Part shown: one piece after another, positions 1 through 64,000 of the stretch
How the letters are laid out: each line of letters begins with the position of its first letter
How positions within the stretch are numbered: the first letter of the stretch is position 1
Source: a phage
Length of the DNA: 64,000 nt
NCBI GenBank assembly: GCA_024875585.1
Contig: GCA_024875585.1_4107.1
Reading direction: 5' to 3' (one strand)
Position numbers and translations under genes: made by a program
Notes under the pieces: generated by a model
Databases searched by the model: none
Told to the model about the DNA's origin: nothing
Seen by the model: the letters and a program-made list of their open reading frames with translations, nothing else

Positions 1-26
1 AATTGAATCATATAATGTACAAGAAC

Positions 27-55
27 TTGATGTGAACAGTATTAAGTAGTATAAT
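27..55 (+). promoter_or_regulatory. sigma70-type promoter
   Basis: TTGATG(27-32)-17nt-TATAAT(50-55) upstream of 93..1334. Confidence 0.45.
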
Positions 56-92
56 AAATAATAATATATTATATGTTAAAGGAGGGCACACG

Positions 93-1334
93 ATGCCTAG
101 TGATTATAATAATGGTGATATGAAGCACAGAAATGGTGCAATTGTTCAACATTCAAAACGCAAGTCGGAGTACCGCCCTGCTGGAAACTATCATAGTGGT
201 AGAAAAATGAGTCGTAACCAAAGCACTGGTGCACAAGGTGTAGAAAATGCAAAGCCAGGTGAAGTAACAGATACTTCCAAAATGAATCAACATGAAAAAT
301 TAAAATACATGAATGCTTTGGGATTACTTAATGCTCATCAAAAAGAGCAACTAGCTGCAATGGATAAAGCACAAGAACGACCAGAAGCAGCAGAAGCCCC
401 CGCACAATCAAAAGCGACTAACCCTGTCAAAGAACTGTCTGATAAGTTAGGTAAGATCTTTGCAAATAAACCCCAACTTATTCAAGGTATTGTCAAAGAA
501 TTGCAATCTGTACCTAAAGAAGAATTAAAAGTCAAAGCACAAGCTGTTCTGGATGCAATGAAAGGAAACACCAGTACTGAACCAACCGAAGTATTCAGTA
601 CTATTATGCGTGCACTGGAAGGTAAACAACAAGGTGAAGAACGTGGTGATGAAGTAAGTCTTGAACGTGTTCTTAAAACATTTGATAGTATTGGGAAAGA
701 AGACCGTGTTAATGCACAACAGGTTAAAAATGTACTAGCAAAATTGGAAAACCGTCTAGAAGGTAAAGATGATAAGATTAAATTGGTATCCGATGCAGTT
801 GAAAATGCACTTAAATCTTATGTACAAGGTGAAAAGAGTCGTTTTGTAACTGCTATGGATGCTGCATTCAATACTATGAAAAAGTACGAAGCGGATCATG
901 GAGAGAAGGTAACACGAGATGGTTATTTGATGCGTGATGATGAAGAAGGTGCAGTGGAACAGAATGATGTTCATTCTGACGAAGATATTGATGACATGGA
1001 AGCAGAACTGTCACAGGACCGCCAAATGACTGAAAAATCTCACAATGAACTAAAGAAATTAATGCAGTGGGTTGCAGACGTAGGTGAAAAGGCGGGTGCT
1101 GACAAGAAGAGTATCAACCGAAACCTAAGTTGGATTAAAGATAAGGTTGGTAATAACGCTCGTAAACTACAAAAAGCATGGACTGATGTAGTGAATGGTG
1201 CAGTAGATATTGACGTTGAATCTGGTGAAGCATATGATTATGCATTGATTACACTTGATGATTCTTTTCGTGACTACGAAAAAGGAAACGTGACTCCTTG
1301 GGAAAAAGACATAATGAGCAAATACGGTAAATGA
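93..1334 (+). CDS. hypothetical protein (413 aa; basic N-terminus, K/E-rich helical body)
   Basis: long ORF; SD aaaggaggg just upstream of ATG; hairpin terminator follows. Confidence 0.85.
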   Translation: MPSDYNNGDMKHRNGAIVQHSKRKSEYRPAGNYHSGRKMSRNQSTGAQGVENAKPGEVTDTSKMNQHEKLKYMNALGLLNAHQKEQLAAMDKAQERPEAAEAPAQSKATNPVKELSDKLGKIFANKPQLIQGIVKELQSVPKEELKVKAQAVLDAMKGNTSTEPTEVFSTIMRALEGKQQGEERGDEVSLERVLKTFDSIGKEDRVNAQQVKNVLAKLENRLEGKDDKIKLVSDAVENALKSYVQGEKSRFVTAMDAAFNTMKKYEADHGEKVTRDGYLMRDDEEGAVEQNDVHSDEDIDDMEAELSQDRQMTEKSHNELKKLMQWVADVGEKAGADKKSINRNLSWIKDKVGNNARKLQKAWTDVVNGAVDIDVESGEAYDYALITLDDSFRDYEKGNVTPWEKDIMSKYGK

Positions 1335-1339
1335 TAACA

Positions 1340-1375
1340 AAAAGGTTGACTTCGGTCAGCCTTTTTTGTTATCAT
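1340..1375 (+). promoter_or_regulatory. bifunctional terminator hairpin / promoter (TTGACT across loop)
   Basis: aaaaggttgac-ttcg-gtcagcctttttt stem-loop with T-run; TTGACT(1346-1351)-18nt-TATCAT. Confidence 0.55.
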
Positions 1376-1400
1376 AGCTTTCCTAACTACAAAGGATGAC

Positions 1401-2045
1401 GTGATGACTAAGCAAGAAATATTCAAAACATTAATTGACATTTTACGTTCATCTAAAACTCGTTGTGCAATGGAGTTTGATATTCCTTACGCTGAACGAG
1501 TCATCTTTCCACAAGTAAAAGAGGCAGGGCTTACTTTACTTGGTATGGGGATGTACTCTGTAGTAGTTGAACATAAAAACTATCCAGGTCGTGCATTTAA
1601 AGTAACCACGTCACGATGGGATGGTTTTCGTGCTTATGCAAAGTACTGTATTGATAACACAGGAACTAAGTTTCTTCCTGTAATATACAGTGCAAATGAA
1701 CAAGGAAACTTTGGATGGTATGAAATGGATAAGTACTACCCTATCATTAAACAAAAAAATAATTATGATGACTTTGTTAGTACTAAAATTGGAGATTTGT
1801 ATTCGTATGCACATGCTGGTCAGCACGTAACTTCAGTGAATGAACTGCGTGGAAATTCAGAAGAGATTGCAATTGCAACTGTTGTAGCTAACATAATGAA
1901 AGAGTTTCATGGTCGTTTTGTACCAGACATTCATTCCAGTAATGTAATGATGGATAAAGATGGAAATTTATTCATCACTGACCCTATTTCGTGTGATGTA
2001 CGTCGAGAAATACCAATCACTGAAGAAGACCCAATTTTTTATTGA
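1401..2045 (+). CDS. atypical minimal protein-kinase-fold protein (RIO/Bud32/Kdo-kinase-like)
   Basis: G-loop-like LGMGMYSVV, AFKV lysine, catalytic-loop-like PDIHSSNVMM, LFITD in DFG position; ATG at 1404 after aaagga (GTG at 1401 also possible). Confidence 0.6.
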   Translation: MMTKQEIFKTLIDILRSSKTRCAMEFDIPYAERVIFPQVKEAGLTLLGMGMYSVVVEHKNYPGRAFKVTTSRWDGFRAYAKYCIDNTGTKFLPVIYSANEQGNFGWYEMDKYYPIIKQKNNYDDFVSTKIGDLYSYAHAGQHVTSVNELRGNSEEIAIATVVANIMKEFHGRFVPDIHSSNVMMDKDGNLFITDPISCDVRREIPITEEDPIFY

Positions 2046-2108
2046 CAGAACTTGTGTTCTGGTGTATATTAAGTGAATTATAAACAAATTGTGACACAGG
2101 ATTAAATC

Positions 2109-2390
2109 ATGCGTTCATTTGAAAACTTAATAGGTAAACTTCTTTTATCTGAAATTAGTGAAGACGTTAAGGAATTATGCAAATCAAAAAGTTACATTCA
2201 TTTGGATGAACTGTTTGTTAAGTACGGAGAGATTAGTTTTAAATCATTATTTGTTTTTACTATGAAAGTACATAGTTTAAAGTACTTCGATTTAAGTTAT
2301 AAAAATGGTCAACCAAATCTATATCATATGTATTATCTCAAGAATATAGAAGAAGCTCATATCTTATTTTCTGAATATCTGAAGGTATAA
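2109..2390 (+). CDS. hypothetical protein (93 aa)
   Basis: ORF in + strand gene train, abuts next gene. Confidence 0.6.
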   Translation: MRSFENLIGKLLLSEISEDVKELCKSKSYIHLDELFVKYGEISFKSLFVFTMKVHSLKYFDLSYKNGQPNLYHMYYLKNIEEAHILFSEYLKV

Positions 2391-2391
2391 A

Positions 2392-2730
2392 ATGGAACAA
2401 TATTTTGAATTAGTTAATAAAGTGTCATTCTATGTAGTGTCATTGGTTTGGGTTTATTTCATGTTTTGCTACATTATTGCATTCTTCCGATATACTACTT
2501 TATATGAACGTATCTATTATGATGCACCAATATCATTCTTGGTGTTCTGTGCATGTACCTGGGGAATATTAGAAGTACTGATATGTGGATATAGTACTGA
2601 TGAATTAAATCTGGTATCGGTATTGACTGGGTTATCACTTGGTGTTATGATATCTTTCTTTCCAGTATGGTTGTTCTTTGAACTGATCCATCGCATTGAT
2701 GTATGGCGTTCTAATATCCCTGAAAAATAA
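2392..2730 (+). CDS. family D small multi-pass membrane protein
   Basis: hydrophobic helices; basic tail ...WRSNIPEK; tandem with two paralogs. Confidence 0.75.
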   Translation: MEQYFELVNKVSFYVVSLVWVYFMFCYIIAFFRYTTLYERIYYDAPISFLVFCACTWGILEVLICGYSTDELNLVSVLTGLSLGVMISFFPVWLFFELIHRIDVWRSNIPEK

Positions 2731-2739
2731 GGATTGATA

Positions 2740-3081
2740 ATGATTTATTACACTAACGTGTTTGCCTATGCTGTTGCTTGCATTTACATTGTTTACTTCT
2801 TATTTGGTGGAGTGCTTTGCTTCTTTAAGTACAAAACACTGTTTAATAGGATGTATCCAAATCATCCTATTGTAGTTGTACTTTTGATTCTTTCTCTTTC
2901 CCAAATAATCGTTGAAACTACATTGGGTATCAGTAGTGTACATTATAGTTTTGGCACTATAGTAATTATTACTATGCTTATTGCATACATTTTAGTACTT
3001 GGATATGGTATATTTGGTAATGTTGGAATGAAAATGTATCATCGAATTAAAACCTTACGTGATAATCTACCGGAGCGTTAA
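2740..3081 (+). CDS. family D small multi-pass membrane protein
   Basis: ATG 2740 after aagga (track start 2734 is TTG); tail ...LRDNLPER. Confidence 0.75.
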   Translation: MIYYTNVFAYAVACIYIVYFLFGGVLCFFKYKTLFNRMYPNHPIVVVLLILSLSQIIVETTLGISSVHYSFGTIVIITMLIAYILVLGYGIFGNVGMKMYHRIKTLRDNLPER

Positions 3082-3082
3082 G

Positions 3083-3427
3083 ATGTATAATTTAAACCTA
3101 ATCTCATATATTATAACAACCCTGTTTACATTTTATGTCTATGTTGGTATAATCCTACTGTACTTTAAATTTTATAAAGTGTTTAACCGTTTCTATCCTT
3201 CAATGGAGAATGAGTTCTTCTTTGTGTTGTACGTCTGCTACACGCTAATGGCTACTTGTTTCACTGTAGTTGATGGTATCATTGGTATTAAAGCAGATGG
3301 ACCAAATGGTAGTACGCTGGTTGCATTTATTCTTACCGGATTCTTGGCAACTTATATTACCTTCATTTCAACATGGTCAGTGGTTGAATTTCTCTTACGA
3401 CTACGAAAGAATATGCCGAATCGATAG
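3083..3427 (+). CDS. family D small multi-pass membrane protein
   Basis: ATG 3083 after ggag; tail ...LRKNMPNR; track start 3059 overlaps previous gene. Confidence 0.75.
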   Translation: MYNLNLISYIITTLFTFYVYVGIILLYFKFYKVFNRFYPSMENEFFFVLYVCYTLMATCFTVVDGIIGIKADGPNGSTLVAFILTGFLATYITFISTWSVVEFLLRLRKNMPNR

Positions 3428-3436
3428 GAGACATAT

Positions 3437-3694
3437 ATGTTTGCATTGCGTAACAAAAACACTAAAGAATTATTATGTATTGATACAGTATGGGATTGTG
3501 CGGGTTCAACTACTGTTCTTGAAGAAGGTACTGGATATTGCGTGTTTGTTGTTCATGATAGGAATGAACTCGAATCATTGCTTGCTGAGTTTAATGCTGG
3601 TGGTAATCCTAACAGTACTAAATTCCCTGTGATTGTTAATCCAGCACCACCTGGTTCTTATGAAATTCTAACACTATGTGAGATGGATAAGTAA
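3437..3694 (+). CDS. hypothetical protein (85 aa), paralog of 5579..5848
   Basis: SD aggag; MFALRNKNTKE.. / ..VVHDRNELESLL resembles MYALYNKEKKQ.. / ..YVHDDVSVLQRLL. Confidence 0.7.
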   Translation: MFALRNKNTKELLCIDTVWDCAGSTTVLEEGTGYCVFVVHDRNELESLLAEFNAGGNPNSTKFPVIVNPAPPGSYEILTLCEMDK

Positions 3695-4074
3695 TGCGTC
3701 AAATGTACAAAGTGACCGAGCTAAACAAGCGTCTAGTTAAACAATCAATGTTCGAGGATAAAGAGTCTTATTATAACTTTAAACGTGCTGTAGAGGCTGC
3801 TATCCACATTCAGAAGCTTAAAGAACGTGGTTGTATTATTTTGGAAAATGGATCGGAAGTTGTATCGGATGACTTTAGTGTAGCGTTTGATGTTTCACCT
3901 GATGGGACGCTATCAATGCCCCGCTTAGGAACTGGAAACATGACTGTTTGGGTTGGCTTCACTATGGGTAATGTACCAGGCACAGTGTATGTAGATGATA
4001 TGGAGTTGAAAGAAAGCTTCAAAAACTTATCTTATCTTGAACCACAATACGCACATGAAATGAATTTATTTTGA
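3694..4074 (+). CDS. hypothetical protein (126 aa)
   Basis: TAATG overlap with upstream gene. Confidence 0.7.
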   Translation: MRQMYKVTELNKRLVKQSMFEDKESYYNFKRAVEAAIHIQKLKERGCIILENGSEVVSDDFSVAFDVSPDGTLSMPRLGTGNMTVWVGFTMGNVPGTVYVDDMELKESFKNLSYLEPQYAHEMNLF

Positions 4075-4075
4075 G

Positions 4076-4132
4076 TTGACAAACACATTCAGTACTGTAT
4101 AATGCTTATCAAGGGGATGAACTTCTCATCCC
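4076..4132 (+). promoter_or_regulatory. sigma70-type promoter + leader hairpin
   Basis: TTGACA(4076-81)-16nt-TATAAT(4098-4103) with cagtacTG; hairpin GGGGATGA-acttc-TCATCCC 4113-4132. Confidence 0.6.
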
Positions 4133-4150
4133 TACAATCGAGGAACGACC

Positions 4151-4705
4151 ATGATTACTTTTAAGAAAACTGCTAACCACATCCATGAAATCTACATTAA
4201 CGGTCACAAAGCTGGCCTTCTTCGTTTACTCAGCCATCATCCTGATGTTATTGTATCTGATAATGAACCCAAAGATTGGCGTGTCTTTTTCTTTGGGAAG
4301 TACAGTGATTTTCAAGTATCAAATCTGAAGAACATTCGTTCAGTATGCACGTTAACTGAAATTAAAGAAAAGTTAGTAAAAGCATTGAAAACTAATCCAG
4401 ATGCAGTTCTTCCACCAGATAACTTTGTAGAGAAAGGTTATGCCTTAGCTCATTTCAAAGATGGCACTATTCAATCTATCAGCACTGCATATGAATATCA
4501 ATGGACTGAGTACTTCACTTATGGCTCCCGTGAAACTTTGATGGCTTCACGTAGTGAATTGGAAGAAGTAATAACTATTATAAATGAACGTGAACGTCAT
4601 TTATATGATAAACCTGAAATGTGGAGTTCAAATTACATTGACCGTATTGACTATGTTATTATGACTCCAATCTTTGACACTGCTTACTATGATTCTTTGA
4701 AATAA
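4151..4705 (+). CDS. hypothetical protein (184 aa)
   Basis: SD gaggaa; clean ORF. Confidence 0.8.
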   Translation: MITFKKTANHIHEIYINGHKAGLLRLLSHHPDVIVSDNEPKDWRVFFFGKYSDFQVSNLKNIRSVCTLTEIKEKLVKALKTNPDAVLPPDNFVEKGYALAHFKDGTIQSISTAYEYQWTEYFTYGSRETLMASRSELEEVITIINERERHLYDKPEMWSSNYIDRIDYVIMTPIFDTAYYDSLK

Positions 4706-4716
4706 GGATAACTTAT

Positions 4717-4893
4717 ATGAAACTACGTACTCGTAATCGTTTGATGGATGCACTGTACCACGAACAATGTACAATGAATGATGTAAAGCGTCAGTTAATG
4801 TATACATATCAGTTACCAGCCCGTGCTGCGAAACAACGTTCCAAAGAATTACTGAAAGAAGCTATCGAGTACTGGGAATCTGATTCGTACTAA
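4717..4893 (+). CDS. hypothetical small protein (58 aa; below ORF-track cutoff)
   Basis: ATG 4717 after taaggat; MKLRTRNRLMDALYHEQ...EYWESDSY; fills an otherwise empty gap. Confidence 0.5.
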   Translation: MKLRTRNRLMDALYHEQCTMNDVKRQLMYTYQLPARAAKQRSKELLKEAIEYWESDSY

Positions 4894-4932
4894 TATTACG
4901 TGATATGTCACGTTAATTAAGTGAGACTATAA

Positions 4933-5193
4933 ATGAAAATTTTATTAGTTCTAATACTACTAATACTACTAATTGTTTTACCATTTACTTTAGTATCTCC
5001 TGAACTTGCATGGAATGTGTTTGTGTACTTAGTATGTACTATTGCGGTAAATGGTATCTTGTTCTTAGTTCTATTCATAAATGGAATAGGACACGGGGGT
5101 GGGTGGACCAGTACTGCTGATATTGTACATAAAACCACTATGTCTTTATTTGTAGTGTGGAATTTATTCTGGACTTGGTTTGTGTTCTTCTAA
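4933..5193 (+). CDS. small membrane protein (86 aa)
   Basis: very hydrophobic, 3 predicted TM runs; stop directly abuts next ATG. Confidence 0.65.
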   Translation: MKILLVLILLILLIVLPFTLVSPELAWNVFVYLVCTIAVNGILFLVLFINGIGHGGGWTSTADIVHKTTMSLFVVWNLFWTWFVFF

Positions 5194-5577
5194 ATGAAAA
5201 AAAATATGAATATAGATTTGAAAGGTGCAACCAGAACTGTTATCCTCATTGGTGAATACGCTATCAAGATTCCAACCTTCAAAAGCTGGAAGTTATTCTT
5301 AACGGGAATGATAGCTAACCTAAATGAACGTTCGTGGATGCAGTACTCCAATCGTAGTGACAGTAGTATCTGTCCTACGTTGTGGTCATCATGTACTGGA
5401 CTAATAACTGTACAGAAACGTTGTAAGCCAGTACAACATAGGGGTTTATTTTGGGTGGAGTTGTGTGCTTTAGCATTGAATTCTGAGTTAAGTATTGACT
5501 TCTTCTATTCAGATGCGAAGCCAGAAAACTTTGGGTATCTGGGTGGTAAGTTAGTTAAACTTGATTATGGAGATTAA
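5194..5577 (+). CDS. minimal kinase-fold protein ending right after the DFG-like motif
   Basis: GATRTVILIGEYAIKIP (G-loop + Lys), SDAKPENFGY (D-x-K-P-x-N catalytic loop), KLDYGD (DFG-like) then stop. Confidence 0.55.
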   Translation: MKKNMNIDLKGATRTVILIGEYAIKIPTFKSWKLFLTGMIANLNERSWMQYSNRSDSSICPTLWSSCTGLITVQKRCKPVQHRGLFWVELCALALNSELSIDFFYSDAKPENFGYLGGKLVKLDYGD

Positions 5578-5578
5578 T

Positions 5579-5848
5579 ATGTACGCATTGTATAATAAAG
5601 AAAAGAAACAATTTGCTAAGGTTGAAATTTCGATTGATACATTTGATATGTTGGAGTACTGTATTGTAACGGACCCATGTGCTAACTTGTATTACGTTCA
5701 TGATGACGTATCAGTACTGCAACGATTGCTTGAGAGTTCAAAAAGTCAATGTCAGGGAATCCATGATGGTTCATCCTATGAAACTCCTGAGTGTTCATAT
5801 GGCTGTCTGGATGGATATGAGATTGTTAAGTTAGGGATCGTTGAATAA
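5579..5848 (+). CDS. hypothetical protein (89 aa), paralog of 3437..3694
   Basis: ATG 5579 after ggag; track start 5561 overlaps upstream gene. Confidence 0.65.
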   Translation: MYALYNKEKKQFAKVEISIDTFDMLEYCIVTDPCANLYYVHDDVSVLQRLLESSKSQCQGIHDGSSYETPECSYGCLDGYEIVKLGIVE

Positions 5849-5850
5849 AG

Positions 5851-5887
5851 AAAAGGGTTGACTTTAGTCAGCCCTTTTTTCTATAAT
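5851..5887 (+). promoter_or_regulatory. bifunctional terminator hairpin / promoter
   Basis: aaaagggttgac-ttta-gtcagcccttttt; TTGACT(5858-63)-18nt-TATAAT(5882-87); near-identical copy at 10530. Confidence 0.6.
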
Positions 5888-5915
5888 CATTTCATCGGAA
5901 CGGAAGGATGTTGAA

Positions 5916-6398
5916 ATGAACTATTTAGATTTAATTAATACGTATGTCATCAGCCCATATCTTAACGATGAAAGTATCAAATGTGTAGTATCTGTTGATA
6001 ATCATCCAAATGGTGCATTAGAACTATTCGGTGCAGGACAGATTAACAATCGTTGTGGGTATACTTTTGAGTACTTACCAGAAAGAGATGTATTTGGTTG
6101 TTATGACCACAAAATCAAAAAAGGTGCTATATGGGGTAATCACAAAGATATTGCACAATCTTCACTTTTCGAAGATCATAATGGATATATGTGGCGTTCT
6201 CTTGGTGCAGTCCTACTTGATATCGCCCGTAGATATAAAAAGCGTATAACTCTTACTTATACACATACAGTTGAATATAAAAATGAAGTACAAGTAGAAG
6301 ATGAAGAATTTTTTAAAAGTATCCCGTACATTGAATTCAACTTCCAAAACGGGTATGCTATATATCCTGATGATTTTATTGGTGAAAAATATTTTTAA
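5916..6398 (+). CDS. hypothetical protein (160 aa)
   Basis: SD ggaagga; clean ORF. Confidence 0.8.
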   Translation: MNYLDLINTYVISPYLNDESIKCVVSVDNHPNGALELFGAGQINNRCGYTFEYLPERDVFGCYDHKIKKGAIWGNHKDIAQSSLFEDHNGYMWRSLGAVLLDIARRYKKRITLTYTHTVEYKNEVQVEDEEFFKSIPYIEFNFQNGYAIYPDDFIGEKYF

Positions 6399-6405
6399 AA
6401 AATAT

Positions 6406-6433
6406 TTGAAAAGAAAAGAATAAGTGCTATAAT
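6406..6433 (+). promoter_or_regulatory. sigma70-type promoter
   Basis: TTGAAA(6406-11)-16nt-TATAAT(6428-33), then ttacatcaagacaac leader as at other promoters. Confidence 0.5.
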
Positions 6434-6489
6434 TATTACATCAAGACAACAAACACTAACATGTAAACGCTACTAATTAGGAGACACAC

Positions 6490-6900
6490 ATGATTAACAA
6501 ACATTTCGCAGTTTCTAAAACAGTAACCATCGATAACGAATGGGAAATTACTATTCTTAATGATCCTGCTCGTGGGTTGCTTGCAGAGAATCTTGTACAG
6601 AAATACATCGACTGTAAGTCTGAATTGATTATTCACGACCGTACCAAATTTCTTCTCATCAATGGCAAGAAGTGTAAAGTATTAGTATTCACGGATAAAA
6701 TGAGCCGTGCAGACATTATCACCAAATTGGTAAGTTCTTCACGTCACCGCCCAGGAGTTAACAAATCTATCGAAGAAGTTAAAGATATGAAGCCTGGTGA
6801 TTTATTCATTATTGCGGGTTTTGATTCTAAAACAAGAGAAATGTACATTTCAGAAATGTACACTAATGCTGAAATGCGTAACAAATTCTTCTCTAACTAA
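6490..6900 (+). CDS. hypothetical protein (136 aa)
   Basis: SD taggag; clean ORF. Confidence 0.75.
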   Translation: MINKHFAVSKTVTIDNEWEITILNDPARGLLAENLVQKYIDCKSELIIHDRTKFLLINGKKCKVLVFTDKMSRADIITKLVSSSRHRPGVNKSIEEVKDMKPGDLFIIAGFDSKTREMYISEMYTNAEMRNKFFSN

Positions 6901-6931
6901 TCAACCTAATTATGTATTATACAAATCTATA

Positions 6932-8149
6932 ATGGATAAAAATATGATCTTCGAAACAGAAAAAACTTTACTTGAAACTTATACTTTAGAAAATCTTGTA
7001 CAACTTAATCTGGCCCGTCCTGATATTCAACGAAACTGGCAATGGAAAAGTAATAATCAAAATAATCTTATAATTTCTATTCTAAAGAATTCACCAATTG
7101 GACAATTTTTGGTATGGAATGAAACTTCTTCAAATACAATGTACATTACTGATGGACGCCATCGTTATACTGTAATTTCAAACTTCATTAATAATAAGTT
7201 CCCAGTAACAGTTAAAACCGAAAGTGGAACCAAAGATTATTATTATGGTTCTGACGATCCAATCGAAGAAGAAAACATTTCACTAAAACTTGGTGGTAAA
7301 AGTAAGACTTGGAATTTCTTATCAAAAGAAGAGCGTAATGCTTTTCGCAATAAAGAAGTATCAGTAACATTTGTTCATACAGATGATGCTGAGAAGATTT
7401 CTGAAATGTTTATGGCTATCAACACTGCTTCATCTAATTTGTGTAAAGTAGACTTGCTGGTATGCAAGCACCACAAAAATGCATACATGAAACGTATTGA
7501 TAAACTATTTTCAATTGAGATTGAAAAAGATGACCAAATGGCAGTTCTAGTTAGCGATTTCTATCGTGCAATCGGACACTGTAATGTCAACGGTAATTAC
7601 GAGAAACATTTAGCTAAACTTAAAGCTAACCCAAAAGTTCAGAAGCGTGAATTTTTTGAGATGTATTTTATGGTACGAGCCTTCACCAAATTGTGTCGTG
7701 ATGCTTTAAACGATACATTGAATTCATATCGTATGCCTAAGATGAATAAACAAATTGAAGATGCTATTATTAGTACTGAATCACTGAGTGAACAGCAAGC
7801 TAACGCCGATTTTGTTCAGTTCGTGAATGCAGTTCGTGAGATGAACCTTGTATCTCCAATAAAAGATTTACAAAAGTTTCAATTCATCCACGAAGATATG
7901 AAGAATACCTTTAACAAGCGTCTTTTTTGTATCTTAATGGGATTATATTATGCTTACGGTACACGTTTACCATTGCATTTTCGTGATGTTTGGTGTGCCA
8001 TTTATAATGAAATGTCAGAAAAAAGTACTGAACTACCAACAAACGGGACTGATAGTTCTTCTGCTATTGTAGCTGGTATCCAATTGATTGAACCGTACTT
8101 TAGTTCAGCCTTTAATAATATTTCATTGAGTGCTCGCGTGGGAAAGTGA
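6932..8149 (+). CDS. DUF262 (ParB/Srx-fold, GmrSD N-terminal-like) domain protein
   Basis: PDIQRNWQW, LIISILKNSPIGQFLVW, ITDGRHRYTVISNFI match the DUF262 FQR..W / PIG / DGQQR pattern; start at first ATG after stop of 6490..6900. Confidence 0.7.
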   Translation: MDKNMIFETEKTLLETYTLENLVQLNLARPDIQRNWQWKSNNQNNLIISILKNSPIGQFLVWNETSSNTMYITDGRHRYTVISNFINNKFPVTVKTESGTKDYYYGSDDPIEEENISLKLGGKSKTWNFLSKEERNAFRNKEVSVTFVHTDDAEKISEMFMAINTASSNLCKVDLLVCKHHKNAYMKRIDKLFSIEIEKDDQMAVLVSDFYRAIGHCNVNGNYEKHLAKLKANPKVQKREFFEMYFMVRAFTKLCRDALNDTLNSYRMPKMNKQIEDAIISTESLSEQQANADFVQFVNAVREMNLVSPIKDLQKFQFIHEDMKNTFNKRLFCILMGLYYAYGTRLPLHFRDVWCAIYNEMSEKSTELPTNGTDSSSAIVAGIQLIEPYFSSAFNNISLSARVGK

Positions 8150-8358
8150 AAAATCGTGGAATACTAAATATTTCACAAAAACAATATATTTTGAAAAAAT
8201 ATCCCGTTTGTTATCTTTGTAAACAATTTATATTAGATACAGATAAACCACACTTTGATCATGTACAGTCATTGAAAAATGGTGGTAGTAATGACCTAGA
8301 AAATATTAGACCAACGCACCCCATTTGTAATTTACGCAAAGGTGCTAAAAGTATGTAG
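8146..8358 (+). CDS. HNH endonuclease (70 aa)
   Basis: CYLCKQ...HFDHVQSLKNGGSNDLENIRPTHPICNLRKG; GTGA start/stop overlap with DUF262 gene. Confidence 0.75.
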   Translation: MKNRGILNISQKQYILKKYPVCYLCKQFILDTDKPHFDHVQSLKNGGSNDLENIRPTHPICNLRKGAKSM

Positions 8359-8407
8359 AATAAAGACTCCCATTGACTGGGAGTCTTGTTATATTAAAAG
8401 GATTTAT

Positions 8408-9244
8408 ATGAGTATTAAAAATAAATTAGATCAGTATTATACAAAACCAGAGTATGCTGTAGATTGTTATACTAAATCATTAGAATTAATTTCTGAACGT
8501 ATGGATATTAGTTCATCGTATTTTATGGAACCATGTGTCGGTACTGGTTCATTTTATCTACAATTTCCTGAAGAACGTCGTTTTGGTTGTGATATCGAAC
8601 CAGTACATCTTGATGAAAATGTTATACATTCTGATTTTTTGCTTGAGTTCGGGATTAATGCAAGAAGTAAAGGTGAGCCAATAATTGTTATAAGTAATCC
8701 ACCATTTGGTAAGATTTCTTCTTTGGCTATCAAATTCTTTAATAAATGTGCATCTATGCCTGAAGTGAAATATATTTGTTTTATTGTACCTAAGACATTC
8801 CGTAAAGTTGCAACACAGAATAAACTAAACGAGATGTTCCATCTTGTTCTTGATGAAGATTCACCACATGATGCTTTTATTCTGCATGGCGAACCGCATC
8901 ATGTACCATGTGTATTTCAGATATGGGAGCGTAGAGATGAAGTTCGTGAACAACACGAAATTAAAAATAAATCAAACTACTTCCAGTTTTGTACTAAGGA
9001 TGAAGCGGATATTTACATTAAGCGTGTAGGAACTAAAGCTGGTGAGTATGCTGCACCTGGTAAAGAACACAAAGATGCAAGTATGTACTACATTAAAACT
9101 GATTATGTTGATGAAATTATTAGAATTTTGCAAAGTGAAGACTACATTGACGAGATTAAACGTATACGCAAAACCACCGCTGGTGTATTCTGTGTATCTA
9201 AATCTGAACTTGTACTGAACATTGAAAAACGTTTGAATTTTTAA
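8408..9244 (+). CDS. N6-adenine DNA methyltransferase (gamma-type motif order)
   Basis: YYTKPE (motif X-like), EPCVGTGSF (motif I), VISNPPFG (motif IV NPPF); ATG 8408 after aaagga. Confidence 0.75.
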   Translation: MSIKNKLDQYYTKPEYAVDCYTKSLELISERMDISSSYFMEPCVGTGSFYLQFPEERRFGCDIEPVHLDENVIHSDFLLEFGINARSKGEPIIVISNPPFGKISSLAIKFFNKCASMPEVKYICFIVPKTFRKVATQNKLNEMFHLVLDEDSPHDAFILHGEPHHVPCVFQIWERRDEVREQHEIKNKSNYFQFCTKDEADIYIKRVGTKAGEYAAPGKEHKDASMYYIKTDYVDEIIRILQSEDYIDEIKRIRKTTAGVFCVSKSELVLNIEKRLNF

Positions 9245-9250
9245 AATACA

Positions 9251-9283
9251 GGGTTGACTTAGGTCAGCCCTTTTTGCTAAAAT
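9251..9283 (+). promoter_or_regulatory. bifunctional terminator hairpin / promoter
   Basis: gggttgac-ttag-gtcagccc+ttttt; TTGACT(9254-59)-18nt-TAAAAT. Confidence 0.55.
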
Positions 9284-9311
9284 TCTTTCATCGAAACGTG
9301 AGGATGAATAC

Positions 9312-9827
9312 ATGACACGCATTAACTTAGTACACGTTAAAGAACTTGCAGACCAACATCTGATGGCTGAATATCGTGAACTACCACGTGTATTTGGTGC
9401 TGTACAAAAACACGTTCAAGCATGTAAGCGTGTACGTGATTTCAAAATTAACAGTACTTATCTGTTAGGTTCAGGTCATGTGACATTCTTTTACGACAAG
9501 TTGCTGTACTTACAGAAGCGTCATATCGATATTGTCAACGAATGTTTGCGTCGTGGTATGAAGATTCAAAATACTGAAGTAAACGACATTAGCAGCTTCC
9601 CTGCTGAGTTTTGTAATGACTATGTACCATCGGAGTCAGAGATTGAAATGTCTCGTAAGCGTTTGATTGAGAAGCTTCAGATGAAGCCTACGTGGTATAA
9701 GTTTACTGATGTTGAATGTCCACAGTACGTTACAGATATGCTGAACGTAAGTAGTAAGTTCGAATATAGTACGGCTATGTTAGACGAAATTGAAGAACAA
9801 ATCAAAGATGAAATGAATAATTATTAA
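9312..9827 (+). CDS. denV: endonuclease V, pyrimidine-dimer DNA glycosylase/AP lyase
   Basis: [50 protein letters not shown] is near-colinear with T4 DenV as I recall it; about 35 extra acidic C-terminal residues. Confidence 0.92.
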
Positions 9828-9865
9828 AGGAAAGGATTGACTTCGGTCACATAAAGGAACATAAC

Positions 9866-10060
9866 ATGTTATTAGTATATTCAAAGCGTTTCTGGATTTC
9901 TTTTATTGTACTATCGCTAATCGGCTTCGGTGTGAGTATACTCTTTTCGTGGGATGAATTGGGCACATGGTATTATGAAGTCCCGTGGTACATGAAGATA
10001 GCTCCTTGTTACGCGGCATTGTTCGTATCATTCCTTATTGTTGTCTTCAGCGAGGATTAG
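9866..10060 (+). CDS. small membrane protein (64 aa)
   Basis: two hydrophobic runs; SD aaagga. Confidence 0.6.
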   Translation: MLLVYSKRFWISFIVLSLIGFGVSILFSWDELGTWYYEVPWYMKIAPCYAALFVSFLIVVFSED

Positions 10061-10112
10061 TTGATGTAGTATGTTCTACATCAAAAGTATTTGGATATTT
10101 GAGATATAAACA

Positions 10113-10141
10113 TTGACACATGTTCTATCTTTCTGTATTAT
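10113..10141 (+). promoter_or_regulatory. sigma70-type promoter
   Basis: TTGACA(10113-18)-17nt-TATTAT(10136-41) with upstream TG. Confidence 0.6.
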
Positions 10142-10167
10142 GTACATCACCAAATGAGGAATACAAC

Positions 10168-10527
10168 ATGGCATCTTTAAGTGAAATCGCGGAATACAAT
10201 CCACTAACAATCTCAACAATTCAACGTACAAAAACTTTTTATTTCCGTCCTGTTGATGGATGGAAACGTGGAATGAATAGTGACTATCGAGTACTGGAAG
10301 ATTCACTCATCGAGCGTATCAACTCTGAACTACAGAAGTATGAAGGTGTTAAAGTTGTACGTTCAACTTCTCGTTATTTTGAGTACTATATTGAGTCTTT
10401 AACAGTAAATGAAAACTCATCATCATCTGTGGATAACACTGATATTCTTCGTAATGCAGTTGGTCTGTTATGCAACATTGCAGAAGAAATGGGATTAACT
10501 ATCACAACAATGAGTGAAATAGAATAA
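10168..10527 (+). CDS. hypothetical protein (119 aa)
   Basis: ATG 10168 after tgaggaa; the track start 10120 lies inside the promoter. Confidence 0.75.
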   Translation: MASLSEIAEYNPLTISTIQRTKTFYFRPVDGWKRGMNSDYRVLEDSLIERINSELQKYEGVKVVRSTSRYFEYYIESLTVNENSSSSVDNTDILRNAVGLLCNIAEEMGLTITTMSEIE

Positions 10528-10529
10528 CA

Positions 10530-10567
10530 AAAAAGGGTTGACTTTAGTCAGCCCTTTTTGCTATAAT
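10530..10567 (+). promoter_or_regulatory. bifunctional terminator hairpin / promoter
   Basis: aaaagggttgac-ttta-gtcagccctttt; TTGACT(10538-43)-18nt-TATAAT(10562-67). Confidence 0.6.
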
Positions 10568-10595
10568 CATTTCATCAACTGATGAGGATAACGAA

Positions 10596-11369
10596 ATGAA
10601 CCGTACAGAGAAAGCACTCCAAATTGAAAAGAACTTCAACTCCATGATGGCAGCACTGGAATGTCTTCTTGATACACAAACTAACTCGATCAACTCGCTG
10701 ATCGTTTCTGGTAAAGGTGGTGTTGGTAAAACTTACAATGTTGACCAACGGTTACAGAAAGCTGATGACAACTTTGAAATCGACTACAAGAAAATCAGTG
10801 GTAAAGTAACTACTGTAGGTCTGTACGAAGCACTGTATCGTTCACGTCATGCTGCTTCAGTACTGTTACTTGACGACGTTGATATCTTCTCTGATGAAAC
10901 GAATATTGATTTGCTTAAAGCTGTATTGGATACTTCTGAGAAGCGTGTAGTGTCTTATGCTACATCTGCGAAGTACCTGGAACAGCAGGGTATCCCTAAA
11001 CAGTTTGAATTCCGTGGTAAAGTAATCTTTCTGACTAACAAAAATCTGTCACAGATTGCTAAAGGTAAAAGCAGTTTAGCACCACACATTGATGCACTGA
11101 TTACTCGTAGTATCTTTGTTGACCTGCAACTGTTCACCAACGAAGAAGTTATGATTCACATTGAGAATATCATGAACAAAACTAACATCCTTGAGAACAA
11201 TGGTGTTAACAAAAATGGTTGTAAAGCAATTTTGAACTGGATGTTGAGTAATGAAGATCGTCTGCGTTCACCTTCACTGCGTATGCCAGTACTGATCGCT
11301 GGACTGTATAATAAATTCCCATATGATTGGGAGTCAATGGCAGAGAATATGTTCCTTGAGAAAAATTGA
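10596..11369 (+). CDS. AAA+ family P-loop ATPase
   Basis: Walker A SGKGGVGKT, Walker B VLLLDDVD, sensor-1-like VIFLTN. Confidence 0.7.
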   Translation: MNRTEKALQIEKNFNSMMAALECLLDTQTNSINSLIVSGKGGVGKTYNVDQRLQKADDNFEIDYKKISGKVTTVGLYEALYRSRHAASVLLLDDVDIFSDETNIDLLKAVLDTSEKRVVSYATSAKYLEQQGIPKQFEFRGKVIFLTNKNLSQIAKGKSSLAPHIDALITRSIFVDLQLFTNEEVMIHIENIMNKTNILENNGVNKNGCKAILNWMLSNEDRLRSPSLRMPVLIAGLYNKFPYDWESMAENMFLEKN

Positions 11370-11425
11370 TCACGAGCATTAACCGAACTAACAATGTGTA
11401 GTATTTAATTTACTGGAGACACCCA

Positions 11426-11767
11426 ATGTGTGAGTTTTTTGAATCTAATATAATGCTTGGTATTACATTGATATACATGTATGTATTCTTGTTTTATCAT
11501 TCAATTGTAATTAGTCTTTGGTATTTTAAAAGGAAAATGGTTTTTAAATTATATTCATATGATAATGTATTCTTAGTTATATATAGTATCATACAAGGTG
11601 GGTTTGTTCTATTTGGTATTATGACGTATGTGATTTATAGATTACAAATTGATAACACACCATACATTACACAATATGTTGTGTTTTCAGGACTAATCGT
11701 ATGGTTATTGGTGTGTATAATTTATTTTATAATTAAAGCTCGTGATAAAATTAAAGGGGATTTCTAA
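11426..11767 (+). CDS. family D small multi-pass membrane protein
   Basis: MCEFFESNIMLGITLIYM..; tail ARDKIKGDF; first of 8 tandem paralogs. Confidence 0.8.
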   Translation: MCEFFESNIMLGITLIYMYVFLFYHSIVISLWYFKRKMVFKLYSYDNVFLVIYSIIQGGFVLFGIMTYVIYRLQIDNTPYITQYVVFSGLIVWLLVCIIYFIIKARDKIKGDF

Positions 11768-12105
11768 TGTTAGAATTTTTTAAATCAGATGTGATGCTTA
11801 GTATTACATTGATTTATATGTTTGGTTTTTTATTTTATCATCTACTAGTTGTAGTTCTATGGTATTTTAAAAAGAAAATAGTTTTCAAACTGTATCCACC
11901 TAGTAACATTTTATTGTTTCTTTACACACTTATTCAAGGTATGTTTGTTATTATTGGTGTTATCACACACTTAATCTATTGTTATAATCCACATTTAAAA
12001 TCAATAACACAATATATTGTTTTCTTTGGGTTGTTCATTTGGTTAATTATATACTTAATTGAACTCATTATTCATAGTAGAGAAAAAATTCGTGGAGACT
12101 TCTAA
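11767..12105 (+). CDS. family D small multi-pass membrane protein
   Basis: MLEFFKSDVMLSITLIYM..; tail SREKIRGDF; TAATG junction. Confidence 0.8.
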   Translation: MLEFFKSDVMLSITLIYMFGFLFYHLLVVVLWYFKKKIVFKLYPPSNILLFLYTLIQGMFVIIGVITHLIYCYNPHLKSITQYIVFFGLFIWLIIYLIELIIHSREKIRGDF

Positions 12106-12452
12106 TGTTTGAAGCTTATCTTGATTTTTTAAGAAATAGTCCAGTTGCACATTCACTTGCAGGAATTATACTAACAACTTATATCACATTTTGGGGAGTT
12201 ATGTTTCTAGGATGGTATTTTAAACGACAATTCTATAAACGTAATGGCGAACATTTTATGAATTCTGTCATTAATCAATCGTTGTTTGCATCAACATTTA
12301 TAGCATCTATTTTAGCCATACTCACAGGAAAGGTTCTGCCAGCGTATTCAGTAACTTACGGAACACTTTGGATGATATGTTTAACTTTTATATTGACCAT
12401 TAAAATTTGTTGTGTTATGATTGAACTTCGAAATAAGATACCGGAGGAATGA
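12105..12452 (+). CDS. family D small multi-pass membrane protein
   Basis: tail LRNKIPEE; TAATG junction. Confidence 0.8.
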   Translation: MFEAYLDFLRNSPVAHSLAGIILTTYITFWGVMFLGWYFKRQFYKRNGEHFMNSVINQSLFASTFIASILAILTGKVLPAYSVTYGTLWMICLTFILTIKICCVMIELRNKIPEE

Positions 12453-12787
12453 TGGAGTATTTTATTGATTTACTGCCGTGGTATATGAAAGTGAGTATTT
12501 TATACTATATTATTAGTACTGGATTCTACTTCCTGATGTGGTTTTTTAAACGACCAATTTCAGTGTACATTGCTAATAACATGCTGCAATTAAAATTACA
12601 CGCATGGTTTTTTATGGCGATGTTTATGCCTATTATTCACTACTCAATGATTAGTATAGGTTTACGTTCTAATGGTGAACCAATTGTATTAGTATTCTAT
12701 TGGGGTTCAACTATAGTATATTTCGGTTTGCTATTGTTCCCCATCATTCATAAATTACGTGCTAAAGTTCCTGATGCGAGGTATTAA
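12449..12787 (+). CDS. family D small multi-pass membrane protein
   Basis: tail LRAKVPDARY; ATGA overlap. Confidence 0.8.
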   Translation: MMEYFIDLLPWYMKVSILYYIISTGFYFLMWFFKRPISVYIANNMLQLKLHAWFFMAMFMPIIHYSMISIGLRSNGEPIVLVFYWGSTIVYFGLLLFPIIHKLRAKVPDARY

Positions 12788-13101
12788 TGGATATCGTAAC
12801 ATTGATCTACACGTTGTATTCATTCTATTTCATTATGTGTTGGGTTGGATTTTTATTTGTACTCAAGATGTTTGATTATGTTGAAAAACAGATAAAAGAT
12901 TTTTGTATTCCTTTTATCGGTTCAACCATTATTAGTGTTTCTTGTGTTTATTTTTTAGTGTTTGATCCACCAGATAACACTGCGATGATTGACTTCATGT
13001 TACTACCAACCACTGTAATTTTTTTATGTAGTCTGATGCCACCTATTAGTCGTGGATTAACTGAATTTAGACGCAAACAAAAGCGTAAAAGAGGGATGTA
13101 A
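12787..13101 (+). CDS. family D small multi-pass membrane protein
   Basis: tail EFRRKQKRKRGM; TAATG junction. Confidence 0.75.
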   Translation: MDIVTLIYTLYSFYFIMCWVGFLFVLKMFDYVEKQIKDFCIPFIGSTIISVSCVYFLVFDPPDNTAMIDFMLLPTTVIFLCSLMPPISRGLTEFRRKQKRKRGM

Positions 13102-13469
13102 TGGAAATTGCTCTTATTATCTTAACTGCTATGCTGTTTATTAGTACATTGGTTATAATTGGCAAATTCTTTTGTGTATCATTTTTAGAAACGGTATACG
13201 ATGAAATTGCTGATGATTATGAATTACACGCCGGATTTTTCATTACGTATTGGCTTAGTTTATTTTGTCTAGTCATTGTTTGGATTTTACATATCTTTAA
13301 ATGGGGTATGGTGGACGGTGATCCTATCATGGCAATTATTGTTCTAGTGTTTGGTATCCTAGGTGGTGCAGTACATAATATGATGGTTATTTGGCAAACT
13401 GTTCAATGTGTATTGGTTCCTTATTTCGAAAAAATGCACAGTACAATTAAAAAACGTAAACGAGGTTAG
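13101..13469 (+). CDS. family D small multi-pass membrane protein
   Basis: tail HSTIKKRKRG; TAATG junction. Confidence 0.75.
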   Translation: MEIALIILTAMLFISTLVIIGKFFCVSFLETVYDEIADDYELHAGFFITYWLSLFCLVIVWILHIFKWGMVDGDPIMAIIVLVFGILGGAVHNMMVIWQTVQCVLVPYFEKMHSTIKKRKRG

Positions 13470-13470
13470 T

Positions 13471-13833
13471 ATGAACGGGATTGAATTATCTTTCATTGGT
13501 CAAATACTAGTAATGGTGAATACTTTCTTTTTCTCACTTATTGCATTAATGTGCATTGGAAAGTATTTTCATAAACAACCATTCTCAAATTTATATGATG
13601 TAATAAAAAAGAAATATAGTCCTGCACATAGTGTACTTATTTGCAGTTTCAATTTTGGTTTTGTTGTATTAATAATTGGATTGTTAACATCAACGTCAAA
13701 TGTAATGATCTTCGGTCTTATGATCTGTTCATTGGTATTAGCAGTAATTGTATGTTGTTTAGTACTGCACCTTGTAGTACTATTATATATAAAGCTCGTT
13801 GAAATCCATCAACGTTTAGGTATGAGGAAATAA
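13471..13833 (+). CDS. family D small multi-pass membrane protein
   Basis: ATG 13471 right after previous stop (track start 13408 overlaps); tail HQRLGMRK. Confidence 0.75.
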   Translation: MNGIELSFIGQILVMVNTFFFSLIALMCIGKYFHKQPFSNLYDVIKKKYSPAHSVLICSFNFGFVVLIIGLLTSTSNVMIFGLMICSLVLAVIVCCLVLHLVVLLYIKLVEIHQRLGMRK

Positions 13834-13834
13834 T

Positions 13835-14206
13835 ATGAGTTACCGTGAGATATTTTCCATTATTTCAATTATTATGTTCAGTGCTGGGACATTGGTGTGG
13901 GTATTATATTTTTTCTGTGTATCACCAGTGTATAATATGTTATGTAATATTAAATCAAGTTCTGGATATATGACTTTTATGATCTTTATGGGATATTATT
14001 GTCTAAGCATTTTAGGTGTTGTTTTGGTTGTTATATTTGATGTAGGGCCAAATAAGGATGGTCTGAAAATGTATGAGTTAATAACTATGTTTGGGTGTAT
14101 GATACCAACTGCACTAATGTTTGTAGCTATTGGTGCTGGATGTATAAAGTTATACAATTATTTAAAATCCATTCATCATTCCATTCATAATAAACGTATG
14201 TCATAA
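13835..14206 (+). CDS. family D small multi-pass membrane protein
   Basis: tail HHSIHNKRMS; last of the array; hairpin ccagtact-gaat-agtactgg follows (14214-14233). Confidence 0.75.
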   Translation: MSYREIFSIISIIMFSAGTLVWVLYFFCVSPVYNMLCNIKSSSGYMTFMIFMGYYCLSILGVVLVVIFDVGPNKDGLKMYELITMFGCMIPTALMFVAIGAGCIKLYNYLKSIHHSIHNKRMS

Positions 14207-14247
14207 TAAAAATCCAGTACTGAATAGTACTGGACTAATAAGGAGTT

Positions 14248-14898
14248 ATGATGAAATCAAAATTAGGTTTGTTTTATGGAAACTACTTCATTAAACAGCG
14301 TAAATTCATAAAAAAATACTTCTCCACAGAGAAATCTAGTCCTATAATTTTTAAAAGACCAAAATATAATTTTTACTTAGCAGGTGCTAAACAGTCTAAG
14401 AAATTCATTACATTTTTAAATAAAAACAAAATTAAAGCTTCTTATGTTGAAACTAGAAAGAACTCATCGATAATTCCTGGTGATTTCATTGAATACGGAT
14501 GTTTCAATATTAAGTACAATGATAGCACATACTGTATGGATATTGATTGCAATACATCAAATCTTTTTAACATTGTAATAAATCCATCGAAACAATATAA
14601 TGTTTATGGTGATTCAATTATCAAATTAATAAAAAACAAAGATTGGTTTGATTTTGAAATAAATGTTTTAGATGAAAATTATGATGAAGTTCCAGTTAAC
14701 CCTGAAATATGTGATATATTAAACAGTTTAAAAGGTAGTAGCTACAATATACCATCTGATTTAATGTTTCAGTACTCTTTAATACATAAAGATATTGAAC
14801 ATTATATTGTGTGTGCTAAAATCTTGAATTATCTGTATGATGAATTTAAAATGAGTTCTAAAATAACAGCATATACTCTTTATAATATTTCTATATAA
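14248..14898 (+). CDS. hypothetical protein (216 aa), distant family B member
   Basis: SD aaggag; C-terminal SDLMFQYSLIHKD matches the family B xxxFQxSL(I/V)xxD core. Confidence 0.75.
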   Translation: MMKSKLGLFYGNYFIKQRKFIKKYFSTEKSSPIIFKRPKYNFYLAGAKQSKKFITFLNKNKIKASYVETRKNSSIIPGDFIEYGCFNIKYNDSTYCMDIDCNTSNLFNIVINPSKQYNVYGDSIIKLIKNKDWFDFEINVLDENYDEVPVNPEICDILNSLKGSSYNIPSDLMFQYSLIHKDIEHYIVCAKILNYLYDEFKMSSKITAYTLYNISI

Positions 14899-14908
14899 TT
14901 TAAAATAT

Positions 14909-14936
14909 TAAAGCCAGTACGAGAGCACTGGCTTTA
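14909..14936. terminator. bidirectional terminator between convergent genes
   Basis: taaagccagt-acgagagc-actggcttta, A/T runs on both sides. Confidence 0.6.
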
Positions 14937-14939
14937 ATA

Positions 14940-16085
14940 TTATTTTTTCCAAGGAAGTAACGAAGTTGGAATCTTGATAGGTATATTTGATGCAACAACA
15001 TCAGGAAAATTTGCATCTCCACAAACATACAAATTATCGATTTCGTCTATCAATAATGTATAGTTGTAACTTCTACAAAAACCACTTAAGACTCTTCCCT
15101 CTAATGCAGATAAATTCATTTCAGTGAATTGAGTGATATATGTTTCATTTGAACCAACACCACATTGACCATTAGCATTTATACCACAAGTAAGCAATTT
15201 ATTATTGTTTTGAATTACACATGATGGTCCAGCAAGGTTCGTACCTAGTTCACCTACAACATTAACTTCACCTTTTAATGATAAATTTGGGATCACTGTA
15301 CTCATTGGGACTCGAGATGTATTTCCGACACCTGCTTGCCCTGAGCCATTAGTGGATGCTACTTTAACAGTACCGTCATTAAGAAAAATATAAGATGTTT
15401 CGATTGTATTAACTGCTTGAGTAGCTGATGTTATTGACGTATCCTGTTTGAATTTAAGTACATTTGTCGTTGTTGAACCAGAGATAAATGTAGCACCTGC
15501 GTACCAATATGTTCCATCCTGGAGTACTAAACCAGTACTTCTAATTGAACACCCAGCACTTCGAACATTTTCTATATGACTATATGTAAAGGTTGATACG
15601 ATTGAAGATTCACCATTACCGAACACCCCACCAGTACCTGCACCACAGAAAAACCATTTACCGTTTTTCAAAAATACACGCATACAAGCAGAAATAACCA
15701 CACTATCAATATCACTTGCAGTTACACCAAAATCGGTAAAGAAATGAGTTATATCAATCCAATTACCACCAGTATTTGATGGGAGATGTGGAATTACAAC
15801 TCTAGTCCCTGTGTACCAGATTGTATCATCATCTTTAATAACAAGCGTACCTTGAACACCACCCCAATACCTGGTTACATTAGTATTAACAAGTGTCCAC
15901 TCATTAGATGATTCCGTTGAGCCATTACCACCTTGACCATATGATGATGAACCGCACCAGTATAAATTGCCATTTTTATTTAAATAAAATTTTGCATCAG
16001 CCGAACATTGTAATCTGTATTTGAATACAGTTTTTGGTGCTGGTGCAATATTTGCATACTTAATCATTCTTCCAAAAGGTAACAT
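14940..16085 (-). CDS. RCC1-like repeat (beta-propeller) protein, paralog 1
   Basis: N-terminus MLPFGRMIKYAN; repeats LYWCGSSSYGQGGNGS, WFFCGAGTGGVFGNGES, LLTCGINANGQCGVGSNE. Confidence 0.75.
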   Translation of the reverse strand: MLPFGRMIKYANIAPAPKTVFKYRLQCSADAKFYLNKNGNLYWCGSSSYGQGGNGSTESSNEWTLVNTNVTRYWGGVQGTLVIKDDDTIWYTGTRVVIPHLPSNTGGNWIDITHFFTDFGVTASDIDSVVISACMRVFLKNGKWFFCGAGTGGVFGNGESSIVSTFTYSHIENVRSAGCSIRSTGLVLQDGTYWYAGATFISGSTTTNVLKFKQDTSITSATQAVNTIETSYIFLNDGTVKVASTNGSGQAGVGNTSRVPMSTVIPNLSLKGEVNVVGELGTNLAGPSCVIQNNNKLLTCGINANGQCGVGSNETYITQFTEMNLSALEGRVLSGFCRSYNYTLLIDEIDNLYVCGDANFPDVVASNIPIKIPTSLLPWKK

Positions 16086-16151
16086 ATTTTCCTCCTTTAT
16101 TCATTATACTGTATTTAACCCAATTAAGAAAAGCCAGTATCAAGTACTGGT
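16086..16151 (-). promoter_or_regulatory. conserved upstream cassette (SD + TATAAT) plus terminator hairpin of the gene above
   Basis: minus-strand reading: ccagtacttgatactgg hairpin, ...cagTATAATgaataaaggaggaaaatATG; -10 at 16103-16108. Confidence 0.5.
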
Positions 16152-16157
16152 ATTTTA

Positions 16158-17507
16158 TTATTGTAATGGAATTTCAGTGAGTGTTTTATATGTACTTCCG
16201 TTATACACCCCTCTCCAATATACTTTACCATCAGTACTAACCACTAATAATCCATATGTTGTAAACCCAAGAGTACCACCAACATACATAGCATCTTTGA
16301 TTCTAATACCAATGTCTTCATATGTAAATGACGCGACTGCACCCGCTTGCCATGACGGACTAGCGTAGTAATCACTATAAACACCATGTGCTTTATATAT
16401 TGATGTTGTTCCTGGTTCAAAAATTACAGTTCCACAGTAGTTCATTCGTATTTTAGTACTGGATGAAGTTGGTACATTTATACCCACGTCATCTTTTATC
16501 CCTGTGGTTAGAACGTTAAAACCCCCCGCCACACGGTTGACATCATTCTCACCGATTGAATACATACCAACGTTGTAGCCCATATAATACACACTAGAAC
16601 TTCCATTCCAGAAAGAAAAACCACCACCATTACCACAGCGATATAGTTGTGAATTTGAGCAGTACATCATACCTTCGTTTGTTGCATCAAATTCATCTGC
16701 TGTTCCGATCACAGCCACTGTAGTCCATGTTTTAATCACTTGGTTTGCACTAGCGGGTTTTTGAATACCATATCGTATATTATATCCTTTACCGACTATT
16801 GTACCATCTTCTAATTTGGCATAAAGTACAGGTCTATTACCAACAAAATACATATTATTGTGTGACATGTCTATTGTACGTCTTAATGAAACTACTTTTT
16901 TTGTCAATTGATTATCTTTAGTAAAAGACGTAAAGTAGTAATCCGATGTTGAATTGTTTATTAAACCTTGTATTGACAACCCCATATACCAGATTTCTCC
17001 CTTACTATTCAAAGATGCCAAAATACAACTATATTTTGAAGTGTATGTTGGGTTTACTGAAGTTGCTGGTCCTTTGTCATATCCACCACAGAATACCATC
17101 TCCACAACTTCACCTACGTTAGCAAAATAAGAAGATACATTGATAAAACCATTTGTTATAAAAGGTGCTGTATTTATACTTGAATGTGTGAATATCCCAT
17201 TTGCATATACACCACAAAAATGATATGAACCATCATTATCTTGGACTATTATTCCATTTGATAGTAACCAAAAATTGTTTACATTTTTTCTTACTAATTC
17301 GATTCCTGCCCCATTAGTTGGCGTTATACCAAAAGAAACATATTTTGTTTGACCAATTCCATATAAATTTCCATTTGATGCTAATATTGCACCAAACCAA
17401 TTACCACCACCATTCTTGTTATGACCCATACCTATAGAATCAAATTTCTTAACAGTAGGAGCTTGTACTTTGTTCCCATAATTCACCATTCTTCCAAAAG
17501 GTAACAT
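16158..17507 (-). CDS. RCC1-like repeat protein, paralog 2 (most diverged)
   Basis: N-terminus MLPFGRMVNYGN; LYGIGQTKYVSFG, LYRCGNGGGFSFWNGSS. Confidence 0.65.
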   Translation of the reverse strand: MLPFGRMVNYGNKVQAPTVKKFDSIGMGHNKNGGGNWFGAILASNGNLYGIGQTKYVSFGITPTNGAGIELVRKNVNNFWLLSNGIIVQDNDGSYHFCGVYANGIFTHSSINTAPFITNGFINVSSYFANVGEVVEMVFCGGYDKGPATSVNPTYTSKYSCILASLNSKGEIWYMGLSIQGLINNSTSDYYFTSFTKDNQLTKKVVSLRRTIDMSHNNMYFVGNRPVLYAKLEDGTIVGKGYNIRYGIQKPASANQVIKTWTTVAVIGTADEFDATNEGMMYCSNSQLYRCGNGGGFSFWNGSSSVYYMGYNVGMYSIGENDVNRVAGGFNVLTTGIKDDVGINVPTSSSTKIRMNYCGTVIFEPGTTSIYKAHGVYSDYYASPSWQAGAVASFTYEDIGIRIKDAMYVGGTLGFTTYGLLVVSTDGKVYWRGVYNGSTYKTLTEIPLQ

Positions 17508-17573
17508 ATTTCCCTCCTTTATTCATTATACTATATTTAATACTAAAAGAAAAAGCCAGTATCAAGTACTGGC
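17508..17573 (-). promoter_or_regulatory. conserved upstream cassette + terminator hairpin
   Basis: ...aaatatagTATAATgaataaaggagggaaatATG (minus); hairpin gccagtatcaagtactggc 17555-17573. Confidence 0.5.
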
Positions 17574-17579
17574 ATTATG

Positions 17580-18689
17580 TCATTTTGGTAAATTAATTTT
17601 AGTAAAGACTGCAACATCCTCGATTGCACCAGGAATTGCGTAATACGATCCAGTACTATATACATCTCCGTCTTTGGTTAATATTGATGTTAAACCATCA
17701 CTAAAAAGAACATCCCTAATCTCACTAACTTCAACGGGTAATTGTAAATTAGTAGCACTATATATTGCACCAGTTTGAGAATTGTTTAATCCCAAACCAC
17801 GGTTCGCCCCAACACCCTTCTGATATGTACTAGTAATTACCATTTGTGTAGCAGTATTTAAGGCAGGTGAATTCGTCATAAACAACGGTGAACTATTAGG
17901 CAAAGTACTTGCAGGAACTGCACGAAATGTAGTTGTATCTGAACTAAGAAAGTTTGGCGTTTGACCACATACGAAATATGATGTACCATTATAGTAATTA
18001 AATGCATTACCACCAATGACTGCATCGATTACACCAGAGCTACGTAATCCCCACGTGTTAATTTGTGTTCGGTTCCCCGTGCCATGCTGACCCCTGTCAT
18101 TCCACCCAGAACTATATAACTTATTATCTAATGTAATATACATACTGTCATTTGCATTCGTCATTACTTTACGCACATTAGTAGCACATTGAGTTAATGT
18201 GTAAATTGATGATGAACCAATACCTAAAGCACCACGATATCCATTAGCTCCTGCACCATAGAGTACTGAACTAGTGCTAAGTACAAATATTAAACCATAC
18301 GAACATACAATATTAGCAATTTCACTCACTGGTATAGCACTGGTAAACCAATTAGTTCTTTCAACTAATACTGTGCTGTAAGAAGTAGTTGTAGACGATG
18401 TGAACCAATATGTTTCCCCTGATGTCCATATAGTATTATCATTTTTAATAATAACAAGTGCACGATCACCTACGAAAAAATTAGAAACATCTGCACTTAC
18501 TAATATCCATGAAGATACCGTGTTTTTATTACCATTTCCAGATTCACCACCTTGATTTCTACCTATGTAATATAAATCATGTGAATCAGTTAATAAGAAT
18601 TGACCCTGTGTAGATGCACCAACTTTAATTATATTTTTAGGACCAGGTACAATATTCCCATAATCAAACATTCTTACAAAAGGTAACAT
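17580..18689 (-). CDS. RCC1-like repeat protein, paralog 3
   Basis: start at MLPFVRMFDYGN (18689) as in paralogs; LYYIGRNQGGESGNGNK, LYGAGANGYRGALGIGSS, LYSSGWNDRGQHGTGNRT. Confidence 0.75.
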   Translation of the reverse strand: MLPFVRMFDYGNIVPGPKNIIKVGASTQGQFLLTDSHDLYYIGRNQGGESGNGNKNTVSSWILVSADVSNFFVGDRALVIIKNDNTIWTSGETYWFTSSTTTSYSTVLVERTNWFTSAIPVSEIANIVCSYGLIFVLSTSSVLYGAGANGYRGALGIGSSSIYTLTQCATNVRKVMTNANDSMYITLDNKLYSSGWNDRGQHGTGNRTQINTWGLRSSGVIDAVIGGNAFNYYNGTSYFVCGQTPNFLSSDTTTFRAVPASTLPNSSPLFMTNSPALNTATQMVITSTYQKGVGANRGLGLNNSQTGAIYSATNLQLPVEVSEIRDVLFSDGLTSILTKDGDVYSTGSYYAIPGAIEDVAVFTKINLPK

Positions 18690-18760
18690 AACTAAAATCT
18701 CCATATAATAATTATAATGTATTTACAAAAAAATACCAGTACGTATTTCAGTACTGGTAT
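18690..18760 (-). promoter_or_regulatory. upstream cassette + terminator hairpin
   Basis: minus reading gtaaatacatTATAATtattatatggagattttagttATG; hairpin ataccagtac-gtatttca-gtactggtat 18734-18760. Confidence 0.45.
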
Positions 18761-18763
18761 CAT

Positions 18764-19945
18764 TTATGGTAAAATGATAGATTGTAACGAACTCATACCC
18801 AATGCTGGAACACTAGCCTGTGGTGCTGGAGAATTCAATTTTGGTGATGAAACCGCATATGACATTCCTGAACCCAAATCTGGATCAAAAACTACAGCAC
18901 AATAATTCCCACTATATATAAGTCCATTCTTGTATCCTTGTGCACTTTGAATGCATTTCGTGAACGTACCAATATCTGTCGTGGCATTTATTAAGTTCCT
19001 CCCACGATAACCGCAGGTGTATATGAAATTATCATCGCCTATGTACATACTAGAATCCCCAGAAGAACTACATAGATACGACATATAAGCACGCATGTTT
19101 TTAGGAGCAACTGACAATGTACCTGCATAGAATTTATTATTCGAACCCGTAATATCACCATCACCCAATGCACCAAAACTTCCCCAGCCAGTACCGTAAT
19201 ATCTCTTATCACTCAAAAATATAATACAGTTGTTATTACACATCTTGATTTGATATATCAATGAAGGATCAACCCCAGGGAATGATTCAGTGAATGTTAG
19301 AACAGCCGGATCAGTACTAGCATTACATTGATGATATGTATTAGTACCAGCGGACAAGATTGTTCCATTAGCTAACAGAATTCTCGCAGTACCAGTACCA
19401 GCAGTACAAGCAACTGCACTTCCTGCACTTCCGGTGTATATTTGTCTGAAAGTAAAGAAACCAACAGTTTTACTTCCCTGCCCACTCCAACCAGTATTAT
19501 CAACTCCACACGCCCATACTGAACCATCTTGCATGATCATCATTACACCAAAGCGTTCTATTGAAATATAAACAATCTTCGTTGTATCAACTGCACTAAA
19601 TCTAGAAGTTATATCAGTCCATACCTTAACACTTACCGCCGTCGCACTGGAAGTAGGATCTTCACCAGCTATCATTATCCTCCCATTGTTAGTAAGATAC
19701 ATTGTCTGACTATAACCAGTACTACAAAACTTAACACTATCAGTCTCTGGAACTTTTAACCACTCGTTGTAACGTGTTACGTTAGTGTTATTACCTAACT
19801 GATAATAGTTATTCATCCCAGATACATATAACACACCATCCTTTATTAAACTATAAGTCGCACTATAGTCACTACAGGTATAACGTGTACCCACAGGTCG
19901 CTCAACGACGTTCCCGTACTTAACCATTCTCCCAAAAGGTAACAT
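18764..19945 (-). CDS. RCC1-like repeat protein, paralog 4
   Basis: MLPFGRMVKYGN; LYVSGMNNYYQLGNNTN, VWACGVDNTGWSGQGSK, YYGTGWGSFGALGDGD. Confidence 0.75.
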   Translation of the reverse strand: MLPFGRMVKYGNVVERPVGTRYTCSDYSATYSLIKDGVLYVSGMNNYYQLGNNTNVTRYNEWLKVPETDSVKFCSTGYSQTMYLTNNGRIMIAGEDPTSSATAVSVKVWTDITSRFSAVDTTKIVYISIERFGVMMIMQDGSVWACGVDNTGWSGQGSKTVGFFTFRQIYTGSAGSAVACTAGTGTARILLANGTILSAGTNTYHQCNASTDPAVLTFTESFPGVDPSLIYQIKMCNNNCIIFLSDKRYYGTGWGSFGALGDGDITGSNNKFYAGTLSVAPKNMRAYMSYLCSSSGDSSMYIGDDNFIYTCGYRGRNLINATTDIGTFTKCIQSAQGYKNGLIYSGNYCAVVFDPDLGSGMSYAVSSPKLNSPAPQASVPALGMSSLQSIILP

Positions 19946-20011
19946 ATTTTCCTCCTTTATTCATTATACTATATTTAATACAAAAAGAAATGCCAGTATC
20001 AAGTACTGGCA
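19946..20011 (-). promoter_or_regulatory. conserved upstream cassette + terminator hairpin
   Basis: ...aaatatagTATAATgaataaaggaggaaaatATG (minus); hairpin tgccagtatcaagtactggca 19991-20011. Confidence 0.5.
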
Positions 20012-20018
20012 TATTAAT

Positions 20019-21167
20019 TCATTGTATAAATGACATATCTACTTCTGTATAATTAAGAACGTTCTGTCCAGAAATACCACCCATTACTACTATTGCAAGG
20101 CCACAATAATATAATTTTCCAGTATCCGTAAGTATAAGTGATCCAGATGGACTGCGTACCAAATCACACGAACTATTAAAAGAAGTATAAGAAGGAGTAT
20201 AGGAGTACTGATTATTATTATTACCAACACCTAATTGCCCAAACCCATTCGATCCAGAAGCATATAGAACTTCATCTGCTTTGACAATATGTGATGCCAT
20301 GTTACCAACACAAGTATATAGAGTATAAACTCCTGAACTCAATAATGTCGGAGTTTTATATTGTATATCTGTAGATGTAGAAGTACCACCTGTACCAAAT
20401 TCGTTCCCATATTGTGCACCGAACTGTTTACCACAAGCGTACAAATTATTATCCGATTTGATAAAAAATGTACTCTGATAACTTACATTAAAATCTATAA
20501 CATCCGAAGAAATCATCGTCACCCCAGTAATAGAAGTTTGATTACCCGTGCCCAACTGGTAGTAATAGTTAAAACCACAACCCCATAAAGTATTATCTTC
20601 TCGCAAATAAATGTTACCAACTGCCTTTTTAACCGAAGTTATAGTATCTACTCTTTTGAATGTGTTAAAAGAATTAATGTTTGTACCATCACCAAATGAT
20701 GATATGTTCGATATATTGTTAACTCCACAACAATACAATGTACCATCTTTTGTTATCAAATTCACCTTCATATCATAAAAACTACTCATGTATTTTATAT
20801 CAGAAACATTAACACCACTTGATGTTATCCACGTAGTACAGTCCGTCCACAAAGTTTTTCTATCAGTTACACCAGTGAATGCCTTCGTGTTACCAGTGAT
20901 AAAAACTTTTCCAGTACCTTTCTCTTCATACAATTGACAATCACTACTGTTATCTTCCAATAGAACTCGTTTAACATTCTCCGCACAAAGAATAAATTTA
21001 CTCGATGCTACACCTGTACCAGTACCCCAATTCGTCGCAGAAGATGCATACAACTTATCAGTATAAGTATCATGAAGATACATAGAATCACTGGAATATA
21101 TTTTAAAACGCCCTTCTTTCTCAGGTATAATATTCCCGTACTTAACCATTCTCCCAAAAGGTAACAT
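20019..21167 (-). CDS. RCC1-like repeat protein, paralog 5
   Basis: MLPFGRMVKYGN; LWGCGFNYYYQLGTGNQT, LYACGKQFGAQYGNEFGTG, LYASGSNGFGQLGVGNNN. Confidence 0.8.
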   Translation of the reverse strand: MLPFGRMVKYGNIIPEKEGRFKIYSSDSMYLHDTYTDKLYASSATNWGTGTGVASSKFILCAENVKRVLLEDNSSDCQLYEEKGTGKVFITGNTKAFTGVTDRKTLWTDCTTWITSSGVNVSDIKYMSSFYDMKVNLITKDGTLYCCGVNNISNISSFGDGTNINSFNTFKRVDTITSVKKAVGNIYLREDNTLWGCGFNYYYQLGTGNQTSITGVTMISSDVIDFNVSYQSTFFIKSDNNLYACGKQFGAQYGNEFGTGGTSTSTDIQYKTPTLLSSGVYTLYTCVGNMASHIVKADEVLYASGSNGFGQLGVGNNNNQYSYTPSYTSFNSSCDLVRSPSGSLILTDTGKLYYCGLAIVVMGGISGQNVLNYTEVDMSFIQ

Positions 21168-21200
21168 ATCCCCTCCTTATTCATTATATCATATTTACCC
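21168..21200 (-). promoter_or_regulatory. conserved upstream cassette
   Basis: minus reading gggtaaatatgaTATAATgaataaggaggggatATG. Confidence 0.45.
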
Positions 21201-21209
21201 AAAAAACAC

Positions 21210-21238
21210 TTGACACCCTTTCAGTACTGTTGTACGAT
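21210..21238 (+). promoter_or_regulatory. sigma70-type promoter of the family C array (divergent from RCC1 island)
   Basis: TTGACA(21210-15)-17nt-TACGAT(21233-38); spacer contains cagtactg. Confidence 0.55.
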
Positions 21239-21263
21239 AGAAGGAATATTAGGAGAACTACAC

Positions 21264-21491
21264 ATGACAAATACCCTTAAGTACTACCTCAATACTCTGC
21301 CCGACCTAGAGTACGGGAAGTTTCTCGCAGATAGTTCGTGGCTGATTGAGCTAAAAACACATAACAGCCCTGGATGCACCCTTATGATGAACAATGCAAT
21401 TGATACCCTTATAGTGAGTATTTTACATAGCAATATCTACGAGGATAACAATAAACAATTAACAAAAATCTTAGTACTGCTATCTCTATGA
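21264..21491 (+). CDS. family C small protein (diverged member)
   Basis: ATG 21264 after aggag; LKYYLNTL.., MNNAIDTLI.., tail ILVLLSL. Confidence 0.65.
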   Translation: MTNTLKYYLNTLPDLEYGKFLADSSWLIELKTHNSPGCTLMMNNAIDTLIVSILHSNIYEDNNKQLTKILVLLSL

Positions 21492-21700
21492 ACACTATGA
21501 GCACTGAACAGTTCTACATCAATGCACTACCAACTAAAAGTCTTCAAGAAAGCTTACTGTATACACAAAAGAATTTTAAAAACTTCAAACGTTGCCCTAA
21601 ACTACTGAACTCGTACAGGAATAATATTATAAGAAATGTTTTACAAGGAGAAGAAAGTATGCAATACTATCACATCCTTATCCTTATATTGGAGTACTAA
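21488..21700 (+). CDS. family C small protein
   Basis: ATGA overlap; EQFYINAL.., tail ILILILEY. Confidence 0.65.
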   Translation: MNTMSTEQFYINALPTKSLQESLLYTQKNFKNFKRCPKLLNSYRNNIIRNVLQGEESMQYYHILILILEY

Positions 21701-21701
21701 T

Positions 21702-21911
21702 ATGAATACTGAACATAAAGAATTCTACACCAAATACCTCAGTAACGAAGAACAATTGTTTCTAAGAAGTGTATCACCTGTAAGTACCAATACTCAATTC
21801 GGTAGAGATTGCTTTAATAATTGTATACGTAGTACCCTAGAAGCTATCGAATACAATAACAAAAATATTATGTACTCAGGTTTAATAGGACTAATATTCT
21901 TCTATGAATAA
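21702..21911 (+). CDS. family C small protein
   Basis: MNTEHKEFYTKYL.., FNNCIRSTLEAI, tail LIGLIFFYE. Confidence 0.7.
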   Translation: MNTEHKEFYTKYLSNEEQLFLRSVSPVSTNTQFGRDCFNNCIRSTLEAIEYNNKNIMYSGLIGLIFFYE

Positions 21912-22098
21912 TCATAAAGATTTCTATGGTAGTAAACTACACAAACATGAACAGCTATCATTCTCTTTAGCACCACCTATGAGAAAGGATAATCTATATT
22001 ATAATTACGATTTCAGGATGGCGACACGTTATGCAATAGAACATCAGTTCCCTGAAACTAAGTACCGCTCTATCCTGAACCTCATCTTTAAGTTCTAA
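21904..22098 (+). CDS. family C small protein
   Basis: MNNHKDFYGSKL.., tail ILNLIFKF. Confidence 0.7.
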   Translation: MNNHKDFYGSKLHKHEQLSFSLAPPMRKDNLYYNYDFRMATRYAIEHQFPETKYRSILNLIFKF

Positions 22099-22145
22099 AA
22101 ACCGCACCAGGGTCCGAGTACTTTAACATAGTAAGGCTAATTACA

Positions 22146-22331
22146 ATGAATCACATAAGCTACTACTACCAACAACTATCCGACAGAGACAAGTACAGCC
22201 ACAATTCCCATGTATGGTACTACAAACGCGGCAGTATAAGAGACAAACAACATTACTTCTGTATTTCTATTAAAGAAGCACTAACAACTAAGTACACGTA
22301 CAGAGCAGTACTTAAACTAATCTCTATCTAA
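22146..22331 (+). CDS. family C small protein
   Basis: MNHISYYYQQL.., tail VLKLISI. Confidence 0.6.
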   Translation: MNHISYYYQQLSDRDKYSHNSHVWYYKRGSIRDKQHYFCISIKEALTTKYTYRAVLKLISI

Positions 22332-22339
22332 GGAATACT

Positions 22340-22519
22340 ATGCAAGAATTCTATATAGAACATATAACCATAAAAGACCGTTTCATGTACGACACCTTCG
22401 TGAAATACTACAAACTGGGAACAAAAAGTACTAAAAATATAAATCTCAATAGCTGCATTCATTCTGCACTAACAAAAGAAAATCCCTTCAGGGAAATCCT
22501 TGCACTTGCATCTGTATAA
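22340..22519 (+). CDS. family C small protein (59 aa; below ORF-track cutoff)
   Basis: MQEFYIEHI...NSCIHSALTKEN...ILALASV; SD aagga. Confidence 0.6.
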   Translation: MQEFYIEHITIKDRFMYDTFVKYYKLGTKSTKNINLNSCIHSALTKENPFREILALASV

Positions 22520-22529
22520 AGGAATTCAA

Positions 22530-23189
22530 ATGAAACTTAATCCACACAGTAAACAATACCTTAAGCACTTTAAATACCTCAACAGTATTCAAGCAGAATC
22601 AGTTACATCATCTTATACGTATCACCCGAATATACTAAAGAAACGAAATAAAAAGAAAAAATCCAGACCTGTTCTCGTATCTAAGAACCTCAAATCGTAC
22701 TTGAAGAAAAATAATATAGCTCTTGCTTTTATTAGTATCTATAATACTGATTTAAAAGTATTGAGTACTAATACCAGCACAAAAGCACTAAAGAATGCAT
22801 CTATCTATATACACATGGATAATATCCCGTGCACTATAATTCTATCTTTCGGGAATGTATACTTCTTCGGGAATTGTAATAGCACCCATGATATCAGTAC
22901 TGCACAATTCCAAATCGGAGATATGTACTGCATGGGTTCAGAAAAAATACACGATAACATGCACTTCTTCCAAAAGCAACGTACTAACGAAACTGATACA
23001 GTACTGCAATTCCTCAAAGAATTACAAAACAAAGAATTATCCGAGGAAGAAGAATTCATGTACAGTACTGTAATCGATAATCCAGGACTCTATAAAAACG
23101 CGTACAAACTAACAAAACATGTACAGGAACTTATCAGTACTGATAAGAAATTCCATCACCTCATTACGTATATTTCAAACTATGTATAA
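22530..23189 (+). CDS. hypothetical protein (219 aa) embedded in family C array; family B-like core
   Basis: ATG 22530 after aaagga; LSEEEEFMYSTVIDN resembles family B LSDESLFQYSTMYDN (Q replaced by M). Confidence 0.7.
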   Translation: MKLNPHSKQYLKHFKYLNSIQAESVTSSYTYHPNILKKRNKKKKSRPVLVSKNLKSYLKKNNIALAFISIYNTDLKVLSTNTSTKALKNASIYIHMDNIPCTIILSFGNVYFFGNCNSTHDISTAQFQIGDMYCMGSEKIHDNMHFFQKQRTNETDTVLQFLKELQNKELSEEEEFMYSTVIDNPGLYKNAYKLTKHVQELISTDKKFHHLITYISNYV

Positions 23190-23364
23190 AGAATTCTACA
23201 AAGATAAAATCCCAATGCATCTACAACACCATATACCAAACGTTGCATTGGGCATAAAAGATCACGCAAAGATAATGTTCCAACAATGTACTAAGTACAC
23301 GCTCATATACGATGATAATCCATATATGCTGTACTACGTAGTAATGCTAACATTCAGGTACTAA
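23182..23364 (+). CDS. family C small protein
   Basis: MYKEFYKDKI.., tail VVMLTFRY. Confidence 0.7.
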   Translation: MYKEFYKDKIPMHLQHHIPNVALGIKDHAKIMFQQCTKYTLIYDDNPYMLYYVVMLTFRY

Positions 23365-23365
23365 T

Positions 23366-23545
23366 ATGCACAAATATAAAGAATTCTACCTCTCGTACCT
23401 TAATTCCGATATAGTAACATCCAATACCTTCAGTACTAAAATTATCTATAATGAAGTAATGAAAGAATGTATTAAAGGTGCTATTAACCCTAAAGATACG
23501 TATGACTTGTACTATGCAGTACTAACCCTTGTTTTCACGAAATAA
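23366..23545 (+). CDS. family C small protein (59 aa; below ORF-track cutoff)
   Basis: MHKYKEFYLSYL...MKECIKGAINPK...VLTLVFTK; ggtactaatATG junction. Confidence 0.6.
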   Translation: MHKYKEFYLSYLNSDIVTSNTFSTKIIYNEVMKECIKGAINPKDTYDLYYAVLTLVFTK

Positions 23546-23553
23546 CACATAAT

Positions 23554-23742
23554 ATGAATAACCACAAAGAATACTACATACAATTTCTCCCCAGTATTTT
23601 TGAACACTACGCCAGATATAAAGTCCCCCTGGATAACGATTTGGCAGTACTGGGATTCAATCACTGCATAGAACGAAGTATAGAAAATAGTAATAGCTAT
23701 GAACAATTATATAACACTATCCTACTTATATTCAGGTACTAA
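23554..23742 (+). CDS. family C small protein
   Basis: MNNHKEYYIQFL.., FNHCIERSIENS, tail ILLIFRY. Confidence 0.75.
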   Translation: MNNHKEYYIQFLPSIFEHYARYKVPLDNDLAVLGFNHCIERSIENSNSYEQLYNTILLIFRY

Positions 23743-23743
23743 T

Positions 23744-23932
23744 ATGCACAAAGAATACTACGCAAAATATTTCCCAATGTATCTCAGAACTAATCTATTA
23801 GATAAACCTCGCGATATCAATGCACAAAACGATAAAGTGTACTTTATTATGTGCACTAAAGCATGTATACTAGATCATGACAGCTACCATCGAGTACTGT
23901 ATCATACACTGTACCTAGCTTTCGTATTCTAA
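23744..23932 (+). CDS. family C small protein
   Basis: MHKEYYAKYF.., tail LYLAFVF; ggtactaatATG junction. Confidence 0.75.
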   Translation: MHKEYYAKYFPMYLRTNLLDKPRDINAQNDKVYFIMCTKACILDHDSYHRVLYHTLYLAFVF

Positions 23933-23941
23933 GAGAACAAT

Positions 23942-24127
23942 ATGCATAAAGAATTCTACTTAAGCCATCTGGATCTAAACTCCCAAATGCTTATACCACT
24001 AATCCCAATAGATATCAAGGATAAGAAAAATACCGAACAATTCATTTACCATACACAGTGTGCGATCACCCCAAATTACATTCCATATGAATTGTACTAC
24101 ATTCTCGCCCTAATATATAGGTACTAA
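23942..24127 (+). CDS. family C small protein
   Basis: MHKEFYLSHL.., tail LALIYRY. Confidence 0.75.
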   Translation: MHKEFYLSHLDLNSQMLIPLIPIDIKDKKNTEQFIYHTQCAITPNYIPYELYYILALIYRY

Positions 24128-24128
24128 T

Positions 24129-24314
24129 ATGCATAGAGAATACTACACACAATTTGTTAAAGGGAACTACAAACATGCCGTACCCAGAACCCCTTTAAAT
24201 TCTCATGACCCAAGTACTATATTCCTGTTTAATGACGCAATACGTACAGTACTCAATACTAAAGATGAACAAGTGCAGTACGTATTCTTACTTTTACTTA
24301 TATACAGACACTAA
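24129..24314 (+). CDS. family C small protein
   Basis: MHREYYTQFV.., FNDAIRTVLNTK, tail LLLIYRH; 18-bp tandem duplication (atacagacactaactaat x2, 24302-24337) at its 3' junction. Confidence 0.75.
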   Translation: MHREYYTQFVKGNYKHAVPRTPLNSHDPSTIFLFNDAIRTVLNTKDEQVQYVFLLLLIYRH

Positions 24315-24337
24315 CTAATATACAGACACTAACTAAT

Positions 24338-24520
24338 ATGAATAAAGAACATAAAGACTTCTACATAAGAAAACTAACATTCGTCCCCGTAAGAATATAC
24401 AAAGAATGCGACCCAAGATTATACCTATGGCACTTCAATGAGTGCATAAAAGATTCTATATACCCTAAGAACTATAAAGAACAATTGTGCTCAGTACTAA
24501 CACTAGTACTATCATATTAA
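24338..24520 (+). CDS. family C small protein
   Basis: MNKEHKDFYIRKL.., FNECIKDSIYPK, tail LTLVLSY. Confidence 0.75.
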   Translation: MNKEHKDFYIRKLTFVPVRIYKECDPRLYLWHFNECIKDSIYPKNYKEQLCSVLTLVLSY

Positions 24521-24533
24521 TAGAGATAATACT

Positions 24534-24725
24534 ATGTATAAAGAGTACTATATAAGTAAACTCAAAGAGAATGAACAAGCATGGATTAAATCTATAATAG
24601 CACTTGCATTTAATAGATATGCATTTAACAGATGCACAGAGATTGCTATAGAACCTTGTCCTATTAAAGAGAAGGCACAGTACAATCAGTACTACTATAT
24701 GTTAATGCTTATATATAGAAAGTAA
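24534..24725 (+). CDS. family C small protein
   Basis: MYKEYYISKL.., FNRCTEIAIEPC, tail LMLIYRK. Confidence 0.75.
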   Translation: MYKEYYISKLKENEQAWIKSIIALAFNRYAFNRCTEIAIEPCPIKEKAQYNQYYYMLMLIYRK

Positions 24726-25381
24726 TTCAACATAGAGACAGGGGAAGCTCCGCAGGGTAAGCATTGGACAGGCTTTAACATATGTTATATATGTTAAAAT
24801 TCAGCCTGGACAAATGCGATCACTAGGATTCTCCCCAGGCTAAACCCCGTAATCATATATAAACATTTAAGTAATCATTTATAATCATTGTGGTGATCAG
24901 TAGTGATTAGTATTGAGTACTAGAGTGTAATAGAGTACAGGAATGTGCACGTTTAATCAAGAACGTAGCAGTACTGATATGCCACTAAGTAGGCAGAGGA
25001 AGTCTGCCGTACTTTGTAGTTTCCAAGCTCCTTTTCCATTTTGCAAATTACATCAAATGTAATCAAAAGTAATCACGTAATGATTAGTACTGAAATATTA
25101 GTTTCATCTTTTTTCAAATACCTTTTTACCCTTCGGGATAAATGTATTTTTATCCATTTACCTTTGGGGTAAAATCCCATTACCCCTTGAGGCTCCAGCA
25201 AAAAGTTGGAAAGTACTCCATCGTAAATATGGATCGTAAAAATTTTGGAGTACCTATGAAATAAAAGTTGGATCTTCGAAAGTTGAAATTTACGTTGGGA
25301 CATTGATGTTTTTTGGGATATAATGAGTTTTGTAGTGATGAAGTTTGTACGATTACAGTACTGAATAATGAAAGAAAGCTA

Positions 25382-25409
25382 TTGACATTATGATTCAGTA
25401 CTGTATAAT
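25382..25409 (+). promoter_or_regulatory. orphan sigma70-type promoter (no ORF downstream)
   Basis: TTGACA(25382-87)-16nt-TATAAT(25404-09) with cagtacTG extended -10. Confidence 0.55.
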
Positions 25410-25811
25410 GTTCTACATAGAGAGATGAGTTGCCGCAAACAATTCATTCACTCTACCTCCTGTCGTGAGACAGTACAGAAAAGATAGTTCCTCCTATGCG
25501 TGGTACATCTTTTTATAACCTCTTTTTTAGTAATATAAACAGTACTGGTATTAACAGAATGGTATCAGTACTGACTTTAATCTAATACATTATACCACCA
25601 GCACAAGCTGGTGGATTCCCTCTAACAGTATTCAGTACTACATGATAGTCTTCATCCTCCTAGGGTAACATAGTGAGGGCTATTGTGGGAGTACTGAATA
25701 CTCCTTTCAAAAGATAGAATAATGGTATAGTACCGACGGATTTTGGGCGTAGTTACCCTGGGTGGATTTTGGACGTAGATATGTCTAGCCCTCCAGAAGT
25801 CTGGAAGTAAA

Positions 25812-25923
25812 GATGGCTATCCATCTAGACGGCTAAACGGATAGATTTCTAGATGGCTGTATGGCTAGACGTTTGGATGGCTAAACGGCTAGATGGTTAC
25901 ACGTCTGGAAGTATAGACGGCTA
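25812..25923. repeat. 8-bp-periodic iteron-like array (about 14 units, consensus GAYGGCTA)
   Basis: gatggcta tccatcta gacggcta aacggata gatttcta gatggctg tatggcta gacgtttg gatggcta aacggcta gatggtta cacgtctg gaagtata gacggcta; flanked by gtctggaagta at 25797 and 25901. Confidence 0.7.
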
Positions 25924-26084
25924 AATCAAAATTTTTATTTTGTTTTTCCAATAGTTCCCCTACCGCGTGAGGATATTTTTCCCCGCAGTATCTGGAGTTA
26001 GATTTTTCTGAATCTGGAATCATTATCTAATAAACTGGGGGCAATGTCAACCGCCTGGATGAATATTTTTAAAAATAATCTAGT

Positions 26085-26174
26085 ACTGAATTTTGGGCGT
26101 AACTATGCACCCGGTGGGCTTGAGTCTTTCTCGACTTGATGAAACTATTATACAGTACTAGAAAAATAAAGCAA
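26085..26174 (-). ncRNA. candidate small-RNA unit (own promoter + CCCAC-core transcript)
   Basis: minus reading TTGCTT(26174-69)-16nt-TATAAT(26152-47), then agtttcatcaagtcgagaaagactcaagCCCACCGGGTGCatagttacgcccaaaattc; no ORF. Confidence 0.35.
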
Positions 26175-26261
26175 TACCCTAAACGCAAAAAAATTTAATT
26201 AATTTGCTTGCTATCCTGGGCCGTAATATGGTACTATTAGTTCAGTACTGAGAAAGTGCTT

Positions 26262-26290
26262 TAACCTGCTAGGGTGCGGGAGTGTATCCT
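26262..26290 (+). repeat. partial plus-orientation copy of the CCCAC-N-GGGTGCGGGAGTGTATC element
   Basis: ctgctAGGGTGCGGGAGTGTATCc; faces the reverse copy at 26313-26324. Confidence 0.5.
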
Positions 26291-26294
26291 TTTT

Positions 26295-26391
26295 AAATTA
26301 TATGAATTTTGGGCGGATCTCGGCACCCTGTGGGTCAGTGCCTTGTGTCCGGCTTATGTAGTAATTATACGCTTTTTCAGTACTGAGTCAA
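26295..26391 (-). ncRNA. candidate small-RNA unit (own promoter + CCCAC-core transcript)
   Basis: minus reading TTGACT(26391-86)-16nt-TATAAT(26369-64), then tactacataagccggacacaaggcactgaCCCACAGGGTGCcgagatccgcccaaaattc; GGCAC/GUGCC can close an 11-nt loop. Confidence 0.35.
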
Positions 26392-26628
26392 TAGCTAAAA
26401 ACAAAAATAATTGAAAATAATTTAACGCGTTTAAACGGCCCGTAAAGCCCTGGAGTGATTGGAATGGTACAAATGTATAGCTTAGGTGTATTAATGCGTT
26501 AGAATGCGATTGAGGCCGTTTTATGGGGTGTAGTGGTGATTTGATTGATTCAGTACTGAATAATAGTACTGAAAGATAGTTCCCCTATATAGAAAGAAAA
26601 CTATTTTAAAAGTACATGTAGAAAGTAC

Positions 26629-26687
26629 TTGCAAACTATCTCAATTGGCGTATAATGTTTTACATCGAGAGCGGGAACACTTCCCGC
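26629..26687 (+). promoter_or_regulatory. early-type promoter + GGGAA/TTCCC leader hairpin
   Basis: aaAGTACTTGCAA-16nt-TATAAT(26651-56); hairpin gcgggaa-cac-ttcccgc 26671-87. Confidence 0.65.
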
Positions 26688-26711
26688 TGCACATAAAGAG
26701 AGATTAAAACG

Positions 26712-27074
26712 ATGGCTACTCAAATCAATAAAATTATTGCTAACCTGGTTAACTTCCGCGACGAGATGAAAGGTCTTCCGGCTGAAACGGTAAAAATTCA
26801 CATTTCAGCTTATCGGGAACTTATTGCAATGTTACCGCTTAAGCGTGAACAATACGCCGCTACCGTGATGCTTGATGCGATGATCCATAAGATGATCGCC
26901 AGTGATTTAACGATGGTTTATCAGTACATGGGCGAAAATTTCGCGGTGTCTGGTAAGCCAGTACCAGGGATGGCAACTACTGAGGAATTGCACGGTTTAA
27001 ATTTAAAACAAGATGCATGGGATAATATGCCTCGTTTCCTGGTATGGGCTGACAGTGGCAAAATTTACAAATAA
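26712..27074 (+). CDS. hypothetical protein (120 aa)
   Basis: clean ORF after promoter/hairpin; purine-rich SD agagag. Confidence 0.8.
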   Translation: MATQINKIIANLVNFRDEMKGLPAETVKIHISAYRELIAMLPLKREQYAATVMLDAMIHKMIASDLTMVYQYMGENFAVSGKPVPGMATTEELHGLNLKQDAWDNMPRFLVWADSGKIYK

Positions 27075-27088
27075 GTTTAATAAAGTAC

Positions 27089-27174
27089 TTGCATACTAAG
27101 TTAAAACAAGTATAATACTTTCTATCAGGTGCAACGGGAAGTTTTTAAACTTCCCTATAGGGGAATAGTTCCCC
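27089..27174 (+). promoter_or_regulatory. early-type promoter + tandem leader hairpins
   Basis: TTGCAT-16nt-TATAAT(27111-16); hairpin A gggaagtttttaaacttccc 27136-55; hairpin B ggggaa-tag-ttcccc 27160-74. Confidence 0.65.
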
Positions 27175-27195
27175 ACTATATAAGAGGATTAAAAA

Positions 27196-27435
27196 ATGGC
27201 TAAATCAAAAATGTTCTTAGGTCACAAAAACAAAACTCATTGGAATGTAAGCCTTTGGATTAATAACGATGAGTCATTGTACCGGTTGGCCCAGGACTTT
27301 ATTGCCGCCAACACTAATCGCAATGATGCGGCCCGTCATATGATGTTATTTTTAGAACAGACTGGACAAGATAAAACACCGGACGGATTCAAATATAGCA
27401 CTACTGCGATCCGTGCGGCGATGGTTGGAATGTAA
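27196..27435 (+). CDS. hypothetical small protein, paralog of 29228..29467
   Basis: GHKNKTHWNVSLWINNDESLYR...TPDGFKYSTTAIRAAMVGM shared with paralog. Confidence 0.85.
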   Translation: MAKSKMFLGHKNKTHWNVSLWINNDESLYRLAQDFIAANTNRNDAARHMMLFLEQTGQDKTPDGFKYSTTAIRAAMVGM

Positions 27436-27447
27436 TAGAATTTATTT

Positions 27448-27483
27448 AAAGTACTATCGCAAAAAATGATAGTACTTTATAAT
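27448..27483 (+). promoter_or_regulatory. promoter embedded in 11-bp inverted repeat
   Basis: AAAGTACTATC(27448-58)...GATAGTACTTT(27468-78) overlapping TATAAT(27478-83); weak -35 ATCGCA. Confidence 0.5.
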
Positions 27484-27520
27484 AGTGTTTTATTCATACA
27501 CCAACGATAAGGGCAACAGC

Positions 27521-27787
27521 ATGAATATTAAGTATTTTGCGACGCGTGAACAAGCTCGGAAGGCGGCGAAAGTGGAAGGTGCAACGTTTAAAGATATGGG
27601 CATACAATCGGAACGTGGTAAACGTTGGGCCATTGTAAAGCGTAGTACAGCCAGATCATTACAGTACTGGCTATCAGCTTTAAAAAGTCCTGATAGTGTA
27701 TCGCGTCGAGTGGTAGAAATAAAGCTCGACCGTAAGGGGAATCGTGTTACCGTGTACCGTACTAAAAAGATTGCAGTGCTTGAATAA
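27521..27787 (+). CDS. hypothetical small protein, paralog of 39641..40036
   Basis: MNIKYFATREQARKAAKVEGATFKDMG...DRKGNRVTVYRTKK shared pattern; ATG 27521. Confidence 0.8.
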   Translation: MNIKYFATREQARKAAKVEGATFKDMGIQSERGKRWAIVKRSTARSLQYWLSALKSPDSVSRRVVEIKLDRKGNRVTVYRTKKIAVLE

Positions 27788-27794
27788 AAAGTAC

Positions 27795-27853
27795 TTGCAA
27801 ACTATGTTTAATGGCGTATAATGTTTTACATCGAGAGCGGGAACACTTCCCGC
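27795..27853 (+). promoter_or_regulatory. early-type promoter + leader hairpin
   Basis: TTGCAA(27795-800)-16nt-TATAAT(27817-22); gcgggaa-cac-ttcccgc 27837-53. Confidence 0.65.
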
Positions 27854-27873
27854 CTATAACCTGGAGTAATAAA

Positions 27874-28104
27874 ATGACTAATATGTATATGACTGAAGTT
27901 AAAACCGTAAAAGATACTACCACTAATAAAACTACTTACTTACAGCGGATCTGTGGTGTATGGCAACGTATCAGCAAATCAAAGTACTTTAAATTAACAT
28001 CATATGCCAATCGTTCGGATTCATTCAGTACTGAAATAAAAGGTAATAAAGTACACCAATACGGCACTTATTATTATTATAGCCTGGCCGCGATTGCAGT
28101 ATAA
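27874..28104 (+). CDS. hypothetical small protein (76 aa)
   Basis: ATG 27874 after ctggag; the track start 27811 lies in the promoter. Confidence 0.7.
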   Translation: MTNMYMTEVKTVKDTTTNKTTYLQRICGVWQRISKSKYFKLTSYANRSDSFSTEIKGNKVHQYGTYYYYSLAAIAV

Positions 28105-28134
28105 GTAGTTTACAAATCTTTACAATTGCCGGTA

Positions 28135-28225
28135 TTGACTTAAAATGTCAGTACTGGCATAATGTATCTATTGAAACGAACAATTTGGCCCACGGGGTGC
28201 GGGAGTGTATCTATAGAAAAAGTAG
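28135..28225 (+). ncRNA. candidate small-RNA unit, rightward member of a convergent pair
   Basis: TTGACT(28135-40)-17nt-CATAAT(28158-63), then gtatctattgaaacgaacaatttggCCCACGGGGTGCGGGAGTGTATCtatag; no ORF. Confidence 0.35.
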
Positions 28226-28308
28226 TTTAGTACAGTTACAATTGTGCACCCGGTGGGTTAGCTGTTGTCATGGGATATATTATACCAGTACTGGATAGTG
28301 CTGTCAAT
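28226..28308 (-). ncRNA. candidate small-RNA unit, leftward member of a convergent pair
   Basis: minus reading TTGACA(28308-03)-18nt-TATAAT(28284-79), then atatcccatgacaacagctaaCCCACCGGGTGCacaattg. Confidence 0.35.
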
Positions 28309-28352
28309 ACCTTTTTACTATTCAGTACTGAAAACTATTTGATAAAAAGTAC

Positions 28353-28380
28353 TTGCAAACTATGTTTAAAGGCGTATAAT
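28353..28380 (+). promoter_or_regulatory. early-type promoter driving structured leader
   Basis: TTGCAA(28353-58)-16nt-TATAAT(28375-80); upstream ttcagtactgaa palindrome. Confidence 0.6.
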
Positions 28381-28386
28381 GTTTTA

Positions 28387-28466
28387 CATCAGGACGGGGA
28401 ATGAAATAAGTAACTTCCCGTTAAGTAGCCCAGGAGTAAGGCATACGAAAAACTCCCCTGATAAAA
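28387..28466 (+). ncRNA. structured leader / candidate RNA motif (three-way junction), copy 1
   Basis: P1 atcagg/cctgat, P2 acgggga/ttcccgt, P3 ggagt/actcc, helices abutting; near-identical copy at 38447. Confidence 0.45.
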
Positions 28467-28470
28467 TAGT

Positions 28471-28498
28471 TTGACAATTGTTTTTAAAAGCGTATAAT
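28471..28498 (+). promoter_or_regulatory. second sigma70-type promoter after the structured leader
   Basis: TTGACA(28471-76)-16nt-TATAAT(28493-98). Confidence 0.55.
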
Positions 28499-28530
28499 AC
28501 TTACATCAACTACTGAATGAGGGTTACAAA

Positions 28531-29142
28531 ATGAAAACTATCACTACTACTACTTATGTTATGGATTTTTCTGAATTGAACGCAGAACAAAAAACGTCAG
28601 CTATCGAACTGGTTCGGGAACGTGAAAAAAACTTAAACGACGATTATTTTTCTGAAAGTGAAATTGAATACTATAAAGAAACAGTATTGCCGGAATATGG
28701 CATTAATGAAGCTGAAATACAATTCAGTGGTTTTTGGTCGCAGGGTGACGGTGCATCAATTAGTACTGACCACGTTGACGCAGTGAAGTTTTTACGTAAG
28801 GTAAGAGCATTAACTAAGTATCGCTCAATCCGTCACCTGCTGAATGAAGATGATTTGGCGATGAGTGTAAAGCGTTCTCACTCCCGCTACTCACATGAGA
28901 ACACTGTAAGCGGGTACATTGAATCGGCTTACACTGATTTAACCGCAAAACAAGAAACGTTAGTTAATGAGCTTGAGGAACTACTCACTGATACTATTCG
29001 TGAATTATCCCGCAAGTTGTACCGTGATTTAGAAAATGCATATGAGGATCAATTCACTACTGAAAACATCGTATCACTGATTGAGGGTAACGAATATCAA
29101 TTCAATGTTATTGATGGCGTAGTAGAATCAATTGCATATTAA
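28531..29142 (+). CDS. hypothetical acidic protein (203 aa)
   Basis: SD tgaggg; contains FSGFWSQGDGASISTD motif that I cannot place in a family. Confidence 0.85.
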   Translation: MKTITTTTYVMDFSELNAEQKTSAIELVREREKNLNDDYFSESEIEYYKETVLPEYGINEAEIQFSGFWSQGDGASISTDHVDAVKFLRKVRALTKYRSIRHLLNEDDLAMSVKRSHSRYSHENTVSGYIESAYTDLTAKQETLVNELEELLTDTIRELSRKLYRDLENAYEDQFTTENIVSLIEGNEYQFNVIDGVVESIAY

Positions 29143-29149
29143 AAAGTAC

Positions 29150-29209
29150 TTGCAAACTAAGTTTAAAAGCGTATAATACTTTATATCGAGGCGGGGAATG
29201 GTTCCCCGC
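29150..29209 (+). promoter_or_regulatory. early-type promoter + leader hairpin
   Basis: TTGCAA(29150-55)-16nt-TATAAT(29172-77); gcggggaa-tgg-ttccccgc 29191-209. Confidence 0.65.
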
Positions 29210-29227
29210 TCAAACGAGGATTTAAAA

Positions 29228-29467
29228 ATGGCTAGTACTAAAACTTACAACGGACACAAAAACAAAACTCATTGGAATGTAAGCCTTTGGATCAATAACG
29301 ATGAATCATTGTACCGGATTGCTCAAAATTGCATCGCTCAAAGTAAAACGAAAGATATTGCAGCGGAATTTATGTACCGCAGATTAAAAGCCAACGGTAT
29401 TACTACAACGCCGGACGGATTCAAGTATAGCACTACGGCGATCCGTGCTGCAATGGTTGGAATGTAA
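29228..29467 (+). CDS. hypothetical small protein, paralog of 27196..27435
   Basis: ATG 29228 after cgagga; NGHKNKTHWNVSLWINNDESLYR...AIRAAMVGM. Confidence 0.85.
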   Translation: MASTKTYNGHKNKTHWNVSLWINNDESLYRIAQNCIAQSKTKDIAAEFMYRRLKANGITTTPDGFKYSTTAIRAAMVGM

Positions 29468-29486
29468 TATTCAGTACTATAACAAT

Positions 29487-29506
29487 GGCGGGGAATAGTT
29501 CCCGCC
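29487..29506 (+). promoter_or_regulatory. GGGAA/TTCCC hairpin between genes
   Basis: ggcggggaa-tag-ttcccgcc followed by ttta. Confidence 0.45.
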
Positions 29507-29524
29507 TTTACTAAGGGTTATCTA

Positions 29525-29806
29525 ATGAGTAAAGTAATAAAGTACAATGTGTTAAGCAAATCATTGTCTATCAGTGAATGCACCGATGGTTTTTGGCTGT
29601 ACGATGAAACGCGTGGCATGAATTTAGCTATGCAGGAGAAAACTGCTGATGCGGCATATCTTAAAGCACTGGAATACTACCAGAAGCGTTTAACGGAAGT
29701 AGAAAACGATTATAATAACCTTAAAGCGAAAGTGGATAATTTCGTTGGTCAATTCGTTGACGATGACGAGGGGCACTACTGCGACCGTTGTGGATCTTAC
29801 AGTTAA
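29525..29806 (+). CDS. hypothetical protein (93 aa)
   Basis: SD taaggg; C-terminal HYCDRCGSYS. Confidence 0.75.
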   Translation: MSKVIKYNVLSKSLSISECTDGFWLYDETRGMNLAMQEKTADAAYLKALEYYQKRLTEVENDYNNLKAKVDNFVGQFVDDDEGHYCDRCGSYS

Positions 29807-29823
29807 GTACTAAGGATTATATA

Positions 29824-30027
29824 ATGAGTGATTTAATTGAACGTATCAAAGAGCTTGAAGAAAAAGAATTGCAGTTGATCGGTTTACAGAATAAAATCTA
29901 TCATGATTTGGGGAGTTTTATCAATGCGTGGGATAATGGCGATCCTGATGCGTTACCTGCTAACCGCCAGGCAATGATCAATGATGTGCGTGGTGTCTTT
30001 GAGTATGTTTTAAAGCAATTAAATTAA
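29824..30027 (+). CDS. hypothetical small protein (67 aa, coiled-coil-like)
   Basis: ATG 29824 after taagga. Confidence 0.7.
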   Translation: MSDLIERIKELEEKELQLIGLQNKIYHDLGSFINAWDNGDPDALPANRQAMINDVRGVFEYVLKQLN

Positions 30028-30036
30028 AAAAAGTAC

Positions 30037-30096
30037 TTGCAATTAGTTTTTAGTACTGTATAATGTTTTACATAGAGGGGAGAAATGGTTCTCCCT
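30037..30096 (+). promoter_or_regulatory. early-type promoter + leader hairpin
   Basis: AGTACTTGCAA-16nt-tAGTACTGTATAAT(30059-64); aggggagaa-atgg-ttctccct 30076-96. Confidence 0.65.
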
Positions 30097-30114
30097 GGTA
30101 ATGAGGAAAATACA

Positions 30115-30336
30115 ATGGCTAATATCACTACTCTTTCTCAACTGGAAGCACTGGTTAAATCTATGCGGGAACATGCCGACAAAATCGGCGTAAAAGATCC
30201 AGCCGTTTGCTTCTGCGACGAAATGAATGATGATACATTGGTAATAGCAGAAGTTCAGGACGTTTCTAACTATTCATCGCGTTACACTGGCGGCGTAGCA
30301 AATAAAGGTGACTTCTGTTTATACCTTACAAAATAA
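30115..30336 (+). CDS. hypothetical small protein (73 aa)
   Basis: ATG 30115 after tgaggaa. Confidence 0.75.
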   Translation: MANITTLSQLEALVKSMREHADKIGVKDPAVCFCDEMNDDTLVIAEVQDVSNYSSRYTGGVANKGDFCLYLTK

Positions 30337-30341
30337 CAACG

Positions 30342-30368
30342 AGGGGATCAATTGATCCCCTTTCTTTT
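30342..30368 (+). terminator. intrinsic terminator
   Basis: aggggatca-at-tgatcccct + tttcttttt. Confidence 0.7.
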
Positions 30369-30371
30369 TCA

Positions 30372-30469
30372 GTACTGAATAATTTAATAGACGGATCTAT
30401 GCACCCGGTGGGTTAGTGACTGTTTCGTCTTTATGTAGTAATTATGCCAGTACTGGATGCACTTGTCAA
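30372..30469 (-). ncRNA. candidate small-RNA unit (own leftward promoter + CCCAC-core transcript)
   Basis: minus reading TTGACA(30469-64)-17nt-CATAAT(30446-41), then tactacataaagacgaaacagtcactaaCCCACCGGGTGCatagatccgtcta...; runs into the palindromic terminator at 30342. Confidence 0.35.
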
Positions 30470-30502
30470 CAACTATTTTTCAAATACTTTTTATTAAAAT
30501 AC

Positions 30503-30556
30503 TTGCAATTAGTTTTTAAACGCGTATAATGTTTTGCATAGGGGGAGCGGTTCCCC
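30503..30556 (+). promoter_or_regulatory. early-type promoter + leader hairpin
   Basis: TTGCAA(30503-08)-16nt-TATAAT(30525-30); gggga-gcggt-tcccc 30541-56. Confidence 0.6.
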
Positions 30557-30577
30557 TGGTAACTAAGGAATAAGAAA

Positions 30578-30814
30578 ATGGTCGAACAAATCAAATCAAC
30601 GTCTTCGAATGTAACGGGAACGGTAGCACACTTTACTTGTGATGAATCGCGGGGCGTTCCCTATTGTGCTGTACATGTAAACACTGAGGGTAACTACTGG
30701 TTTACGGTTTACGGATCATATTCATTTGGACGGCCAGGGCATCAAAAAATTCTGGATAAAGTACAACCAACGGGTAAAAATATCACTGCCGAAATGTTTT
30801 ATAAAAACAAATAA
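30578..30814 (+). CDS. hypothetical small protein (78 aa)
   Basis: SD taagga. Confidence 0.8.
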   Translation: MVEQIKSTSSNVTGTVAHFTCDESRGVPYCAVHVNTEGNYWFTVYGSYSFGRPGHQKILDKVQPTGKNITAEMFYKNK

Positions 30815-30831
30815 AAGTACTTGATAATAGT

Positions 30832-30888
30832 TTGACTATGTATTACAGTACTGTATAATAGATACATAAGGGGCGAATAGTTTGCCCC
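30832..30888 (+). promoter_or_regulatory. sigma70-type promoter + leader hairpin
   Basis: TTGACT(30832-37)-16nt-TATAAT(30854-59); ggggcgaa-tag-tttgcccc 30870-88. Confidence 0.6.
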
Positions 30889-30908
30889 TAGTACAAAGGG
30901 GAAACATT

Positions 30909-31139
30909 ATGCCAGGCCGAATAGTTTTACTTAACGCTGGAAGTACTACACAACTCCTTAACGCCGTGTATTATGATATTGAAACGAGCGTCAATCTTAT
31001 CAGTACTGTAGTATTGTTGGACACTGGAAAGGTCGCAAATGATAAAGCGATTGCAGGTATACTAACGGATCTTAAACCAGGTTGCAGTACTCCAATAACT
31101 TTAAATGATAAAGTGTTTAATATTTTACTAACTGATTAA
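30909..31139 (+). CDS. hypothetical small protein (76 aa)
   Basis: ATG 30909 after aaagggga. Confidence 0.7.
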   Translation: MPGRIVLLNAGSTTQLLNAVYYDIETSVNLISTVVLLDTGKVANDKAIAGILTDLKPGCSTPITLNDKVFNILLTD

Positions 31140-31145
31140 GTACAT

Positions 31146-31168
31146 AGCCCACCTGGTGGGCTTTTTTG
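31146..31168 (+). terminator. intrinsic terminator
   Basis: agcccac-ctg-gtgggct + tttttt. Confidence 0.75.
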
Positions 31169-31211
31169 TTTTTGTAGTACTGCATACTTTGAAAATAGTT
31201 TTAAAAAAGTA

Positions 31212-31239
31212 GTTGACATTACCGCAAAAAGGCGTAGAA
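31212..31239 (+). promoter_or_regulatory. sigma70-type promoter
   Basis: TTGACA(31212-17)-16nt-TAGAAT(31234-39). Confidence 0.55.
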
Positions 31240-31245
31240 TGTATT

Positions 31246-31330
31246 ACATCAAGACGGGGAGCACTAAGTAGACCGCCAGTAAGTCGAACGAAAAACTGGA
31301 CACGTCGAGAAAACTTTGATACACTAACTA
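31246..31330 (+). ncRNA. structured leader, diverged third copy of the 28387/38447 motif
   Basis: keeps ctaagtagacc and acgaaaaa; P3 is ccagt/actgg instead of ggagt/actcc; P1 atcaag/ctttgat. Confidence 0.35.
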
Positions 31331-31363
31331 ACATAAACTAAACTTTAATTGAGGATTTATAAA

Positions 31364-31846
31364 ATGGCTAATGTAAAATCATTTCTGAAAGCACTGATTT
31401 CTAACGATACTGCTATTGCTGCTGAATTGCTGGCGGATCTGGATAGCGATACCATGAAAGCGGTACGCAACAATTTTAACATTGCGTACAGTGAAGCTAA
31501 AGAACTGCAAGCCAAAAAGATAGCAGAACTGGAAGAACAGAAAAAAGCCCGTGAAGAAGAATTACAAGCAACTATTGAAAGTATTCAGGCGGCGGTTGCA
31601 GGGTTGGATCTGGATGTAGTTGTAGAAATGGCACATAAAGCCCTGGCAGTTAAGTACGGTGAAGATAAGCCAGTATCTAAACCTAAAAAATGGATTCAGG
31701 AACGCGTAACGGTTGTTCTTGATAATGGCGAGGAACATTTAATTCCCGTGCGTGGTAACTGCATTGCGGTAGTTCTGGATGCTATCAAAGAAAGCGGATT
31801 GACTCGCGAGGAATGGATCGAAGCTCACCGCAAGATTGAAGCATAA
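31364..31846 (+). CDS. hypothetical protein (160 aa, helical/coiled-coil middle)
   Basis: ATG 31364 after tgagga. Confidence 0.8.
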   Translation: MANVKSFLKALISNDTAIAAELLADLDSDTMKAVRNNFNIAYSEAKELQAKKIAELEEQKKAREEELQATIESIQAAVAGLDLDVVVEMAHKALAVKYGEDKPVSKPKKWIQERVTVVLDNGEEHLIPVRGNCIAVVLDAIKESGLTREEWIEAHRKIEA

Positions 31847-31867
31847 CAATTAAAGTACTGAATCAAT

Positions 31868-31895
31868 AGCCCACTTTTTATAGTGGGCTTTTTTG
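31868..31895 (+). terminator. intrinsic terminator
   Basis: agcccact-ttttat-agtgggct + tttttt. Confidence 0.75.
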
Positions 31896-32049
31896 TGCTT
31901 ATCGTTTACCATGCCACCAGCACCGCCTAGAATCGATTCTAACGCATTAAACTGATTATCTGATGAATCGCCCTAGCTGGTGGCGTTAATGCCGTTAGAA
32001 CGCGATTGAGGATGTTTAAAGTATTTTTGCAAAAAGTAATAAAAAGTAC

Positions 32050-32077
32050 TTGCACGATTAAGAGATTAGAGTATAAT
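32050..32077 (+). promoter_or_regulatory. early-type promoter
   Basis: AGTACTTGCAC-16nt-TATAAT(32072-77). Confidence 0.6.
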
Positions 32078-32122
32078 TAATTACATCAAGACAAGACACC
32101 TTAACTAACTGAGGATATAAAG

Positions 32123-32275
32123 ATGAATACTTATGAACTGGATTGTTTTACTTTACAAGTAATGTCAGTATGCAGTAAAAAAGATTGGTCATCAAAGGAA
32201 TTTAAAGCAGTTATTGCGTGTGCAAAACACGGCAAGACTATCAATGAAACGGCATCAATCATTGATAAACTTTAA
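32123..32275 (+). CDS. hypothetical small protein (50 aa; below cutoff), paralog of 36122..36265
   Basis: ATG 32123 after tgagga; ...HGKTINETASIIDKL resembles ...DGKSVKDTVKIIRKM. Confidence 0.55.
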   Translation: MNTYELDCFTLQVMSVCSKKDWSSKEFKAVIACAKHGKTINETASIIDKL

Positions 32276-32283
32276 AAAATAGT

Positions 32284-32312
32284 TTGACAATAGTTTTAAG
32301 TACTGCGATAAT
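32284..32312 (+). promoter_or_regulatory. sigma70-type promoter
   Basis: TTGACA(32284-89)-17nt-GATAAT(32307-12). Confidence 0.55.
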
Positions 32313-32345
32313 ACATACATCAACTACTGAATAGGAATAAAAACA

Positions 32346-32573
32346 ATGGCTATCGTAATCACTCGCGTAACTGGTACTACTGGCACTGCTTCAACTGTTG
32401 CTGTAATTACTAATAAGAAAGGTGCAGAATTACATTTTGCAATGGATAAATGGGCCGTTAATGAGTTTGGTCAGTGGGCAAGTGTAGAATACATTGAAAC
32501 CTATCAAGTGCCATCGATTAGCTTAACTGATTTAGGTGTAGAACGTATCCTTTGTCTGGATGAATTAAATTAA
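32346..32573 (+). CDS. hypothetical small protein (75 aa)
   Basis: SD tagga; MAIVITR.. N-terminus like 32886 and 35841. Confidence 0.75.
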   Translation: MAIVITRVTGTTGTASTVAVITNKKGAELHFAMDKWAVNEFGQWASVEYIETYQVPSISLTDLGVERILCLDELN

Positions 32574-32581
32574 AAAAGTAC

Positions 32582-32642
32582 TTGCAAAGTAAATCGAATA
32601 AAGTATAATACATTACATCAAGGGGAGAAAATGGTTCTCCCC
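32582..32642 (+). promoter_or_regulatory. early-type promoter + leader hairpin
   Basis: TTGCAA(32582-87)-16nt-TATAAT(32604-09); ggggagaa-aatgg-ttctcccc 32622-42. Confidence 0.65.
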
Positions 32643-32660
32643 ACTAAGAGGAAACTAAAA

Positions 32661-32804
32661 ATGAAAACTTGTCAATGTGGTAAAAAATCTATTACTGGTT
32701 TGAAACGGGGCGTTTCACTTTGCCAGTACCATTATAATTTACAAGTATGGGGTAAAGAATGGGCCGACCAGGTTGAAGCATCAAAGAAAGCAAAAAGTAA
32801 GTAA
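32661..32804 (+). CDS. hypothetical Cys-rich small protein (47 aa; below cutoff)
   Basis: ATG 32661 after aagagga; MKTCQCGKK...SLCQYHYN. Confidence 0.55.
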   Translation: MKTCQCGKKSITGLKRGVSLCQYHYNLQVWGKEWADQVEASKKAKSK

Positions 32805-32805
32805 A

Positions 32806-32885
32806 ATTATTATCACAGTACTATTGACATAGATTGATAGTACTGGCATAATAGATTTTATCAAGACAACTAAGAGGAAATTAAA
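32806..32885 (+). repeat. about 80-bp promoter cassette, copy 1 of 4
   Basis: tatcaCAGTACTATTGACAtagattgATAGTACTGgCATAATagattttatcaagacaactaagaggaaattaaa; TTGACA 32824-29, CATAAT 32847-52; 9-bp inverted arms 32816-24 / 32837-45. Confidence 0.7.
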
Positions 32886-33098
32886 ATGGCTATCATTATT
32901 AAAAACAAAGTTAATAAGACTATCGTTAAACTGGCAGAAGTGAAAGAAGGTTATAAAGTATCTTGGGAGGGTTTTTATCGGACGTTTACTGATATTGACG
33001 ATGCAATCAATTACTACACTGATACGGTTAAAAACTTTGTTCGTGCTGATGTGGTTATGGCAGTGGCAACATATAAAGCATCAAAAGAAAGTAAGTAA
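32886..33098 (+). CDS. hypothetical small protein (70 aa), paralog of 35841..36020
   Basis: MAIIIKNK...FYRTFTDIDDAINYYTDTVKNF vs MAIIAKTE...YVREYETVDEAFESYIRQVNKA. Confidence 0.8.
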   Translation: MAIIIKNKVNKTIVKLAEVKEGYKVSWEGFYRTFTDIDDAINYYTDTVKNFVRADVVMAVATYKASKESK

Positions 33099-33100
33099 AA

Positions 33101-33180
33101 AATATTATCACAGTACTATTGACATAGATTGATAGTACTGGCATAATAGATTTTATCAAGACAACTAAGAGGAAATTAAA
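33101..33180 (+). repeat. promoter cassette, copy 2 of 4
   Basis: near-identical to 32806-32885; TTGACA 33119-24, CATAAT 33142-47. Confidence 0.7.
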
Positions 33181-33525
33181 ATGGCTAACATCAATACTAT
33201 AGCAGCACAAAATATCAACCTGTCTTCTGTTGAAGTTGTACACATTGCCGCCCGGCGTTGGTTCCAGGCGTCTTATGGTAATACGTATTTCTCTTTAACG
33301 GTAGATGTTGAAATCAATGGCGAATTTATTGAAGTAGTAAACGTGCCGTTCCAATATGGCTACGGGGATCATTTTGACACTGTAGCAATGGAAGAATTAA
33401 GCAAGGTTATTAATATGGAAGGTAAAGAGTTTTTACGCGGTTCTTATCTTTCCCGTTTTTGCCGTGATAATAATATTACTGTTTATAGTTCTGTTAGTGA
33501 TGTTAAACGCAAAAAAGATCTTTAA
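33181..33525 (+). CDS. hypothetical protein (114 aa), paralog of 39222..39545
   Basis: YGNTYFSL..V..FQYGYGDHF...DVKRKKDL vs NGNTYHSC..FTYGYGTQG...DVKRKKDM. Confidence 0.85.
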   Translation: MANINTIAAQNINLSSVEVVHIAARRWFQASYGNTYFSLTVDVEINGEFIEVVNVPFQYGYGDHFDTVAMEELSKVINMEGKEFLRGSYLSRFCRDNNITVYSSVSDVKRKKDL

Positions 33526-33605
33526 TTAGCTTTACTTTATGCAGATACTTTGATACAGTGTCTGCATAGGGGAAAGAAATTAAATCAACTTAAGAGGATA
33601 GTAAA

Positions 33606-33875
33606 ATGAAAAATATCAGTACTTTAATCGATGCAGGTACACATGTTCGTCGGTCTATGGTTGCAACCAGTTCTACAAAACAAGTAGCGAGCGGTTATCT
33701 TGTATTTGTGCACGATGGTAAACTCCTGGAACGTTCAATCAATTTTGATGTTAAAAACAATTGCCGTTTTATTATCTTTAAGCGTGAGCAATATAAAATT
33801 GATTTACCAGCGAAGCCCATTAGTGGGGCGTACAACGTTCAATCATTGTTTGAGCGTCAACCATACACCTATTAA
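33606..33875 (+). CDS. hypothetical protein (89 aa)
   Basis: SD taagagga. Confidence 0.75.
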   Translation: MKNISTLIDAGTHVRRSMVATSSTKQVASGYLVFVHDGKLLERSINFDVKNNCRFIIFKREQYKIDLPAKPISGAYNVQSLFERQPYTY

Positions 33876-33926
33876 TCAAAACAACGTTAGCGGTCGATTT
33901 AGGCCGCTTATACTGGGGATTATATA

Positions 33927-34199
33927 ATGAATACTAATCAAGTACTGAATGAGATTGAAAGCATCATTAAACCGATGAAGCGTACTGATGCTATGTTAAC
34001 ACCGGAAGAATGCCGCCTTTATGAGCGTTACAGCGTCGAACAAGTCCAGGCAATGGCTATGGCTACCCCAGCCGTTAAACAGCCTGAGAACGCGTTACAG
34101 GACGTTACAGGGGATTATATCATCAATCCAGTACTAGGGAAGATGGAAGCAATCACCGAAGAACAAAAAGACTACTTAAGCCAGTACTTAAAAGGTTAA
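33927..34199 (+). CDS. hypothetical protein (90 aa)
   Basis: SD tgggga. Confidence 0.7.
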   Translation: MNTNQVLNEIESIIKPMKRTDAMLTPEECRLYERYSVEQVQAMAMATPAVKQPENALQDVTGDYIINPVLGKMEAITEEQKDYLSQYLKG

Positions 34200-34204
34200 T
34201 TAAT

Positions 34205-34414
34205 ATGCTTACTGTACAGGATAAGATCGACATCTTAAAGGTTAATATGTATGTGATTGATGCAGATCCTGAAAAAGTATTTGCATACGATGATTCTAAT
34301 CGTAGTCCTTTTTATTGTAGTCATGTAGTTGGATATGTGCCGTTATCGTATGTTATCGAAAGAGTGGTTGATTCAGCATACAAACATTTTTTAGAAAATA
34401 GTACTTGCAATTAG
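34205..34414 (+). CDS. hypothetical protein (69 aa)
   Basis: in-train ORF; its 3' end overlaps the next promoter. Confidence 0.65.
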   Translation: MLTVQDKIDILKVNMYVIDADPEKVFAYDDSNRSPFYCSHVVGYVPLSYVIERVVDSAYKHFLENSTCN

Positions 34415-34464
34415 TTTTTAGTACTGTATAATGTTTTACATGAAGGGGGGAAATGATTCTCCCC
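34405..34464 (+). promoter_or_regulatory. early-type promoter + leader hairpin
   Basis: TTGCAA(34405-10)-16nt-TATAAT(34427-32); gggggaaa-tga-ttctcccc 34445-64. Confidence 0.6.
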
Positions 34465-34482
34465 AATAACAGGAGAAACAAA

Positions 34483-34635
34483 ATGAAACAATACAACGCT
34501 CGGTTTGATGTTACTATCGGCAACGGCAAAGGTCAATTCTCTTTCAGTACTCGTAAGAGTTATACAGAAAACTTCTTGCGTAATTGTGCACTGACCGCCG
34601 CACAAATTAAACATTATTTTCAGGCTAAAAAATGA
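34483..34635 (+). CDS. hypothetical small protein (50 aa)
   Basis: ATG 34483 after caggag. Confidence 0.6.
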   Translation: MKQYNARFDVTIGNGKGQFSFSTRKSYTENFLRNCALTAAQIKHYFQAKK

Positions 34636-34721
34636 AATCATTAGCTTATTATAGCTCGGCCCTGGTCGGTGCATTGATCGCGGCATTGTTAGTAGCTTAT
34701 CTATTCTTTATGGTGATTTAA
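34632..34721 (+). CDS. 29-aa hydrophobic single-TM peptide (below cutoff)
   Basis: ATGA overlap; MKSLAYYSSALVGALIAALLVAYLFFMVI. Confidence 0.45.
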   Translation: MKSLAYYSSALVGALIAALLVAYLFFMVI

Positions 34722-34859
34722 ATGAATCCTAACGGTATAATTTACAGTACTCCTAAAACGAAAGCAGATAAAGCGGAAGCACGTAAAGCGAAAGTAAAGG
34801 AGTACATCAAGCAAGGTATGACACGAAAGGCGGCGATTCTAAAAGCTAAAAATAAATGA
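34722..34859 (+). CDS. 45-aa basic peptide (below cutoff)
   Basis: ATG directly abuts previous stop; MNPNGIIYSTPKTKADKAEARKAKVKEYIKQGMTRKAAILKAKNK. Confidence 0.45.
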   Translation: MNPNGIIYSTPKTKADKAEARKAKVKEYIKQGMTRKAAILKAKNK

Positions 34860-34866
34860 AAAAAAG

Positions 34867-34898
34867 TGGTTGACTTCGGTCAGCCATTTTGCTATTAT
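34867..34898 (+). promoter_or_regulatory. bifunctional terminator hairpin / promoter
   Basis: tggttgac-ttcg-gtcagcca+tttt; TTGACT(34870-75)-17nt-TATTAT(34893-98). Confidence 0.6.
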
Positions 34899-34904
34899 AT
34901 ATTC

Positions 34905-34960
34905 ATTGAGAGATAGCTCACTAGCCCACAGGGTGCGGGAGTGTATCTATTATATAAGTA
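34905..34960 (+). ncRNA. candidate short transcript with CCCAC-N-GGGTGCGGGAGTGTATC core
   Basis: attcattgagagatagctcactagCCCACAGGGTGCGGGAGTGTATCtattatataag; core 34925-36; no ORF. Confidence 0.35.
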
Positions 34961-35002
34961 TTGAGTACTGAAAACTATTTTAAAAGTACATGTAGAAAGT
35001 AC

Positions 35003-35061
35003 TTGTAAACTATGTTTAAAGGCGTATAATGTTTTACATCGAGAGCGGGAAACGGTTTCCC
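35003..35061 (+). promoter_or_regulatory. early-type promoter + leader hairpin
   Basis: TTGTAA(35003-08)-16nt-TATAAT(35025-30); gggaaa-cgg-tttccc 35047-61. Confidence 0.6.
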
Positions 35062-35082
35062 CTAGTAATAAGGAATAAAATC

Positions 35083-35424
35083 ATGACTATTGCAATTGTA
35101 CAATCTAACTTTGAAAACGAAATCATCGCCCAAGCACTGCGTTTAAATGATGGTCGGGCCGAAATTAATTACGGTTTCAATTCAGGCGGTTGTGAAAAAT
35201 ATCAGTACTTTATAACTGCTGATGGCGGTGTCCTGGGTATTAATACAGTTATTGTAAACATTCAGAAAATTAATTTCAATGATCCAGACGATAGCCAGTT
35301 TTACATTGTAGGCGTAGACGTGAACTATGAGGATGACTCACTAACTGATGATTACACTGGCGAGAAGTTAGAAAGTGCATACGGTGAAGATGATTATCAG
35401 TCAGTACCGGAAGATTTTGAATAA
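35083..35424 (+). CDS. hypothetical acidic protein (113 aa)
   Basis: ATG 35083 after taagga. Confidence 0.8.
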   Translation: MTIAIVQSNFENEIIAQALRLNDGRAEINYGFNSGGCEKYQYFITADGGVLGINTVIVNIQKINFNDPDDSQFYIVGVDVNYEDDSLTDDYTGEKLESAYGEDDYQSVPEDFE

Positions 35425-35438
35425 TATTAAAAAATAGT

Positions 35439-35528
35439 TTGACAATAGATTATAGTACTGTATAATAGTTTACATCAAGGGCGACGGGAAGTTTTAAAAA
35501 CTTCCCTATAGGGAGAATAGTTCTCCCC
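35439..35528 (+). promoter_or_regulatory. sigma70-type promoter + tandem leader hairpins
   Basis: TTGACA(35439-44)-16nt-TATAAT(35461-66); hairpin A 35486-506, hairpin B gggagaa-tag-ttctcccc 35511-28. Confidence 0.65.
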
Positions 35529-35548
35529 ACTAACAGAGAGAAAACAAA

Positions 35549-35761
35549 ATGGCTAATATCTGCACTGTACTGAAAAATGCAAAACAAGTTTTATTTTCTG
35601 ATCACGATCATTTAAACAAGGATATTACTGGCGTTCGGAATATCAAAGATGTAAAACGTGTTATGGGTATCTATTGCAATATGAAACGTGTCGGCACGTT
35701 CGGTAATAAATTTCTATACCAGGCGGGGGATTACAATTTTACACTGACTATCATTAACTAA
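35549..35761 (+). CDS. hypothetical small protein (70 aa)
   Basis: SD agagag. Confidence 0.75.
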   Translation: MANICTVLKNAKQVLFSDHDHLNKDITGVRNIKDVKRVMGIYCNMKRVGTFGNKFLYQAGDYNFTLTIIN

Positions 35762-35840
35762 AAATATTATCACAGTACTATTGACATAGATTGATAGTAC
35801 TGGCATAATAGATTTTATTAAAACAACTGAGGAAATTAAA
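35762..35840 (+). repeat. promoter cassette, copy 3 of 4
   Basis: TTGACA 35781-86, CATAAT 35804-09; near-identical to 32806-32885. Confidence 0.7.
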
Positions 35841-36020
35841 ATGGCTATCATCGCAAAAACTGAAATCATCGGCCTGGATTCTATCATCATGACGTTTGAA
35901 GATCAAAAAGGTATGTATGTAGTTTCCTATGGTGATTATGTTCGGGAGTATGAAACGGTAGACGAAGCCTTTGAAAGTTACATTCGCCAGGTGAATAAAG
36001 CATACGACGATTACCGCTAA
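35841..36020 (+). CDS. hypothetical small protein (59 aa; below cutoff), paralog of 32886..33098
   Basis: MAIIAKTEIIGLDSII... Confidence 0.65.
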   Translation: MAIIAKTEIIGLDSIIMTFEDQKGMYVVSYGDYVREYETVDEAFESYIRQVNKAYDDYR

Positions 36021-36030
36021 AATATATTAC

Positions 36031-36075
36031 CAGTACTATCAAAGCTATTGACAACGTTTGATAGTACTGTATAAT
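36031..36075 (+). promoter_or_regulatory. promoter enclosed by 13-bp inverted repeat
   Basis: CAGTACTATCAAA(36031-43)...TTTGATAGTACTG(36057-69); TTGACA 36048-53, TATAAT 36070-75. Confidence 0.6.
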
Positions 36076-36121
36076 AAGTTTTATCAACTGTAGTTAACTT
36101 AACAAAAGAGAGAGAAACAAA

Positions 36122-36265
36122 ATGATCGCACTGGATTCATTCATCGATGCAGTTCTGGCAAAAACTGGCGAGGATCTGACCGCAGAACAATACGCAATGA
36201 TCGAGCAATGCCAGCAAGACGGTAAATCGGTGAAAGATACTGTTAAGATTATCCGCAAGATGTAA
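36122..36265 (+). CDS. hypothetical small protein (47 aa; below cutoff)
   Basis: SD agagagag; MIALDSFIDAVLAKTGEDL... Confidence 0.55.
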   Translation: MIALDSFIDAVLAKTGEDLTAEQYAMIEQCQQDGKSVKDTVKIIRKM

Positions 36266-36272
36266 GATTATA

Positions 36273-36300
36273 AGCCCATTAGTTAACGCTGGTGGGCTTT
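36273..36300 (+). terminator. terminator-like hairpin
   Basis: agcccat-tagttaacgctg-gtgggct + tt. Confidence 0.5.
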
Positions 36301-36371
36301 AATCATTTACCCTATACAATGCCAGTACTAAACCGTTTATCTCGTTAGAATGCATTACAGGACGTTTGACA

Positions 36372-36569
36372 ATGATTAGCATGAAATCAGTACAAAAACA
36401 AATAGAAACATTATCAAAAATTAAACGTAAACAGTACTCATTAGAATATAATATCAATGGTAACTATCATCTAATGAAAGAGAATAATTTTATCGTCATT
36501 GATGAATCATTGCAAATTATTAGTATAGTACTGAAAGCATTAATTAATGATAGAAAAAGGTTAAAATAA
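36372..36569 (+). CDS. hypothetical small protein (about 65 aa)
   Basis: first ATG of the ORF (track start 36366 is TTG); weak SD. Confidence 0.5.
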   Translation: MISMKSVQKQIETLSKIKRKQYSLEYNINGNYHLMKENNFIVIDESLQIISIVLKALINDRKRLK

Positions 36570-36826
36570 TGGCAGTAGGATTCGCGAAAGATGGAGCCGA
36601 GCAAGATGAGATTAACGCAGTTATTCAAGCCGCCGTTAACCACGCTAGAAAGCAAATTAACGCACAAATAGAATCACTGATACATTGCCTCGACTGCGGC
36701 GATAAAATCCCTGAGAATCGCCGACAGGCTGTTAAGGGATGTAAGTACTGCATAACCTGCCAGGAAGATCATGATAGTACTTTTAAAAGAGATCCGCGTA
36801 ATTGTTGGCATAGATCTATGAGATAA
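36569..36826 (+). CDS. TraR/DksA-family C4 zinc-finger protein
   Basis: CLDCGDKIPENRRQAVKGCKYCITCQ matches C-x2-C-G-x2-IP-x2-RR...C-x2-C. Confidence 0.75.
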   Translation: MAVGFAKDGAEQDEINAVIQAAVNHARKQINAQIESLIHCLDCGDKIPENRRQAVKGCKYCITCQEDHDSTFKRDPRNCWHRSMR

Positions 36827-36833
36827 AAAGTAA

Positions 36834-36861
36834 TTGACAGTACTGAAAGATAGTGTATAAT
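36834..36861 (+). promoter_or_regulatory. sigma70-type promoter
   Basis: TTGACA(36834-39)-16nt-TATAAT(36856-61). Confidence 0.6.
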
Positions 36862-36890
36862 GTTTTATATCTTAACTGAGGATAGAAATC

Positions 36891-37247
36891 ATGGGAATAC
36901 AACATATCACGCGGACCACTGACAATGGCGAGATCACTGGTTATCAAGTACAGGGCAAAGTAGCACAATTGCAGTACTGGTTTGTTAAACGTGGAATCAT
37001 TGCACCGGATCTTGATTATGACCGTGTAGCGTTTATTGATTCTCTTTATGTTGATCCTGATAGTCGGGGCAATGGTGAAGGTAACGAATTAATGAATGCC
37101 TTTATTGATGCTGCCGATGATTCAGATTGTATCATTTTAGAATGCGATACGGGAGAAGATAACGCCTTCAATCTTAAAGAATGGTACGAAGGTTTCGGAT
37201 TCGAAGTACTGATCGATAGTGAATATCCTATCATGATTTTATCATAG
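36891..37247 (+). CDS. GNAT-family N-acetyltransferase
   Basis: LYVDPDSRGNGEGNELMNAF (R-G-x-G-x-G motif A) and WYEGFGFE. Confidence 0.6.
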   Translation: MGIQHITRTTDNGEITGYQVQGKVAQLQYWFVKRGIIAPDLDYDRVAFIDSLYVDPDSRGNGEGNELMNAFIDAADDSDCIILECDTGEDNAFNLKEWYEGFGFEVLIDSEYPIMILS

Positions 37248-37261
37248 TACTAAAAAAGTAA

Positions 37262-37318
37262 TTGACAGTACTATCAGATAGTGTATAATGTTTTACATAG
37301 AGGGGAAACATCTTCCCC
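37262..37318 (+). promoter_or_regulatory. sigma70-type promoter + leader hairpin
   Basis: TTGACA(37262-67)-16nt-TATAAT(37284-89); ggggaa-acatc-ttcccc 37302-18. Confidence 0.65.
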
Positions 37319-37336
37319 TACTAAGAGGAAATGAAA

Positions 37337-37525
37337 ATGGAAAAATTATCAAGTATTTTAGTACAAGATGATTTTGGTAATCCTGGAAGTGCTATCATTG
37401 TTCGGGGTAATAAAGCAACGTTTGTTATTGCTGGTGGACCTGTACAGCGTAGCATTAAAAACAATGCTGTTACTATTAATAATGTACGCTATCGCTTAGA
37501 TAAAGAATTGATTCATAAACTTTAA
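37337..37525 (+). CDS. hypothetical small protein (62 aa)
   Basis: ATG 37337 has better SD spacing (aagagga) than 37331. Confidence 0.7.
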   Translation: MEKLSSILVQDDFGNPGSAIIVRGNKATFVIAGGPVQRSIKNNAVTINNVRYRLDKELIHKL

Positions 37526-37532
37526 AAAGTAC

Positions 37533-37622
37533 TTGCAATTAGTTTTTAGTACTGTATAATAGTTTACATGAAAGGCAACGGGAAGTTTAAAAACTTCCCT
37601 AAAGGGGGAAATGATTCTCCCC
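37533..37622 (+). promoter_or_regulatory. early-type promoter + tandem leader hairpins
   Basis: TTGCAA(37533-38)-16nt-TATAAT(37555-60); hairpin A 37580-99; hairpin B 37604-22. Confidence 0.65.
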
Positions 37623-37640
37623 ACTAAGAGGAAAGAAAAA

Positions 37641-37853
37641 ATGCAAGGTCAACTAATCGTTCGTAAATGGTCTGATACTAATGAAAAACCGTGGGATGTA
37701 CAATACATCGGACCGGATGGGGTATCACGTTATCAGCCAGGCGTAACGCATAGTACTGAGCAATATGCCGCCGCTCATCGTGAACGCCTGTTAGAATCTA
37801 TGCAACAGGGTTTAGGTGAAAAATTCATTCAAGATCATTGGCTGAAAGATTAA
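37641..37853 (+). CDS. hypothetical small protein (70 aa)
   Basis: ATG 37641 after aagagga. Confidence 0.75.
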   Translation: MQGQLIVRKWSDTNEKPWDVQYIGPDGVSRYQPGVTHSTEQYAAAHRERLLESMQQGLGEKFIQDHWLKD

Positions 37854-37860
37854 AAAGTAC

Positions 37861-37920
37861 TTGTGTAGTATAGAAAATAAAGTATAATGTTTAATACAGG
37901 AAGGGGAATAGTTCCCCTCC
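37861..37920 (+). promoter_or_regulatory. early-type promoter + leader hairpin
   Basis: TTGTGT(37861-66)-16nt-TATAAT(37883-88); ggaaggggaa-tag-ttcccctcc 37899-920. Confidence 0.6.
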
Positions 37921-37939
37921 TAACAAAAAGGAAAGTAAC

Positions 37940-38113
37940 ATGATTCATGTAGAATTGTCAGTACTGAGAGATTTGTTTTATCGGATGGGTACTACTGGCG
38001 AATATCCGAAGGGTGATACTGCAAAACTTTTTGTATCTCTCGACTTATGGCAACGCGAACAATTAGTAATGTCGTGGCGTAAAGGTAAAGCAGATCGCGA
38101 GGTGAAAGCATGA
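37940..38113 (+). CDS. hypothetical small protein (57 aa; below cutoff)
   Basis: ATG 37940 after aaagga; MIHVELSVLRDLFYRMG... Confidence 0.55.
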   Translation: MIHVELSVLRDLFYRMGTTGEYPKGDTAKLFVSLDLWQREQLVMSWRKGKADREVKA

Positions 38114-38259
38114 AAGAATTTTTATTCGAAGTAGTTTTTATTGGTGTAAGTAGTCACCAATTGATTCGCTCAAGTGGTTATAATGTTTGCCAGGCATGGA
38201 ATAACATTAAACAAATGTACCCGAACGCTATCACATATCGCAACCCAAAACAAGTTTAA
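38110..38259 (+). CDS. hypothetical small protein (49 aa; below cutoff)
   Basis: ATGA overlap with 37940..38113; MKEFLFEVVFIGVSSHQ... Confidence 0.5.
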   Translation: MKEFLFEVVFIGVSSHQLIRSSGYNVCQAWNNIKQMYPNAITYRNPKQV

Positions 38260-38270
38260 AAATAATTAAA

Positions 38271-38307
38271 AAAAGGATTGACTTCGGTCAGTCCTTTTTG
38301 CTATTAT
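38271..38307 (+). promoter_or_regulatory. bifunctional terminator hairpin / promoter
   Basis: aaaaggattgac-ttcg-gtcagtcctttt; TTGACT(38278-83)-18nt-TATTAT(38302-07). Confidence 0.6.
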
Positions 38308-38313
38308 ATATTC

Positions 38314-38370
38314 ATTGAGAGATAGCTCACTGACCCATAGGGTGCGGAAGTGTATCTATTATATGCTGGT
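38314..38370 (+). ncRNA. candidate short transcript with CCCAC-type core
   Basis: attcattgagagatagctcactgaCCCATAGGGTGCGGAAGTGTATCtattatatgc; core 38334-45. Confidence 0.35.
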
Positions 38371-38412
38371 GGGTGTATTATCTAGTACTGAAAACTATTT
38401 GATAAAAAGTAC

Positions 38413-38440
38413 TTGCATTGTACTTAGAATCAAGTATAAT
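38413..38440 (+). promoter_or_regulatory. early-type promoter driving structured leader
   Basis: TTGCAT(38413-18)-16nt-TATAAT(38435-40). Confidence 0.6.
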
Positions 38441-38446
38441 GTTTTA

Positions 38447-38526
38447 CATCAGGACGGGGAACGAAATAAGTAAATCCCTGTTAAGTAGCCCAGGAGTAAG
38501 GCATACGAAAAACTCCCCTGATAAAA
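38447..38526 (+). ncRNA. structured leader / candidate RNA motif (three-way junction), copy 2
   Basis: same P1/P3 as copy 1; P2 acgggga/tccctgt re-pairs with a shifted G-U. Confidence 0.45.
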
Positions 38527-38530
38527 TAGT

Positions 38531-38559
38531 TTGACAATAATTTTAAGTACTGATAAAAT
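38531..38559 (+). promoter_or_regulatory. second promoter after structured leader
   Basis: TTGACA(38531-36)-17nt-TAAAAT(38554-59). Confidence 0.45.
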
Positions 38560-38591
38560 AATCACATCAACTACTGATAAGGAAACATAAA

Positions 38592-38867
38592 ATGCGGGTT
38601 CTTCTGACAGCTAACGAAATCGAGCAAGTACTTACTACTAACCTGGAACAATGGAAACGTGAAGCAGATATCCAGGCGGTTCAATTGTTAAATGAGAAGT
38701 TAACGCCGGATGATTTAAGTAAGATTGTAGATCCTCAATTCTACGAAGATATTCACGACACCGCGTTAAGCGTCGAGGATGTACTAGATAAGCACTACAT
38801 TGATACTAATTTACAGGGTTACGGTCGTAAAAATTTTATTACTATTCACGACATTTACAATAATTAA
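38592..38867 (+). CDS. hypothetical protein (91 aa)
   Basis: SD taagga. Confidence 0.8.
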   Translation: MRVLLTANEIEQVLTTNLEQWKREADIQAVQLLNEKLTPDDLSKIVDPQFYEDIHDTALSVEDVLDKHYIDTNLQGYGRKNFITIHDIYNN

Positions 38868-38870
38868 GTA

Positions 38871-38931
38871 TTGACAAAGTATCTTAGTACTGTATAATAG
38901 TTTACATCAAGTGAGGGGAATGGTTCCCCTC
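38871..38931 (+). promoter_or_regulatory. sigma70-type promoter + leader hairpin (cassette copy 1 of 3)
   Basis: TTGACA(38871-76)-16nt-TATAAT(38893-98); gaggggaa-tgg-ttcccctc 38913-31. Confidence 0.65.
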
Positions 38932-38952
38932 CTAACAAAGAGAGAAATAAAA

Positions 38953-39135
38953 ATGGCTAAGTGCACTATCTGTAAGAAAGAAATCGTATTAGTTCCAAGT
39001 GCCCGTGAGCGTGCCGCTCGGTTCGGTGGCAAAGCGTCAGACTATACAAAAATGTTTACTACTCATGCAAATTGCCAGGTAGCAAAACGTTCACAAGAAA
39101 GCGTAGAATTAATGCGTAAACTTTCCAAAAAATAA
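38953..39135 (+). CDS. hypothetical basic Cys-containing small protein (60 aa)
   Basis: ATG 38953 after agagag; MAKCTICKKEIVL...HANCQVAKR. Confidence 0.7.
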   Translation: MAKCTICKKEIVLVPSARERAARFGGKASDYTKMFTTHANCQVAKRSQESVELMRKLSKK

Positions 39136-39138
39136 GTA

Positions 39139-39200
39139 TTGACAAAGTATCTTAGTACTGTATAATAGTTTACATCAAGTGAGGGGAAACGGTTCCCCTC
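39139..39200 (+). promoter_or_regulatory. sigma70-type promoter + leader hairpin (cassette copy 2 of 3)
   Basis: TTGACA(39139-44)-16nt-TATAAT(39161-66); gaggggaa-acgg-ttcccctc 39181-200. Confidence 0.65.
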
Positions 39201-39221
39201 CTAACAAAGAGAGAAATAAAA

Positions 39222-39545
39222 ATGACTATGATCCTTGCCCAGAAAGTAGAACTGAAAATTGTAACTTCCTTTGACATTAAAGTTAATCGCTGGACTGATC
39301 GGAACGGTAATACTTACCACTCTTGCTACGTGTCTGCATTGATTGGTGATCGTTGGGAAGACTTGGGACACGAAACCTTTACATACGGTTATGGTACGCA
39401 AGGCGAATACACTGGTTTGGAGATCATTAAAGAAACCGTTATAGGTTTCAACCCGAAAGAAAAAGTTATTCACCGCATCGAAAAAGAGATTAACAAAGAA
39501 ATAACAGTTCGCTACTACGATGTAAAACGTAAGAAAGACATGTAA
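39222..39545 (+). CDS. hypothetical protein (107 aa), paralog of 33181..33525
   Basis: see 33181; shared tail DVKRKKD(L/M). Confidence 0.85.
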   Translation: MTMILAQKVELKIVTSFDIKVNRWTDRNGNTYHSCYVSALIGDRWEDLGHETFTYGYGTQGEYTGLEIIKETVIGFNPKEKVIHRIEKEINKEITVRYYDVKRKKDM

Positions 39546-39557
39546 TAGAATCCATTT

Positions 39558-39596
39558 AAAGTACTATTTGACATTACACAGATAGTACTTTATAAT
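39558..39596 (+). promoter_or_regulatory. promoter embedded in 10-bp inverted repeat
   Basis: AAAGTACTAT(39558-67)...ATAGTACTTT(39582-91); TTGACA 39568-73 -17nt- TATAAT 39591-96. Confidence 0.6.
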
Positions 39597-39640
39597 AGAC
39601 TCTAACTTGTAGTACTAACTTAACTAATAGGATGTATACC

Positions 39641-40036
39641 ATGATTACTAAATTCTACGCTACCCGTGAAGCTGCCCGTATTGTTGCACGCGAGGAAGGA
39701 GCGGCATTTAAAGACATGGGCAAAGATGCACCGAAAGGCCAACGCTGGAGCGTACAGTTCAAAGAAATCTCTGATATTGTGAATTCACCTGAACCAGTAC
39801 TGACAGCAGCAGAACAGAAGAAAGCTGATGAACTGGCGGCAATTCTTAACGCTCAAGATGAATTCGTCGAGGGTGCTGATATCCAGGTTGTAGTAAATTC
39901 GAATGCATGGACTCACGCGGATCATCTGGCTAACCTGAAGCGTCCAAGCGTACTGATTCGCAACCAGAAAGAGATCCGTCATGACCGTAAGGGTAATCGT
40001 GTAACAGTATACAGTAAACGCCGCCAGGTTATCTAA
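39641..40036 (+). CDS. hypothetical protein (131 aa), paralog of 27521..27787
   Basis: MITKFYATREAARIVAREEGAAFKDMG...HDRKGNRVTVYSKRR. Confidence 0.8.
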   Translation: MITKFYATREAARIVAREEGAAFKDMGKDAPKGQRWSVQFKEISDIVNSPEPVLTAAEQKKADELAAILNAQDEFVEGADIQVVVNSNAWTHADHLANLKRPSVLIRNQKEIRHDRKGNRVTVYSKRRQVI

Positions 40037-40058
40037 TAACTTGCAGTTCTAACAACAC

Positions 40059-40083
40059 GGCGGGATCTGTTCCCGCCTTTTTT
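40059..40083 (+). terminator. intrinsic terminator
   Basis: ggcggga-tctgt-tcccgcc + tttttt. Confidence 0.7.
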
Positions 40084-40098
40084 ACAGGATAAACTAAA

Positions 40099-40353
40099 AT
40101 GATTAAGGTAAAACTATCTAAAGATAATATCTTGCGGGTACACTATAAAGCCCCTCAGAGAATCATCACAAAGGCCGTACAGCTTGCGAATGAGTTTATT
40201 AATGGTAATCTATTACCTAGGAAGTTAAGCAACGGAAAACTGCGTGTAATCGATGTAGACACTAACAACAGAATAGTAATAGAGAATACCGGAAAGATAA
40301 ACCTATATGAACACCAACAATATAATAAGAAAATAAAACTAATTAGTCGTTGA
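40099..40353 (+). CDS. hypothetical protein (84 aa)
   Basis: SD cagga. Confidence 0.7.
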   Translation: MIKVKLSKDNILRVHYKAPQRIITKAVQLANEFINGNLLPRKLSNGKLRVIDVDTNNRIVIENTGKINLYEHQQYNKKIKLISR

Positions 40354-40378
40354 CAGTACTCAAATGTTTTAGTACTAT
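40350..40378 (+). promoter_or_regulatory. sigma70-type promoter
   Basis: TTGACAGTACTcaaatgttttAGTACTAT; -10 TACTAT 40373-78; duplicated at 40627. Confidence 0.5.
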
Positions 40379-40407
40379 ATATCTATACCAACACGGAGAG
40401 AAACAAA

Positions 40408-40626
40408 ATGAAATTATCTAAAATCGAAAAGAAAACTATTGACGTAGCTATCCAACATGGTTACACATTTCGTAATGATTTACATTTTACCAATTTTCAA
40501 CAAGGGTATCGTACTATTAAAAAACTAATTGACAAAGGTTTATTAGTTAAAGTAGACAACGGCAACGGCGTTGAATATCAACCAACACAGGACGCATTTA
40601 ATTTTAAGAAATATAATATTATCTAA
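40408..40626 (+). CDS. possible winged-helix DNA-binding protein (72 aa)
   Basis: ...YRTIKKLIDKGLLVKVDNGNG... resembles a wHTH recognition helix plus wing; weak. Confidence 0.7.
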   Translation: MKLSKIEKKTIDVAIQHGYTFRNDLHFTNFQQGYRTIKKLIDKGLLVKVDNGNGVEYQPTQDAFNFKKYNII

Positions 40627-40655
40627 TTGACAGTACTCAAATATTTTAGTACTAT
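40627..40655 (+). promoter_or_regulatory. sigma70-type promoter (duplicate of 40350)
   Basis: TTGACA(40627-32)-17nt-TACTAT(40650-55). Confidence 0.5.
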
Positions 40656-40682
40656 ATCTATACCAACACAGGAAAAAACAAA

Positions 40683-41267
40683 ATGCGTAATTATACTAAA
40701 TTCATCCGTACACTGTCAGAAATGGAAACCAACAAAGAGATCTTGACAGCTTGTCGGTTAGCTGGTCTGGAGATCATCGGTGCGGGGTCTTCCCGTATTG
40801 TATTCGCTTTAAATGATCGGTTAGTGATTAAGGTCGCGAATTGTGATGCAGGTGTAGAACAAAATGAAACAGAATGTAAAGTATGGAATTTTTTAGATTA
40901 TGACCGCCCTCAGTTGAAACAGTTCTTTGCTAAAGTACATATGCATTTAAGCGATCCTGATAATATGTTTATTGTTATGGATCGGTTGAGTACTGCAAGT
41001 AAAGGCAGTGTAAAGCACGTTAATGCGTGCAACGAATTAAAGTACAATATTAAACGTAATGCCATTGAACGCCAACACCGCTTTGCTGATGCACTACAAC
41101 ACGTAGATGATACATTATCAACACTAACGATTAGAGATATCAGAAAACAGAATATCGGCCAGGATCGAAATGGACTGATTAAAGTACTTGATTATGGTTT
41201 AACCCGCAATATCTGGAATCAGTACTATAAAAAGCGTGATGTAGCAGCAAGTAAGGTAACACGATAA
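40683..41267 (+). CDS. atypical minimal protein-kinase-fold protein
   Basis: GAGSSRIVFALNDRLVIKVAN (G-loop + VIK Lys), IRDIRKQNIG (D-x-x-x-x-N), KVLDYGL (DFG-like). Confidence 0.65.
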   Translation: MRNYTKFIRTLSEMETNKEILTACRLAGLEIIGAGSSRIVFALNDRLVIKVANCDAGVEQNETECKVWNFLDYDRPQLKQFFAKVHMHLSDPDNMFIVMDRLSTASKGSVKHVNACNELKYNIKRNAIERQHRFADALQHVDDTLSTLTIRDIRKQNIGQDRNGLIKVLDYGLTRNIWNQYYKKRDVAASKVTR

Positions 41268-41280
41268 AAAAGATTAAAAA

Positions 41281-41314
41281 AGGGATTGACTCCGGTCAGT
41301 CCCTTTGCTATTAT
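41281..41314 (+). promoter_or_regulatory. bifunctional terminator hairpin / promoter
   Basis: agggattgac-tccg-gtcagtccct; TTGACT(41286-91)-17nt-TATTAT(41309-14). Confidence 0.6.
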
Positions 41315-41320
41315 ATATTC

Positions 41321-41375
41321 ATTGAGAGATAACTCACTGACCCATAGGGTGCGGGAGTGTATCTATTATATAAGT
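41321..41375 (+). ncRNA. candidate short transcript with CCCAC-type core
   Basis: attcattgagagataactcactgaCCCATAGGGTGCGGGAGTGTATCtattatataag; core 41341-52. Confidence 0.35.
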
Positions 41376-41407
41376 ATTGAGTACTGAAAACTATTTTTAA
41401 AAAGTAC

Positions 41408-41468
41408 TTGCAATGTACTTAGAATCAAGTATAATGTTTTATATCGAGAGGGGGAAATGGTTCTCCCC
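41408..41468 (+). promoter_or_regulatory. early-type promoter + leader hairpin
   Basis: TTGCAA(41408-13)-16nt-TATAAT(41430-35); gggggaaa-tgg-ttctcccc 41450-68. Confidence 0.6.
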
Positions 41469-41489
41469 AATACAATAAGGAATAAAATC

Positions 41490-41711
41490 ATGACTACAAT
41501 GACTTGCATTTACGCTTCCAATCTTCTGAATGATGCGGCCTTTAATGTTGATTCAGAATATCAATGTTATCGGGATGAAAATAAAAAAGTTTTTGTAGTT
41601 GATAATAATGGTTTCCATATTGAATTGCAATCCGGCTTCACTGGCGTTGATGGTAAATCAGTATGGGGCGTACAGGATGATAAAGGTACATATCATTTTA
41701 AACGTAATTAA
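41490..41711 (+). CDS. hypothetical small protein (73 aa)
   Basis: ATG 41490 after taagga. Confidence 0.75.
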   Translation: MTTMTCIYASNLLNDAAFNVDSEYQCYRDENKKVFVVDNNGFHIELQSGFTGVDGKSVWGVQDDKGTYHFKRN

Positions 41712-41714
41712 GTA

Positions 41715-41804
41715 TTGACAAAGTATCTTAGTACTGTATAATAGTTTACATCAAGGGCAACGGGAAGTTTTTAAAACTTCCCTATAGGGAGAATAGATCT
41801 CCCC
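41715..41804 (+). promoter_or_regulatory. sigma70-type promoter + tandem leader hairpins (cassette copy 3 of 3)
   Basis: TTGACA(41715-20)-16nt-TATAAT(41737-42); hairpin A 41762-82; hairpin B 41787-804. Confidence 0.65.
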
Positions 41805-41826
41805 GATACTAAAAGGAAACAAAAAT

Positions 41827-42099
41827 ATGTCTAGCTACTCCGCTACTATGATCATTAAAGATATGAACGGTAATCCTACTGCTGCTGGTGGATCATTTGG
41901 AAACATTAACTTAGATGGTCGGTTAACCATGCAATCAGCCATCAATGCAGCGAAAGAAGTTTTTAAGAATGAATGCACTGTAAGTAAGCTGGATTATATG
42001 GGATTCGCTATCGAGAAAACTAATCGTTTTGTGAACTACAAAAATCCACTGATGATTGATACCAACCTGAAAGCTAACGAAGTGGAATACTTATTATGA
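41827..42099 (+). CDS. hypothetical protein (90 aa)
   Basis: SD aaagga. Confidence 0.8.
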   Translation: MSSYSATMIIKDMNGNPTAAGGSFGNINLDGRLTMQSAINAAKEVFKNECTVSKLDYMGFAIEKTNRFVNYKNPLMIDTNLKANEVEYLL

Positions 42100-42287
42100 C
42101 AGTTGAAGAAGTTAAAAAAGTACTGGCAGTTCTACGCTATCATAATCATTGCAAGGTGAAGAATGATCCTGATTATCTTGATTCATCCCTTGAGGAAGAC
42201 ACATTAAACGCAATAAGCTATATGCAAACATTATTAAAACGTATGACCGAAAAGAATAGACCGGACTATATCGGAAATAAAATTTAA
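42096..42287 (+). CDS. hypothetical small protein (63 aa)
   Basis: ATGA overlap with upstream gene. Confidence 0.7.
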   Translation: MTVEEVKKVLAVLRYHNHCKVKNDPDYLDSSLEEDTLNAISYMQTLLKRMTEKNRPDYIGNKI

Positions 42288-42294
42288 AAAGTAC

Positions 42295-42355
42295 TTGCAT
42301 TGTAGTTAGATTAACGTATAATGTTTTATATCGAGAGGGGAAATGGTTTCCCCTC
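42295..42355 (+). promoter_or_regulatory. early-type promoter + leader hairpin
   Basis: TTGCAT(42295-300)-16nt-TATAAT(42317-22); gaggggaaa-tgg-tttcccctc 42335-55. Confidence 0.65.
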
Positions 42356-42373
42356 AAGTCCAGGAGATACACA

Positions 42374-42637
42374 ATGAACACTATCGAAATCACTATCAAT
42401 GCTCACGTATACGACAACGTAGTACTGCAAACTACTATGACCGCTAATGATACCAGAACTTTGCGGAATACTGTTATAAGTGCCGTATGTGCTGCAATTG
42501 GTGATGTATCCCTGGAAAATGCAGAACATATCAACAACGGTTTCACTATGTGCAAACGTGATAACGCAAAACATATCATCGTAGAAGGTTACGGCGGTGT
42601 AGAATATAATCTTTATATGAAAAAAGTACTTGCATAG
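42374..42637 (+). CDS. hypothetical protein (87 aa)
   Basis: SD caggag; 3' end overlaps next promoter. Confidence 0.8.
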   Translation: MNTIEITINAHVYDNVVLQTTMTANDTRTLRNTVISAVCAAIGDVSLENAEHINNGFTMCKRDNAKHIIVEGYGGVEYNLYMKKVLA

Positions 42638-42686
42638 TAACTAAAACAAAGTATAATGTTTTGCATAGGGGGAGATATCCTCCCCC
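42629..42686 (+). promoter_or_regulatory. early-type promoter + leader hairpin
   Basis: TTGCAT(42629-34)-17nt-TATAAT(42652-57); gggggag-atatc-ctccccc 42668-86. Confidence 0.6.
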
Positions 42687-42704
42687 ACTAAAAGGAGTAC
42701 TAAA

Positions 42705-42929
42705 ATGGCTAACTTTGATGAACTGATGCGGGAAGTAGCTACCCTGGCAGAAGAGAAGAAATCATTTGATTCTATCTATAACACCTCTTACCGTGATTCA
42801 GTACTGGCATGTAACCAGGATCAAAAAGATGAACTAATCGCCACCTATCATGAAGCGTGGAAGTATTACCGCCAATGGGAGAAAGAAGAAAGTGAGTCTA
42901 CCATTGACGGCCTCAATAATCTAATCTAA
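42705..42929 (+). CDS. hypothetical acidic small protein (74 aa)
   Basis: SD aaaggag. Confidence 0.8.
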   Translation: MANFDELMREVATLAEEKKSFDSIYNTSYRDSVLACNQDQKDELIATYHEAWKYYRQWEKEESESTIDGLNNLI

Positions 42930-42934
42930 AGTTT

Positions 42935-42976
42935 TATTTCAGTACTATTGACATAGATTGATAGTACTGATATGAT
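42935..42976 (+). repeat. promoter cassette, partial copy 4 of 4
   Basis: tttCAGTACTATTGACAtagattgATAGTACTGatatgat; TTGACA 42948-53 -17nt- TATGAT 42971-76. Confidence 0.55.
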
Positions 42977-43004
42977 AACTTTACTAACTACAAGGGGAAA
43001 CATC

Positions 43005-43262
43005 ATGGAACAATTCACACAATATCGGGTAAATCCTCAAGCTATGGCATACGTAGAAGACCATAAAACGTTACCAGTACAAACACCAATTAAAGGCCAT
43101 ATCTATCGTGCAATGTCATGGAATCCGGCCCAGGATGGCTATAAAACCGTAGCCGTGGGTATGTACTGCGGTAATGGTGAATGGTTTGATCCTAACAATC
43201 CGATTGCACTTGATAGTACTGAAAAAATGAAATGGGCCGACTACATCGAAGATATTTCATAA
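43005..43262 (+). CDS. hypothetical protein (85 aa)
   Basis: ATG 43005 after aagggga. Confidence 0.75.
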   Translation: MEQFTQYRVNPQAMAYVEDHKTLPVQTPIKGHIYRAMSWNPAQDGYKTVAVGMYCGNGEWFDPNNPIALDSTEKMKWADYIEDIS

Positions 43263-43269
43263 AAATTAT

Positions 43270-43330
43270 TTGACAGTACTAACCAGTAATGTATAATGTT
43301 TTACATAGAGCGGGGGAATAGTTCTCCCGC
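43270..43330 (+). promoter_or_regulatory. sigma70-type promoter + leader hairpin
   Basis: TTGACA(43270-75)-16nt-TATAAT(43292-97); gcgggggaa-tag-ttctcccgc 43310-30. Confidence 0.65.
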
Positions 43331-43352
43331 CAATAGTTTGGAGTAAAACATT

Positions 43353-43553
43353 ATGTCTATCGCTATCGCCCTGGTCGAAGTACTGAAAGAAGCTAAAGCC
43401 AACCTTATCGATGTACAGATTAAGGAATTGCAAAATGGCTTAATCGGCTGTACTTGTACCGCTGGTGGCCCGTCAGACTATCGGGAATTCGAATCACTTG
43501 AATCGATGGTCCGTTATCTTACAATCATCGTAGAAGATTGGAGAATCATCTAA
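43353..43553 (+). CDS. hypothetical small protein (66 aa)
   Basis: SD tggag. Confidence 0.75.
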   Translation: MSIAIALVEVLKEAKANLIDVQIKELQNGLIGCTCTAGGPSDYREFESLESMVRYLTIIVEDWRII

Positions 43554-43571
43554 CAAAAAAAAAGAATAAAA

Positions 43572-43605
43572 AGGGATTGACTCCGGTCAGTCCCTTTGCT
43601 ATTAT
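43572..43605 (+). promoter_or_regulatory. bifunctional terminator hairpin / promoter
   Basis: agggattgac-tccg-gtcagtccct; TTGACT(43577-82)-17nt-TATTAT(43600-05). Confidence 0.6.
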
Positions 43606-43611
43606 ATACGC

Positions 43612-43670
43612 ATAGACAAAAACTAGCCCACAGGGTGCATAGGTGTATCTAAAATATATAGTTAATAACG
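43612..43670 (+). ncRNA. candidate short transcript with CCCAC-type core (diverged 3' half)
   Basis: cgcatagacaaaaactagCCCACAGGGTGCATAGGTGTATCtaaaatat; core 43627-38. Confidence 0.3.
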
Positions 43671-43716
43671 GTGAGTAACCATCTGCTGGTGGAGTGAAAA
43701 CTATTAATAAAAAGTA

Positions 43717-43745
43717 TTGACAAAGTATATCAGTACTGCAATAAT
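43717..43745 (+). promoter_or_regulatory. sigma70-type promoter
   Basis: TTGACA(43717-22)-17nt-AATAAT(43740-45), cagtactg in spacer. Confidence 0.5.
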
Positions 43746-43799
43746 GTATCTCGTAGGGCGGCAATGGTGCGACGGCCCACAAAGTTAGGAGATACACAA

Positions 43800-44132
43800 A
43801 TGAGTACTTCAATCGCTATCGTTAAAGCTTTCATCCGTACCAACGTTTCATCTGTATTCATTGACGGATTGGATCGGGAAGTAGAATACTCAATCATTAT
43901 CGCACAAACGGCAAACGGTGCTCGGTACATCCTTAATGATAGTGAAGCAAATCACTACTACTTCACTAAAGCCACTGGCTTTAAACGCATCGATGCTGAT
44001 GTAGTATACGCTAAGATGAATAAGCTGGTAGATAAGATTAACACTAAAGGTACTATCGATTTACAGTACTGGACCGAAACCGATCCAGAATATGGATCTC
44101 ACCGCTACCTGAATCCAGGTATTAAAATGTAA
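43800..44132 (+). CDS. hypothetical protein (110 aa)
   Basis: ATG 43800 after taggag. Confidence 0.8.
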   Translation: MSTSIAIVKAFIRTNVSSVFIDGLDREVEYSIIIAQTANGARYILNDSEANHYYFTKATGFKRIDADVVYAKMNKLVDKINTKGTIDLQYWTETDPEYGSHRYLNPGIKM

Positions 44133-44139
44133 AAAGTAC

Positions 44140-44201
44140 TTGTGTAGCACTTAGATTTAAGTATAATGTTTTTCATAGAGAGGGGGAAATGGTTCTCCCT
44201 C
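44140..44201 (+). promoter_or_regulatory. early-type promoter + leader hairpin
   Basis: TTGTGT(44140-45)-16nt-TATAAT(44162-67); gagggggaaa-tgg-ttctccctc 44180-201. Confidence 0.6.
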
Positions 44202-44221
44202 ATAAATTAAGGAGTTTTATC

Positions 44222-44623
44222 ATGACCTTCTCAATCACTTCCTTCGCTGACGTTTTAGTACTGGCTCGGACTTTTGGCAAAGCTGGCCTTGAGCACGCTG
44301 TAAGTAATGGTTATATGCACCCGGAATATTGCCGCATTATCGGTAGCTGCAAACGTTGGGCCGTGTCCCGTAATATTGAGATTGAAAACTTCAATGATGG
44401 TAACAACGAATATACAGTTGATGCAGTATTCGAATCCGTTGATCTCGGCGGTATCTATAACACTAACCTGAATGATGTGCGTATCGTTCGCACGGGGTTC
44501 GGTGCTTATGATGTATCTATCCGTGAAGCGATGGACAAGGGATACATTAGCAAGGATCAGTTAGCTTACATTATGCAGCAGACTAAAGAGCGTAATGAAG
44601 CACGCACTATCTTAGGTCTGTAA
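44222..44623 (+). CDS. hypothetical protein (133 aa)
   Basis: ATG 44222 after aaggag. Confidence 0.85.
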   Translation: MTFSITSFADVLVLARTFGKAGLEHAVSNGYMHPEYCRIIGSCKRWAVSRNIEIENFNDGNNEYTVDAVFESVDLGGIYNTNLNDVRIVRTGFGAYDVSIREAMDKGYISKDQLAYIMQQTKERNEARTILGL

Positions 44624-44647
44624 GCATTACACATCACTAAACATCAT

Positions 44648-44667
44648 AGGCCGCTCTCTAGCGGCCT
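44648..44667 (+). terminator. GC-rich hairpin (terminator-like, no clear T-run)
   Basis: aggccgct-ctct-agcggcct. Confidence 0.4.
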
Positions 44668-44691
44668 TAACTATATCAGGAGTACATACAC

Positions 44692-44901
44692 ATGATCTAT
44701 ACAGTATACAGCGTTCTAGGCACTATTGCAGGTGTACACGATAACGTCGATGATACTATGAGTACAGTACTGCAACAGGTTCCACTAAAGCCTAAGACAG
44801 TTAAGAAGATGACCGCACGACTAACCAGGGCGACGGCTGGCGTGGAAGTATGGCAGGACTACGGGGATACACAGGTAATCGTAAGCGTAACGAGGGATTA
44901 A
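44692..44901 (+). CDS. hypothetical small protein (69 aa)
   Basis: SD caggag. Confidence 0.75.
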   Translation: MIYTVYSVLGTIAGVHDNVDDTMSTVLQQVPLKPKTVKKMTARLTRATAGVEVWQDYGDTQVIVSVTRD

Positions 44902-44926
44902 TACGTAAAATGATTTAGTACTGATT

Positions 44927-45010
44927 CAGAAAAAAGTCAAGGCGTTTTTAAAATTATGCGTTAAAAAAATGCATAGGTAATCCCTTGACTTTTTTGAAAT
45001 AAAAGGGATT
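44927..45010 (+). promoter_or_regulatory. overlapping alternative hairpins at the module boundary
   Basis: aaaaaagtcaagg(44930-42)/ccttgactttttt(44983-95) versus aatccctt(44979-86)/aagggatt(45003-10); the two share 44983-86. Confidence 0.35.
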
Positions 45011-45150
45011 GGACTATGGCAAAATGCGTAGGGGGGCTAAAGTGCGGGTAACTTAGCGGCTTCGATAAAGGGGTATTACGAATAAAATGTTATTGACTTT
45101 TTATATAAATCGTATAAAATATGATTGATAATAATTTTAAGGGAGTCCCT

Positions 45151-45348
45151 GTGCGTATTTTAACTCAAGCAGAACACCACGAAAGACTTATCAATAACAT
45201 GGCTATGATAATGTATAAGTCCCATGACCGTGGTATTGCCTATAAGCGTGAATTAGTACTGGAACTATTCATTGGAACTAACTTTCAGGAAAGGTATGTC
45301 AACGATTGGATTTGGTATTTAATTGAAGATATAACGAGTAAACTATGA
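45151..45348 (+). CDS. family A small protein (LGTNYQE-motif paralog) A1
   Basis: GTG 45151 after aagggag gives family-like N-terminus VRILTQAEHHERL; IGTNFQERYV...ITSKL. Confidence 0.7.
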   Translation: MRILTQAEHHERLINNMAMIMYKSHDRGIAYKRELVLELFIGTNFQERYVNDWIWYLIEDITSKL

Positions 45349-45539
45349 TCATTTTAAATAAAGAAGAATATCAAGAACTGTTACGTAAAAACTTTGTAAA
45401 GATTTATAATACAGACACACACGTAGAACGAATGGAGTTATACCTTTTGATTACATTGGGAACTAACTATCAGGAAAGATGGGTGATTCAATATATGGAT
45501 ACATTGAAAAATAAAATATTGTCCACGAGGAAACAATGA
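45345..45539 (+). CDS. family A small protein A2
   Basis: ATGA overlap; MIILNKEEYQELL; LGTNYQERWV. Confidence 0.85.
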   Translation: MIILNKEEYQELLRKNFVKIYNTDTHVERMELYLLITLGTNYQERWVIQYMDTLKNKILSTRKQ

Positions 45540-45745
45540 AAACTATAACACGAACCCAATCATACGGACTTATCTTGAAATACATGGACTTAATGGTGGA
45601 TATCAGCAAAGACCTGCCTAAAACTGCAATTGAAGTTGCAAGAGCAGAGATCCGCATGTTGGCTGTACTGAACACAAACCATCAGGAAGAGTATGTTGAC
45701 GATTGGATTCGATTTTTAATAGAAGATATTAAGAGTAAACTATGA
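45536..45745 (+). CDS. family A small protein A3
   Basis: ATGA overlap; LNTNHQEEYV...IKSKL. Confidence 0.85.
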   Translation: MKTITRTQSYGLILKYMDLMVDISKDLPKTAIEVARAEIRMLAVLNTNHQEEYVDDWIRFLIEDIKSKL

Positions 45746-45954
45746 TTATATTAACACCTGAAGAATATAAGAAACGTTTTAATTCTGTCCAGACTGAAAT
45801 ATTACTTATATACCTTTCAAATGCAGATCTTAACTTATCAAGGGTAATGGAGAAGGATTTACTTATGGGTGCATTTTTGGATACAGACTTTCAGGAGTAT
45901 TATGTAGGGGAATACTTTATTGCACTTCAGAACCACATTAAGAGTAAACTATGA
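45742..45954 (+). CDS. family A small protein A4
   Basis: ATGA overlap; MIILTPEEYKKRF; LDTDFQEYYV. Confidence 0.85.
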   Translation: MIILTPEEYKKRFNSVQTEILLIYLSNADLNLSRVMEKDLLMGAFLDTDFQEYYVGEYFIALQNHIKSKL

Positions 45955-46166
45955 TTATTCTAGAAAAATCATATCAATATACTGAACGCATCGCTGCCAG
46001 ACAACTTGAAATCCTCATAATATACGAAGAGACTTCTGATTTAAACTTAGCCGAGGTATTGGAAAATGAAATACTTTTGGGTGCATTCTTGGGAACAGAC
46101 TATCAGGAGTATTATGAGGAAAAGTATTTGTCATCTCTTGAGAAATACGTCAGGAGCAAACTATGA
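45951..46166 (+). CDS. family A small protein A5
   Basis: ATGA overlap; LGTDYQEYYE. Confidence 0.85.
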   Translation: MIILEKSYQYTERIAARQLEILIIYEETSDLNLAEVLENEILLGAFLGTDYQEYYEEKYLSSLEKYVRSKL

Positions 46167-46390
46167 AACATTTAAGTAATATAGAGAAGAATAAAATTAT
46201 CATTGCTGTAATAAACAAATATTTTACACTTCCACAAAAAGAATGTTTATCTATAAGGGAACACAGGATAAACACCACCGAGATTCGCATGTTGGCTGTA
46301 CTGGGGACTAACTTCCAAGAAGGCTATGTTCATGAGCACATCGTTGCACTCACTAATTACATAATGGACAAATGTAATGAACATCATTAA
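46163..46390 (+). CDS. family A small protein A6
   Basis: ATGA overlap; LGTNFQEGYVHEHIVALTNYIMDKC. Confidence 0.85.
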   Translation: MKHLSNIEKNKIIIAVINKYFTLPQKECLSIREHRINTTEIRMLAVLGTNFQEGYVHEHIVALTNYIMDKCNEHH

Positions 46391-46601
46391 TAACTTTGAA
46401 TACGAGGCCCGTGCTAAGAGTGCCAGAAAAAAAGAGAACACCATTTACTTCACTATGATGTACTTACAATGGACTGAAATTGAAGAAAAGGTTGCTGAAG
46501 TATGGATGTTGGAATTCATGGGGACGCAGTATCAGAATAGGTTTGCGGGTGAGTATATCAATGTTCTTATGAAACAAATAGAAAGGAAGGAAAAGAACTA
46601 A
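46377..46601 (+). CDS. family A small protein A7
   Basis: MGTQYQNRFA. Confidence 0.8.
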   Translation: MNIINNFEYEARAKSARKKENTIYFTMMYLQWTEIEEKVAEVWMLEFMGTQYQNRFAGEYINVLMKQIERKEKN

Positions 46602-46690
46602 TGGAGGGATGCTGTACTTTATTGGAACTTTTATATATTCATGAACACATAGTTGCCCTCACAAATCTAATAAAGGATAAATGTAAATGA
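46601..46690 (+). pseudogene. truncated family A remnant (C-terminal half only, 29 codons)
   Basis: MEGCCTLLELLYIHEHIVALTNLIKDKCK aligns with the 3' half of A6 (..VHEHIVALTNYIMDKC); GTNxQE region degraded. Confidence 0.55.
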
Positions 46691-46944
46691 AACACTTGAC
46701 TGATGATGAACATGAAACTATAATTCGTAAACTAACCCCCATCACAAGGATAGTCTACGGTGATCCCAGCCTCACATGGAACCAAATGCGAGCTAAAGTT
46801 AATGAGCTATGGTTGCTGTACTTTATGGGGACTCAATATCAAGATAAGTTTTGCACAGAATATATCGAACAATTAACGAATGTTATACAGGATAAACTAA
46901 ATGAACGAATTGTGGAAAAATATGAAAACTTTATCAAGCATTGA
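46687..46944 (+). CDS. family A small protein A8 (3'-extended)
   Basis: MGTQYQDKFC; usual ..aaactATGA junction reads aaactaaATGA here, so the ORF runs 18 extra codons. Confidence 0.8.
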   Translation: MKHLTDDEHETIIRKLTPITRIVYGDPSLTWNQMRAKVNELWLLYFMGTQYQDKFCTEYIEQLTNVIQDKLNERIVEKYENFIKH

Positions 46945-47173
46945 GTATCAGACTGCCCTCTTCTCTCTTCTAAACACCCTCCGCACGAACAATAAACTTT
47001 ATAATTCCCGTGAAGCTGATATTGTCAACGCTGATGTATATCTTAATAAATTTATAGGGACTAACTATCAAGAACTGTTTGTTTTACGATATATCTCTGC
47101 ACTAAGAAACGAAATATCAGATAAAACCCGCCAAGCCAGAAGAGAATGGAAGAGACAATGCAACAAAGACTAA
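46901..47173 (+). CDS. family A small protein A9
   Basis: IGTNYQELFV; start at junction ATG 46901 or at 46922 (MKTLSSIEY, more family-like). Confidence 0.75.
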   Translation: MNELWKNMKTLSSIEYQTALFSLLNTLRTNNKLYNSREADIVNADVYLNKFIGTNYQELFVLRYISALRNEISDKTRQARREWKRQCNKD

Positions 47174-47409
47174 ATCACAAAATGTATTGTAAACTATTAC
47201 AGAATCTAGGACAAAAACACTATGATACAGTATCTGAAATATTACCCTATGATATCATGCGTTTAATTCATAGTGAGGCAGAGATGCTTGTACTGATGAC
47301 CGGTACTGATAAAACAGCAATCACCAGATCGATAGAGCAATATATTGATGCACACTGTCAATGTATTAGAACTGAGATATGGAGGCGAGTAAATGAAAGT
47401 ACTGAATGA
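47146..47409 (+). CDS. family A small protein A10 (diverged)
   Basis: MTGTDKTAITRSIEQYI in the motif position. Confidence 0.65.
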   Translation: MEETMQQRLNHKMYCKLLQNLGQKHYDTVSEILPYDIMRLIHSEAEMLVLMTGTDKTAITRSIEQYIDAHCQCIRTEIWRRVNESTE

Positions 47410-47608
47410 GTATCAGTATCATTGGAGGTTACAAACTATAAGAGGGAAAGTTGTTAGTATTTCTTTAGATAAGTCTATTGCACAAGAGGACAAATGTGTT
47501 ATAATAGCTGAAATGAAGTTGGGTGTATTTGTAGGAACAAACTATCAAAACATCTACACTGACGTATTATTAAGTGCCTTACGCAACAAGGTGTTATCCA
47601 GAGAATGA
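47393..47608 (+). CDS. family A small protein A11
   Basis: VGTNYQNIYT. Confidence 0.85.
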   Translation: MKVLNEYQYHWRLQTIRGKVVSISLDKSIAQEDKCVIIAEMKLGVFVGTNYQNIYTDVLLSALRNKVLSRE

Positions 47609-47823
47609 GAAAATTAATAGGTTACGAATATGTTAAGCTTCTGAAAACCTGTAGTATTAGCAGGGTAAAGATTCAATCTGATAAGAGTATTCCTGTTGAA
47701 CTAAAGTACGCAATGATGGCTGAACTTTATGTAGGTGCACTATTGGGGACAAACTATCAACAAATGTATGTAGACCTATGGGTTGACGCACTACTGAAAG
47801 AGGTCCAAAGTAAATGCAAATGA
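47605..47823 (+). CDS. family A small protein A12
   Basis: ATGA overlap; LGTNYQQMYV. Confidence 0.85.
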   Translation: MRKLIGYEYVKLLKTCSISRVKIQSDKSIPVELKYAMMAELYVGALLGTNYQQMYVDLWVDALLKEVQSKCK

Positions 47824-48035
47824 TTCATTTATCTTACTATGAATATCAAAAACGTTTAAATGCATCAAGGGATATAAGGATTAAAATCTACAATAACAAA
47901 AGATTGAAATCTGAAGCCAAAAAAATCAAAATGATAGAAGCTGAATTATGCAACTTCCTTGGGACGAACTATCAGGATGATAAGGTAACAAACTATCTTA
48001 GAGAACTAATGATTAGTATCAAGAGTAAATGTTAG
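47814..48035 (+). CDS. family A small protein A13
   Basis: LGTNYQDDKV. Confidence 0.85.
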   Translation: MQMIHLSYYEYQKRLNASRDIRIKIYNNKRLKSEAKKIKMIEAELCNFLGTNYQDDKVTNYLRELMISIKSKC

Positions 48036-48045
48036 GCAGATGTAC

Positions 48046-48297
48046 ATGAAAATGATTAAATTATCTCAAGCAAAATATAAAGAACGCCTGGTGAAAATTG
48101 CACCTAGACTTAATGAAATCCATCACGGAGAAGTCATTAAACACGGAAATAAGATGATTATGAAACTTGAGTTAAAGGTGGGTGCATTCATAGGAACAAA
48201 CTATCAGGAGTATTATGTAGATGAATACATAATCGCACTTAAGAGATACATTGGAAGAAAACTATATCTACAAACTAAAGAATTGTATTGCAAATAA
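48046..48297 (+). CDS. family A small protein A14
   Basis: IGTNYQEYYV; three candidate ATGs (48040/48046/48052). Confidence 0.8.
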   Translation: MKMIKLSQAKYKERLVKIAPRLNEIHHGEVIKHGNKMIMKLELKVGAFIGTNYQEYYVDEYIIALKRYIGRKLYLQTKELYCK

Positions 48298-48314
48298 ATG
48301 CAAGGATAATGAAT

Positions 48315-48578
48315 ATGAAAATGATCAATTTAAGTAAAGATGAATATACCGAGCGTATGACAAAAATTACGCACAAACGTAATACAATCTATCACAACCC
48401 AGAAATTCAACACAGTAAGAAAATGATTATGATGCGTGAGTTAAAGATGGGTGTATTCTTAGGAACAAACTATCAAGATACAGAAGTAAATCGCTTAATC
48501 GCGGAGTTACTACTGGAAATCAGAGGTAAGCTGTACTTTCATCAAATGACCCAACCACTGAGGTGTACTAAGAAATGA
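48315..48578 (+). CDS. family A small protein A15
   Basis: LGTNYQDTEV; ATG 48315 has best spacing to aagga. Confidence 0.8.
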   Translation: MKMINLSKDEYTERMTKITHKRNTIYHNPEIQHSKKMIMMRELKMGVFLGTNYQDTEVNRLIAELLLEIRGKLYFHQMTQPLRCTKK

Positions 48579-48790
48579 TCAACATCACATTGCAAGAAAG
48601 ATTCATCCGAATCAACTATGCAATTACCAAATTAGATGCTACTATAGGATTCCAAAGTCTACCGTTCCAAACAAGAATGATATTAGAGTGCGAAGCTAAA
48701 TTGGGTGTACTGTTAGGAACGCAACACCAACAACGATATGTGGAAATCTGGATTGATCTTTTAACCCAAAATGTACATGAGAAAATGTAA
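48575..48790 (+). CDS. family A small protein A16
   Basis: ATGA overlap; LGTQHQQRYV. Confidence 0.85.
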   Translation: MINITLQERFIRINYAITKLDATIGFQSLPFQTRMILECEAKLGVLLGTQHQQRYVEIWIDLLTQNVHEKM

Positions 48791-49027
48791 ATGAAAAATG
48801 AAATGATATACTTAACGAATGAAGAGTTTCAAGAGAAGATGTTAAAAATCTATGATAATACTCTTGAGTACGTTCCAAATCAATCAATATATGAAGTGTC
48901 TGCGAATGTATTATTTCAGAAGCTACCATACGTTCTTGGAACGGATAAACAAGAATTTATGGTCAAAAATATGATTGAACATCTTATGATGAGTATTAAG
49001 GAAAAAGTGAATGCAAAAGAAAAATGA
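48791..49027 (+). CDS. family A small protein A17
   Basis: MKNEMIYLTNEEF; LGTDKQEFMV. Confidence 0.8.
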   Translation: MKNEMIYLTNEEFQEKMLKIYDNTLEYVPNQSIYEVSANVLFQKLPYVLGTDKQEFMVKNMIEHLMMSIKEKVNAKEK

Positions 49028-49274
49028 AATGATATACTTAACACCTGCTGAGTTAACAGAAAGACTAGTTAAATCCAGAAGATATACAAATCAACTTCCT
49101 CACAACCCAAATCAAACCCCAGCGGAAAGGAGTGCAGAAGTTTTATTCCAATCACTACCATACCTTCTTGGAACTAATAGACAAGAGTATCATATCGAAC
49201 GTATAATTAAATATCTTAAAATTACTATTAAGGAAAAAGTAAATGCTCAAGAATTTAAAAATCCTAACAGTTAA
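49011..49274 (+). CDS. family A small protein A18
   Basis: MQKKNEMIYLTPAEL; LGTNRQEYHI. Confidence 0.8.
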   Translation: MQKKNEMIYLTPAELTERLVKSRRYTNQLPHNPNQTPAERSAEVLFQSLPYLLGTNRQEYHIERIIKYLKITIKEKVNAQEFKNPNS

Positions 49275-49485
49275 TGAATATCATAAGATTGTAATGAAAA
49301 CTAATAGTGCAATTTCTAAAAAATCAAACCCAAAGTACATACTGGAACACACATTTGAAGAACGTCAATTAGCTTTAGTTGAAGCAAAACTTCTTGCACT
49401 ATTAGGAACAAACTATCAGGAAGAATACATCAGAAAACTAATATACCTTTTAACTAAACACATCAGGAAAAGAAAAAAAGCATGA
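49243..49485 (+). CDS. family A small protein A19
   Basis: LGTNYQEEYI. Confidence 0.85.
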   Translation: MLKNLKILTVNEYHKIVMKTNSAISKKSNPKYILEHTFEERQLALVEAKLLALLGTNYQEEYIRKLIYLLTKHIRKRKKA

Positions 49486-49712
49486 AGCACTTGACAGATG
49501 ATGAACATGGGCTTATAGTAATGGATGTAATCAACATCGAATACAAAAAGTTGATACGCTATCGTTGTTATGAAGATAAGCAACTAGTTCTAGCAGAACA
49601 GAAGTTGTTTCGACTCTTAAACACAAACTTCCAAGCACAATACGAAGAATCGTATATGTACCTTTTGGCGAGGAAAGCAAAAAGAGATTATGAAAATTTT
49701 AAGCAAAGGTGA
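49482..49712 (+). CDS. family A small protein A20
   Basis: ATGA overlap; LNTNFQAQYE. Confidence 0.8.
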   Translation: MKHLTDDEHGLIVMDVINIEYKKLIRYRCYEDKQLVLAEQKLFRLLNTNFQAQYEESYMYLLARKAKRDYENFKQR

Positions 49713-49911
49713 TTCAGTAATATTACTTATAGAGAGTTCAAATAAATTCTTAAACATAACACTGTCTGATATAGATGAAGATGATAAAGAAGTACTGAGA
49801 GCAGATTTAAGAGTACTGTTACATCTCGGAACAAACCTACAAGAAGAATATGTAGAGTACTACATTGATGAACTTAAAGAATCAGTACTGAGAAGATGCA
49901 AATGCGAATGA
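49690..49911 (+). CDS. family A small protein A21
   Basis: LGTNLQEEYV. Confidence 0.85.
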   Translation: MKILSKGDSVILLIESSNKFLNITLSDIDEDDKEVLRADLRVLLHLGTNLQEEYVEYYIDELKESVLRRCKCE

Positions 49912-50123
49912 TTACCGACGAAGAATACCTAACAATTATAAATGGATTGTTTTTGAAGTTGTTTGTTATTAACACATCAGATATACCAGATATGGATAAA
50001 ATTATTAAGAGAAATGAAATCTATGTTCTAGCTACCCTGGGAACTAACTATCAAGAATGCAATATTAATGATTATATTAATACACTTAAAGGAGCGATTG
50101 AACTAAAATGCCAAAACCACTAG
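49896..50123 (+). CDS. family A small protein A22
   Basis: LGTNYQECNI. Confidence 0.85.
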   Translation: MQMRMITDEEYLTIINGLFLKLFVINTSDIPDMDKIIKRNEIYVLATLGTNYQECNINDYINTLKGAIELKCQNH

Positions 50124-50323
50124 GAACAGCAGAATACATTGAACTCATGGGATTACACTTCTCATCCTTTCAGAAACTTATGCGAGAATCAAAGAATGAT
50201 TTAGAATATACCATCAGAGGTTCAGATTTAAGAATGCTTCTCACCCTAGACACAGATTCCCAAGAGAGATTTGTCAATGAGCATATTAGAGCACTTTTAA
50301 TGGAAATTAAAAGTAAACTATGA
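50108..50323 (+). CDS. family A small protein A23
   Basis: LDTDSQERFV...IKSKL. Confidence 0.8.
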   Translation: MPKPLGTAEYIELMGLHFSSFQKLMRESKNDLEYTIRGSDLRMLLTLDTDSQERFVNEHIRALLMEIKSKL

Positions 50324-50535
50324 AGGTAATATCAAACCAAGAGTACTTGGCACTATTCAGGAAGAATAATCACAAATATATGGCACTTGATTCAAGAACT
50401 GATATAGGGGAACTTGAAAAAAATCTTTTGCGTTCAGAGATGATAGTACTGACACTCTTAGGAACACAACATCAAGAGAGAACTGTTGATTCATATATTG
50501 AGATTCTTAAGAAGCTTATACAGGAAAAACTATGA
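50320..50535 (+). CDS. family A small protein A24
   Basis: ATGA overlap; LGTQHQERTV. Confidence 0.85.
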   Translation: MKVISNQEYLALFRKNNHKYMALDSRTDIGELEKNLLRSEMIVLTLLGTQHQERTVDSYIEILKKLIQEKL

Positions 50536-50762
50536 GAATCATAACACAAACAGACATATTTAAGTTAGCAAGGGAACATACATCTGAAATTGATGCTATA
50601 GTATCAAAAAGTTACAATGACCCTTATACACAAGATGTGCACTACAATGAATTATGGGTGTATATACTTTTAGGTACAAATTATCAAGAGCAAGCAGTAC
50701 AGAAGTATTTGGCAGCTTTAAGTACTGCTACTGCTAATAGTATAGGTATTAAAAAATGCTAG
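50532..50762 (+). CDS. family A small protein A25
   Basis: ATGA overlap; LGTNYQEQAV. Confidence 0.85.
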   Translation: MRIITQTDIFKLAREHTSEIDAIVSKSYNDPYTQDVHYNELWVYILLGTNYQEQAVQKYLAALSTATANSIGIKKC

Positions 50763-50992
50763 TACTGACAGAACTAGAAATGTATCATAGATTTAATAAG
50801 TACTATCATTTACTTAAGCCTATACAGAGGATTAAATGTCCATTTGAAGAGAAACAGGTATTAATTTATGAGCATAAGTTATTTGTATCATTAGGTACGA
50901 ATGAACAAGAGTATTATTTGAAGTTGTACTTAATTACTTTAATTGAATTGATTAATCACAAAACACAGAAAGCTAAGAAATCTAAAAAATGA
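50756..50992 (+). CDS. family A small protein A26
   Basis: LGTNEQEYYL. Confidence 0.8.
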   Translation: MLVLTELEMYHRFNKYYHLLKPIQRIKCPFEEKQVLIYEHKLFVSLGTNEQEYYLKLYLITLIELINHKTQKAKKSKK

Positions 50993-51327
50993 AAACTAAT
51001 ATTCAACTCAAGGTATACATATCTTATGAATCTATATACATCAAATGCAGTCTATGTAAAGATGTAATGGATTATAAAGGTAAGCCATTCACAATTACTT
51101 ACAGTCTAACAGGAGGCTTTTATATATCTTTTGTTGATTACGAAAATAAAATATACAAGCACATTGATATTAAAGATTTAAGTACCTTGTCAGATGAGGA
51201 ATACTTTCAAGAATCATTAGTATGGGATTTAGAGTTTCCTATGACATTAGTACACAAAATGATAGTACTAATGAAAGAAACTAAACCTGAGCCGAGTGGT
51301 TATGAAGAATTCATTATTGAGTATTAA
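50989..51327 (+). CDS. family B protein B1 (short form, core domain only)
   Basis: ATGA overlap; LSDEEYFQESLVWDLEF. Confidence 0.8.
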   Translation: MKTNIQLKVYISYESIYIKCSLCKDVMDYKGKPFTITYSLTGGFYISFVDYENKIYKHIDIKDLSTLSDEEYFQESLVWDLEFPMTLVHKMIVLMKETKPEPSGYEEFIIEY

Positions 51328-51339
51328 GAGTACTGATAT

Positions 51340-51555
51340 ATGAAAAGATTATCATACAAAGATTACAGTAAACTTATCAGTACTTTACAACCAGAAATTA
51401 GAAGAATTAATTATCTTCCTATACCCAACGAAGAACGTGTAGTACTGAAAAATGAGTTAATATTAAAACGCACAGTAGGTACTAACTATCAAGATAATAG
51501 TGTTTGCGATTTAATTAGAGGGTTAATGATCACAATAAAGGCCAAGTGCTATTGA
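51340..51555 (+). CDS. family A small protein A27
   Basis: VGTNYQDNSV. Confidence 0.85.
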   Translation: MKRLSYKDYSKLISTLQPEIRRINYLPIPNEERVVLKNELILKRTVGTNYQDNSVCDLIRGLMITIKAKCY

Positions 51556-51561
51556 CAGTAC

Positions 51562-51591
51562 TTGACGGAGCTTTTCATTACTGATATAGTA
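51562..51591 (+). promoter_or_regulatory. possible sigma70-type promoter
   Basis: TTGACG(51562-67)-18nt-TATAGT(51586-91). Confidence 0.4.
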
Positions 51592-51619
51592 CACTAACGT
51601 TAATCATAGGGTAGAAATT

Positions 51620-51865
51620 ATGTTAAAATTTTTAAATTTCCTTATCGTCTTGTGTATTGTTCTTGGGATTGCACCGTTTGTACTGGTGTATATGGATTCA
51701 GATGAAATGCAAAAGATGAATTGCACAAAGACGGGACAGAGTAGAGAAGAGACGATTCTTATGCCTGTTACTGTTATTGTTAATAATATGCCCATTACAA
51801 ACATGGTCCCTACCCTAACGACAACGTACCAGTACTCTTGTACAGACGGGGAGAGGTGGAGATGA
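51620..51865 (+). CDS. small membrane/secreted protein (81 aa)
   Basis: N-terminal hydrophobic MLKFLNFLIVLCIVLGIAPFVLV. Confidence 0.65.
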   Translation: MLKFLNFLIVLCIVLGIAPFVLVYMDSDEMQKMNCTKTGQSREETILMPVTVIVNNMPITNMVPTLTTTYQYSCTDGERWR

Positions 51866-52182
51866 AATTTAATATAGCAAAAACATCGAATGTATGTATA
51901 TTTGGTTATGCAGAAGAGTTAGGTGATATTGACATTCTTTTGTACAAAAAGGATGGTGTTATGCATTTCAAGTACCAGGATGAAGAGGCAGACAATTATC
52001 TTTTGCCTAATTTAGTACAAATGCAGGAAGAGGAATTATTCCAGTACAGCTTAGTATATGACATTGATATTTGCACGATGCCAGTACTAATTAATATTCA
52101 AAAAGTGATGCTCGATGTGTTTGATAGGCTAATACAAGGCACACAAGGAAGAACCATATATGTCAATGTACAAGACAATTAA
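51862..52182 (+). CDS. family B protein B2 (short form)
   Basis: ATG 51862 after ggtggag; MQEEELFQYSLVYDIDI. Confidence 0.8.
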   Translation: MKFNIAKTSNVCIFGYAEELGDIDILLYKKDGVMHFKYQDEEADNYLLPNLVQMQEEELFQYSLVYDIDICTMPVLINIQKVMLDVFDRLIQGTQGRTIYVNVQDN

Positions 52183-52375
52183 TCAAGAATGGAAGAATCA
52201 AAAGTACAGAGAATTCAATAGGAATTTTACAAAAGACGAATTGAATATAAAAACAACAGAATTTGATATGTTTATTTTTCTCGGAACACGTTCTCAGGAG
52301 CAATTTGTTCATTATTATATAAATTCGTTGCGAGCGGAGATAGTATGCAAAACAAAGGGTATTATAAAAAGGTAA
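52160..52375 (+). CDS. family A small protein A28 (diverged)
   Basis: LGTRSQEQFVHYYINSL. Confidence 0.75.
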   Translation: MSMYKTINQEWKNQKYREFNRNFTKDELNIKTTEFDMFIFLGTRSQEQFVHYYINSLRAEIVCKTKGIIKR

Positions 52376-52611
52376 ACCAACATTTGTACGCTACAAAGTA
52401 CAGGGATTTTTGTTTAAAGGGTGGTGATGAAGATTTTTCTTTGCGATTATCAGAATTTAATCTGTTATTTTATCTTGGTACATCGGAACAAGAAGAAATG
52501 GCACAGAAATTTCTCAATCACCTTGTACAAAAAATTAATATGCAAATTTTGATGCTTAAGTTACAGGATGAGATAAATGAATATGAACCCAACAATAGTA
52601 CAGGATCTTAA
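52345..52611 (+). CDS. family A small protein A29 (diverged)
   Basis: LGTSEQEEMAQKFLNHL. Confidence 0.75.
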   Translation: MQNKGYYKKVNQHLYATKYRDFCLKGGDEDFSLRLSEFNLLFYLGTSEQEEMAQKFLNHLVQKINMQILMLKLQDEINEYEPNNSTGS

Positions 52612-52972
52612 ACAAGTAATATTCCTTTTGAATACAAGAAGTGAATTGTATACAGAGTTTAAAGAGATTAATGCATTTTATCAGAATTTTGTAATTCAAG
52701 AGTTCAGTGATTTAATTACAGATGCATTATTTGAATTATCGGAAAAATACAAAGGAACAGAGTTCAGTGTTAAAAATGTATTACGTTCTTTATCAACGCG
52801 TATAATAAAATTAGATCATTTCAAATTTGAAAATAAAGATTTATTCAGTCACAATCCAAGTACAGCTTTATATTTTATTCCTGATTCAGACAAAAATCAT
52901 CCTATTCATTACGGATGGATTTTGTCGTACATAGTACAAGGAAAGGAGTATCCTATTAAATGGAACGATTAG
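52577..52972 (+). CDS. hypothetical protein (131 aa)
   Basis: SD cagga; in-train ORF. Confidence 0.7.
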   Translation: MNMNPTIVQDLKQVIFLLNTRSELYTEFKEINAFYQNFVIQEFSDLITDALFELSEKYKGTEFSVKNVLRSLSTRIIKLDHFKFENKDLFSHNPSTALYFIPDSDKNHPIHYGWILSYIVQGKEYPIKWND

Positions 52973-53121
52973 GGCGATTAGATTATTACACAATTAATAC
53001 AAATTATTTGTTGCGTAATATAAAATCCGATTACAAAATATGGATAAAGAACAGAGATAGCATGTGTTATGAATTTTATTTAGATTATGCTATCAAACGA
53101 TTTTTAAGAGAAGAACATTAG
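52960..53121 (+). CDS. hypothetical small protein (53 aa; below cutoff)
   Basis: MERLGRLDYYTINTNYLLRN...; bridges the gap between neighbours with short overlaps. Confidence 0.45.
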   Translation: MERLGRLDYYTINTNYLLRNIKSDYKIWIKNRDSMCYEFYLDYAIKRFLREEH

Positions 53122-53324
53122 TGCAAAATAGTAATACGATAACATTAAATGCATTACAGGATTCATTATTAGATAGTATTAAGATGTATTACAATATACA
53201 TTTGAGGGGTGGCATTGATGATTATAATTATTATTTGAGTTTAATTGTAATTGAGCACCTTTCAGTACAGGACAGGATTTTACATCCTACAAATCCTAGG
53301 TATCCATCGATAGGTAAATTATGA
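53121..53324 (+). CDS. hypothetical small protein (67 aa)
   Basis: GTG start overlapping the previous stop (taGTG). Confidence 0.55.
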   Translation: MQNSNTITLNALQDSLLDSIKMYYNIHLRGGIDDYNYYLSLIVIEHLSVQDRILHPTNPRYPSIGKL

Positions 53325-53878
53325 ATGAGATAGAGTTATTAGCACACAAGATAAGTACAATAATGCTTATCCTCAATAACAACCATCCTATATCGCAGAT
53401 AGATGGAATCCTGAGTCAGAGGACAGGTGGTAGTTTATATTTGTCCCTAAACGCAAATATCGCAAGGAAATACATTGACATTGGTGATGTTGATGCTGAA
53501 ATCGAATGTGATACAACTGGAATTGTTGATGTAGGTGCATTAATCAGTTCAAATCCTGTATCAGTATCCCCGTTGACCAAAGGTGTTAGTACAGGATTCG
53601 AAGGATATTTGTGGTATAATGCTAATGATAATTATTTTATATATCAGCATTCTAATACAAATTATGATGAAGATAAATTTGAGTTCATTGACCCTTATGA
53701 TGAAGCTGGAGTATTTCAACAATCATTAATCACAAAACCACATCAAATGATGTATCTAATGTTATTCAGTACAATGAATTTGAATCCATTAATTAATGGT
53801 TTAAAGTTTTATATTCAATTGAATTTGGTTCATGTAGTTTATGATTTATTAATGCAAGGATATAGTTATGAAGTATAA
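53321..53878 (+). CDS. family B protein B3
   Basis: ATGA overlap; YDEAGVFQQSLITKP. Confidence 0.8.
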   Translation: MNEIELLAHKISTIMLILNNNHPISQIDGILSQRTGGSLYLSLNANIARKYIDIGDVDAEIECDTTGIVDVGALISSNPVSVSPLTKGVSTGFEGYLWYNANDNYFIYQHSNTNYDEDKFEFIDPYDEAGVFQQSLITKPHQMMYLMLFSTMNLNPLINGLKFYIQLNLVHVVYDLLMQGYSYEV

Positions 53879-54170
53879 AATGATGTATACTCCAGATATG
53901 ATTTATGTTGAATTAGAAGACGATGACGACGGCTGGAATTTGATTTATTCAATTAGTTCAGGTTGGTACATGGCACATTTAAATGATAACAAAGTTACAG
54001 ATTATTTTGTAGATTTCAACACCTTATCCGATGAAGAATTGTTTCAACAACAATTAGTGATTGATACAGGTGGTTATGATGTGTTATTATTAAAAAAGAT
54101 ACAGAAAGCTGTTATTGATTTTAAGCCCAATATGTTGCAAAGGAAATATTATGACATCGAAGTACAATAA
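53868..54170 (+). CDS. family B protein B4 (short form)
   Basis: SD caagga; LSDEELFQQQLVIDTG. Confidence 0.8.
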   Translation: MKYKMMYTPDMIYVELEDDDDGWNLIYSISSGWYMAHLNDNKVTDYFVDFNTLSDEELFQQQLVIDTGGYDVLLLKKIQKAVIDFKPNMLQRKYYDIEVQ

Positions 54171-54504
54171 TGTATTTGATATTAAGAAATTAAAAGAATG
54201 GGTTTATAGTATTGAAATTGAAGCAATTCCTTATCATAGATACAAACAATATGATTTATGTAATATAGATATTCGTGAGTTGTACGCATATTATCAGAGT
54301 GCATTAGAGATGCATAAGATATTTTTGAGTTCAAATTACATGACACGTTGTAATGATGCTTTTAAAGAATTTAATAATTATAATTTAGTACAAAAATATG
54401 TCGTATCAAAGTACATGTACAATCAAGGAATTAAAGGTTGTATTGAATTCAATTCGGTCTTTGCTTTAGTTGAGATAATTTTATGCAGTACATGTCTGAT
54501 TTAG
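54151..54504 (+). CDS. hypothetical protein (117 aa)
   Basis: ATG 54151 after aaagga. Confidence 0.7.
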   Translation: MTSKYNNVFDIKKLKEWVYSIEIEAIPYHRYKQYDLCNIDIRELYAYYQSALEMHKIFLSSNYMTRCNDAFKEFNNYNLVQKYVVSKYMYNQGIKGCIEFNSVFALVEIILCSTCLI

Positions 54505-54980
54505 AGTTTAGTTTAGATGCTGCTTTTAAATTTGTACACAAGATAGAAACAATATATCGTACATTATGTGCAATACGATTAGTAACATCTGAACTTGATG
54601 TTGGTAAAAGGTATCAGGTATGGAATAACACATTTCTAGACAAAGAGCGTTGTTCAACTGGGTTTAATATTTTATCATTTAATCCAAGTAATTGTTACCC
54701 AGAGAAGCATGAGCGTTATCCGAATGATGACATGTGGTTTGAGTACAAAGAAGATGGTGATATGTCGTTCATTGAAGTTCCTGATGATTTTAATGCACAA
54801 GATTTAACAGAAGAATGGTGGTTCCAGCAGAATTTAGTCCACGATGATATTGATTTATTTTTTTATGTAGTATTTAAAATGCTTTATCACAACAAGATAG
54901 TACAAGATAGTGTATTTTTTTCATGTCTATATATTGATGATTTGTACAATGAAATTCAAATCAACATGCCTGTATCGTAA
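54483..54980 (+). CDS. family B protein B5
   Basis: LTEEWWFQQNLVHDDID. Confidence 0.8.
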   Translation: MQYMSDLEFSLDAAFKFVHKIETIYRTLCAIRLVTSELDVGKRYQVWNNTFLDKERCSTGFNILSFNPSNCYPEKHERYPNDDMWFEYKEDGDMSFIEVPDDFNAQDLTEEWWFQQNLVHDDIDLFFYVVFKMLYHNKIVQDSVFFSCLYIDDLYNEIQINMPVS

Positions 54981-55005
54981 GATATGGGCTTTTTTTGTTT
55001 TGGTA

Positions 55006-55034
55006 TTGACATAGAAGTACAAAACTGTTATCAT
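55006..55034 (+). promoter_or_regulatory. sigma70-type promoter
   Basis: TTGACA(55006-11)-17nt-TATCAT(55029-34); preceded by a T-run. Confidence 0.5.
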
Positions 55035-55060
55035 GGGTAATCATTTTAAAGGAGGAATTT

Positions 55061-55594
55061 ATGGCGAGTTTTATGGTTCCAAGTACATACGAAGATGCAT
55101 CAAGTGCAGTGCATAAGGTTCATCATATTTTTAATTTAATTATTAATGCATCAAAAAATAAAATGTATGCACCTCTAGTGAAATTTAATAAAAATGAGGA
55201 AATTTTTGTTAGTACAGAACAAACGATTTTTCCATATTTCAATAAAGATAGATTATGGTTCATGCATTCAGTTGCATTACAAAGATATAATATAACAAGA
55301 TCCAACGAAAATCATAATCCAGGATATTTGCATATATCGTTATACCATCCCGATATTGGAGAGGATGTATATTTTCAGTACAGCACAGTACACTGCCATG
55401 AAGATATCTTTGCTGCTATGCTTATTGCTAAACTGAACACCGTTGATTTGGAGTACCACAAATACAATAATAAATCATTTAAGATCATAATCCCTGCATT
55501 CATAGCTCTTTATGATTATGTGGTGCATAACAAAAAAGATGATACATATGCTTTCAATGAAGAGTATTTGGATTTTTTTAAGGAGAACATATGA
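55061..55594 (+). CDS. family B protein B6
   Basis: SD aaaggagg; GEDVYFQYSTVHCHED. Confidence 0.85.
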   Translation: MASFMVPSTYEDASSAVHKVHHIFNLIINASKNKMYAPLVKFNKNEEIFVSTEQTIFPYFNKDRLWFMHSVALQRYNITRSNENHNPGYLHISLYHPDIGEDVYFQYSTVHCHEDIFAAMLIAKLNTVDLEYHKYNNKSFKIIIPAFIALYDYVVHNKKDDTYAFNEEYLDFFKENI

Positions 55595-56136
55595 GCAGTA
55601 CAACAGTACAGAAAGCAATGACATTCAATGAAATTGGTGCATTTAAAGATAAGATTATTGATAGTATTGAATATTTGATTTGTTGTAACATCAATAAGAT
55701 AGATGTATATAACAAGGTAAATGGTTCATATCACACAATGTACATGACAAACAACAATGGAACTATTCCATTTATTTCGGATAGTACAATATGGTACGCA
55801 TGTGATACAACAAAATACACAGCAGGTTCGTATGTGTTAGGGACACATAAGGAATTAATTATTCCTGAGCATTGTATACAAGAAGAAGAATATTTTCAAA
55901 TGCAGTTAGTACACGCACCATTAGAGATGGTTGCTTTATATATGATACCTTATATCTCTAAATGTGTTCATGAGAATAAAGCTCCATGGAATCATGAATT
56001 TGGTTCGTTGAAGTTATTGTATAATGTTTTAGCACAATATTATGATTACAGACACGAGGGTACAATCAGCGATGTATGGGATTTTGAATCACTAAGGGTG
56101 AAAACATACACAGGTGAATTATATGTCCAGAATTAA
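55591..56136 (+). CDS. family B protein B7
   Basis: ATGA overlap; IQEEEYFQMQLVHAP. Confidence 0.85.
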   Translation: MSSTTVQKAMTFNEIGAFKDKIIDSIEYLICCNINKIDVYNKVNGSYHTMYMTNNNGTIPFISDSTIWYACDTTKYTAGSYVLGTHKELIIPEHCIQEEEYFQMQLVHAPLEMVALYMIPYISKCVHENKAPWNHEFGSLKLLYNVLAQYYDYRHEGTISDVWDFESLRVKTYTGELYVQN

Positions 56137-56737
56137 AATGTGTGATTTGATGCAGTACAGTAAAATTGCAATTCCAGTACTTAATAAAGTTCTTGATGCA
56201 TTCATTGCAAAATACCCTGAGAATTCAGAATTACGTATTCCGTTTCGTGTACCAGACATAGATGATACATTCTATGTAAATGTCAGTACACGTGGTATTA
56301 CATTGCAGCAGAAATACAGGGATACAGAATACTATGGAATAAAGTTGGATTCGGGGCAGGGTTCTAAATCATCCTATGATTTTTTTGTTCCTAATAATAT
56401 AGAGTCATGGGAAACAAACATTTCAAAGAAAGATGAAAATGATGTTCCTATTAGTGGTGAATTAAGCAATAAAGTTTTTTATTATTACGAAACTGATAAA
56501 TTCCCTGAAGAGTTATATTACAATTCAGAAATGAGTGAAGATGTAGATGCATTCATGTTTCAATTATCTTTAGTACAGGATATAATTAATGTTCAAGAGT
56601 TAAGAGCAGAAATCAATTTAGCTAAAGAGTTGTCGGACATGTTGCCACCGTTTAGTATGATTTTTTGTGAAGGAGGTTATTTTACAAAAGAAGTGTTTGA
56701 ACATTTCGTAGATGTTGTAAAAGGGTTGGATATATAG
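56123..56737 (+). CDS. family B protein B8
   Basis: ATG 56123 after aggtg; DVDAFMFQLSLVQDI. Confidence 0.8.
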   Translation: MSRIKMCDLMQYSKIAIPVLNKVLDAFIAKYPENSELRIPFRVPDIDDTFYVNVSTRGITLQQKYRDTEYYGIKLDSGQGSKSSYDFFVPNNIESWETNISKKDENDVPISGELSNKVFYYYETDKFPEELYYNSEMSEDVDAFMFQLSLVQDIINVQELRAEINLAKELSDMLPPFSMIFCEGGYFTKEVFEHFVDVVKGLDI

Positions 56738-56738
56738 T

Positions 56739-56969
56739 ATGCTTACTGATGATATTAAACAAAAATACCGTAAGTTTGATTGGTTCACCGACAGTTTCCA
56801 GCTTGAATTACTGTATTTGAATATAAGTGAGACATTATGTGCAGAAACACAAGATGAATTTGATGACAGAGTTCTTAACATAGTAATGCTTTCTTGCTTT
56901 AAACACTTTGGTTATTTTTCGAACAGGATTAAGGTACAAAATGCATCAACACAAGCATCATTCATATGA
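56739..56969 (+). CDS. hypothetical small protein (76 aa)
   Basis: in-train ORF. Confidence 0.6.
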   Translation: MLTDDIKQKYRKFDWFTDSFQLELLYLNISETLCAETQDEFDDRVLNIVMLSCFKHFGYFSNRIKVQNASTQASFI

Positions 56970-57456
56970 TTTTGCAATTAACATTATGAAGTTCATTCGA
57001 GCGTTGGAGGATGGGAAGCTTAGTCATAAGTACAGGAAAGAGGGTAACAATTGGTTCAGAAATGATTCCGAGTTCAGGAGTCATAACATCGTGTATAGCA
57101 ATCAGTACAGTGCTAATTACCTACAAGATGTAGTGATGTGTTTTGAATATGTATTGCAGTTCAGGGGTACAATCCAGAATGAATTAATGGATCACATGTA
57201 CATCCGATACCTTCCAATGCATAAAGATGAAAATGCATTATTAGGTTCAATATACCAACGAGTAAGGGAAATTGAGTGCAGGGATATATTAGATACAGAA
57301 GAATCGTATTTCCAGCAATCTCTTATTACTGCACCTGATTCATTACAGGCACATAATTTGTTTAATACATTACGTCAGAACATCAGTACAGACATATTTT
57401 TGTCATTATTGGATTATGATACATTTGTCAAAGATTTAGAGGAAATAGGTTTATGA
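56941..57456 (+). CDS. family B protein B9
   Basis: ATG 56941 after aagg; DTEESYFQQSLITAP. Confidence 0.8.
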   Translation: MHQHKHHSYDFAINIMKFIRALEDGKLSHKYRKEGNNWFRNDSEFRSHNIVYSNQYSANYLQDVVMCFEYVLQFRGTIQNELMDHMYIRYLPMHKDENALLGSIYQRVREIECRDILDTEESYFQQSLITAPDSLQAHNLFNTLRQNISTDIFLSLLDYDTFVKDLEEIGL

Positions 57457-57809
57457 GTATATTTTCGGTTTATATAGTAAACGTCCACAACGATGGTAGT
57501 TTAATTGAATTTGATCTAGTTGATAACGATGATAATGCATATGGTATTAAAGTGCAGGGAGATGAAGTGCAGTTCACTACAAGAACAAATTTTGAAAATC
57601 CAGTCCAAGTTCCTAATTTCATAGAAGATGAAGCTGCACGATTCCAATACGAAACGATATACGAGAATGTACATATGCATACTGTTATGCAACAAAGTTT
57701 AGTTCAATTAGTTCCTTTGTTTAAACAAAATATATATGTACATGAATTGTCGATTAATGACGTTCGCAGTTCCGTTTTGTTCGGTTCCAGGGATACCGAT
57801 GATATGTAA
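57453..57809 (+). CDS. family B protein B10 (short form)
   Basis: ATGA overlap; EDEAARFQYETIYEN. Confidence 0.75.
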   Translation: MSIFSVYIVNVHNDGSLIEFDLVDNDDNAYGIKVQGDEVQFTTRTNFENPVQVPNFIEDEAARFQYETIYENVHMHTVMQQSLVQLVPLFKQNIYVHELSINDVRSSVLFGSRDTDDM

Positions 57810-57818
57810 GGAAGTGTT

Positions 57819-58367
57819 ATGAGTTTATTAGATACATTAGAAAAAGACCGAAGTGCAATTAAACGATTAAAAAAGCAAATTCAAAAGATTGTATACAACG
57901 TTGATAAGTTTGAGGTTCCTGGGAGAGTAGGTGATATTTCCCATACTGAGATCAAATCCCTTAAGTCAGATTTGTTGGTTAAAAATAAAAATGAGTTGAT
58001 TTTAGTTTTGAGTTCAGATATGATGGGGGTAAGATATGGTTTTAATTCAGTATCAGTGCATCCTAAGAGTGAAGGGATATATCTATCACAGGGTTTCAAT
58101 AGCAACGAGCAGAAGTGTTTTTACGATGCTGTACATGAACCTTTGAAGTTTACGAGAAGTGAAGCTCAAGCGTTATTAGAGCTATCAGACGAGAGTTTGT
58201 TTCAGTACAGTACAATGTACGACAATGACAAGCTTCGTTGTATGTACGCAGTGAAGCATTATGCACATGAGTTCTCTGGATTTGAATACCTTTTAGTTAG
58301 AACCAATACAATGTATCTTGATATGTTAGAAGAATACATCGATAAAGTTGTTAATGAGTATCACTAA
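57819..58367 (+). CDS. family B protein B11
   Basis: SD aagga; LSDESLFQYSTMYDND. Confidence 0.85.
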   Translation: MSLLDTLEKDRSAIKRLKKQIQKIVYNVDKFEVPGRVGDISHTEIKSLKSDLLVKNKNELILVLSSDMMGVRYGFNSVSVHPKSEGIYLSQGFNSNEQKCFYDAVHEPLKFTRSEAQALLELSDESLFQYSTMYDNDKLRCMYAVKHYAHEFSGFEYLLVRTNTMYLDMLEEYIDKVVNEYH

Positions 58368-58528
58368 TGAAAGAGTTATTTGAAGATCAGTTCAATACCT
58401 ATGTGGATAATATTCTTTATTCCAATCGTGCCAGTCAACGAGGAAATCGTGCTTACAATATTGATTACCTATTAGTGGTACTGAGTTCACAGTACACACA
58501 CGCTGTACAGAGGATGTATTATGAATAG
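58367..58528 (+). CDS. hypothetical small protein (53 aa; below cutoff)
   Basis: TAATG junction; MKELFEDQFNTYVDNILYSN... Confidence 0.45.
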   Translation: MKELFEDQFNTYVDNILYSNRASQRGNRAYNIDYLLVVLSSQYTHAVQRMYYE

Positions 58529-58724
58529 TTATCACGATATTGCAAAGGAGAAGTTGGAGTGTAGTTTAGATTACGGTTTAAATAATTTTCTTACATGCAC
58601 AATGTACAGGGATGAAGATTATGAACAATCCGTAATTTCGTTGCATAGATATTTCGAAATAATTTACGCAAGATATCTTAGAAGGTTAAACGGGATAGGG
58701 GATTGGAATTATGATTACGTTTGA
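58521..58724 (+). CDS. hypothetical small protein (67 aa)
   Basis: SD gagga. Confidence 0.6.
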   Translation: MNSYHDIAKEKLECSLDYGLNNFLTCTMYRDEDYEQSVISLHRYFEIIYARYLRRLNGIGDWNYDYV

Positions 58725-58965
58725 AGAACCAGAAACAATGAGTCCATATACGATGAAAGGTTTTGAATTCATGATGGATTCGATTTTGAAGAATTCGTGT
58801 TTAGTACACAATCCTGGATGTGCTACAGTGAGGGAATATCAGGACAATGCATTGCATCGTGTAATGAATATGTACAGGAATACGAGCCGTAAGCTTTGTG
58901 CGATTAAAAGGATTAAAGAAATCAAGGCTTCTAAGATGAATAAAATCAATCCGTGTGATTTTTGA
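58711..58965 (+). CDS. hypothetical small protein (84 aa)
   Basis: in-train ORF. Confidence 0.6.
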   Translation: MITFEEPETMSPYTMKGFEFMMDSILKNSCLVHNPGCATVREYQDNALHRVMNMYRNTSRKLCAIKRIKEIKASKMNKINPCDF

Positions 58966-59001
58966 AATCTTCGTATTCATATATCATAAGGTTTAATAAA
59001 A

Positions 59002-59730
59002 ATGAAATATAAAGAATTTTGTATAAAAACATGGATGTACACTGGTGAATTGCTTACGTGCTGTAATTTGTACAAGCGTGATGTAAACTTCACAAAGGAC
59101 AAAGTTATCAAGTATGAAAATTCTCAATTTTATTTGATGGATTTTAGTACTGGGTTTCATGGTAAATCAACCGAGATGCTGGATTATACATTAATGGATG
59201 AGGCGGCACTATTTCAAGAATCATTAGTATTTGATAAGAAGTACATCTGTACATTAGAAGAGATGATTGAAATTCAGAATAAAATTAAATGTGTTCACAG
59301 GGAATGTATTGATAAATGGTGTAAAACGGGTGAAACTGATTTTAGTAATCATTTTAATCTAGGAGAAAGAGTGATGGAATTTGATTTTTTAATATCAGTG
59401 CATACATTCAAGAATACACATCAGTACTTTTGTAATTTAAACAAAGGTGATTTAATGCACAGTGCGAATGAGTATATTCATTTTATGGATGGTAAATTCA
59501 CATTCATTGATTACAGTTCATTACAATATCCACATCAAGATATGCCGGACTATACAATAATGAATGAGGCTGAACTATTTCAAGCTTCATTAGTATTTGA
59601 CAAGAAGTACATCTGTACATTTGAAGAAGTAATTACTATACAAAATGAAATGAAGGAGTATGCATCTTTGAATAAACCCAATGAAGGTATTAATCAAGAA
59701 TACAAATTCAATATAGAGATTCCAAAATGA
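59002..59730 (+). CDS. family B protein B12 (two fused core domains)
   Basis: MDEAALFQESLVFDKKYICTLEEM and MNEAELFQASLVFDKKYICTFEEV in one ORF; second unit begins near MEFDF (about 59375). Confidence 0.85.
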   Translation: MKYKEFCIKTWMYTGELLTCCNLYKRDVNFTKDKVIKYENSQFYLMDFSTGFHGKSTEMLDYTLMDEAALFQESLVFDKKYICTLEEMIEIQNKIKCVHRECIDKWCKTGETDFSNHFNLGERVMEFDFLISVHTFKNTHQYFCNLNKGDLMHSANEYIHFMDGKFTFIDYSSLQYPHQDMPDYTIMNEAELFQASLVFDKKYICTFEEVITIQNEMKEYASLNKPNEGINQEYKFNIEIPK

Positions 59731-60086
59731 CATATGATTACTCTATGTACTATTATAAGTTACCTAAAGGATGGGACTTGTGCTGTAATCTTATTAAGGG
59801 AGACTCGGAACATGAGTTGAATTTATATATGCACTACAAAGATTCTTGTTTTAAATTTATTCATGTATCACATGATGACTATGACTATGAATCTGAGAGT
59901 CTTATAGATTATACAGTACTGGACGATGGCGAACTATTTCAGGAAGCATTAGTGTTTGATAAGAATAAGTACTCCTGTACATTTGAAGAAATGGTTTCTT
60001 TGCAAACTGAAATGAAGAGATTTGAAAAAGAAAACGTATTTAATCCATCCCCATCAAGAACGAATAATTATTATTTCAATATATGA
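59727..60086 (+). CDS. family B protein B13 (short form)
   Basis: ATGA overlap; LDDGELFQEALVFDKNKYSCTFEEM. Confidence 0.85.
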   Translation: MTYDYSMYYYKLPKGWDLCCNLIKGDSEHELNLYMHYKDSCFKFIHVSHDDYDYESESLIDYTVLDDGELFQEALVFDKNKYSCTFEEMVSLQTEMKRFEKENVFNPSPSRTNNYYFNI

Positions 60087-60095
60087 GATTATAAA

Positions 60096-60578
60096 ATGAC
60101 ATTACAGAGTTCATTGGAAAAAGCAAAGAAGATCCATGAGTACATGAATATGGCAAAAGAAGGTTCAGTTTACGGTGTTTTCAAAGACACAAGTACTCAA
60201 TATTTTGTGCCGGATAACCTCCTTTATAATGACTACTCAGATACAGAAACGTGCGTACTGGATACCGACCCTAAAGATTATGAATGTTTCATTGATATGC
60301 ATTATGAGTACATGGTCTATATTAATGATGCAGATATTACCATCTACAGTACTGACTGCAATTCCGATGATATTATAATTCCTAGTGAAGTTCTGAATGG
60401 CCCGTGGGATAGTGAAGAGTATTACTTCCAACAAAGTACTGTATACAATGAAGAAGTACTTGATGTTATTATAATTATGTGGTACTTTAAAAATATTGGT
60501 TCTGATAACTTCTATTTCGATTACAGATACGTAAAGAAAGCTATAGATAACGATATTAATAAACCACACGGGGGTTGA
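60096..60578 (+). CDS. family B protein B14 (MSLQSALEKAKKIH subfamily)
   Basis: WDSEEYYFQQSTVYNEEVLDVIIIMWYFKN. Confidence 0.85.
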   Translation: MTLQSSLEKAKKIHEYMNMAKEGSVYGVFKDTSTQYFVPDNLLYNDYSDTETCVLDTDPKDYECFIDMHYEYMVYINDADITIYSTDCNSDDIIIPSEVLNGPWDSEEYYFQQSTVYNEEVLDVIIIMWYFKNIGSDNFYFDYRYVKKAIDNDINKPHGG

Positions 60579-60579
60579 A

Positions 60580-61050
60580 ATGAGTTTAGAAAGAGCATTA
60601 GAGATTGCGAAGTTAATTGATTTATGCAGCAAAGAAATTGTATCAAATTGTCTCAATGGATATCTATTCAAGGAAGGTAAATCATATTGTCGAATGAGAT
60701 ACGATGACAGTAGTGAGTATATTCACATGTATGAAGAAGACCTTGATGATTCCGAAATAACACTGAATGGGTGTGATGTTAATCTGGAAGATAATTACAT
60801 TTACTTCAGTCGTGGTGCTGATATTTTAATACAAGAAACATCAATTCAACATGTGAATCCAGATGTATATCTTCCATATTCAGTACTGGATAATGACTGG
60901 GGAAGTGAAGAGGTTTACTTTCAGCATAATACTATCTACGATGAAGATGTGCTTGACAAGCTTGTCATTCTGTGGTACTTTAAGAACACTGATACTCCCA
61001 ACTTCTATATGGATTTGGATCTACTACGAGTTATAAAAGAGGATATATGA
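60580..61050 (+). CDS. family B protein B15 (same subfamily)
   Basis: MSLERALEIAKLI; WGSEEVYFQHNTIYDEDVLD. Confidence 0.85.
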   Translation: MSLERALEIAKLIDLCSKEIVSNCLNGYLFKEGKSYCRMRYDDSSEYIHMYEEDLDDSEITLNGCDVNLEDNYIYFSRGADILIQETSIQHVNPDVYLPYSVLDNDWGSEEVYFQHNTIYDEDVLDKLVILWYFKNTDTPNFYMDLDLLRVIKEDI

Positions 61051-61490
61051 GTTTAGCAAGTGCACTTAAACTGGCACACAAAATACATCACTTCCACGAT
61101 AACATAAAAAGTGGGTTCTATGGTGATAAAGTAAGTGCATTGGGTAATGAGTATTATCTATCAGGTATAAAGACATACTCTGATGATATTTTACTTATGG
61201 GACATGATAAAGACAATACTATACAGTACTCTTCATGTAGTCAATATACTAGTTTTATGGTATATATTCCAGGTACTAAGATTACGTTTGACACATCAAA
61301 TTCACCTGTTGACTTCGGGGTACTTGATGGCCCGTGGGGTACTGAAGAGTATTACTTCCAACAGAGTCTTATTTTCAACCAAGAAATTCTTGATTCCTTG
61401 GTTGTTTTGTGGTACTTTAAGGAATTGAATTTTGAACCATTCTTTCTTGACTGGGGAGCATGTGAGTATTTAAGTACAGGGGATTTGTAA
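61047..61490 (+). CDS. family B protein B16 (same subfamily)
   Basis: ATGA overlap; MSLASALKLAHKIH; WGTEEYYFQQSLIFNQEILD. Confidence 0.85.
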   Translation: MSLASALKLAHKIHHFHDNIKSGFYGDKVSALGNEYYLSGIKTYSDDILLMGHDKDNTIQYSSCSQYTSFMVYIPGTKITFDTSNSPVDFGVLDGPWGTEEYYFQQSLIFNQEILDSLVVLWYFKELNFEPFFLDWGACEYLSTGDL

Positions 61491-61978
61491 TGTCGTTACA
61501 AAGTGCATTAAAAGAAGCAAAGAAAATCCATGAGTACATGATTATGGTACAAGAAGGTTCAGTCCCAGGTGTGTATAAAACATCTGATACTGAATTTTTT
61601 GTAAAAGACCGTGACGATTATGATGAGTCAGAGATATGTGCAGAAACGTTAGTACTGCACACTGATACTGGTGATAGTGATAACTGTGAATATCATATGT
61701 ACAATCAGTACATTAGTTATTGCCGTAATGAAGATATTACCATCTACAACACAGATATTGATGCTGATGACACTATCATTCCGTATTCAGTACTGGAAGG
61801 TCCGTGGGATAGTGAAGGGTATTACTTTCAGAATAGTACTATCTACAATGAAGAAGAACTGGATGTTATTGTGATTATGTGGTACTTTAAAAGTATTGAC
61901 TCCAGTAGTTTCTATTTTGATTATGAATATGTAGAGAATACAGTAGGAGAAGGTAATGTCATTACAAAGTGCTCTTGA
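61490..61978 (+). CDS. family B protein B17 (same subfamily)
   Basis: TAATG junction; MSLQSALKEAKKIH; WDSEGYYFQNSTIYNEEELD. Confidence 0.85.
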   Translation: MSLQSALKEAKKIHEYMIMVQEGSVPGVYKTSDTEFFVKDRDDYDESEICAETLVLHTDTGDSDNCEYHMYNQYISYCRNEDITIYNTDIDADDTIIPYSVLEGPWDSEGYYFQNSTIYNEEELDVIVIMWYFKSIDSSSFYFDYEYVENTVGEGNVITKCS

Positions 61979-62402
61979 AAAAGCAAAAGAAATACATGGA
62001 TACTTTGAAGATATAAAGGCAGGAAAGTTCAAAGAAGTATACAAAGCCGAGAACGGTAACTACTACAAAGATGAAATATATAATAATTCCGTTGGTGTAA
62101 GGGTTATTCTTGAGTTGAATTCCAATAGTCCTGTGTCGTTTTCTGAATACAATAGAGATGCAGAATTCATTAGTTATGTTGAAAATGGTAGCATTCGTTT
62201 TATTAATAGACAAAAACCATTAATTTTGAATTATGAAGTTCTGGATGGTCAGTGGGATAATGAAGAGTATTACTTCCAAAACAGTACTGTATACGACGAT
62301 GAAGTACTTGAAGCATTAGTTATTATGTGGTACTTCAAGAGTATTAACTGTCCTCGATTTTATTTGGATTTCGAAGAACTTGGTAAAGATCCAGAGGTAT
62401 AG
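61956..62402 (+). CDS. family B protein B18 (same subfamily)
   Basis: MSLQSALEKAKEIH; WDNEEYYFQNSTVYDDEVLE. Confidence 0.85.
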   Translation: MSLQSALEKAKEIHGYFEDIKAGKFKEVYKAENGNYYKDEIYNNSVGVRVILELNSNSPVSFSEYNRDAEFISYVENGSIRFINRQKPLILNYEVLDGQWDNEEYYFQNSTVYDDEVLEALVIMWYFKSINCPRFYLDFEELGKDPEV

Positions 62403-62403
62403 A

Positions 62404-62718
62404 ATGAAAAACTTATTCAGTGTTCAGTACGTTCCAGGTGAAATTAGTTTATTGTATCTCTTTGACCATGATAATTCATTATTACTAGTAGTAAAGAAAT
62501 GTCAAGCTAGTTCGTTTGTTGAATACATTCACGATAATGAATATATACCTGATTTTTTAGAGTGCGATTATTACGATGATCATGAATCATTTATTTTTCA
62601 GGAATCGCTAGTATGGGACAAATCGATTAACTTCTTTACGTTAATTGAATTACAAAAGCAAGTGAAGTATCATTGGGATTATTTAATTACACAGGATTAC
62701 ATTGAGATAGAAATATAA
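62404..62718 (+). CDS. family B protein B19 (short form)
   Basis: ATG 62404 after agagg; DDHESFIFQESLVWDKS. Confidence 0.8.
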   Translation: MKNLFSVQYVPGEISLLYLFDHDNSLLLVVKKCQASSFVEYIHDNEYIPDFLECDYYDDHESFIFQESLVWDKSINFFTLIELQKQVKYHWDYLITQDYIEIEI

Positions 62719-62960
62719 TGACTAAAAATGAATTTGATTCACTTTGTACTGTTTATAATTCATTAACAGAAATACCTAACTTTATTAGTTATATTTCAGC
62801 TTTAAATCACATTATGCATAGTTTTGAACAATCGTTTGAAGAGAAATATGCTGGAAGAAAAGTTCTATGTCATATGCCAATGTACTTAGGAGATGGTGAG
62901 CCTTACACTACAAGTACTACATGTGAAATAAAAAATATAATATATTATTGGGTACTATAG
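62718..62960 (+). CDS. hypothetical small protein (80 aa)
   Basis: TAATG junction. Confidence 0.6.
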   Translation: MTKNEFDSLCTVYNSLTEIPNFISYISALNHIMHSFEQSFEEKYAGRKVLCHMPMYLGDGEPYTTSTTCEIKNIIYYWVL

Positions 62961-63021
62961 AATTCACAGTATCCAATGGCGGTAGTTATATGTACTTTAG
63001 AGATGGAGTGGTTGAATTATT

Positions 63022-63471
63022 ATGAGTTACGAAAGTGCAATCAAGAAAGCAAATGATATTCTACGCGTCGTTCAATTCTTCAAAGAAAATCCTGAATACG
63101 TAGATGATAAAAACCAAGAGCACGATGAGAGATTGAGACGAAAAATTATCTCTTTATTTGACACTAATAAAGATAATTGGAGTCTAATTGAGTTAGCATA
63201 CGATTATATTTCATTGAACCGAAATGATGATGTAGTTAAGATAGAAAGGCATGAGTCAGAAGAATCTTTTAGAATTTCAGATATTTTATCCCTGAGTACT
63301 GAAGAAGGGTACTTCCAGGGTAGCACTCTTTATAATGAAGAAACACTTGACAATCTATGCACATTCAGTGTAATATATCAGAAATCTGTACTAGATATAT
63401 TTTATCTTGACACTGCTGAACTGCATACCCTAACCAATTTTGTTACTACCGAAGAGGCTACATTCGAGTGA
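63022..63471 (+). CDS. family B protein B20
   Basis: MSYESAIKKANDIL; LSTEEGYFQGSTLYNEETLD. Confidence 0.85.
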   Translation: MSYESAIKKANDILRVVQFFKENPEYVDDKNQEHDERLRRKIISLFDTNKDNWSLIELAYDYISLNRNDDVVKIERHESEESFRISDILSLSTEEGYFQGSTLYNEETLDNLCTFSVIYQKSVLDIFYLDTAELHTLTNFVTTEEATFE

Positions 63472-64000
63472 TGAAAGTTAACATTAATGACTTTGATGCA
63501 TTACAAGATTTATCAAAAAAGATTCGCACCATCGTACCAGTACTTAAAAAATGCAGTACTGGTTTAATCGATCCTAGTTCTGTTGTCAATGAGAAGTACA
63601 ATTTTCATCGTGTATTACAGGGGACAGGTGCATTTCAGAAGTGTGAGGTACGTGAGAAACATGTAATTGATACATCGTTGTTTTCTATTGGTGCACCTGT
63701 GTCAAACAATACTATTTTCCTGGATGCCGCTGGAAATATTCAACAATTAACATTTAAGAAAAGGAAAAAGAATAATAACATTGGTGTGTACGAGATGAAG
63801 TGGGGACAGCCAGAGTTGATGCGTGACATTCACATTCCTAAGTACAATTTCAATGCATTTGAAGAACAGTGTTTTCAACTTTCTTGTACTGACCCTGACT
63901 ATGCTATCATTCAATTCTATATGGAATTGCAGATTGCATTTAATAGTAATTTGTATATTAACTTATTGGCAATGAACATAGATGAAGTATTCAAAAACAT
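63471..64000 (+). CDS. family B protein B21 (3'-partial, runs off window)
   Basis: ATGA-type overlap with B20; open to the window end; AFEEQCFQLSCTDPDY. Confidence 0.7.
   Translation, partial: MKVNINDFDALQDLSKKIRTIVPVLKKCSTGLIDPSSVVNEKYNFHRVLQGTGAFQKCEVREKHVIDTSLFSIGAPVSNNTIFLDAAGNIQQLTFKKRKKNNNIGVYEMKWGQPELMRDIHIPKYNFNAFEEQCFQLSCTDPDYAIIQFYMELQIAFNSNLYINLLAMNIDEVFKN

What the first reader, a model, noticed from the sequence alone, without database searches (positions are those of the whole stretch)
26629..44201. Conserved GGGGAA-N(3-5)-TTCCCC hairpin at the 5' end of more than 20 early transcripts
Nearly every promoter in the 26.6-44.2 kb block is followed, about 8-15 nt after the expected +1, by a short GC-rich hairpin. 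Its stem sequence is conserved and its loop is variable.

Examples:
- gcgggaa-cac-ttcccgc (26671, 27837)
- gcggggaa-tgg-ttccccgc (29191)
- ggggagaa-aatgg-ttctcccc (32622)
- ggggaa-acatc-ttcccc (37302)
- gaggggaa-tgg-ttcccctc (38913)
- gggggag-atatc-ctccccc (42668)
- gcgggggaa-tag-ttctcccgc (43310)

Four promoters (27089, 35439, 37533, 41715) carry a tandem pair: acGGGAAGtttttaaaCTTCCCt followed by the standard hairpin.

The SD and ATG follow 10-20 nt later.

A conserved stem sequence, rather than just a conserved structure, suggests one of three things:
- recognition by a protein, either an RNA-binding regulator or a DNA-binding dimer acting on a +10 to +30 palindromic operator
- a 5'-terminal stabiliser against 5'-end-dependent decay
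- a pause or attenuation signal

The stems (6-9 bp) are too short for classical RNase III sites. Most lack a T-run, so they are not simple terminators.
Basis: partly seen in the sequence, partly recalled or inferred. Interest (0 to 1): 0.65.

Follow-up and report, generated by a model that had tools for sequence, protein, structure and literature searches.

The report
Stem-loop in phage early-gene expression cassettes
A short G-then-C RNA hairpin sits in the 5' leader of about two dozen small early genes of a jumbo coliphage, as one part of a copied and recombining promoter-hairpin-ribosome-site cassette; this is a variant of regulatory cassettes already described in T4-like phages, and its exact job is untested.

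Summary
The window is the early region of an Asteriusvirus-type jumbo coliphage. Between 26.6 and 44.2 kb, 24 near-consensus sigma-70 promoters are followed by a GGGGRA-loop-TYCCCC hairpin. That is 22 of 29 exact-TATAAT promoters, against 0.4-1.8% of random 48-mers (p~1e-32).

- About 14 further promoters in the block have no hairpin.
- The hairpin starts 7-17 nt after the -10 hexamer, about +1 to +10.
- It sits at a near-fixed ~9 nt before the SD.

The evidence points to an RNA structure:
- G.U 12 versus A.C 0 in the inner six pairs.
- Compensatory changes at every stem position.
- Loops of 3-5 nt (one of 6) with no common sequence.
- No T-run.
- No predicted effect on RBS accessibility.

The stem sequence looks conserved mainly because the whole cassette (UP/promoter, ATCGAGAGGG-type start, hairpin, ACTAATTAAGG, ATG) is a repeated, recombining module. 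Gene indels relative to phage A4 are bounded by cassettes, and orthologous genes carry different hairpins. The cassette also occurs in Munch-like jumbo phages, Vequintavirinae and Phapecoctavirus.

Closest known are the PeSLs of T4-like phages, whose stem-loop lies inside the promoter, and the 5' hairpins of T7 A1 and phi10 transcripts.

Most likely role: an mRNA-end protecting leader hairpin. This is inferred, not shown.

The parts
26629..26688 (+). Cassette: promoter 26629-26656, hairpin AGCGGGAA-cac-TTCCCGCT 26670-26688, ATG 26712
27089..27174 (+). Tandem cassette: promoter 27089-27116, upstream hairpin 27136-27155 (GGGAAGTT-ttta-AACTTCCC), standard hairpin GGGGAA-tag-TTCCCC 27160-27174, ATG 27196
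27795..27853 (+). Cassette: promoter 27795-27822, hairpin GCGGGAA-cac-TTCCCGC 27837-27853, ATG 27874
28353..28422 (+). Promoter 28353-28380 with a long-loop variant hairpin, GACGGGGA-14 nt-TTCCCGTT, at 28393-28422. It lies in a non-coding leader of about 85 nt that runs into a second promoter at 28471.
29150..29210 (+). Cassette: promoter 29150-29177, hairpin GGCGGGGAA-tgg-TTCCCCGCT 29190-29210, ATG 29228
29487..29506 (+). Promoter-less copy, GGCGGGGAATAGTTCCCGCC, 18 nt before ATG 29525. The A4 ortholog has a promoter. The window carries a gene inserted between two hairpin copies.
30037..30096 (+). Cassette: promoter 30037-30064, hairpin GGGGAGAA-atgg-TTCTCCCT 30077-30096, ATG 30115
30503..30558 (+). 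Cassette: promoter 30503-30530, hairpin 30539-30558 (GGGGGA-gcgg-TTCCCC core), ATG 30578
30832..30889 (+). Cassette: promoter 30832-30859, hairpin AGGGGCGAA-tag-TTTGCCCCT 30869-30889 (one G.U pair), ATG 30909. This cassette is absent upstream of the A4 ortholog.
32582..32642 (+). Cassette: promoter 32582-32609, hairpin GGGGAGAA-aatgg-TTCTCCCC 32622-32642, ATG 32661. The same cassette is found at 92-95% identity in Vequintavirinae phages.
34405..34464 (+). Cassette: promoter 34405-34432, hairpin GGGGGGAA-atga-TTCTCCCC 34445-34464 (one G.U pair), ATG 34483
35003..35063 (+). Cassette: promoter 35003-35030 (-35 hexamer TTGTAA), weakest hairpin GGGAAA-cgg-TTTCCC 35047-35061, ATG 35083
35439..35527 (+). 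Tandem cassette: promoter 35439-35466, upstream hairpin 35486-35506, standard hairpin GGGAGAA-tag-TTCTCCC 35511-35527, ATG 35549
37262..37319 (+). Cassette: promoter 37262-37289, hairpin AGGGGAA-acatc-TTCCCCT 37301-37319, ATG 37331 or 37337
37533..37621 (+). Tandem cassette: promoter 37533-37560, upstream hairpin 37580-37599, standard hairpin GGGGGAA-atga-TTCTCCC 37604-37621 (one G.U pair), ATG 37641
37861..37921 (+). Cassette: promoter 37861-37888 (-35 hexamer TTGTGT), hairpin 37898-37921 (GGGGAA-tag-TTCCCC core), ATG 37940. This cassette is absent upstream of the orthologs in A4 and 121Q.
38413..38482 (+). Promoter 38413-38440 with a long-loop variant hairpin at 38453-38482, in a non-coding leader ahead of the second promoter at 38531
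38871..38931 (+). Cassette: promoter 38871-38898, hairpin GAGGGGAA-tgg-TTCCCCTC 38913-38931, ATG 38953
39139..39200 (+). Cassette: promoter 39139-39166, hairpin GAGGGGAA-acgg-TTCCCCTC 39181-39200, ATG 39222
41408..41467 (+). Cassette: promoter 41408-41435, hairpin GGGGGAA-atgg-TTCTCCC 41450-41467 (one G.U pair), ATG 41490
41715..41803 (+). Tandem cassette: promoter 41715-41742, upstream hairpin 41762-41782, standard hairpin GGGAGA-ataga-TCTCCC 41787-41803, ATG 41827
42295..42355 (+). Cassette: promoter 42295-42322, hairpin GAGGGGAAA-tgg-TTTCCCCTC 42335-42355, ATG 42374. The A4 ortholog has a different hairpin in front of an identical SD region.
42630..42686 (+). Cassette: promoter 42630-42657, hairpin GGGGGAG-atatc-CTCCCCC 42668-42686, ATG 42705
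43270..43330 (+). Cassette: promoter 43270-43297, hairpin GCGGGGGAA-tag-TTCTCCCGC 43310-43330 (one G.U pair), ATG 43353
44140..44201 (+). Cassette: promoter 44140-44167 (-35 hexamer TTGTGT), hairpin GAGGGGGAA-atgg-TTCTCCCTC 44180-44201 (one G.U pair), ATG 44222
4076..4133 (+). Outlying cassette outside the reported interval: promoter 4076-4103, hairpin GGGGATGA-acttc-TCATCCCT 4113-4133 in the same position but with a different stem sequence

Best explanation
The hairpin is an RNA stem-loop in the 5' untranslated leader. It is one part of a repeated early-gene expression cassette.

Cassette layout, 5' to 3':
- an A-rich UP-like tract;
- a near-consensus sigma-70 promoter;
- the transcription start at a conserved A, 8 nt after the -10;
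- a purine-rich initial transcribed sequence (ATCGAGAGGG / ATAGAGGGG / ATCAAGGGG);
- a 6-9 bp stem with the G-rich arm first and the C-rich arm second;
- an ACTAATTAA spacer;
- SD and ATG.

Shown:
- The hairpin exists and is non-random.
- The constraint acts on the sense strand at the RNA level.
- It has no terminator tail.
- It folds on its own without touching the ribosome-binding site.
- It has the same position and start sequence as the T7 A1 leader.
- The cassette is duplicated about 24 times here, is shared with other phage families, and bounds gene indels.

Inferred: the stem sequence looks conserved because the cassettes share ancestry and keep recombining, with changes passing through G.U intermediates. 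A protein reading the sequence is not needed to explain it.

Inferred function: the stem-loop protects mRNA ends.
- On the cassette's own transcript it leaves only about 3-5 unpaired 5' nucleotides. That would hinder RppH and the 5'-end-dependent entry of RNase E, as the ompA, papA and T7 gene 10 5' stem-loops do.
- On read-through transcripts from the gene upstream it would act as a 3' exonuclease barrier.

The cassette homology also makes these sites junctions for swapping small early genes.
For: Existence and enrichment:
- (22 of 29 promoters against <=1.8% background, p~1e-32).

RNA-level, sense-strand constraint:
- In the inner six pairs of 42 distinct stems, G.U occurs 12 times and A.C or C.A never, although the detector treated both alike.
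- + strand folds are more stable than - strand folds wherever wobble pairs occur.
- All 8 pairs show changes on both sides: 45 such cells against 10.7 +/- 2.6 in shuffles, with a sharp drop when partners are slid.
- 96 G-first against 2 C-first hairpins follow promoters across the window and fetched loci.

Not a terminator:
- Mean 2.3 T in the 8 nt after the hairpin, longest T-run 3.
- The + strand terminator scan called no promoter-proximal leader hairpin, while a different terminator family with T-runs serves the same region.

Autonomous module:
- Predicted unpaired probability of SD to AUG is 0.67 with the hairpin and 0.66 with it deleted.
- Hairpin-less leaders are the same leader minus the hairpin.

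Start site:
- T7 A1 is annotated with +1 at 498. Its sequence is GATACT, then 7 nt, then A(+1)TCGAGAGGG. That is identical over 10 nt to the cassette start and sits at the same distance from the -10.
- The T7 A1 5' end also folds into a G-first stem (z = -5.0).
- The T7 phi10 leader starts with the hairpin GGGAGACC/GGUUUCCC.

Cassette recombination:
- Window versus A4 breakpoints fall at 27131|27160, 29206/29487 and 30860|30892.
- Cassette-length overlaps lie at 34395-34469 and 41710-41757.
- Orthologous genes with 90-97% identical starts carry different hairpins, or no cassette.

Distribution:
- A4, 121Q, Munch, IMG/VR jumbo contigs, Vequintavirinae A73 and Phapecoctavirus nepoznato.

Literature:
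- 5' stem-loop stabilisers are listed in the review PMC3997798 (Emory 1992; Bouvet & Belasco 1992; Arnold 1998).
Against: - There are no transcript-end or half-life data for any of these phages, so the start site is inferred.
- The predicted unpaired 5' tail is usually 3-5 nt and can reach 9. In the four tandem leaders the first hairpin starts about 12 nt from +1. By my recollection of the ompA work, protection needs no more than about 2-4 unpaired nucleotides, so many copies are borderline.
- About 40% of promoters in the block do without the hairpin.
- The hairpin-to-SD distance is at least as tightly fixed as the hairpin-to-promoter distance. That hints the element may matter for translation initiation or for the RBS region rather than for the 5' end.
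- Covariation was counted on hairpins that were found by their pairing, and many copies are related, so the statistics are inflated.
- The five or so independent G.U types give only modest support on their own.
Confidence: 0.5

Rival explanations
1. The hairpin is an attenuator, pause or weak terminator, which is the PeSL authors' view of their stem-loops. It would damp read-through from the many upstream promoters, or prematurely end a fraction of the cassette's own transcripts, setting the dose of each small early gene.
For: - The stem-loop of PeSL211/210 of RB49 lowered downstream lacZ about as much as rrnB T1 (PMC2839356).
- Premature termination in 5' UTRs is common in Pseudomonas phages (42 sites, PMC10914365).
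- Only about 9 canonical terminators serve about 38 promoters in this block.
- True terminators at 30341 and 40059 have stems of the same type.
Against: - No leader hairpin is followed by a T-run. The flank is A-rich, ACTAA.
- The phage uses separate, canonical T-run terminators where it terminates.
- The hairpin lies downstream of its own promoter, so it would attenuate that promoter too and could not shield it from occlusion.
- In RB49 the stem-loop sits between the -35 and -10 and is therefore not in the promoter's own transcript.
Confidence: 0.15
2. The hairpin is an RNA binding site for a trans-acting factor. A phage early protein or nuclease, or a host protein, would recognise the hairpin and switch off, process or activate the hairpin-bearing subset of early mRNAs together.
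For: - The G-run and C-run core and the purine-first polarity are kept in 96 of 98 promoter-proximal GGG/CCC hairpins.
- The A-to-G change that gives GGGGGAA/TTCTCCC lengthens the G-run at the cost of a G.U pair.
- Only a subset of promoters carries the hairpin, which would suit a separately regulated class.
- The distance to the SD is fixed.
Against: - Loop length and sequence vary freely: 3-5 nt and one of 6; ATGG, TAG, ACATC, ACAAC, CAC and others.
- Every stem position changes.
- The same gene carries quite different hairpins in sister phages, including GCGGC/GCCGC in A73.
- No candidate binding protein was identified.
- Polarity is what transitions through G.U from one ancestor would give without any reader.
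Confidence: 0.12
3. The hairpin is a by-product or masking element. The purine-rich start (ATCGAGAGGGG) would be selected at the DNA level for promoter escape. The C-rich arm would then exist only to sequester that SD-like G-tract. Alternatively, the hairpin is simply carried along as part of the recombining cassette, with homology for gene shuffling as its only consequence.
For: - The start sequence is identical to the first 10 nt of the T7 A1 transcript.
- 5' arms contain GGAG or GAGG.
- Indel junctions fall in or next to the hairpins.
- PeSL recombination and mini-circles are documented in PMC2839356.
Against: - Hairpin-less promoters in the same block start with ATCAAGACAAC and need no G-tract.
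- Pairing is maintained across very different stem sequences. That is not expected of a passenger.
Confidence: 0.12
4. The element is a palindromic DNA operator for a dimeric repressor or activator acting at about +5 to +25.
For: - The sequences are near-perfect inverted repeats close to the start site.
Against: - Spacing between half-sites varies from 3 to 5 bp, 6 in one copy, and 14 in the two long-loop variants.
- Half-site sequences covary instead of staying fixed.
- Imperfections are G.T, never A.C, an asymmetry that has no meaning for duplex DNA.
Confidence: 0.03

Closest known systems
PeSLs (promoter-early stem-loops) of T4-like phages RB49/phi1, PST/T4 and nt-1/KVP40 (Arbiol et al. 2010, PMC2839356; Comeau et al. 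2014, PMC4122927)
   Same: - Both are composite intergenic cassettes: an AT-rich tract, a strong sigma-70-type promoter, a Gn-loop-Cn stem-loop with G.T pairs, then SD and ATG.
- Both are repeated many times in regions full of small ORFans.
- In both, gene indels between close relatives are bounded by the cassettes.
   Different: - In RB49 the stem-loop (AGGGGATC-N-GATCCCCT) lies between the -35 and -10, or overlaps them. It is therefore not in the promoter's own transcript, and the leader has no hairpin.
- Here it always lies after the inferred start, about 9 nt before the SD, with no T-rich tail.
- There is no BLAST-level similarity to RB49 cassettes.
- The phages here are not T4-like.
- The terminator activity and mini-circles reported for PeSLs were not tested.
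5' leaders of T7 transcripts: early promoter A1 and late promoter phi10 (gene 10 leader)
   Same: - T7 A1 starts at an A 8 nt after the -10, with the same first 10 nt (ATCGAGAGGG), and its 5' end folds into a G-first stem.
- T7 phi10 has an 8-bp hairpin GGGAGACC/GGUUUCCC at the 5' end, followed by an A/U-rich spacer and the SD. The stretch ACGGTTTCCC(T)CTAG(A)AATAA resembles window 35045.
- From memory, the phi10 stem-loop was reported to stabilise the gene 10 mRNA (Mertens et al. 1996).
   Different: - The phi10 hairpin starts exactly at +1 and is made by T7 RNA polymerase.
- The A1 structure is longer and more irregular.
- Neither T7 leader is a multi-copy cassette.
5'-terminal stem-loop stabilisers of E. 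coli mRNAs (ompA, papA)
   Same: A short stable hairpin close to the 5' end of an mRNA, followed by a single-stranded A/U-rich segment and the RBS (references listed in PMC3997798).
   Different: From memory, those hairpins need no more than about 2-4 unpaired 5' nucleotides. Here the inferred tail is mostly 3-5 nt and reaches 9-12 in some copies. No stability data exist for these phages.
Intrinsic terminators and 5'-UTR premature terminators of phages
   Same: A GC-rich short hairpin in a leader. Stems resemble the window's own terminators at 30341 and 40059. 5'-UTR terminators are frequent in Pseudomonas phages (PMC10914365).
   Different: There is no U-tract after any promoter-proximal leader hairpin.
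Lambda-type nut sites (boxA + boxB hairpin)
   Same: A small promoter-proximal RNA hairpin.
   Different: There is no conserved loop. boxA-like sequence is not enriched (34 matches against 27.6 expected) and none lies beside a leader hairpin.

Membership tests
PeSL (promoter-early stem-loop cassette) | AT-rich upstream tract plus a sigma-70-type early promoter | tested here: met
   aaaaaGTAC-TTGCAA/TTGACA-N16-TATAAT in 29 copies within the block
PeSL (promoter-early stem-loop cassette) | Adjacent stable Gn-loop-Cn stem-loop with occasional G.T pairs | tested here: met
   24 copies at -9 to -15.5 kcal/mol, with G.T pairs present
PeSL (promoter-early stem-loop cassette) | SD and start codon of a small ORF at the 3' end, repeated in a hyperplastic ORFan region | tested here: met
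   The ATG lies 16-23 nt after the hairpin (one predicted case at 11). The ORFs are mostly 57-134 aa hypothetical proteins.
PeSL (promoter-early stem-loop cassette) | Indels and replacements between close relatives are bounded by the cassettes | tested here: met
   Window versus A4 breakpoints and cassette-length overlaps. Cassette swaps upstream of orthologous genes.
PeSL (promoter-early stem-loop cassette) | Stem-loop placed within or upstream of the promoter, or just before the start site, so that it acts on upstream transcription | tested here: not met
   Here it lies 7-17 nt after the -10, downstream of the inferred +1. In RB49 it lies between the -35 and -10.
PeSL (promoter-early stem-loop cassette) | Stem-loop acts as an efficient terminator; cassette pairs form mini-circles | not testable with these tools
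   Needs reporter assays and inverse PCR. The lack of a T-run argues against termination.
5'-terminal mRNA stabiliser hairpin (ompA / T7 gene 10 type) | Stable hairpin within a few nucleotides of the 5' end of the primary transcript | tested here: inconclusive
   The inferred tail is 3-5 nt in most copies (distance modes 11 and 13 from the -10), but up to 9 nt, and 12 nt for the tandem type. The +1 is inferred from the T7 A1 analogy.
5'-terminal mRNA stabiliser hairpin (ompA / T7 gene 10 type) | Structure rather than sequence is what is conserved | tested here: met
   All 8 pairs covary and 93.8% of cells are paired. Orthologs carry different stems.
5'-terminal mRNA stabiliser hairpin (ompA / T7 gene 10 type) | Lengthens mRNA half-life in an RppH / RNase E dependent way | not testable with these tools
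   Needs rifampicin-chase experiments
Intrinsic (rho-independent) terminator | GC-rich hairpin directly followed by a U-tract | tested here: not met
   The + strand scan called no promoter-proximal leader hairpin. The longest T-run after 87 leaders is 3.
Palindromic DNA operator | Fixed half-site sequence and fixed spacing | tested here: not met
   Spacing varies from 3 to 5 bp, with single copies at 6 and 14. Half-sites covary. G.T occurs 12 times and A.C never.
nut / boxB antitermination site | Conserved loop read by an N-type protein, plus an adjacent boxA | tested here: not met
   25 different loops. boxA is not enriched and not adjacent.
Any curated RNA family (Rfam 15) | Match at the gathering score | tested here: not met
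   No match anywhere in the window

The most novel reading that the evidence does not exclude
The hairpin is the address tag of a regulon. A factor shared by several families of large virulent coliphages, or a host factor they exploit, would recognise the G-first stem at a fixed distance from the SD. It would then coordinately stabilise, silence or cleave the hairpin-bearing ~60% of immediate-early mRNAs. That would define two temporal or dosage classes of early genes and would explain why the purine-first polarity is kept in 96 of 98 promoter-proximal GGG/CCC hairpins.
Probability: 0.1. Interest if true: 0.7.

Novelty: new variant of a known kind. Interest (0 to 1): 0.4.

Why it matters
- The region is probably among the first DNA expressed after infection. 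In related phages the homologous cassettes lie inside the ~20 kb direct terminal repeat. It holds dozens of unknown host-takeover genes.
- A standard promoter-hairpin-RBS module helps annotation. It fixes true start codons, transcription units and gene boundaries in more than 50 related genomes that are currently annotated only as 'hypothetical protein'.
- It extends the PeSL idea of recombining regulatory cassettes from T4-like phages to jumbo Asteriusvirus, Munch-like phages, Vequintavirinae and Phapecoctavirus. This includes near-identical cassette-plus-gene units shared between unrelated phage families.
- It offers a natural library of strong, compact 5' UTR parts, and a simple experimental system for asking what a promoter-proximal hairpin does.

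Tried and rejected
1. **Loop ATG as an alternative start codon.** In the window, 8 of 9 loop ATGs are in frame and open to the ORF. Across 28 distinct leaders only 15 are, and orthologs differ by 1-2 nt in spacing. Rejected as not conserved.
2. **Hairpin sequestering or freeing the RBS.** Predicted SD-AUG accessibility is the same with and without the hairpin, 0.67 against 0.66. Rejected.
3. **Intrinsic terminator.** No T-run follows the hairpins. Rejected for the sense strand. The antisense flank also has none.
4. **nut/boxB.** No boxA and no loop consensus. Rejected.
5. **Known RNA family or tRNA-like element.** None found.
6. **DNA operator.** Rejected on variable spacing, covariation and the G.T versus A.C asymmetry.
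7. **Published description.** I searched for one in Asteriusvirus, rV5 and CBB papers. They report only RpoD-like promoters and terminators and do not mention the hairpin.
8. **Transcriptome data.** No TSS or transcriptome data for these phages turned up in the library.
9. **Not done.** No covariance model was built, because the RNAfold scan of both strands already listed all copies.

Full report
**What the window is.** Megablast of 26-34 kb finds Asteriusvirus jumbo coliphages (A4, G17, PBECO4, 121Q and others, about 350 kb) at 89-95% identity, in a mosaic pattern. The 26.6-44.2 kb block is a run of small + strand ORFs with no assigned function. In related phages whose ends are mapped, the homologous cassettes lie inside or next to a ~20 kb direct terminal repeat (features under H35 and H73; PMC13070987). 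By position and by its sigma-70 promoters, this is the early, host-takeover region. That reading is an inference.

**Checking the observation.**
- All listed hairpins are present.
- GGGAA-N3-5-TTCCC occurs 11 times against 0.11 expected.
- A promoter scan finds 29 exact TTGNNN-N16-18-TATAAT promoters on the + strand in the block. Of these, 22 carry a G-first/C-second hairpin within 48 nt.
- The same hairpin type occurs in 1.8% of random 48-mers of the window, and 0.4% outside leaders (p = 8e-33).
- Two more promoters (28353, 38413) have a long-loop version, giving 24.
- The four tandem leaders are confirmed.
- A similar hairpin with a different stem sits behind the promoter at 4076.

- Five TATAAT promoters and about nine promoters of an extended -10 or variant class have short, hairpin-less leaders. 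About 60% of promoters carry the hairpin, not nearly all.
- A hairpin-less leader is the same leader without the hairpin. Compare catcaag-aca-ACTAAGAGGAAA with catcaa-[hairpin]-ACTAAGAGGAAA.
- The hairpin starts 13 +/- 2.4 nt after the -10 hexamer, and the ATG follows 19 +/- 2.6 nt after it.
- In 87 distinct leaders from the window and relatives, the flank after the hairpin reads ACTAATTAA followed by purines at +9 to +12. The distance to the SD is therefore nearly fixed. The distance from the -10 has modes at 11 and 13 and ranges from 9 to 17.

**Where transcription starts (inferred).**
- A conserved Y-A-T lies 7-9 nt after the -10.
- The T7 A1 promoter is annotated with +1 at nt 498. Its sequence is GATACT, then 7 nt, then A(+1)TCGAGAGGGACACGG.
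- The cassettes read TATAAT-gttttac-ATCGAGAGGGGG or ATCGAGAGCGGG. That is the same spacing and the same first ten nucleotides.
- This places +1 at that A and leaves about 3-5 unpaired nucleotides before most hairpins. The range is 1-9, and it is 12 for the first hairpin of the tandem leaders.

**RNA or DNA?**
- The hairpin detector accepted G.T and A.C mismatches equally. Even so, the inner six pairs of 42 distinct stems contain 12 G.T, no A.C and no C.A.
- Wherever wobble pairs occur, the + strand fold is more stable than the - strand fold by 1-4.5 kcal/mol.
- All eight scored pairs show changes on both sides. There are 45 such cells against 10.7 +/- 2.6 in shuffles, 93.8% of cells are paired, and pairing drops sharply when partners are slid.
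- The changes are almost all transitions (A-U, G.U, G-C). This keeps purines in the 5' arm. It is what descent from one ancestor under RNA-level selection would give.
- It also accounts for the polarity: 96 G-first against 2 C-first hairpins behind promoters.
- Caveat: the stems were found by their pairing and many are related, so these numbers overstate the independent evidence. About five independent types of G.U are present.
- Loops are 3-5 nt (one of 6) with 25 different sequences. Together with the G.T asymmetry, this argues against a dimeric DNA operator and against loop-specific recognition.

**What it is not.**
- No Rfam family or tRNA matches.
- It is not an intrinsic terminator. The flank is A-rich, the longest T-run is 3, and the + strand scan called no promoter-proximal leader hairpin. 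The region has its own terminators with T-runs: AAAGGGATTGACTCCGGTCAGTCCCTTT, AGCCCAC...GTGGGCT, and 30341 and 40059.
- It is not an RBS switch. Deleting the hairpin in silico leaves SD-AUG accessibility unchanged, 0.67 against 0.66.
- It is not a nut site.
- The loop ATG, in frame with the ORF in 8 of 9 window cases, is not conserved in orthologs.

**The hairpin is part of a recombining cassette.**
- Collinear blocks between the window and phage A4 break at the cassettes: 27131|27160, 29206/29487 and 30860|30892.
- Cassette-length overlaps occur at 34395-34469 and 41710-41757, where A4 has extra genes.
- The promoter-less hairpin at 29487 has a promoter in A4. In the window, a gene has been inserted between two hairpin copies.
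- Orthologous genes whose first 120 nt are 90-97% identical carry different cassettes. Examples:
  - GCGGGAA-cac-TTCCCGC against GTGGGGAA-tac-TTCCCCAC.
  - Four different hairpins upstream of the 35549 gene in four phages.
  - Cassettes present in the window but absent in A4, at 30869 and 37898.
- So hairpins turn over mainly by cassette exchange, yet a hairpin is usually retained.
- The same architecture occurs in these phages:
  - the Salmonella jumbo phage Munch, 8 copies in 22 kb against 0.04 expected;
  - uncultivated jumbo contigs;
  - Vequintavirinae phage A73, with 92-95% identity over cassette plus gene start in six such phages;
  - Phapecoctavirus nepoznato.

**Comparison with known systems.**
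- The closest described system is the PeSL of T4-like phages. It is an AT-rich tract, a sigma-70 promoter, a Gn-loop-Cn stem-loop, then SD and ATG. It is repeated in hyperplastic ORFan regions, mediates modular shuffling, and its stem-loop is proposed and partly shown to terminate upstream transcription (PMC2839356, PMC4122927).
- I looked at RB49 itself. There the stem-loop AGGGGATC-N-GATCCCCT lies between the -35 and -10, and the leader has no hairpin.
- The window's element shares the cassette logic and the evolutionary behaviour. It fails the positional feature and lacks terminator anatomy.
- Functionally it looks more like the 5' hairpins of T7 transcripts. The phi10 leader starts with GGGAGACC/GGUUUCCC followed by an A/U-rich spacer and the SD. 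The A1 5' end also folds, with z = -5.0.
- It also resembles the ompA-type 5' stabilisers (references in PMC3997798).
- The papers I checked on Asteriusvirus, rV5 and CBB report promoters and terminators but not this hairpin.

**Mechanism.**
- Most likely (about 0.5): a leader stem-loop that protects mRNA ends. On the cassette's own transcript it would hinder 5'-end-dependent decay. On read-through RNA from the gene upstream it would act as a 3' barrier. Its sequence similarity would come from cassette ancestry and recombination.
- The steps shown are structure, strand, position, lack of terminator features, independence from the RBS, cassette behaviour and distribution.
- The stabilising effect itself is inferred. 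It is weakened by 5' tails that are often longer than the 2-4 nt I recall as the limit for ompA-type protection, and by the equally tight coupling to the SD.
- Rivals:
  - attenuation or pausing (0.15);
  - a trans-acting RNA-binding factor (0.12);
  - a masking or passenger element of the cassette (0.12);
  - a DNA operator (0.03).

**Verdict.** It is best filed as a variant of known promoter/stem-loop cassettes with a T7-like leader hairpin. It is moderately interesting: useful for annotation and as an experimental handle, but not a new kind of system.

Noticed in passing
whole window, densest 21-31 kb (e.g. 26551, 28149, 28286, 30370): The 8-bp palindrome CAGTACTG occurs 46 times against 0.75 expected. 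AGTACT also lies in many promoter spacers (TAGTACTGTATAAT) and at the UP/-35 junction (AAAGTACTTGCAA). This may be a protein or modification site.
   Followed up: partly
window + strand 28135, 34870, 38278, 41286, 43577; - strand 26174, 26391, 28307, 30469: Nine small promoter-driven units without ORFs carry CCCAYNGGGTGC(GGGAGTGTATC) about 25 nt after the -10, inside a predicted hairpin. Units 28135(+) and 28307(-) converge and overlap. These are candidate multi-copy small or antisense RNAs. Rfam has no match.
   Followed up: partly
window 1340, 5852, 9250, 10532, 34863, 38270, 41279, 43570 (+): A conserved terminator hairpin, AAAGGGATTGACTCCGGTCAGTCCCTTT, contains the -35 hexamer TTGACT of the next promoter (TTGACT-N17-TATTAT or TATAAT). 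This is a true overlapping terminator/promoter composite. G.U pairs make it more stable on the + strand.
   Followed up: partly
window 28353-28498 and 38413-38559: A promoter is followed by a structured non-coding leader of about 85 nt (a long-loop hairpin plus CAGGAG...CTCCCCTG), then a second promoter just before the gene. The unit is conserved in A4 and in the unrelated Vequintavirinae phage A73. It could be a leader RNA or small RNA.
   Followed up: partly
window 32566-32780; L001 (A73) 3001-3283: An early gene with its cassette is shared at 92-95% nucleotide identity (cassette) between ~350 kb Asteriusvirus and ~140 kb Vequintavirinae phages. This suggests recent exchange of early-gene cassettes between phage families.
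   Followed up: partly
window leaders after promoters 32050, 36048, 36834, 39568: Several hairpin-less leaders carry TTAACTTAAC or TTAACTAAC upstream of the SD. From memory, this resembles the T7 gene 10 'epsilon' enhancer UUAACUUUAA. It may be an alternative leader module.
   Followed up: no
window 29198, 30085, 32631, 34453, 38920, 41457, 44189 (loop ATGs): ATG triplets in the hairpin loops are in frame and open to the downstream ORF in 8 of 9 cases. ORF finders therefore start genes inside the hairpin. The feature is not conserved in relatives, so these are probably mis-called starts.
   Followed up: yes

What the first reader, a model, noticed from the sequence alone, without database searches (positions are those of the whole stretch)
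27448..42976. Operator-like inverted repeats bracketing the -35/spacer of a promoter subclass
One set of promoters sits inside perfect inverted repeats whose arms carry AGTACT:
- CAGTACTAT-N12-ATAGTACTG around TTGACA, four cassette copies at 32816-45, 33111-40, 35773-802 and 42940-69
- CAGTACTATCAAA-N13-TTTGATAGTACTG, 36031-36069, 13-bp arms
- AAAGTACTATC-N9-GATAGTACTTT, 27448-78
- AAAGTACTAT-N14-ATAGTACTTT, 39558-91

The right arm ends exactly at the -10 hexamer. This is the geometry expected for a dimeric repressor or activator occluding or recruiting RNA polymerase.

One candidate partner in the window is the small possible winged-helix protein at 40408..40626. There is no direct evidence for this pairing.
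Basis: partly seen in the sequence, partly recalled or inferred. Interest (0 to 1): 0.55.

Follow-up and report, generated by a model that had tools for sequence, protein, structure and literature searches.

The report
Iterated AGTACT palindrome in phage promoters
The inverted repeats are real, but each is just two copies of AGTACT, a 6-base palindrome that this jumbo phage and its relatives keep about 8-fold over-represented across the genome and place at fixed positions in most early promoters; it is probably the docking site of a DNA-recognising protein that has not been identified.

Summary
All seven inverted repeats (IRs) are present at the stated coordinates; the chance expectation for the four-copy pattern is 0.

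They are not a separate promoter subclass. The window comes from a RaK2/121Q-like jumbo coliphage (Asteriusvirus).
- AGTACT occurs 225 times in the window against about 22 expected, and 918 against 120 in a complete relative.
- That relative has no GCGC at all and lacks at least 20 other palindromic hexamers.
- AGTACT is enriched in coding DNA in all three frames. It is conserved 2-3 times better than background in genes and intergenic DNA. It is enriched in all RaK2-like early-region loci sampled (RaK2, CBB- and GAP32-sized contigs, fENko-Kae01).

31 of 41 sigma-70-type early promoters carry AGTACT in one of four fixed slots: just 5' of the -35, about 10 bp further upstream, overlapping the 3' end of the -35, or abutting the -10.
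- Slot co-occurrence is no more than chance.
- Core-to-core spacing varies (19-33 bp).
- Extended arms come and go between close relatives. One loop is inverted in phage G17.

Best reading (about 0.45): each AGTACT is a site for an unidentified clade-wide DNA-binding or DNA-modifying factor that modulates early promoters.

The proposed 72-aa protein does model as a winged helix, but its distribution argues against it as the partner.

The parts
32816..32845 (+). IR promoter, cassette copy 1: CAGTACTAT-N12-ATAGTACTG. AGTACT at 32817 (slot A) and 32839 (slot C); -35 TTGACA 32824-32829; -10 CATAAT 32847-32852 with an upstream TG.
33111..33140 (+). IR promoter, cassette copy 2. Same ~95-nt cassette, including 5'UTR, RBS and ATG-GCT.
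35773..35802 (+). IR promoter, cassette copy 3. Its ortholog in phage G17 carries a 9-nt insertion that lengthens the arms and moves the left core one helical turn upstream.
42940..42969 (+). IR promoter, copy 4. Shares only the 30-nt IR and a few flanking bases; -10 TATGAT 42971-42976.
36031..36069 (+). IR promoter with 13-nt perfect arms, CAGTACTATCAAA/TTTGATAGTACTG. Cores are 31 bp apart (slots A' and C). The arms are perfect only in this genome: three relatives read ATTAAA on the left.
27447..27479 (+). IR with 12-nt perfect arms, TAAAGTACTATC/GATAGTACTTTA, a 9-nt loop and TATAAT abutting the right arm; no recognisable -35. The loop is inverted in G17 and replaced by a shorter one in OR844650.
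39557..39592 (+). IR promoter with 14-nt arms (one mismatch) around TTGACA 39568-39573; -10 at 39591-39596.
25354..25405 (+). Additional IR promoter not in the finding: TACAGTACTGAATAAT/ATGATTCAGTACTGTA around TTGACA 25382-25387.
28286..28330 (-). Additional IR promoter on the minus strand: CAGTACTGAATAGT...TTGACA...ACTATCCAGTACTGG-TATAAT. It converges on the plus-strand promoter at 28135-28163.
40355..40376 (+). 22-bp spacer palindrome AGTACTcAAATGTTTtAGTACT in the promoter of the winged-helix gene. The second core is AGTATT in two relatives.
40632..40653 (+). Second copy of the spacer palindrome, upstream of the next gene (40683-41267).
30032..30057 (+). Core-only double-site promoter (slots A and C, 20 bp apart, no complementarity beyond AGTACT). 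Paralogous copies at 34400-34425 and 37528-37553.
25000..44600 (+). Early-region promoter array: 41 sigma-70-like promoters, 31 with AGTACT in slot A (-27..-31 from the start of the -10 hexamer), A' (-38), B (-17/-18) or C (-7/-8).
40408..40626 (+). The fold is supported; the pairing is not.

Best explanation
The inverted repeats are pairs of one short palindromic word, (C)AGTACT(G). RaK2/121Q-like jumbo phages maintain this word by selection across the whole genome and place it at fixed positions in their host-RNA-polymerase (sigma-70-type) early promoters.

Shown:
- The word is enriched and conserved.
- It occupies fixed promoter slots.
- This holds across all the RaK2-like early-region loci sampled.

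Inferred:
- Each AGTACT is the recognition site of a sequence-specific, probably dimeric, double-strand-DNA-recognising factor. The factor would be common to the clade and encoded outside this window.
- At early promoters the slots lie at about -41..-36 (A), -30..-25 (B) and -20..-14 (C). Occupancy there would overlap the sigma region 4 / alpha-CTD contacts and the spacer / extended -10 contacts. It would therefore modulate early transcription, most likely shutting it off once the factor accumulates.
- Promoters with two filled slots, 2 or 3 helical turns apart, could bind cooperatively.
They arise from cassette duplication and exchange, and from template switching seeded by the two self-complementary cores.
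For: Identity of the window:
- It is an Asteriusvirus-like jumbo phage. In the relative fENko-Kae01 the homologous early region lies inside the 19.7-kb direct terminal repeat.

Enrichment:
- AGTACT occurs 225 times against 21.9 expected. It is the top hexamer of the window.
- In coding DNA: 111 observed, against 41 +/- 5.5 after synonymous-codon shuffling and 19.6 +/- 4.4 after codon-order shuffling. All three frames are used (43/26/42).
- In a ~90%-identical complete genome: 918 against 120, and CAGTACTG 204 against 3.5. Every 10-kb bin holds at least 12 copies; the early region holds 61-67. The same genome has GCGC = 0 and lacks at least 20 palindromic hexamers.

Purifying selection:
- Coding AGTACT mismatch is 3.0% and 0%, against 10% and 6.9% background (121Q, G17). 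29/33 and 29/29 sites are fully conserved, against 60-71% of control hexamers. Intergenic DNA behaves the same way.
- Within promoters, AGTACT mismatch is 7.8% against 15.7% elsewhere, comparable to the -10 hexamer at 6.4%.

Fixed slots:
- Among 235 unique strong promoters from RaK2-like loci, AGTACT starts peak at -7/-8 (89), -17/-18 (16), -27..-30 (49) and -38/-39 (9). Mid-spacer positions are almost empty (3 starts across -16 to -11).
- 31 of 41 window early promoters have a filled slot.

Across RaK2-like loci:
- O/E is 7 in 50 kb of RaK2 structural genes.
- O/E is 17-22 in early-region loci from contigs whose lengths match RaK2, CBB and GAP32. The same slots appear in Klebsiella phage fENko-Kae01.

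Symmetric flank preference:
- Consensus TTTC-AGTACT-GAAA, similar in coding and non-coding sites. This fits a dimer on double-stranded DNA.

Secondary nature of the long arms:
- Slots A and C are not associated.
- Spacing is 19-24 and 31-33 bp.
- A loop is inverted and loops are replaced between relatives; arms are lengthened by a 9-nt insertion; the perfect 13-nt arms are unique to this genome.
Against: - No binding protein is identified. Pfam and PHROG scans of 137 ORFs in the window found no helix-turn-helix family. The one winged-helix candidate does not co-distribute with the motif.
- There are no transcription start or expression-timing data for this phage group in the papers searched.
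- The ~10-bp spacing of slots A, B and C follows automatically if the word simply abuts the -35 and -10 hexamers. It is therefore weak evidence for same-face binding.
- Genome-wide enrichment inside genes is not needed for promoter control. The primary role of the word may be unrelated to transcription.
- The IRs would also form stable RNA hairpins in read-through transcripts (-14 to -17.6 kcal/mol, z -3.3 to -6.5).
- Arm extension beyond the core exceeds a shuffled-pairing null. This hints at some pair-level constraint or mutational process that the single-site model does not itself explain.
Confidence: 0.45

Rival explanations
1. Epigenetic mark (Dam/SeqA-like). AGTACT is the target of a phage-encoded DNA methyltransferase. 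Methylation state (unmethylated, hemi- or fully methylated after replication), read by polymerase or a SeqA-like reader, times early promoters. The high genome-wide density serves strand or self discrimination.
For: - The word is a short palindrome at about one site per 380 bp genome-wide, in genes and between them.
- It survives in a genome otherwise purged of restriction-type palindromes (GCGC = 0, at least 20 hexamers absent). Modification of AGTACT would explain that.
- Promoter pairs are spaced about 2 and 3 helical turns apart. From my own knowledge, SeqA prefers such phased GATC pairs.
- The RaK2 paper reports two putative methyltransferases and DNA resistant to methylation-sensitive enzymes (PMC3622015).
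Against: - No methyltransferase specificity is known for this clade.
- The deamination neighbour AATACT is not depleted (O/E 1.1-1.4). This argues weakly against m5C plus repair bias.
- Methylation alone does not require a site to be enriched.
Confidence: 0.15
2. Intrinsic promoter architecture. AGTACT is read directly by host RNA polymerase or acts through DNA shape. In slot A it would be part of the proximal UP element; in slot C it would supply the TG and spacer context of an extended -10. No separate factor is involved.
For: - AAAAAAGTA in slot-A promoters fits the proximal UP-subsite consensus AAAAAARNR (my own knowledge).
- AGTACTGG-CATAAT gives a canonical TGn extended -10.
- Slots abut the hexamers and never fall mid-spacer.
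- The CBB paper notes UP-like elements at RpoD-like promoters (PMC5259590).
Against: - It does not explain the enrichment and conservation inside genes in all three frames.
- It does not explain slot B or A'.
- As far as I recall, classic strong coliphage and E. coli promoters lack AGTACT.
- Promoters without it are also present here (10 of 41).
Confidence: 0.15
3. Hairpin function. The IR acts as a stem-loop in read-through RNA (3'-end stabiliser, processing site, leaky terminator between small genes) or in single-stranded DNA.
For: - Stable folds well beyond shuffles.
- Arms are conserved while loops vary, including a tolerated loop inversion.
- Flanks co-vary: AT/AT against CT/AG, GGA/TCC and GGAAC/GTTCC; outer C..G against A..T.
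Against: - Most double-site promoters (the 20- and 21-bp classes, about two thirds of unique instances) have no complementarity beyond the core.
- Long arms are not conserved between close relatives.
- No U-tract abuts the stem.
- Single AGTACT sites, which are the majority, cannot be explained this way.
Confidence: 0.1
4. By-product. AGTACT serves a genome-wide role unrelated to transcription, such as self-marking, compaction, packaging or repair. Promoters merely tolerate it in certain positions. The IRs result from two self-complementary words plus duplication and template switching.
For: - The distribution is genome-wide.
- Slots A and C show no association.
- Arms are labile, a loop is inverted, and segments are exchanged between cassettes.
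Against: - Density is 3-4 times higher in early intergenic DNA than in genes (10.0 against 2.8 per kb).
- Sites are almost absent from mid-spacer positions, which usually tolerate sequence change (my own knowledge).
- Within promoters the cores are constrained about as strongly as the -10 hexamer.
Confidence: 0.15

Closest known systems
Classical phage or bacterial operators overlapping a promoter (lambda cI/Cro, P22 Arc/Mnt, TetR/tetO); from my own knowledge
   Same: Palindromic sequence placed between or next to the -35 and -10 hexamers of a strong promoter. Two sites on the same helical face could allow cooperative binding.
   Different: - Here the conserved unit is a 6-bp core of which about 900 copies exist, most of them inside genes.
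- Half-site spacing is not fixed.
- No cognate repressor gene is adjacent.
Dispersed iterated operators: mycobacteriophage L5/Bxb1 'stoperators' and phage P1 C1 operators; from my own knowledge
   Same: Many copies of one short protein-binding word are scattered through a phage genome, at promoters as well as within or between genes.
   Different: - Those sites are asymmetric and, for stoperators, orientation-biased.
- They number tens, not hundreds.
- They belong to the immunity systems of temperate phages. The phage here is a virulent-type jumbo phage, and its word is a perfect palindrome.
GATC / Dam / SeqA system of E. coli; from my own knowledge
   Same: A short palindrome at high density genome-wide, clustered in some regulatory regions. 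Phased pairs one to three helical turns apart are the preferred unit for a reader protein. Promoter activity can depend on methylation state.
   Different: - The word here is a hexamer that had to be enriched about 8-fold to reach a similar density.
- No methyltransferase or reader has been linked to it.
HIP1 (GCGATCGC), the highly iterated palindrome of cyanobacteria (PMC5861425, listed)
   Same: A palindrome strongly over-represented genome-wide, including in coding DNA, maintained by selection, with no established function.
   Different: - HIP1 is cellular rather than viral.
- As far as I know, it is not described as a fixed-position promoter component.
T4-type mobile regulatory cassettes (promoter-early stem-loops, PeSL); from my own knowledge
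   Same: Near-identical early promoter cassettes are repeated between small ORFs of a plastic early region. Three ~95-nt copies are present here. Segments are exchanged between loci in relatives.
   Different: In PeSLs the stem-loop follows the promoter. Here the self-complementary arms bracket the -35, and their core is a genome-wide word.

Membership tests
Sigma-70-type early promoter | -35 TTGACA-like and -10 TATAAT-like hexamers 16-18 bp apart, upstream of an ORF with an RBS, in one orientation | tested here: met
   41 plus-strand matches of at least 10/12 in 25-44.6 kb. Twelve sites match 12/12, eleven of them on the plus strand. Six of the seven IRs enclose TTGACA.
Sigma-70-type early promoter | Mapped transcription start and early expression timing | not testable with these tools
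   No RNA data for this phage. The only related transcriptome found (PA5oct, PMC7318152) reports TTGAC/TATAATA promoters.
Classical dimeric-repressor operator | Inverted repeat overlapping core promoter elements | tested here: met
   Arms bracket the -35 and abut the -10.
Classical dimeric-repressor operator | Fixed half-site spacing | tested here: not met
   Core-to-core distances are 19, 20, 21, 22, 23, 24 and 31-33 bp. Orthologous sites differ in spacing between relatives.
Classical dimeric-repressor operator | Sites confined to the regulated promoters | tested here: not met
   225 copies in the window, 111 of them inside ORFs; 918 in a complete relative.
Classical dimeric-repressor operator | Cognate DNA-binding protein that co-occurs with the sites | tested here: not met
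   This is a test of the proposed partner only. The winged-helix fold of 40408-40626 is supported. Its gene is in 33 of 50,697 phage records, while the motif is found in all sampled RaK2-like loci. A phage carrying a homologue has 0 AGTACT in 12 kb. No other candidate is in the window.
Dispersed iterated operators (stoperator-like) | Many dispersed copies under purifying selection, in genes and between them | tested here: met
Dispersed iterated operators (stoperator-like) | Asymmetric site with orientation bias relative to transcription | tested here: not met
   The site is a perfect palindrome with near-symmetric flanks.
Methylation-sensitive sites (Dam/SeqA-like) | Short palindrome at high, roughly even genome-wide density, with phased clusters in regulatory DNA | tested here: met
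   About 1 per 380 bp, at least 12 per 10-kb bin; pairs at 20-24 and 31-33 bp in promoters.
Methylation-sensitive sites (Dam/SeqA-like) | Cognate methyltransferase with this specificity, and modified bases at the site | not testable with these tools
   Only indirect evidence: RaK2 has two putative methyltransferases (PMC3622015).
SlmA-binding site (GTGAGTACTCAC; consensus from my own knowledge) | G before and C after the AGTACT core | tested here: not met
   GAGTACTC occurs 0 times in the window and 4 against 3.5 expected in the relative. G at position -1 is disfavoured (9%).
Intrinsic terminator | GC-rich stem followed directly by a U-tract | tested here: not met
   The stems are AT-rich. The nearest T-run lies about 10 nt downstream of the stem. 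None of the seven IRs was called by the terminator scan.
Mobile promoter cassette (PeSL-like) | Near-identical promoter cassettes repeated between small ORFs, exchanged between loci or genomes | tested here: met
   Three ~95-nt copies. The ATCAAAGCTATTGACAA segment sits at different loci in this genome and in G17.
Mobile promoter cassette (PeSL-like) | Stem-loop downstream of the promoter as part of the cassette | tested here: inconclusive
   IR-class cassettes have no 5'UTR hairpin. Other promoter classes in the region do (GGGGAA..TTCCCC).

The most novel reading that the evidence does not exclude
AGTACT is a clade-specific 'self word'. RaK2-like jumbo phages would encode a reader, or a methyltransferase plus a reader, that recognises about 900 sites per genome. 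This system would distinguish and organise phage DNA in a genome otherwise stripped of palindromes. The same system, through sites placed at fixed slots, would switch off host-polymerase early promoters in the terminal-repeat region as infection proceeds.
Probability: 0.25. Interest if true: 0.8.

Novelty: new variant of a known kind. Interest (0 to 1): 0.66.

Why it matters
How jumbo phages of the RaK2/121Q group time their early genes is unknown. Published analyses mention only RpoD-like promoters with UP-like elements.

Four features together point to one sequence-specific factor with both a global and a regulatory role:
- A single 6-bp word is selectively kept at about 900 copies.
- It is built into three quarters of the early promoters at fixed positions.
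- It is shared by phages of Escherichia and Klebsiella and by the CBB- and GAP32-sized contigs sampled.
- It survives in a genome from which other restriction-type palindromes have been removed.

The idea is directly testable by oligonucleotide pull-down, methylome sequencing, and promoter mutation. Either a new phage regulator or a new epigenetic timing device would be of general interest. It would also matter for engineering these phages, which are being explored for therapy.

Tried and rejected
- **SlmA nucleoid-occlusion site (GTGAGTACTCAC).** Rejected: GAGTACTC is absent or not enriched.
- **LexA box.** Only a TACTGTATA half-site resemblance in AGTACTGTATAAT, with no ACAG partner (by inspection).
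- **Repair-bias origin (VSP-like).** The deamination neighbour AATACT is not depleted.
- **tRNA or known RNA family.** None in the window.
- **DNA-binding partner in the window.** Pfam and PHROG scans of 137 ORFs found no HTH family.
- **Winged-helix protein 40408-40626 as partner.** The fold is confirmed but the distribution argues against it. Its promoter palindrome is not conserved: the second core is AGTATT in two relatives.
- **Pair as the selected unit.** Co-occurrence of slots A and C is not significant.
- **10-bp periodicity of AGTACT in coding DNA (wrapping model).** No close-pair structure outside the promoter region.
- **Position bias within genes.** Roughly uniform.
- **Literature.** No paper in the library mentions AGTACT or CAGTACTG in these phages.
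- **Structure of the repeated GGGTGCGGGAGTGTATC element.** No covariation-supported fold.

Full report
**1. The observation**

The pattern CAGTACTAT-N12-ATAGTACTG occurs exactly four times, at 32816, 33111, 35773 and 42940, with 0.00 expected from shuffles. The three other repeats are also present:
- 36031-36069, 13-nt perfect arms
- 27447-27479, 12-nt perfect arms
- 39557-39592, 14-nt arms with one mismatch

Six of the seven enclose a TTGACA. All end 0-2 nt before, or 1-2 nt into, a TATAAT-like hexamer. They lie in intergenic DNA upstream of small plus-strand ORFs.

Three of the four 'copies' are a ~95-nt cassette that also holds the UP-like tract, 5'UTR, RBS and ATG-GCT. The fourth shares only about 36 nt.

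**2. Where the window comes from**

Megablast places it in the Asteriusvirus group of jumbo coliphages (121Q, PBECO4, G17, E9.1; about 91% identity). The 30-44 kb stretch maps a few kb from one end of several deposited genomes.

In the related Klebsiella phage fENko-Kae01, the homologous region of small ORFs lies inside a 19.7-kb direct terminal repeat. The stretch 25-45 kb is a dense array of near-consensus sigma-70-type promoters, all pointing the same way. Published work on this clade reports only RpoD-like promoters with UP-like elements concentrated in the early region (PMC5259590).

**3. The arms are copies of a genome-wide word**

AGTACT occurs 225 times in the window against 21.9 expected from composition. 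It is by far the most over-represented hexamer. CAGTACTG occurs 46 times against 0.7.

| Test | Result |
|---|---|
| Copies inside ORFs | 111, in all three frames (43/26/42) |
| Synonymous-codon shuffle | 41 +/- 5.5 |
| Codon-order shuffle | 19.6 +/- 4.4 |
| Complete ~90%-identical relative (OR844650, 350 kb) | 918 against 120 |
| CAGTACTG in that relative | 204 against 3.5 |
| Per 10-kb bin in that relative | at least 12 everywhere; 61-67 in the early region |

That same genome has no GCGC at all (296 expected) and lacks at least 20 palindromic hexamers. AGTACT is therefore a positively kept palindrome in a genome otherwise purged of them.

The flanks are symmetric (TTTC-AGTACT-GAAA) and similar in coding and non-coding sites. 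G at position -1 is avoided.

**4. Selection and phylogenetic depth**

Against phages 121Q and G17:

| Compartment | AGTACT mismatch (121Q / G17) | Background mismatch | Sites fully conserved | Control hexamers |
|---|---|---|---|---|
| Coding | 3.0% / 0% | 10% / 6.9% | 29/33 and 29/29 | 60-71% |
| Intergenic | 4.1% / 1.9% | 12.1% / 9.8% | 51/57 and 63/69 | 61-68% |

Within orthologous promoters, AGTACT positions differ at 7.8% against 15.7% for other non-hexamer positions. The -10 hexamer differs at 6.4% and the -35 at 2.3%.

The enrichment is also seen in other RaK2-like loci:
- 7-fold in 50 kb of RaK2 structural and metabolic genes.
- 17- to 22-fold in early-region loci from contigs whose lengths match RaK2, CBB and GAP32, and from uncultivated relatives.
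- The same promoter layout in fENko-Kae01.

A collection-wide scan for the double-site promoter pattern returned multi-hit loci almost only from contigs of 345-378 kb.

**5. Fixed promoter slots**

In 235 unique strong promoters from RaK2-like loci, AGTACT starts cluster as follows, measured from the start of the -10 hexamer:
- -7/-8: 89
- -17/-18: 16
- -27 to -30: 49
- -38/-39: 9
- mid-spacer (-16 to -11): 3

In the window, 31 of 41 early promoters fill at least one slot: A only 7, C only 11, B only 5, A+C 8. Most promoters without the word are the TTGACT/TATTAT promoters embedded in terminator hairpins.

The loci were selected for A+C pairs. The window and fENko-Kae01, which were not selected that way, show the same slots.

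One caveat applies. The ~10-bp spacing of slots A, B and C follows from the word abutting the two hexamers. It is therefore only weak evidence for same-face binding. Slot A' does not abut a hexamer.

**6. Is the pair the functional unit?**

Four results argue that it is not.
- Slots A and C co-occur no more than expected: odds ratio 1.6, p = 0.53 in the window; 2.1, p = 0.15 with fENko-Kae01 added.
- Among 149 unique double-site promoters, core-to-core distances are 20 (60), 21 (38), 22 (23), 23-24 (10) and 31-33 (9).
- The large 20- and 21-bp classes have no inner complementarity beyond the core.
- The long arms are evolutionarily labile:
  - The 13-nt arms at 36031 are perfect only in this genome.
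  - The G17 ortholog of 35773 has a 9-nt insertion that lengthens the arms.
  - At 27448 the 9-nt loop is inverted in G17 (ATCGCAAAAAATGAT against ATCATTTTTTGCGAT, identical flanks). It is replaced by a shorter loop in OR844650.

A loop inversion between fixed arms is the signature of template switching or recombination at an inverted repeat (established knowledge). The same ATCAAAGCTATTGACAA segment at different loci in two genomes points to exchange between cassettes.

One result points the other way. At cluster level, arm extension exceeds a shuffled-pairing null (8 against 3.3 clusters with inner complementarity of at least 2, P = 0.006; 9 against 2.8 with total extension of at least 3, P = 0.0002). 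Flanks also co-vary (AT/AT, CT/AG, GGA/TCC). So there is a pair-level process. Its lability fits mutation as well as, or better than, selection.

**7. Candidate partner**

The 72-aa product of 40408-40626 has no Pfam or PHROG family and only close homologues. It models confidently (pLDDT 90.4). It superposes on winged-helix DNA binders (AspA, MarR, MecI; TM 0.78-0.85, best E-value 2.6e-3).

By tblastn the gene is present in 33 of 50,697 phage records, 25 of them Escherichia. The listed Klebsiella hits are 137-147 kb phages, at least one a Mydovirus. No RaK2-, CBB- or GAP32-like record appeared among the 14 rows shown. One such Mydovirus has no AGTACT in 12 kb around the homologue, with 3.8 expected. 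The second AGTACT in its own promoter is not conserved.

It is a plausible small DNA-binding protein but a poor candidate for the factor that would read AGTACT across the RaK2-like phages. No other candidate was found among 137 ORFs of the window. The families recognised were DksA/TraR zinc finger, ParE-like toxin, GNAT, kinase-like, RCC1-like repeats, GmrSD_N and DenV.

**8. Mechanism**

The combination of features is best explained by recognition of double-stranded DNA by a symmetric protein. Those features are:
- palindromy and symmetric flanks;
- enrichment independent of reading frame;
- purifying selection in genes and spacers;
- conservation in phages of several hosts.

At promoters the slots overlap the upstream edge of the -35 and the alpha-CTD zone (A), the downstream edge of the -35 (B), and the spacer/extended -10 (C). 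Because the promoters are already near-consensus, a negative role (early shut-off) is the most economical reading. This step is inferred, not shown. 27448, which has no -35, leaves room for activation.

I put about 0.45 on 'site for an unidentified DNA-binding factor that modulates these promoters'. The rivals are:
- a methylation mark read in a Dam/SeqA-like way, 0.15;
- a polymerase-intrinsic or DNA-shape element, 0.15;
- RNA or single-stranded-DNA hairpin function, 0.10 (folds of -14 to -17.6 kcal/mol);
- a transcription-unrelated word with the IRs as by-products, 0.15.

**9. Comparison with known systems and novelty**

The layout works like an operator but fails three operator membership tests: fixed spacing, restricted site number, and a co-occurring cognate gene. 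It resembles dispersed operators (stoperators, P1 C1 sites), the GATC/Dam/SeqA system and HIP1 of cyanobacteria, but matches none fully. It is not an SlmA site.

Full-text searches, the RaK2, CBB and PA5oct papers, and the CBB supplements do not mention AGTACT in these phages. I rate it a new variant of a known kind, with interest about 0.66.

**Limits**

- Gene calls are heuristic.
- Promoters are consensus matches without mapped transcription starts.
- Ortholog pairs and promoter clusters are not fully independent.
- The library searched does not cover all journals.

Noticed in passing
whole window; relative OR844650 (L126-L132): Extreme palindrome avoidance. In the 350-kb relative GCGC occurs 0 times (296 expected). 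At least 20 palindromic hexamers are absent, including GGATCC, CTGCAG, GAGCTC, CCATGG, GGTACC and CGTACG. In the window CAGCTG, AGCGCT, AGGCCT and CGATCG are all 0. AGTACT, and mildly GTGCAC, are the exceptions.
   Followed up: partly
window 27459-27467 vs L003 (G17) 1580-1588: The 9-nt loop between the 12-nt arms is inverted between two ~91%-identical phages, with identical flanks. A third relative has a different, shorter loop. This is an IR-mediated inversion or template switch at a promoter.
   Followed up: yes
window 34863-34898, 38270-38307, 41279-41314, 43570-43605: Terminator-like hairpins whose ascending arm contains a -35 (TTGACT), followed by TATTAT: terminator and promoter fused in one element. 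Similar elements occur at 1370, 5882, 9278 and 10562. They lack AGTACT.
   Followed up: no
window 26272, 28195, 34931, 38340, 41347 (+ strand): Five copies of a conserved non-coding element, GGGTGCGGGAGTGTATC, preceded by (C)CCAYRG. The three copies at 34931, 38340 and 41347 follow terminator-embedded promoters. No Rfam or tRNA hit, and no covariation-supported fold. It may be a small RNA, possibly read from the minus strand.
   Followed up: partly
window 28135-28330: Convergent near-consensus promoters about 120 bp apart: plus strand with -10 at 28158, minus strand with -10 at 28279-28284. They enclose inverted GCACCC/GGGTGC boxes. Overlapping sense and antisense short transcripts are possible.
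   Followed up: no
window 25300-26600: A 1.3-kb non-coding stretch with degenerate GGCTAAACGG / CTAGATGG repeats. It lies next to where several deposited relatives start their sequence, so it may be the genome terminus or terminal-repeat boundary.
   Followed up: no
window 14940-21167 (- strand): Five tandem paralogous genes of 375-450 aa; four of the window's ORFs match RCC1-like repeat families. They are followed by terminator hairpins whose stems contain AGTACT (GCCAGTA-TCAAG-TACTGGC; four copies seen at 16143, 17565, 18750 and 20002).
   Followed up: no
window 26651-44200, downstream of many promoters: A conserved initial transcribed sequence (GTTTTACATCGAGAG) followed by a GGGGAA-N4-6-TTCCCC stem-loop in the 5'UTR of slot-A, slot-B and slot-C-only promoters. 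It is absent from the IR cassette class.
   Followed up: no
window 32803-32858, 33096-33155, 35754-35821: The whole cassette promoter is a long imperfect palindrome (22-28-nt arms, 79-83% complementary). The upstream ATTATCAC is the inverted copy of the -10. On the minus strand it reads AGTACTGTGATAAT, an extended -10-like element that could drive antisense transcription into the upstream gene.
   Followed up: partly
window 24000-46400: The early region encodes a DksA/TraR-type zinc-finger protein (36569-36826). It also encodes a ParE-like toxin domain protein, a GNAT acetyltransferase and a kinase-like protein, among about 60 small ORFs of unknown function.
   Followed up: partly
L019, L025, L047, L078 (IMG/VR contigs of 24-35 kb); L044 (278-kb contig): Contigs that are not of RaK2-like length also show 8- to 16-fold AGTACT enrichment. 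The word may extend beyond the recognised clade, or these may be fragments of such phages.
   Followed up: no
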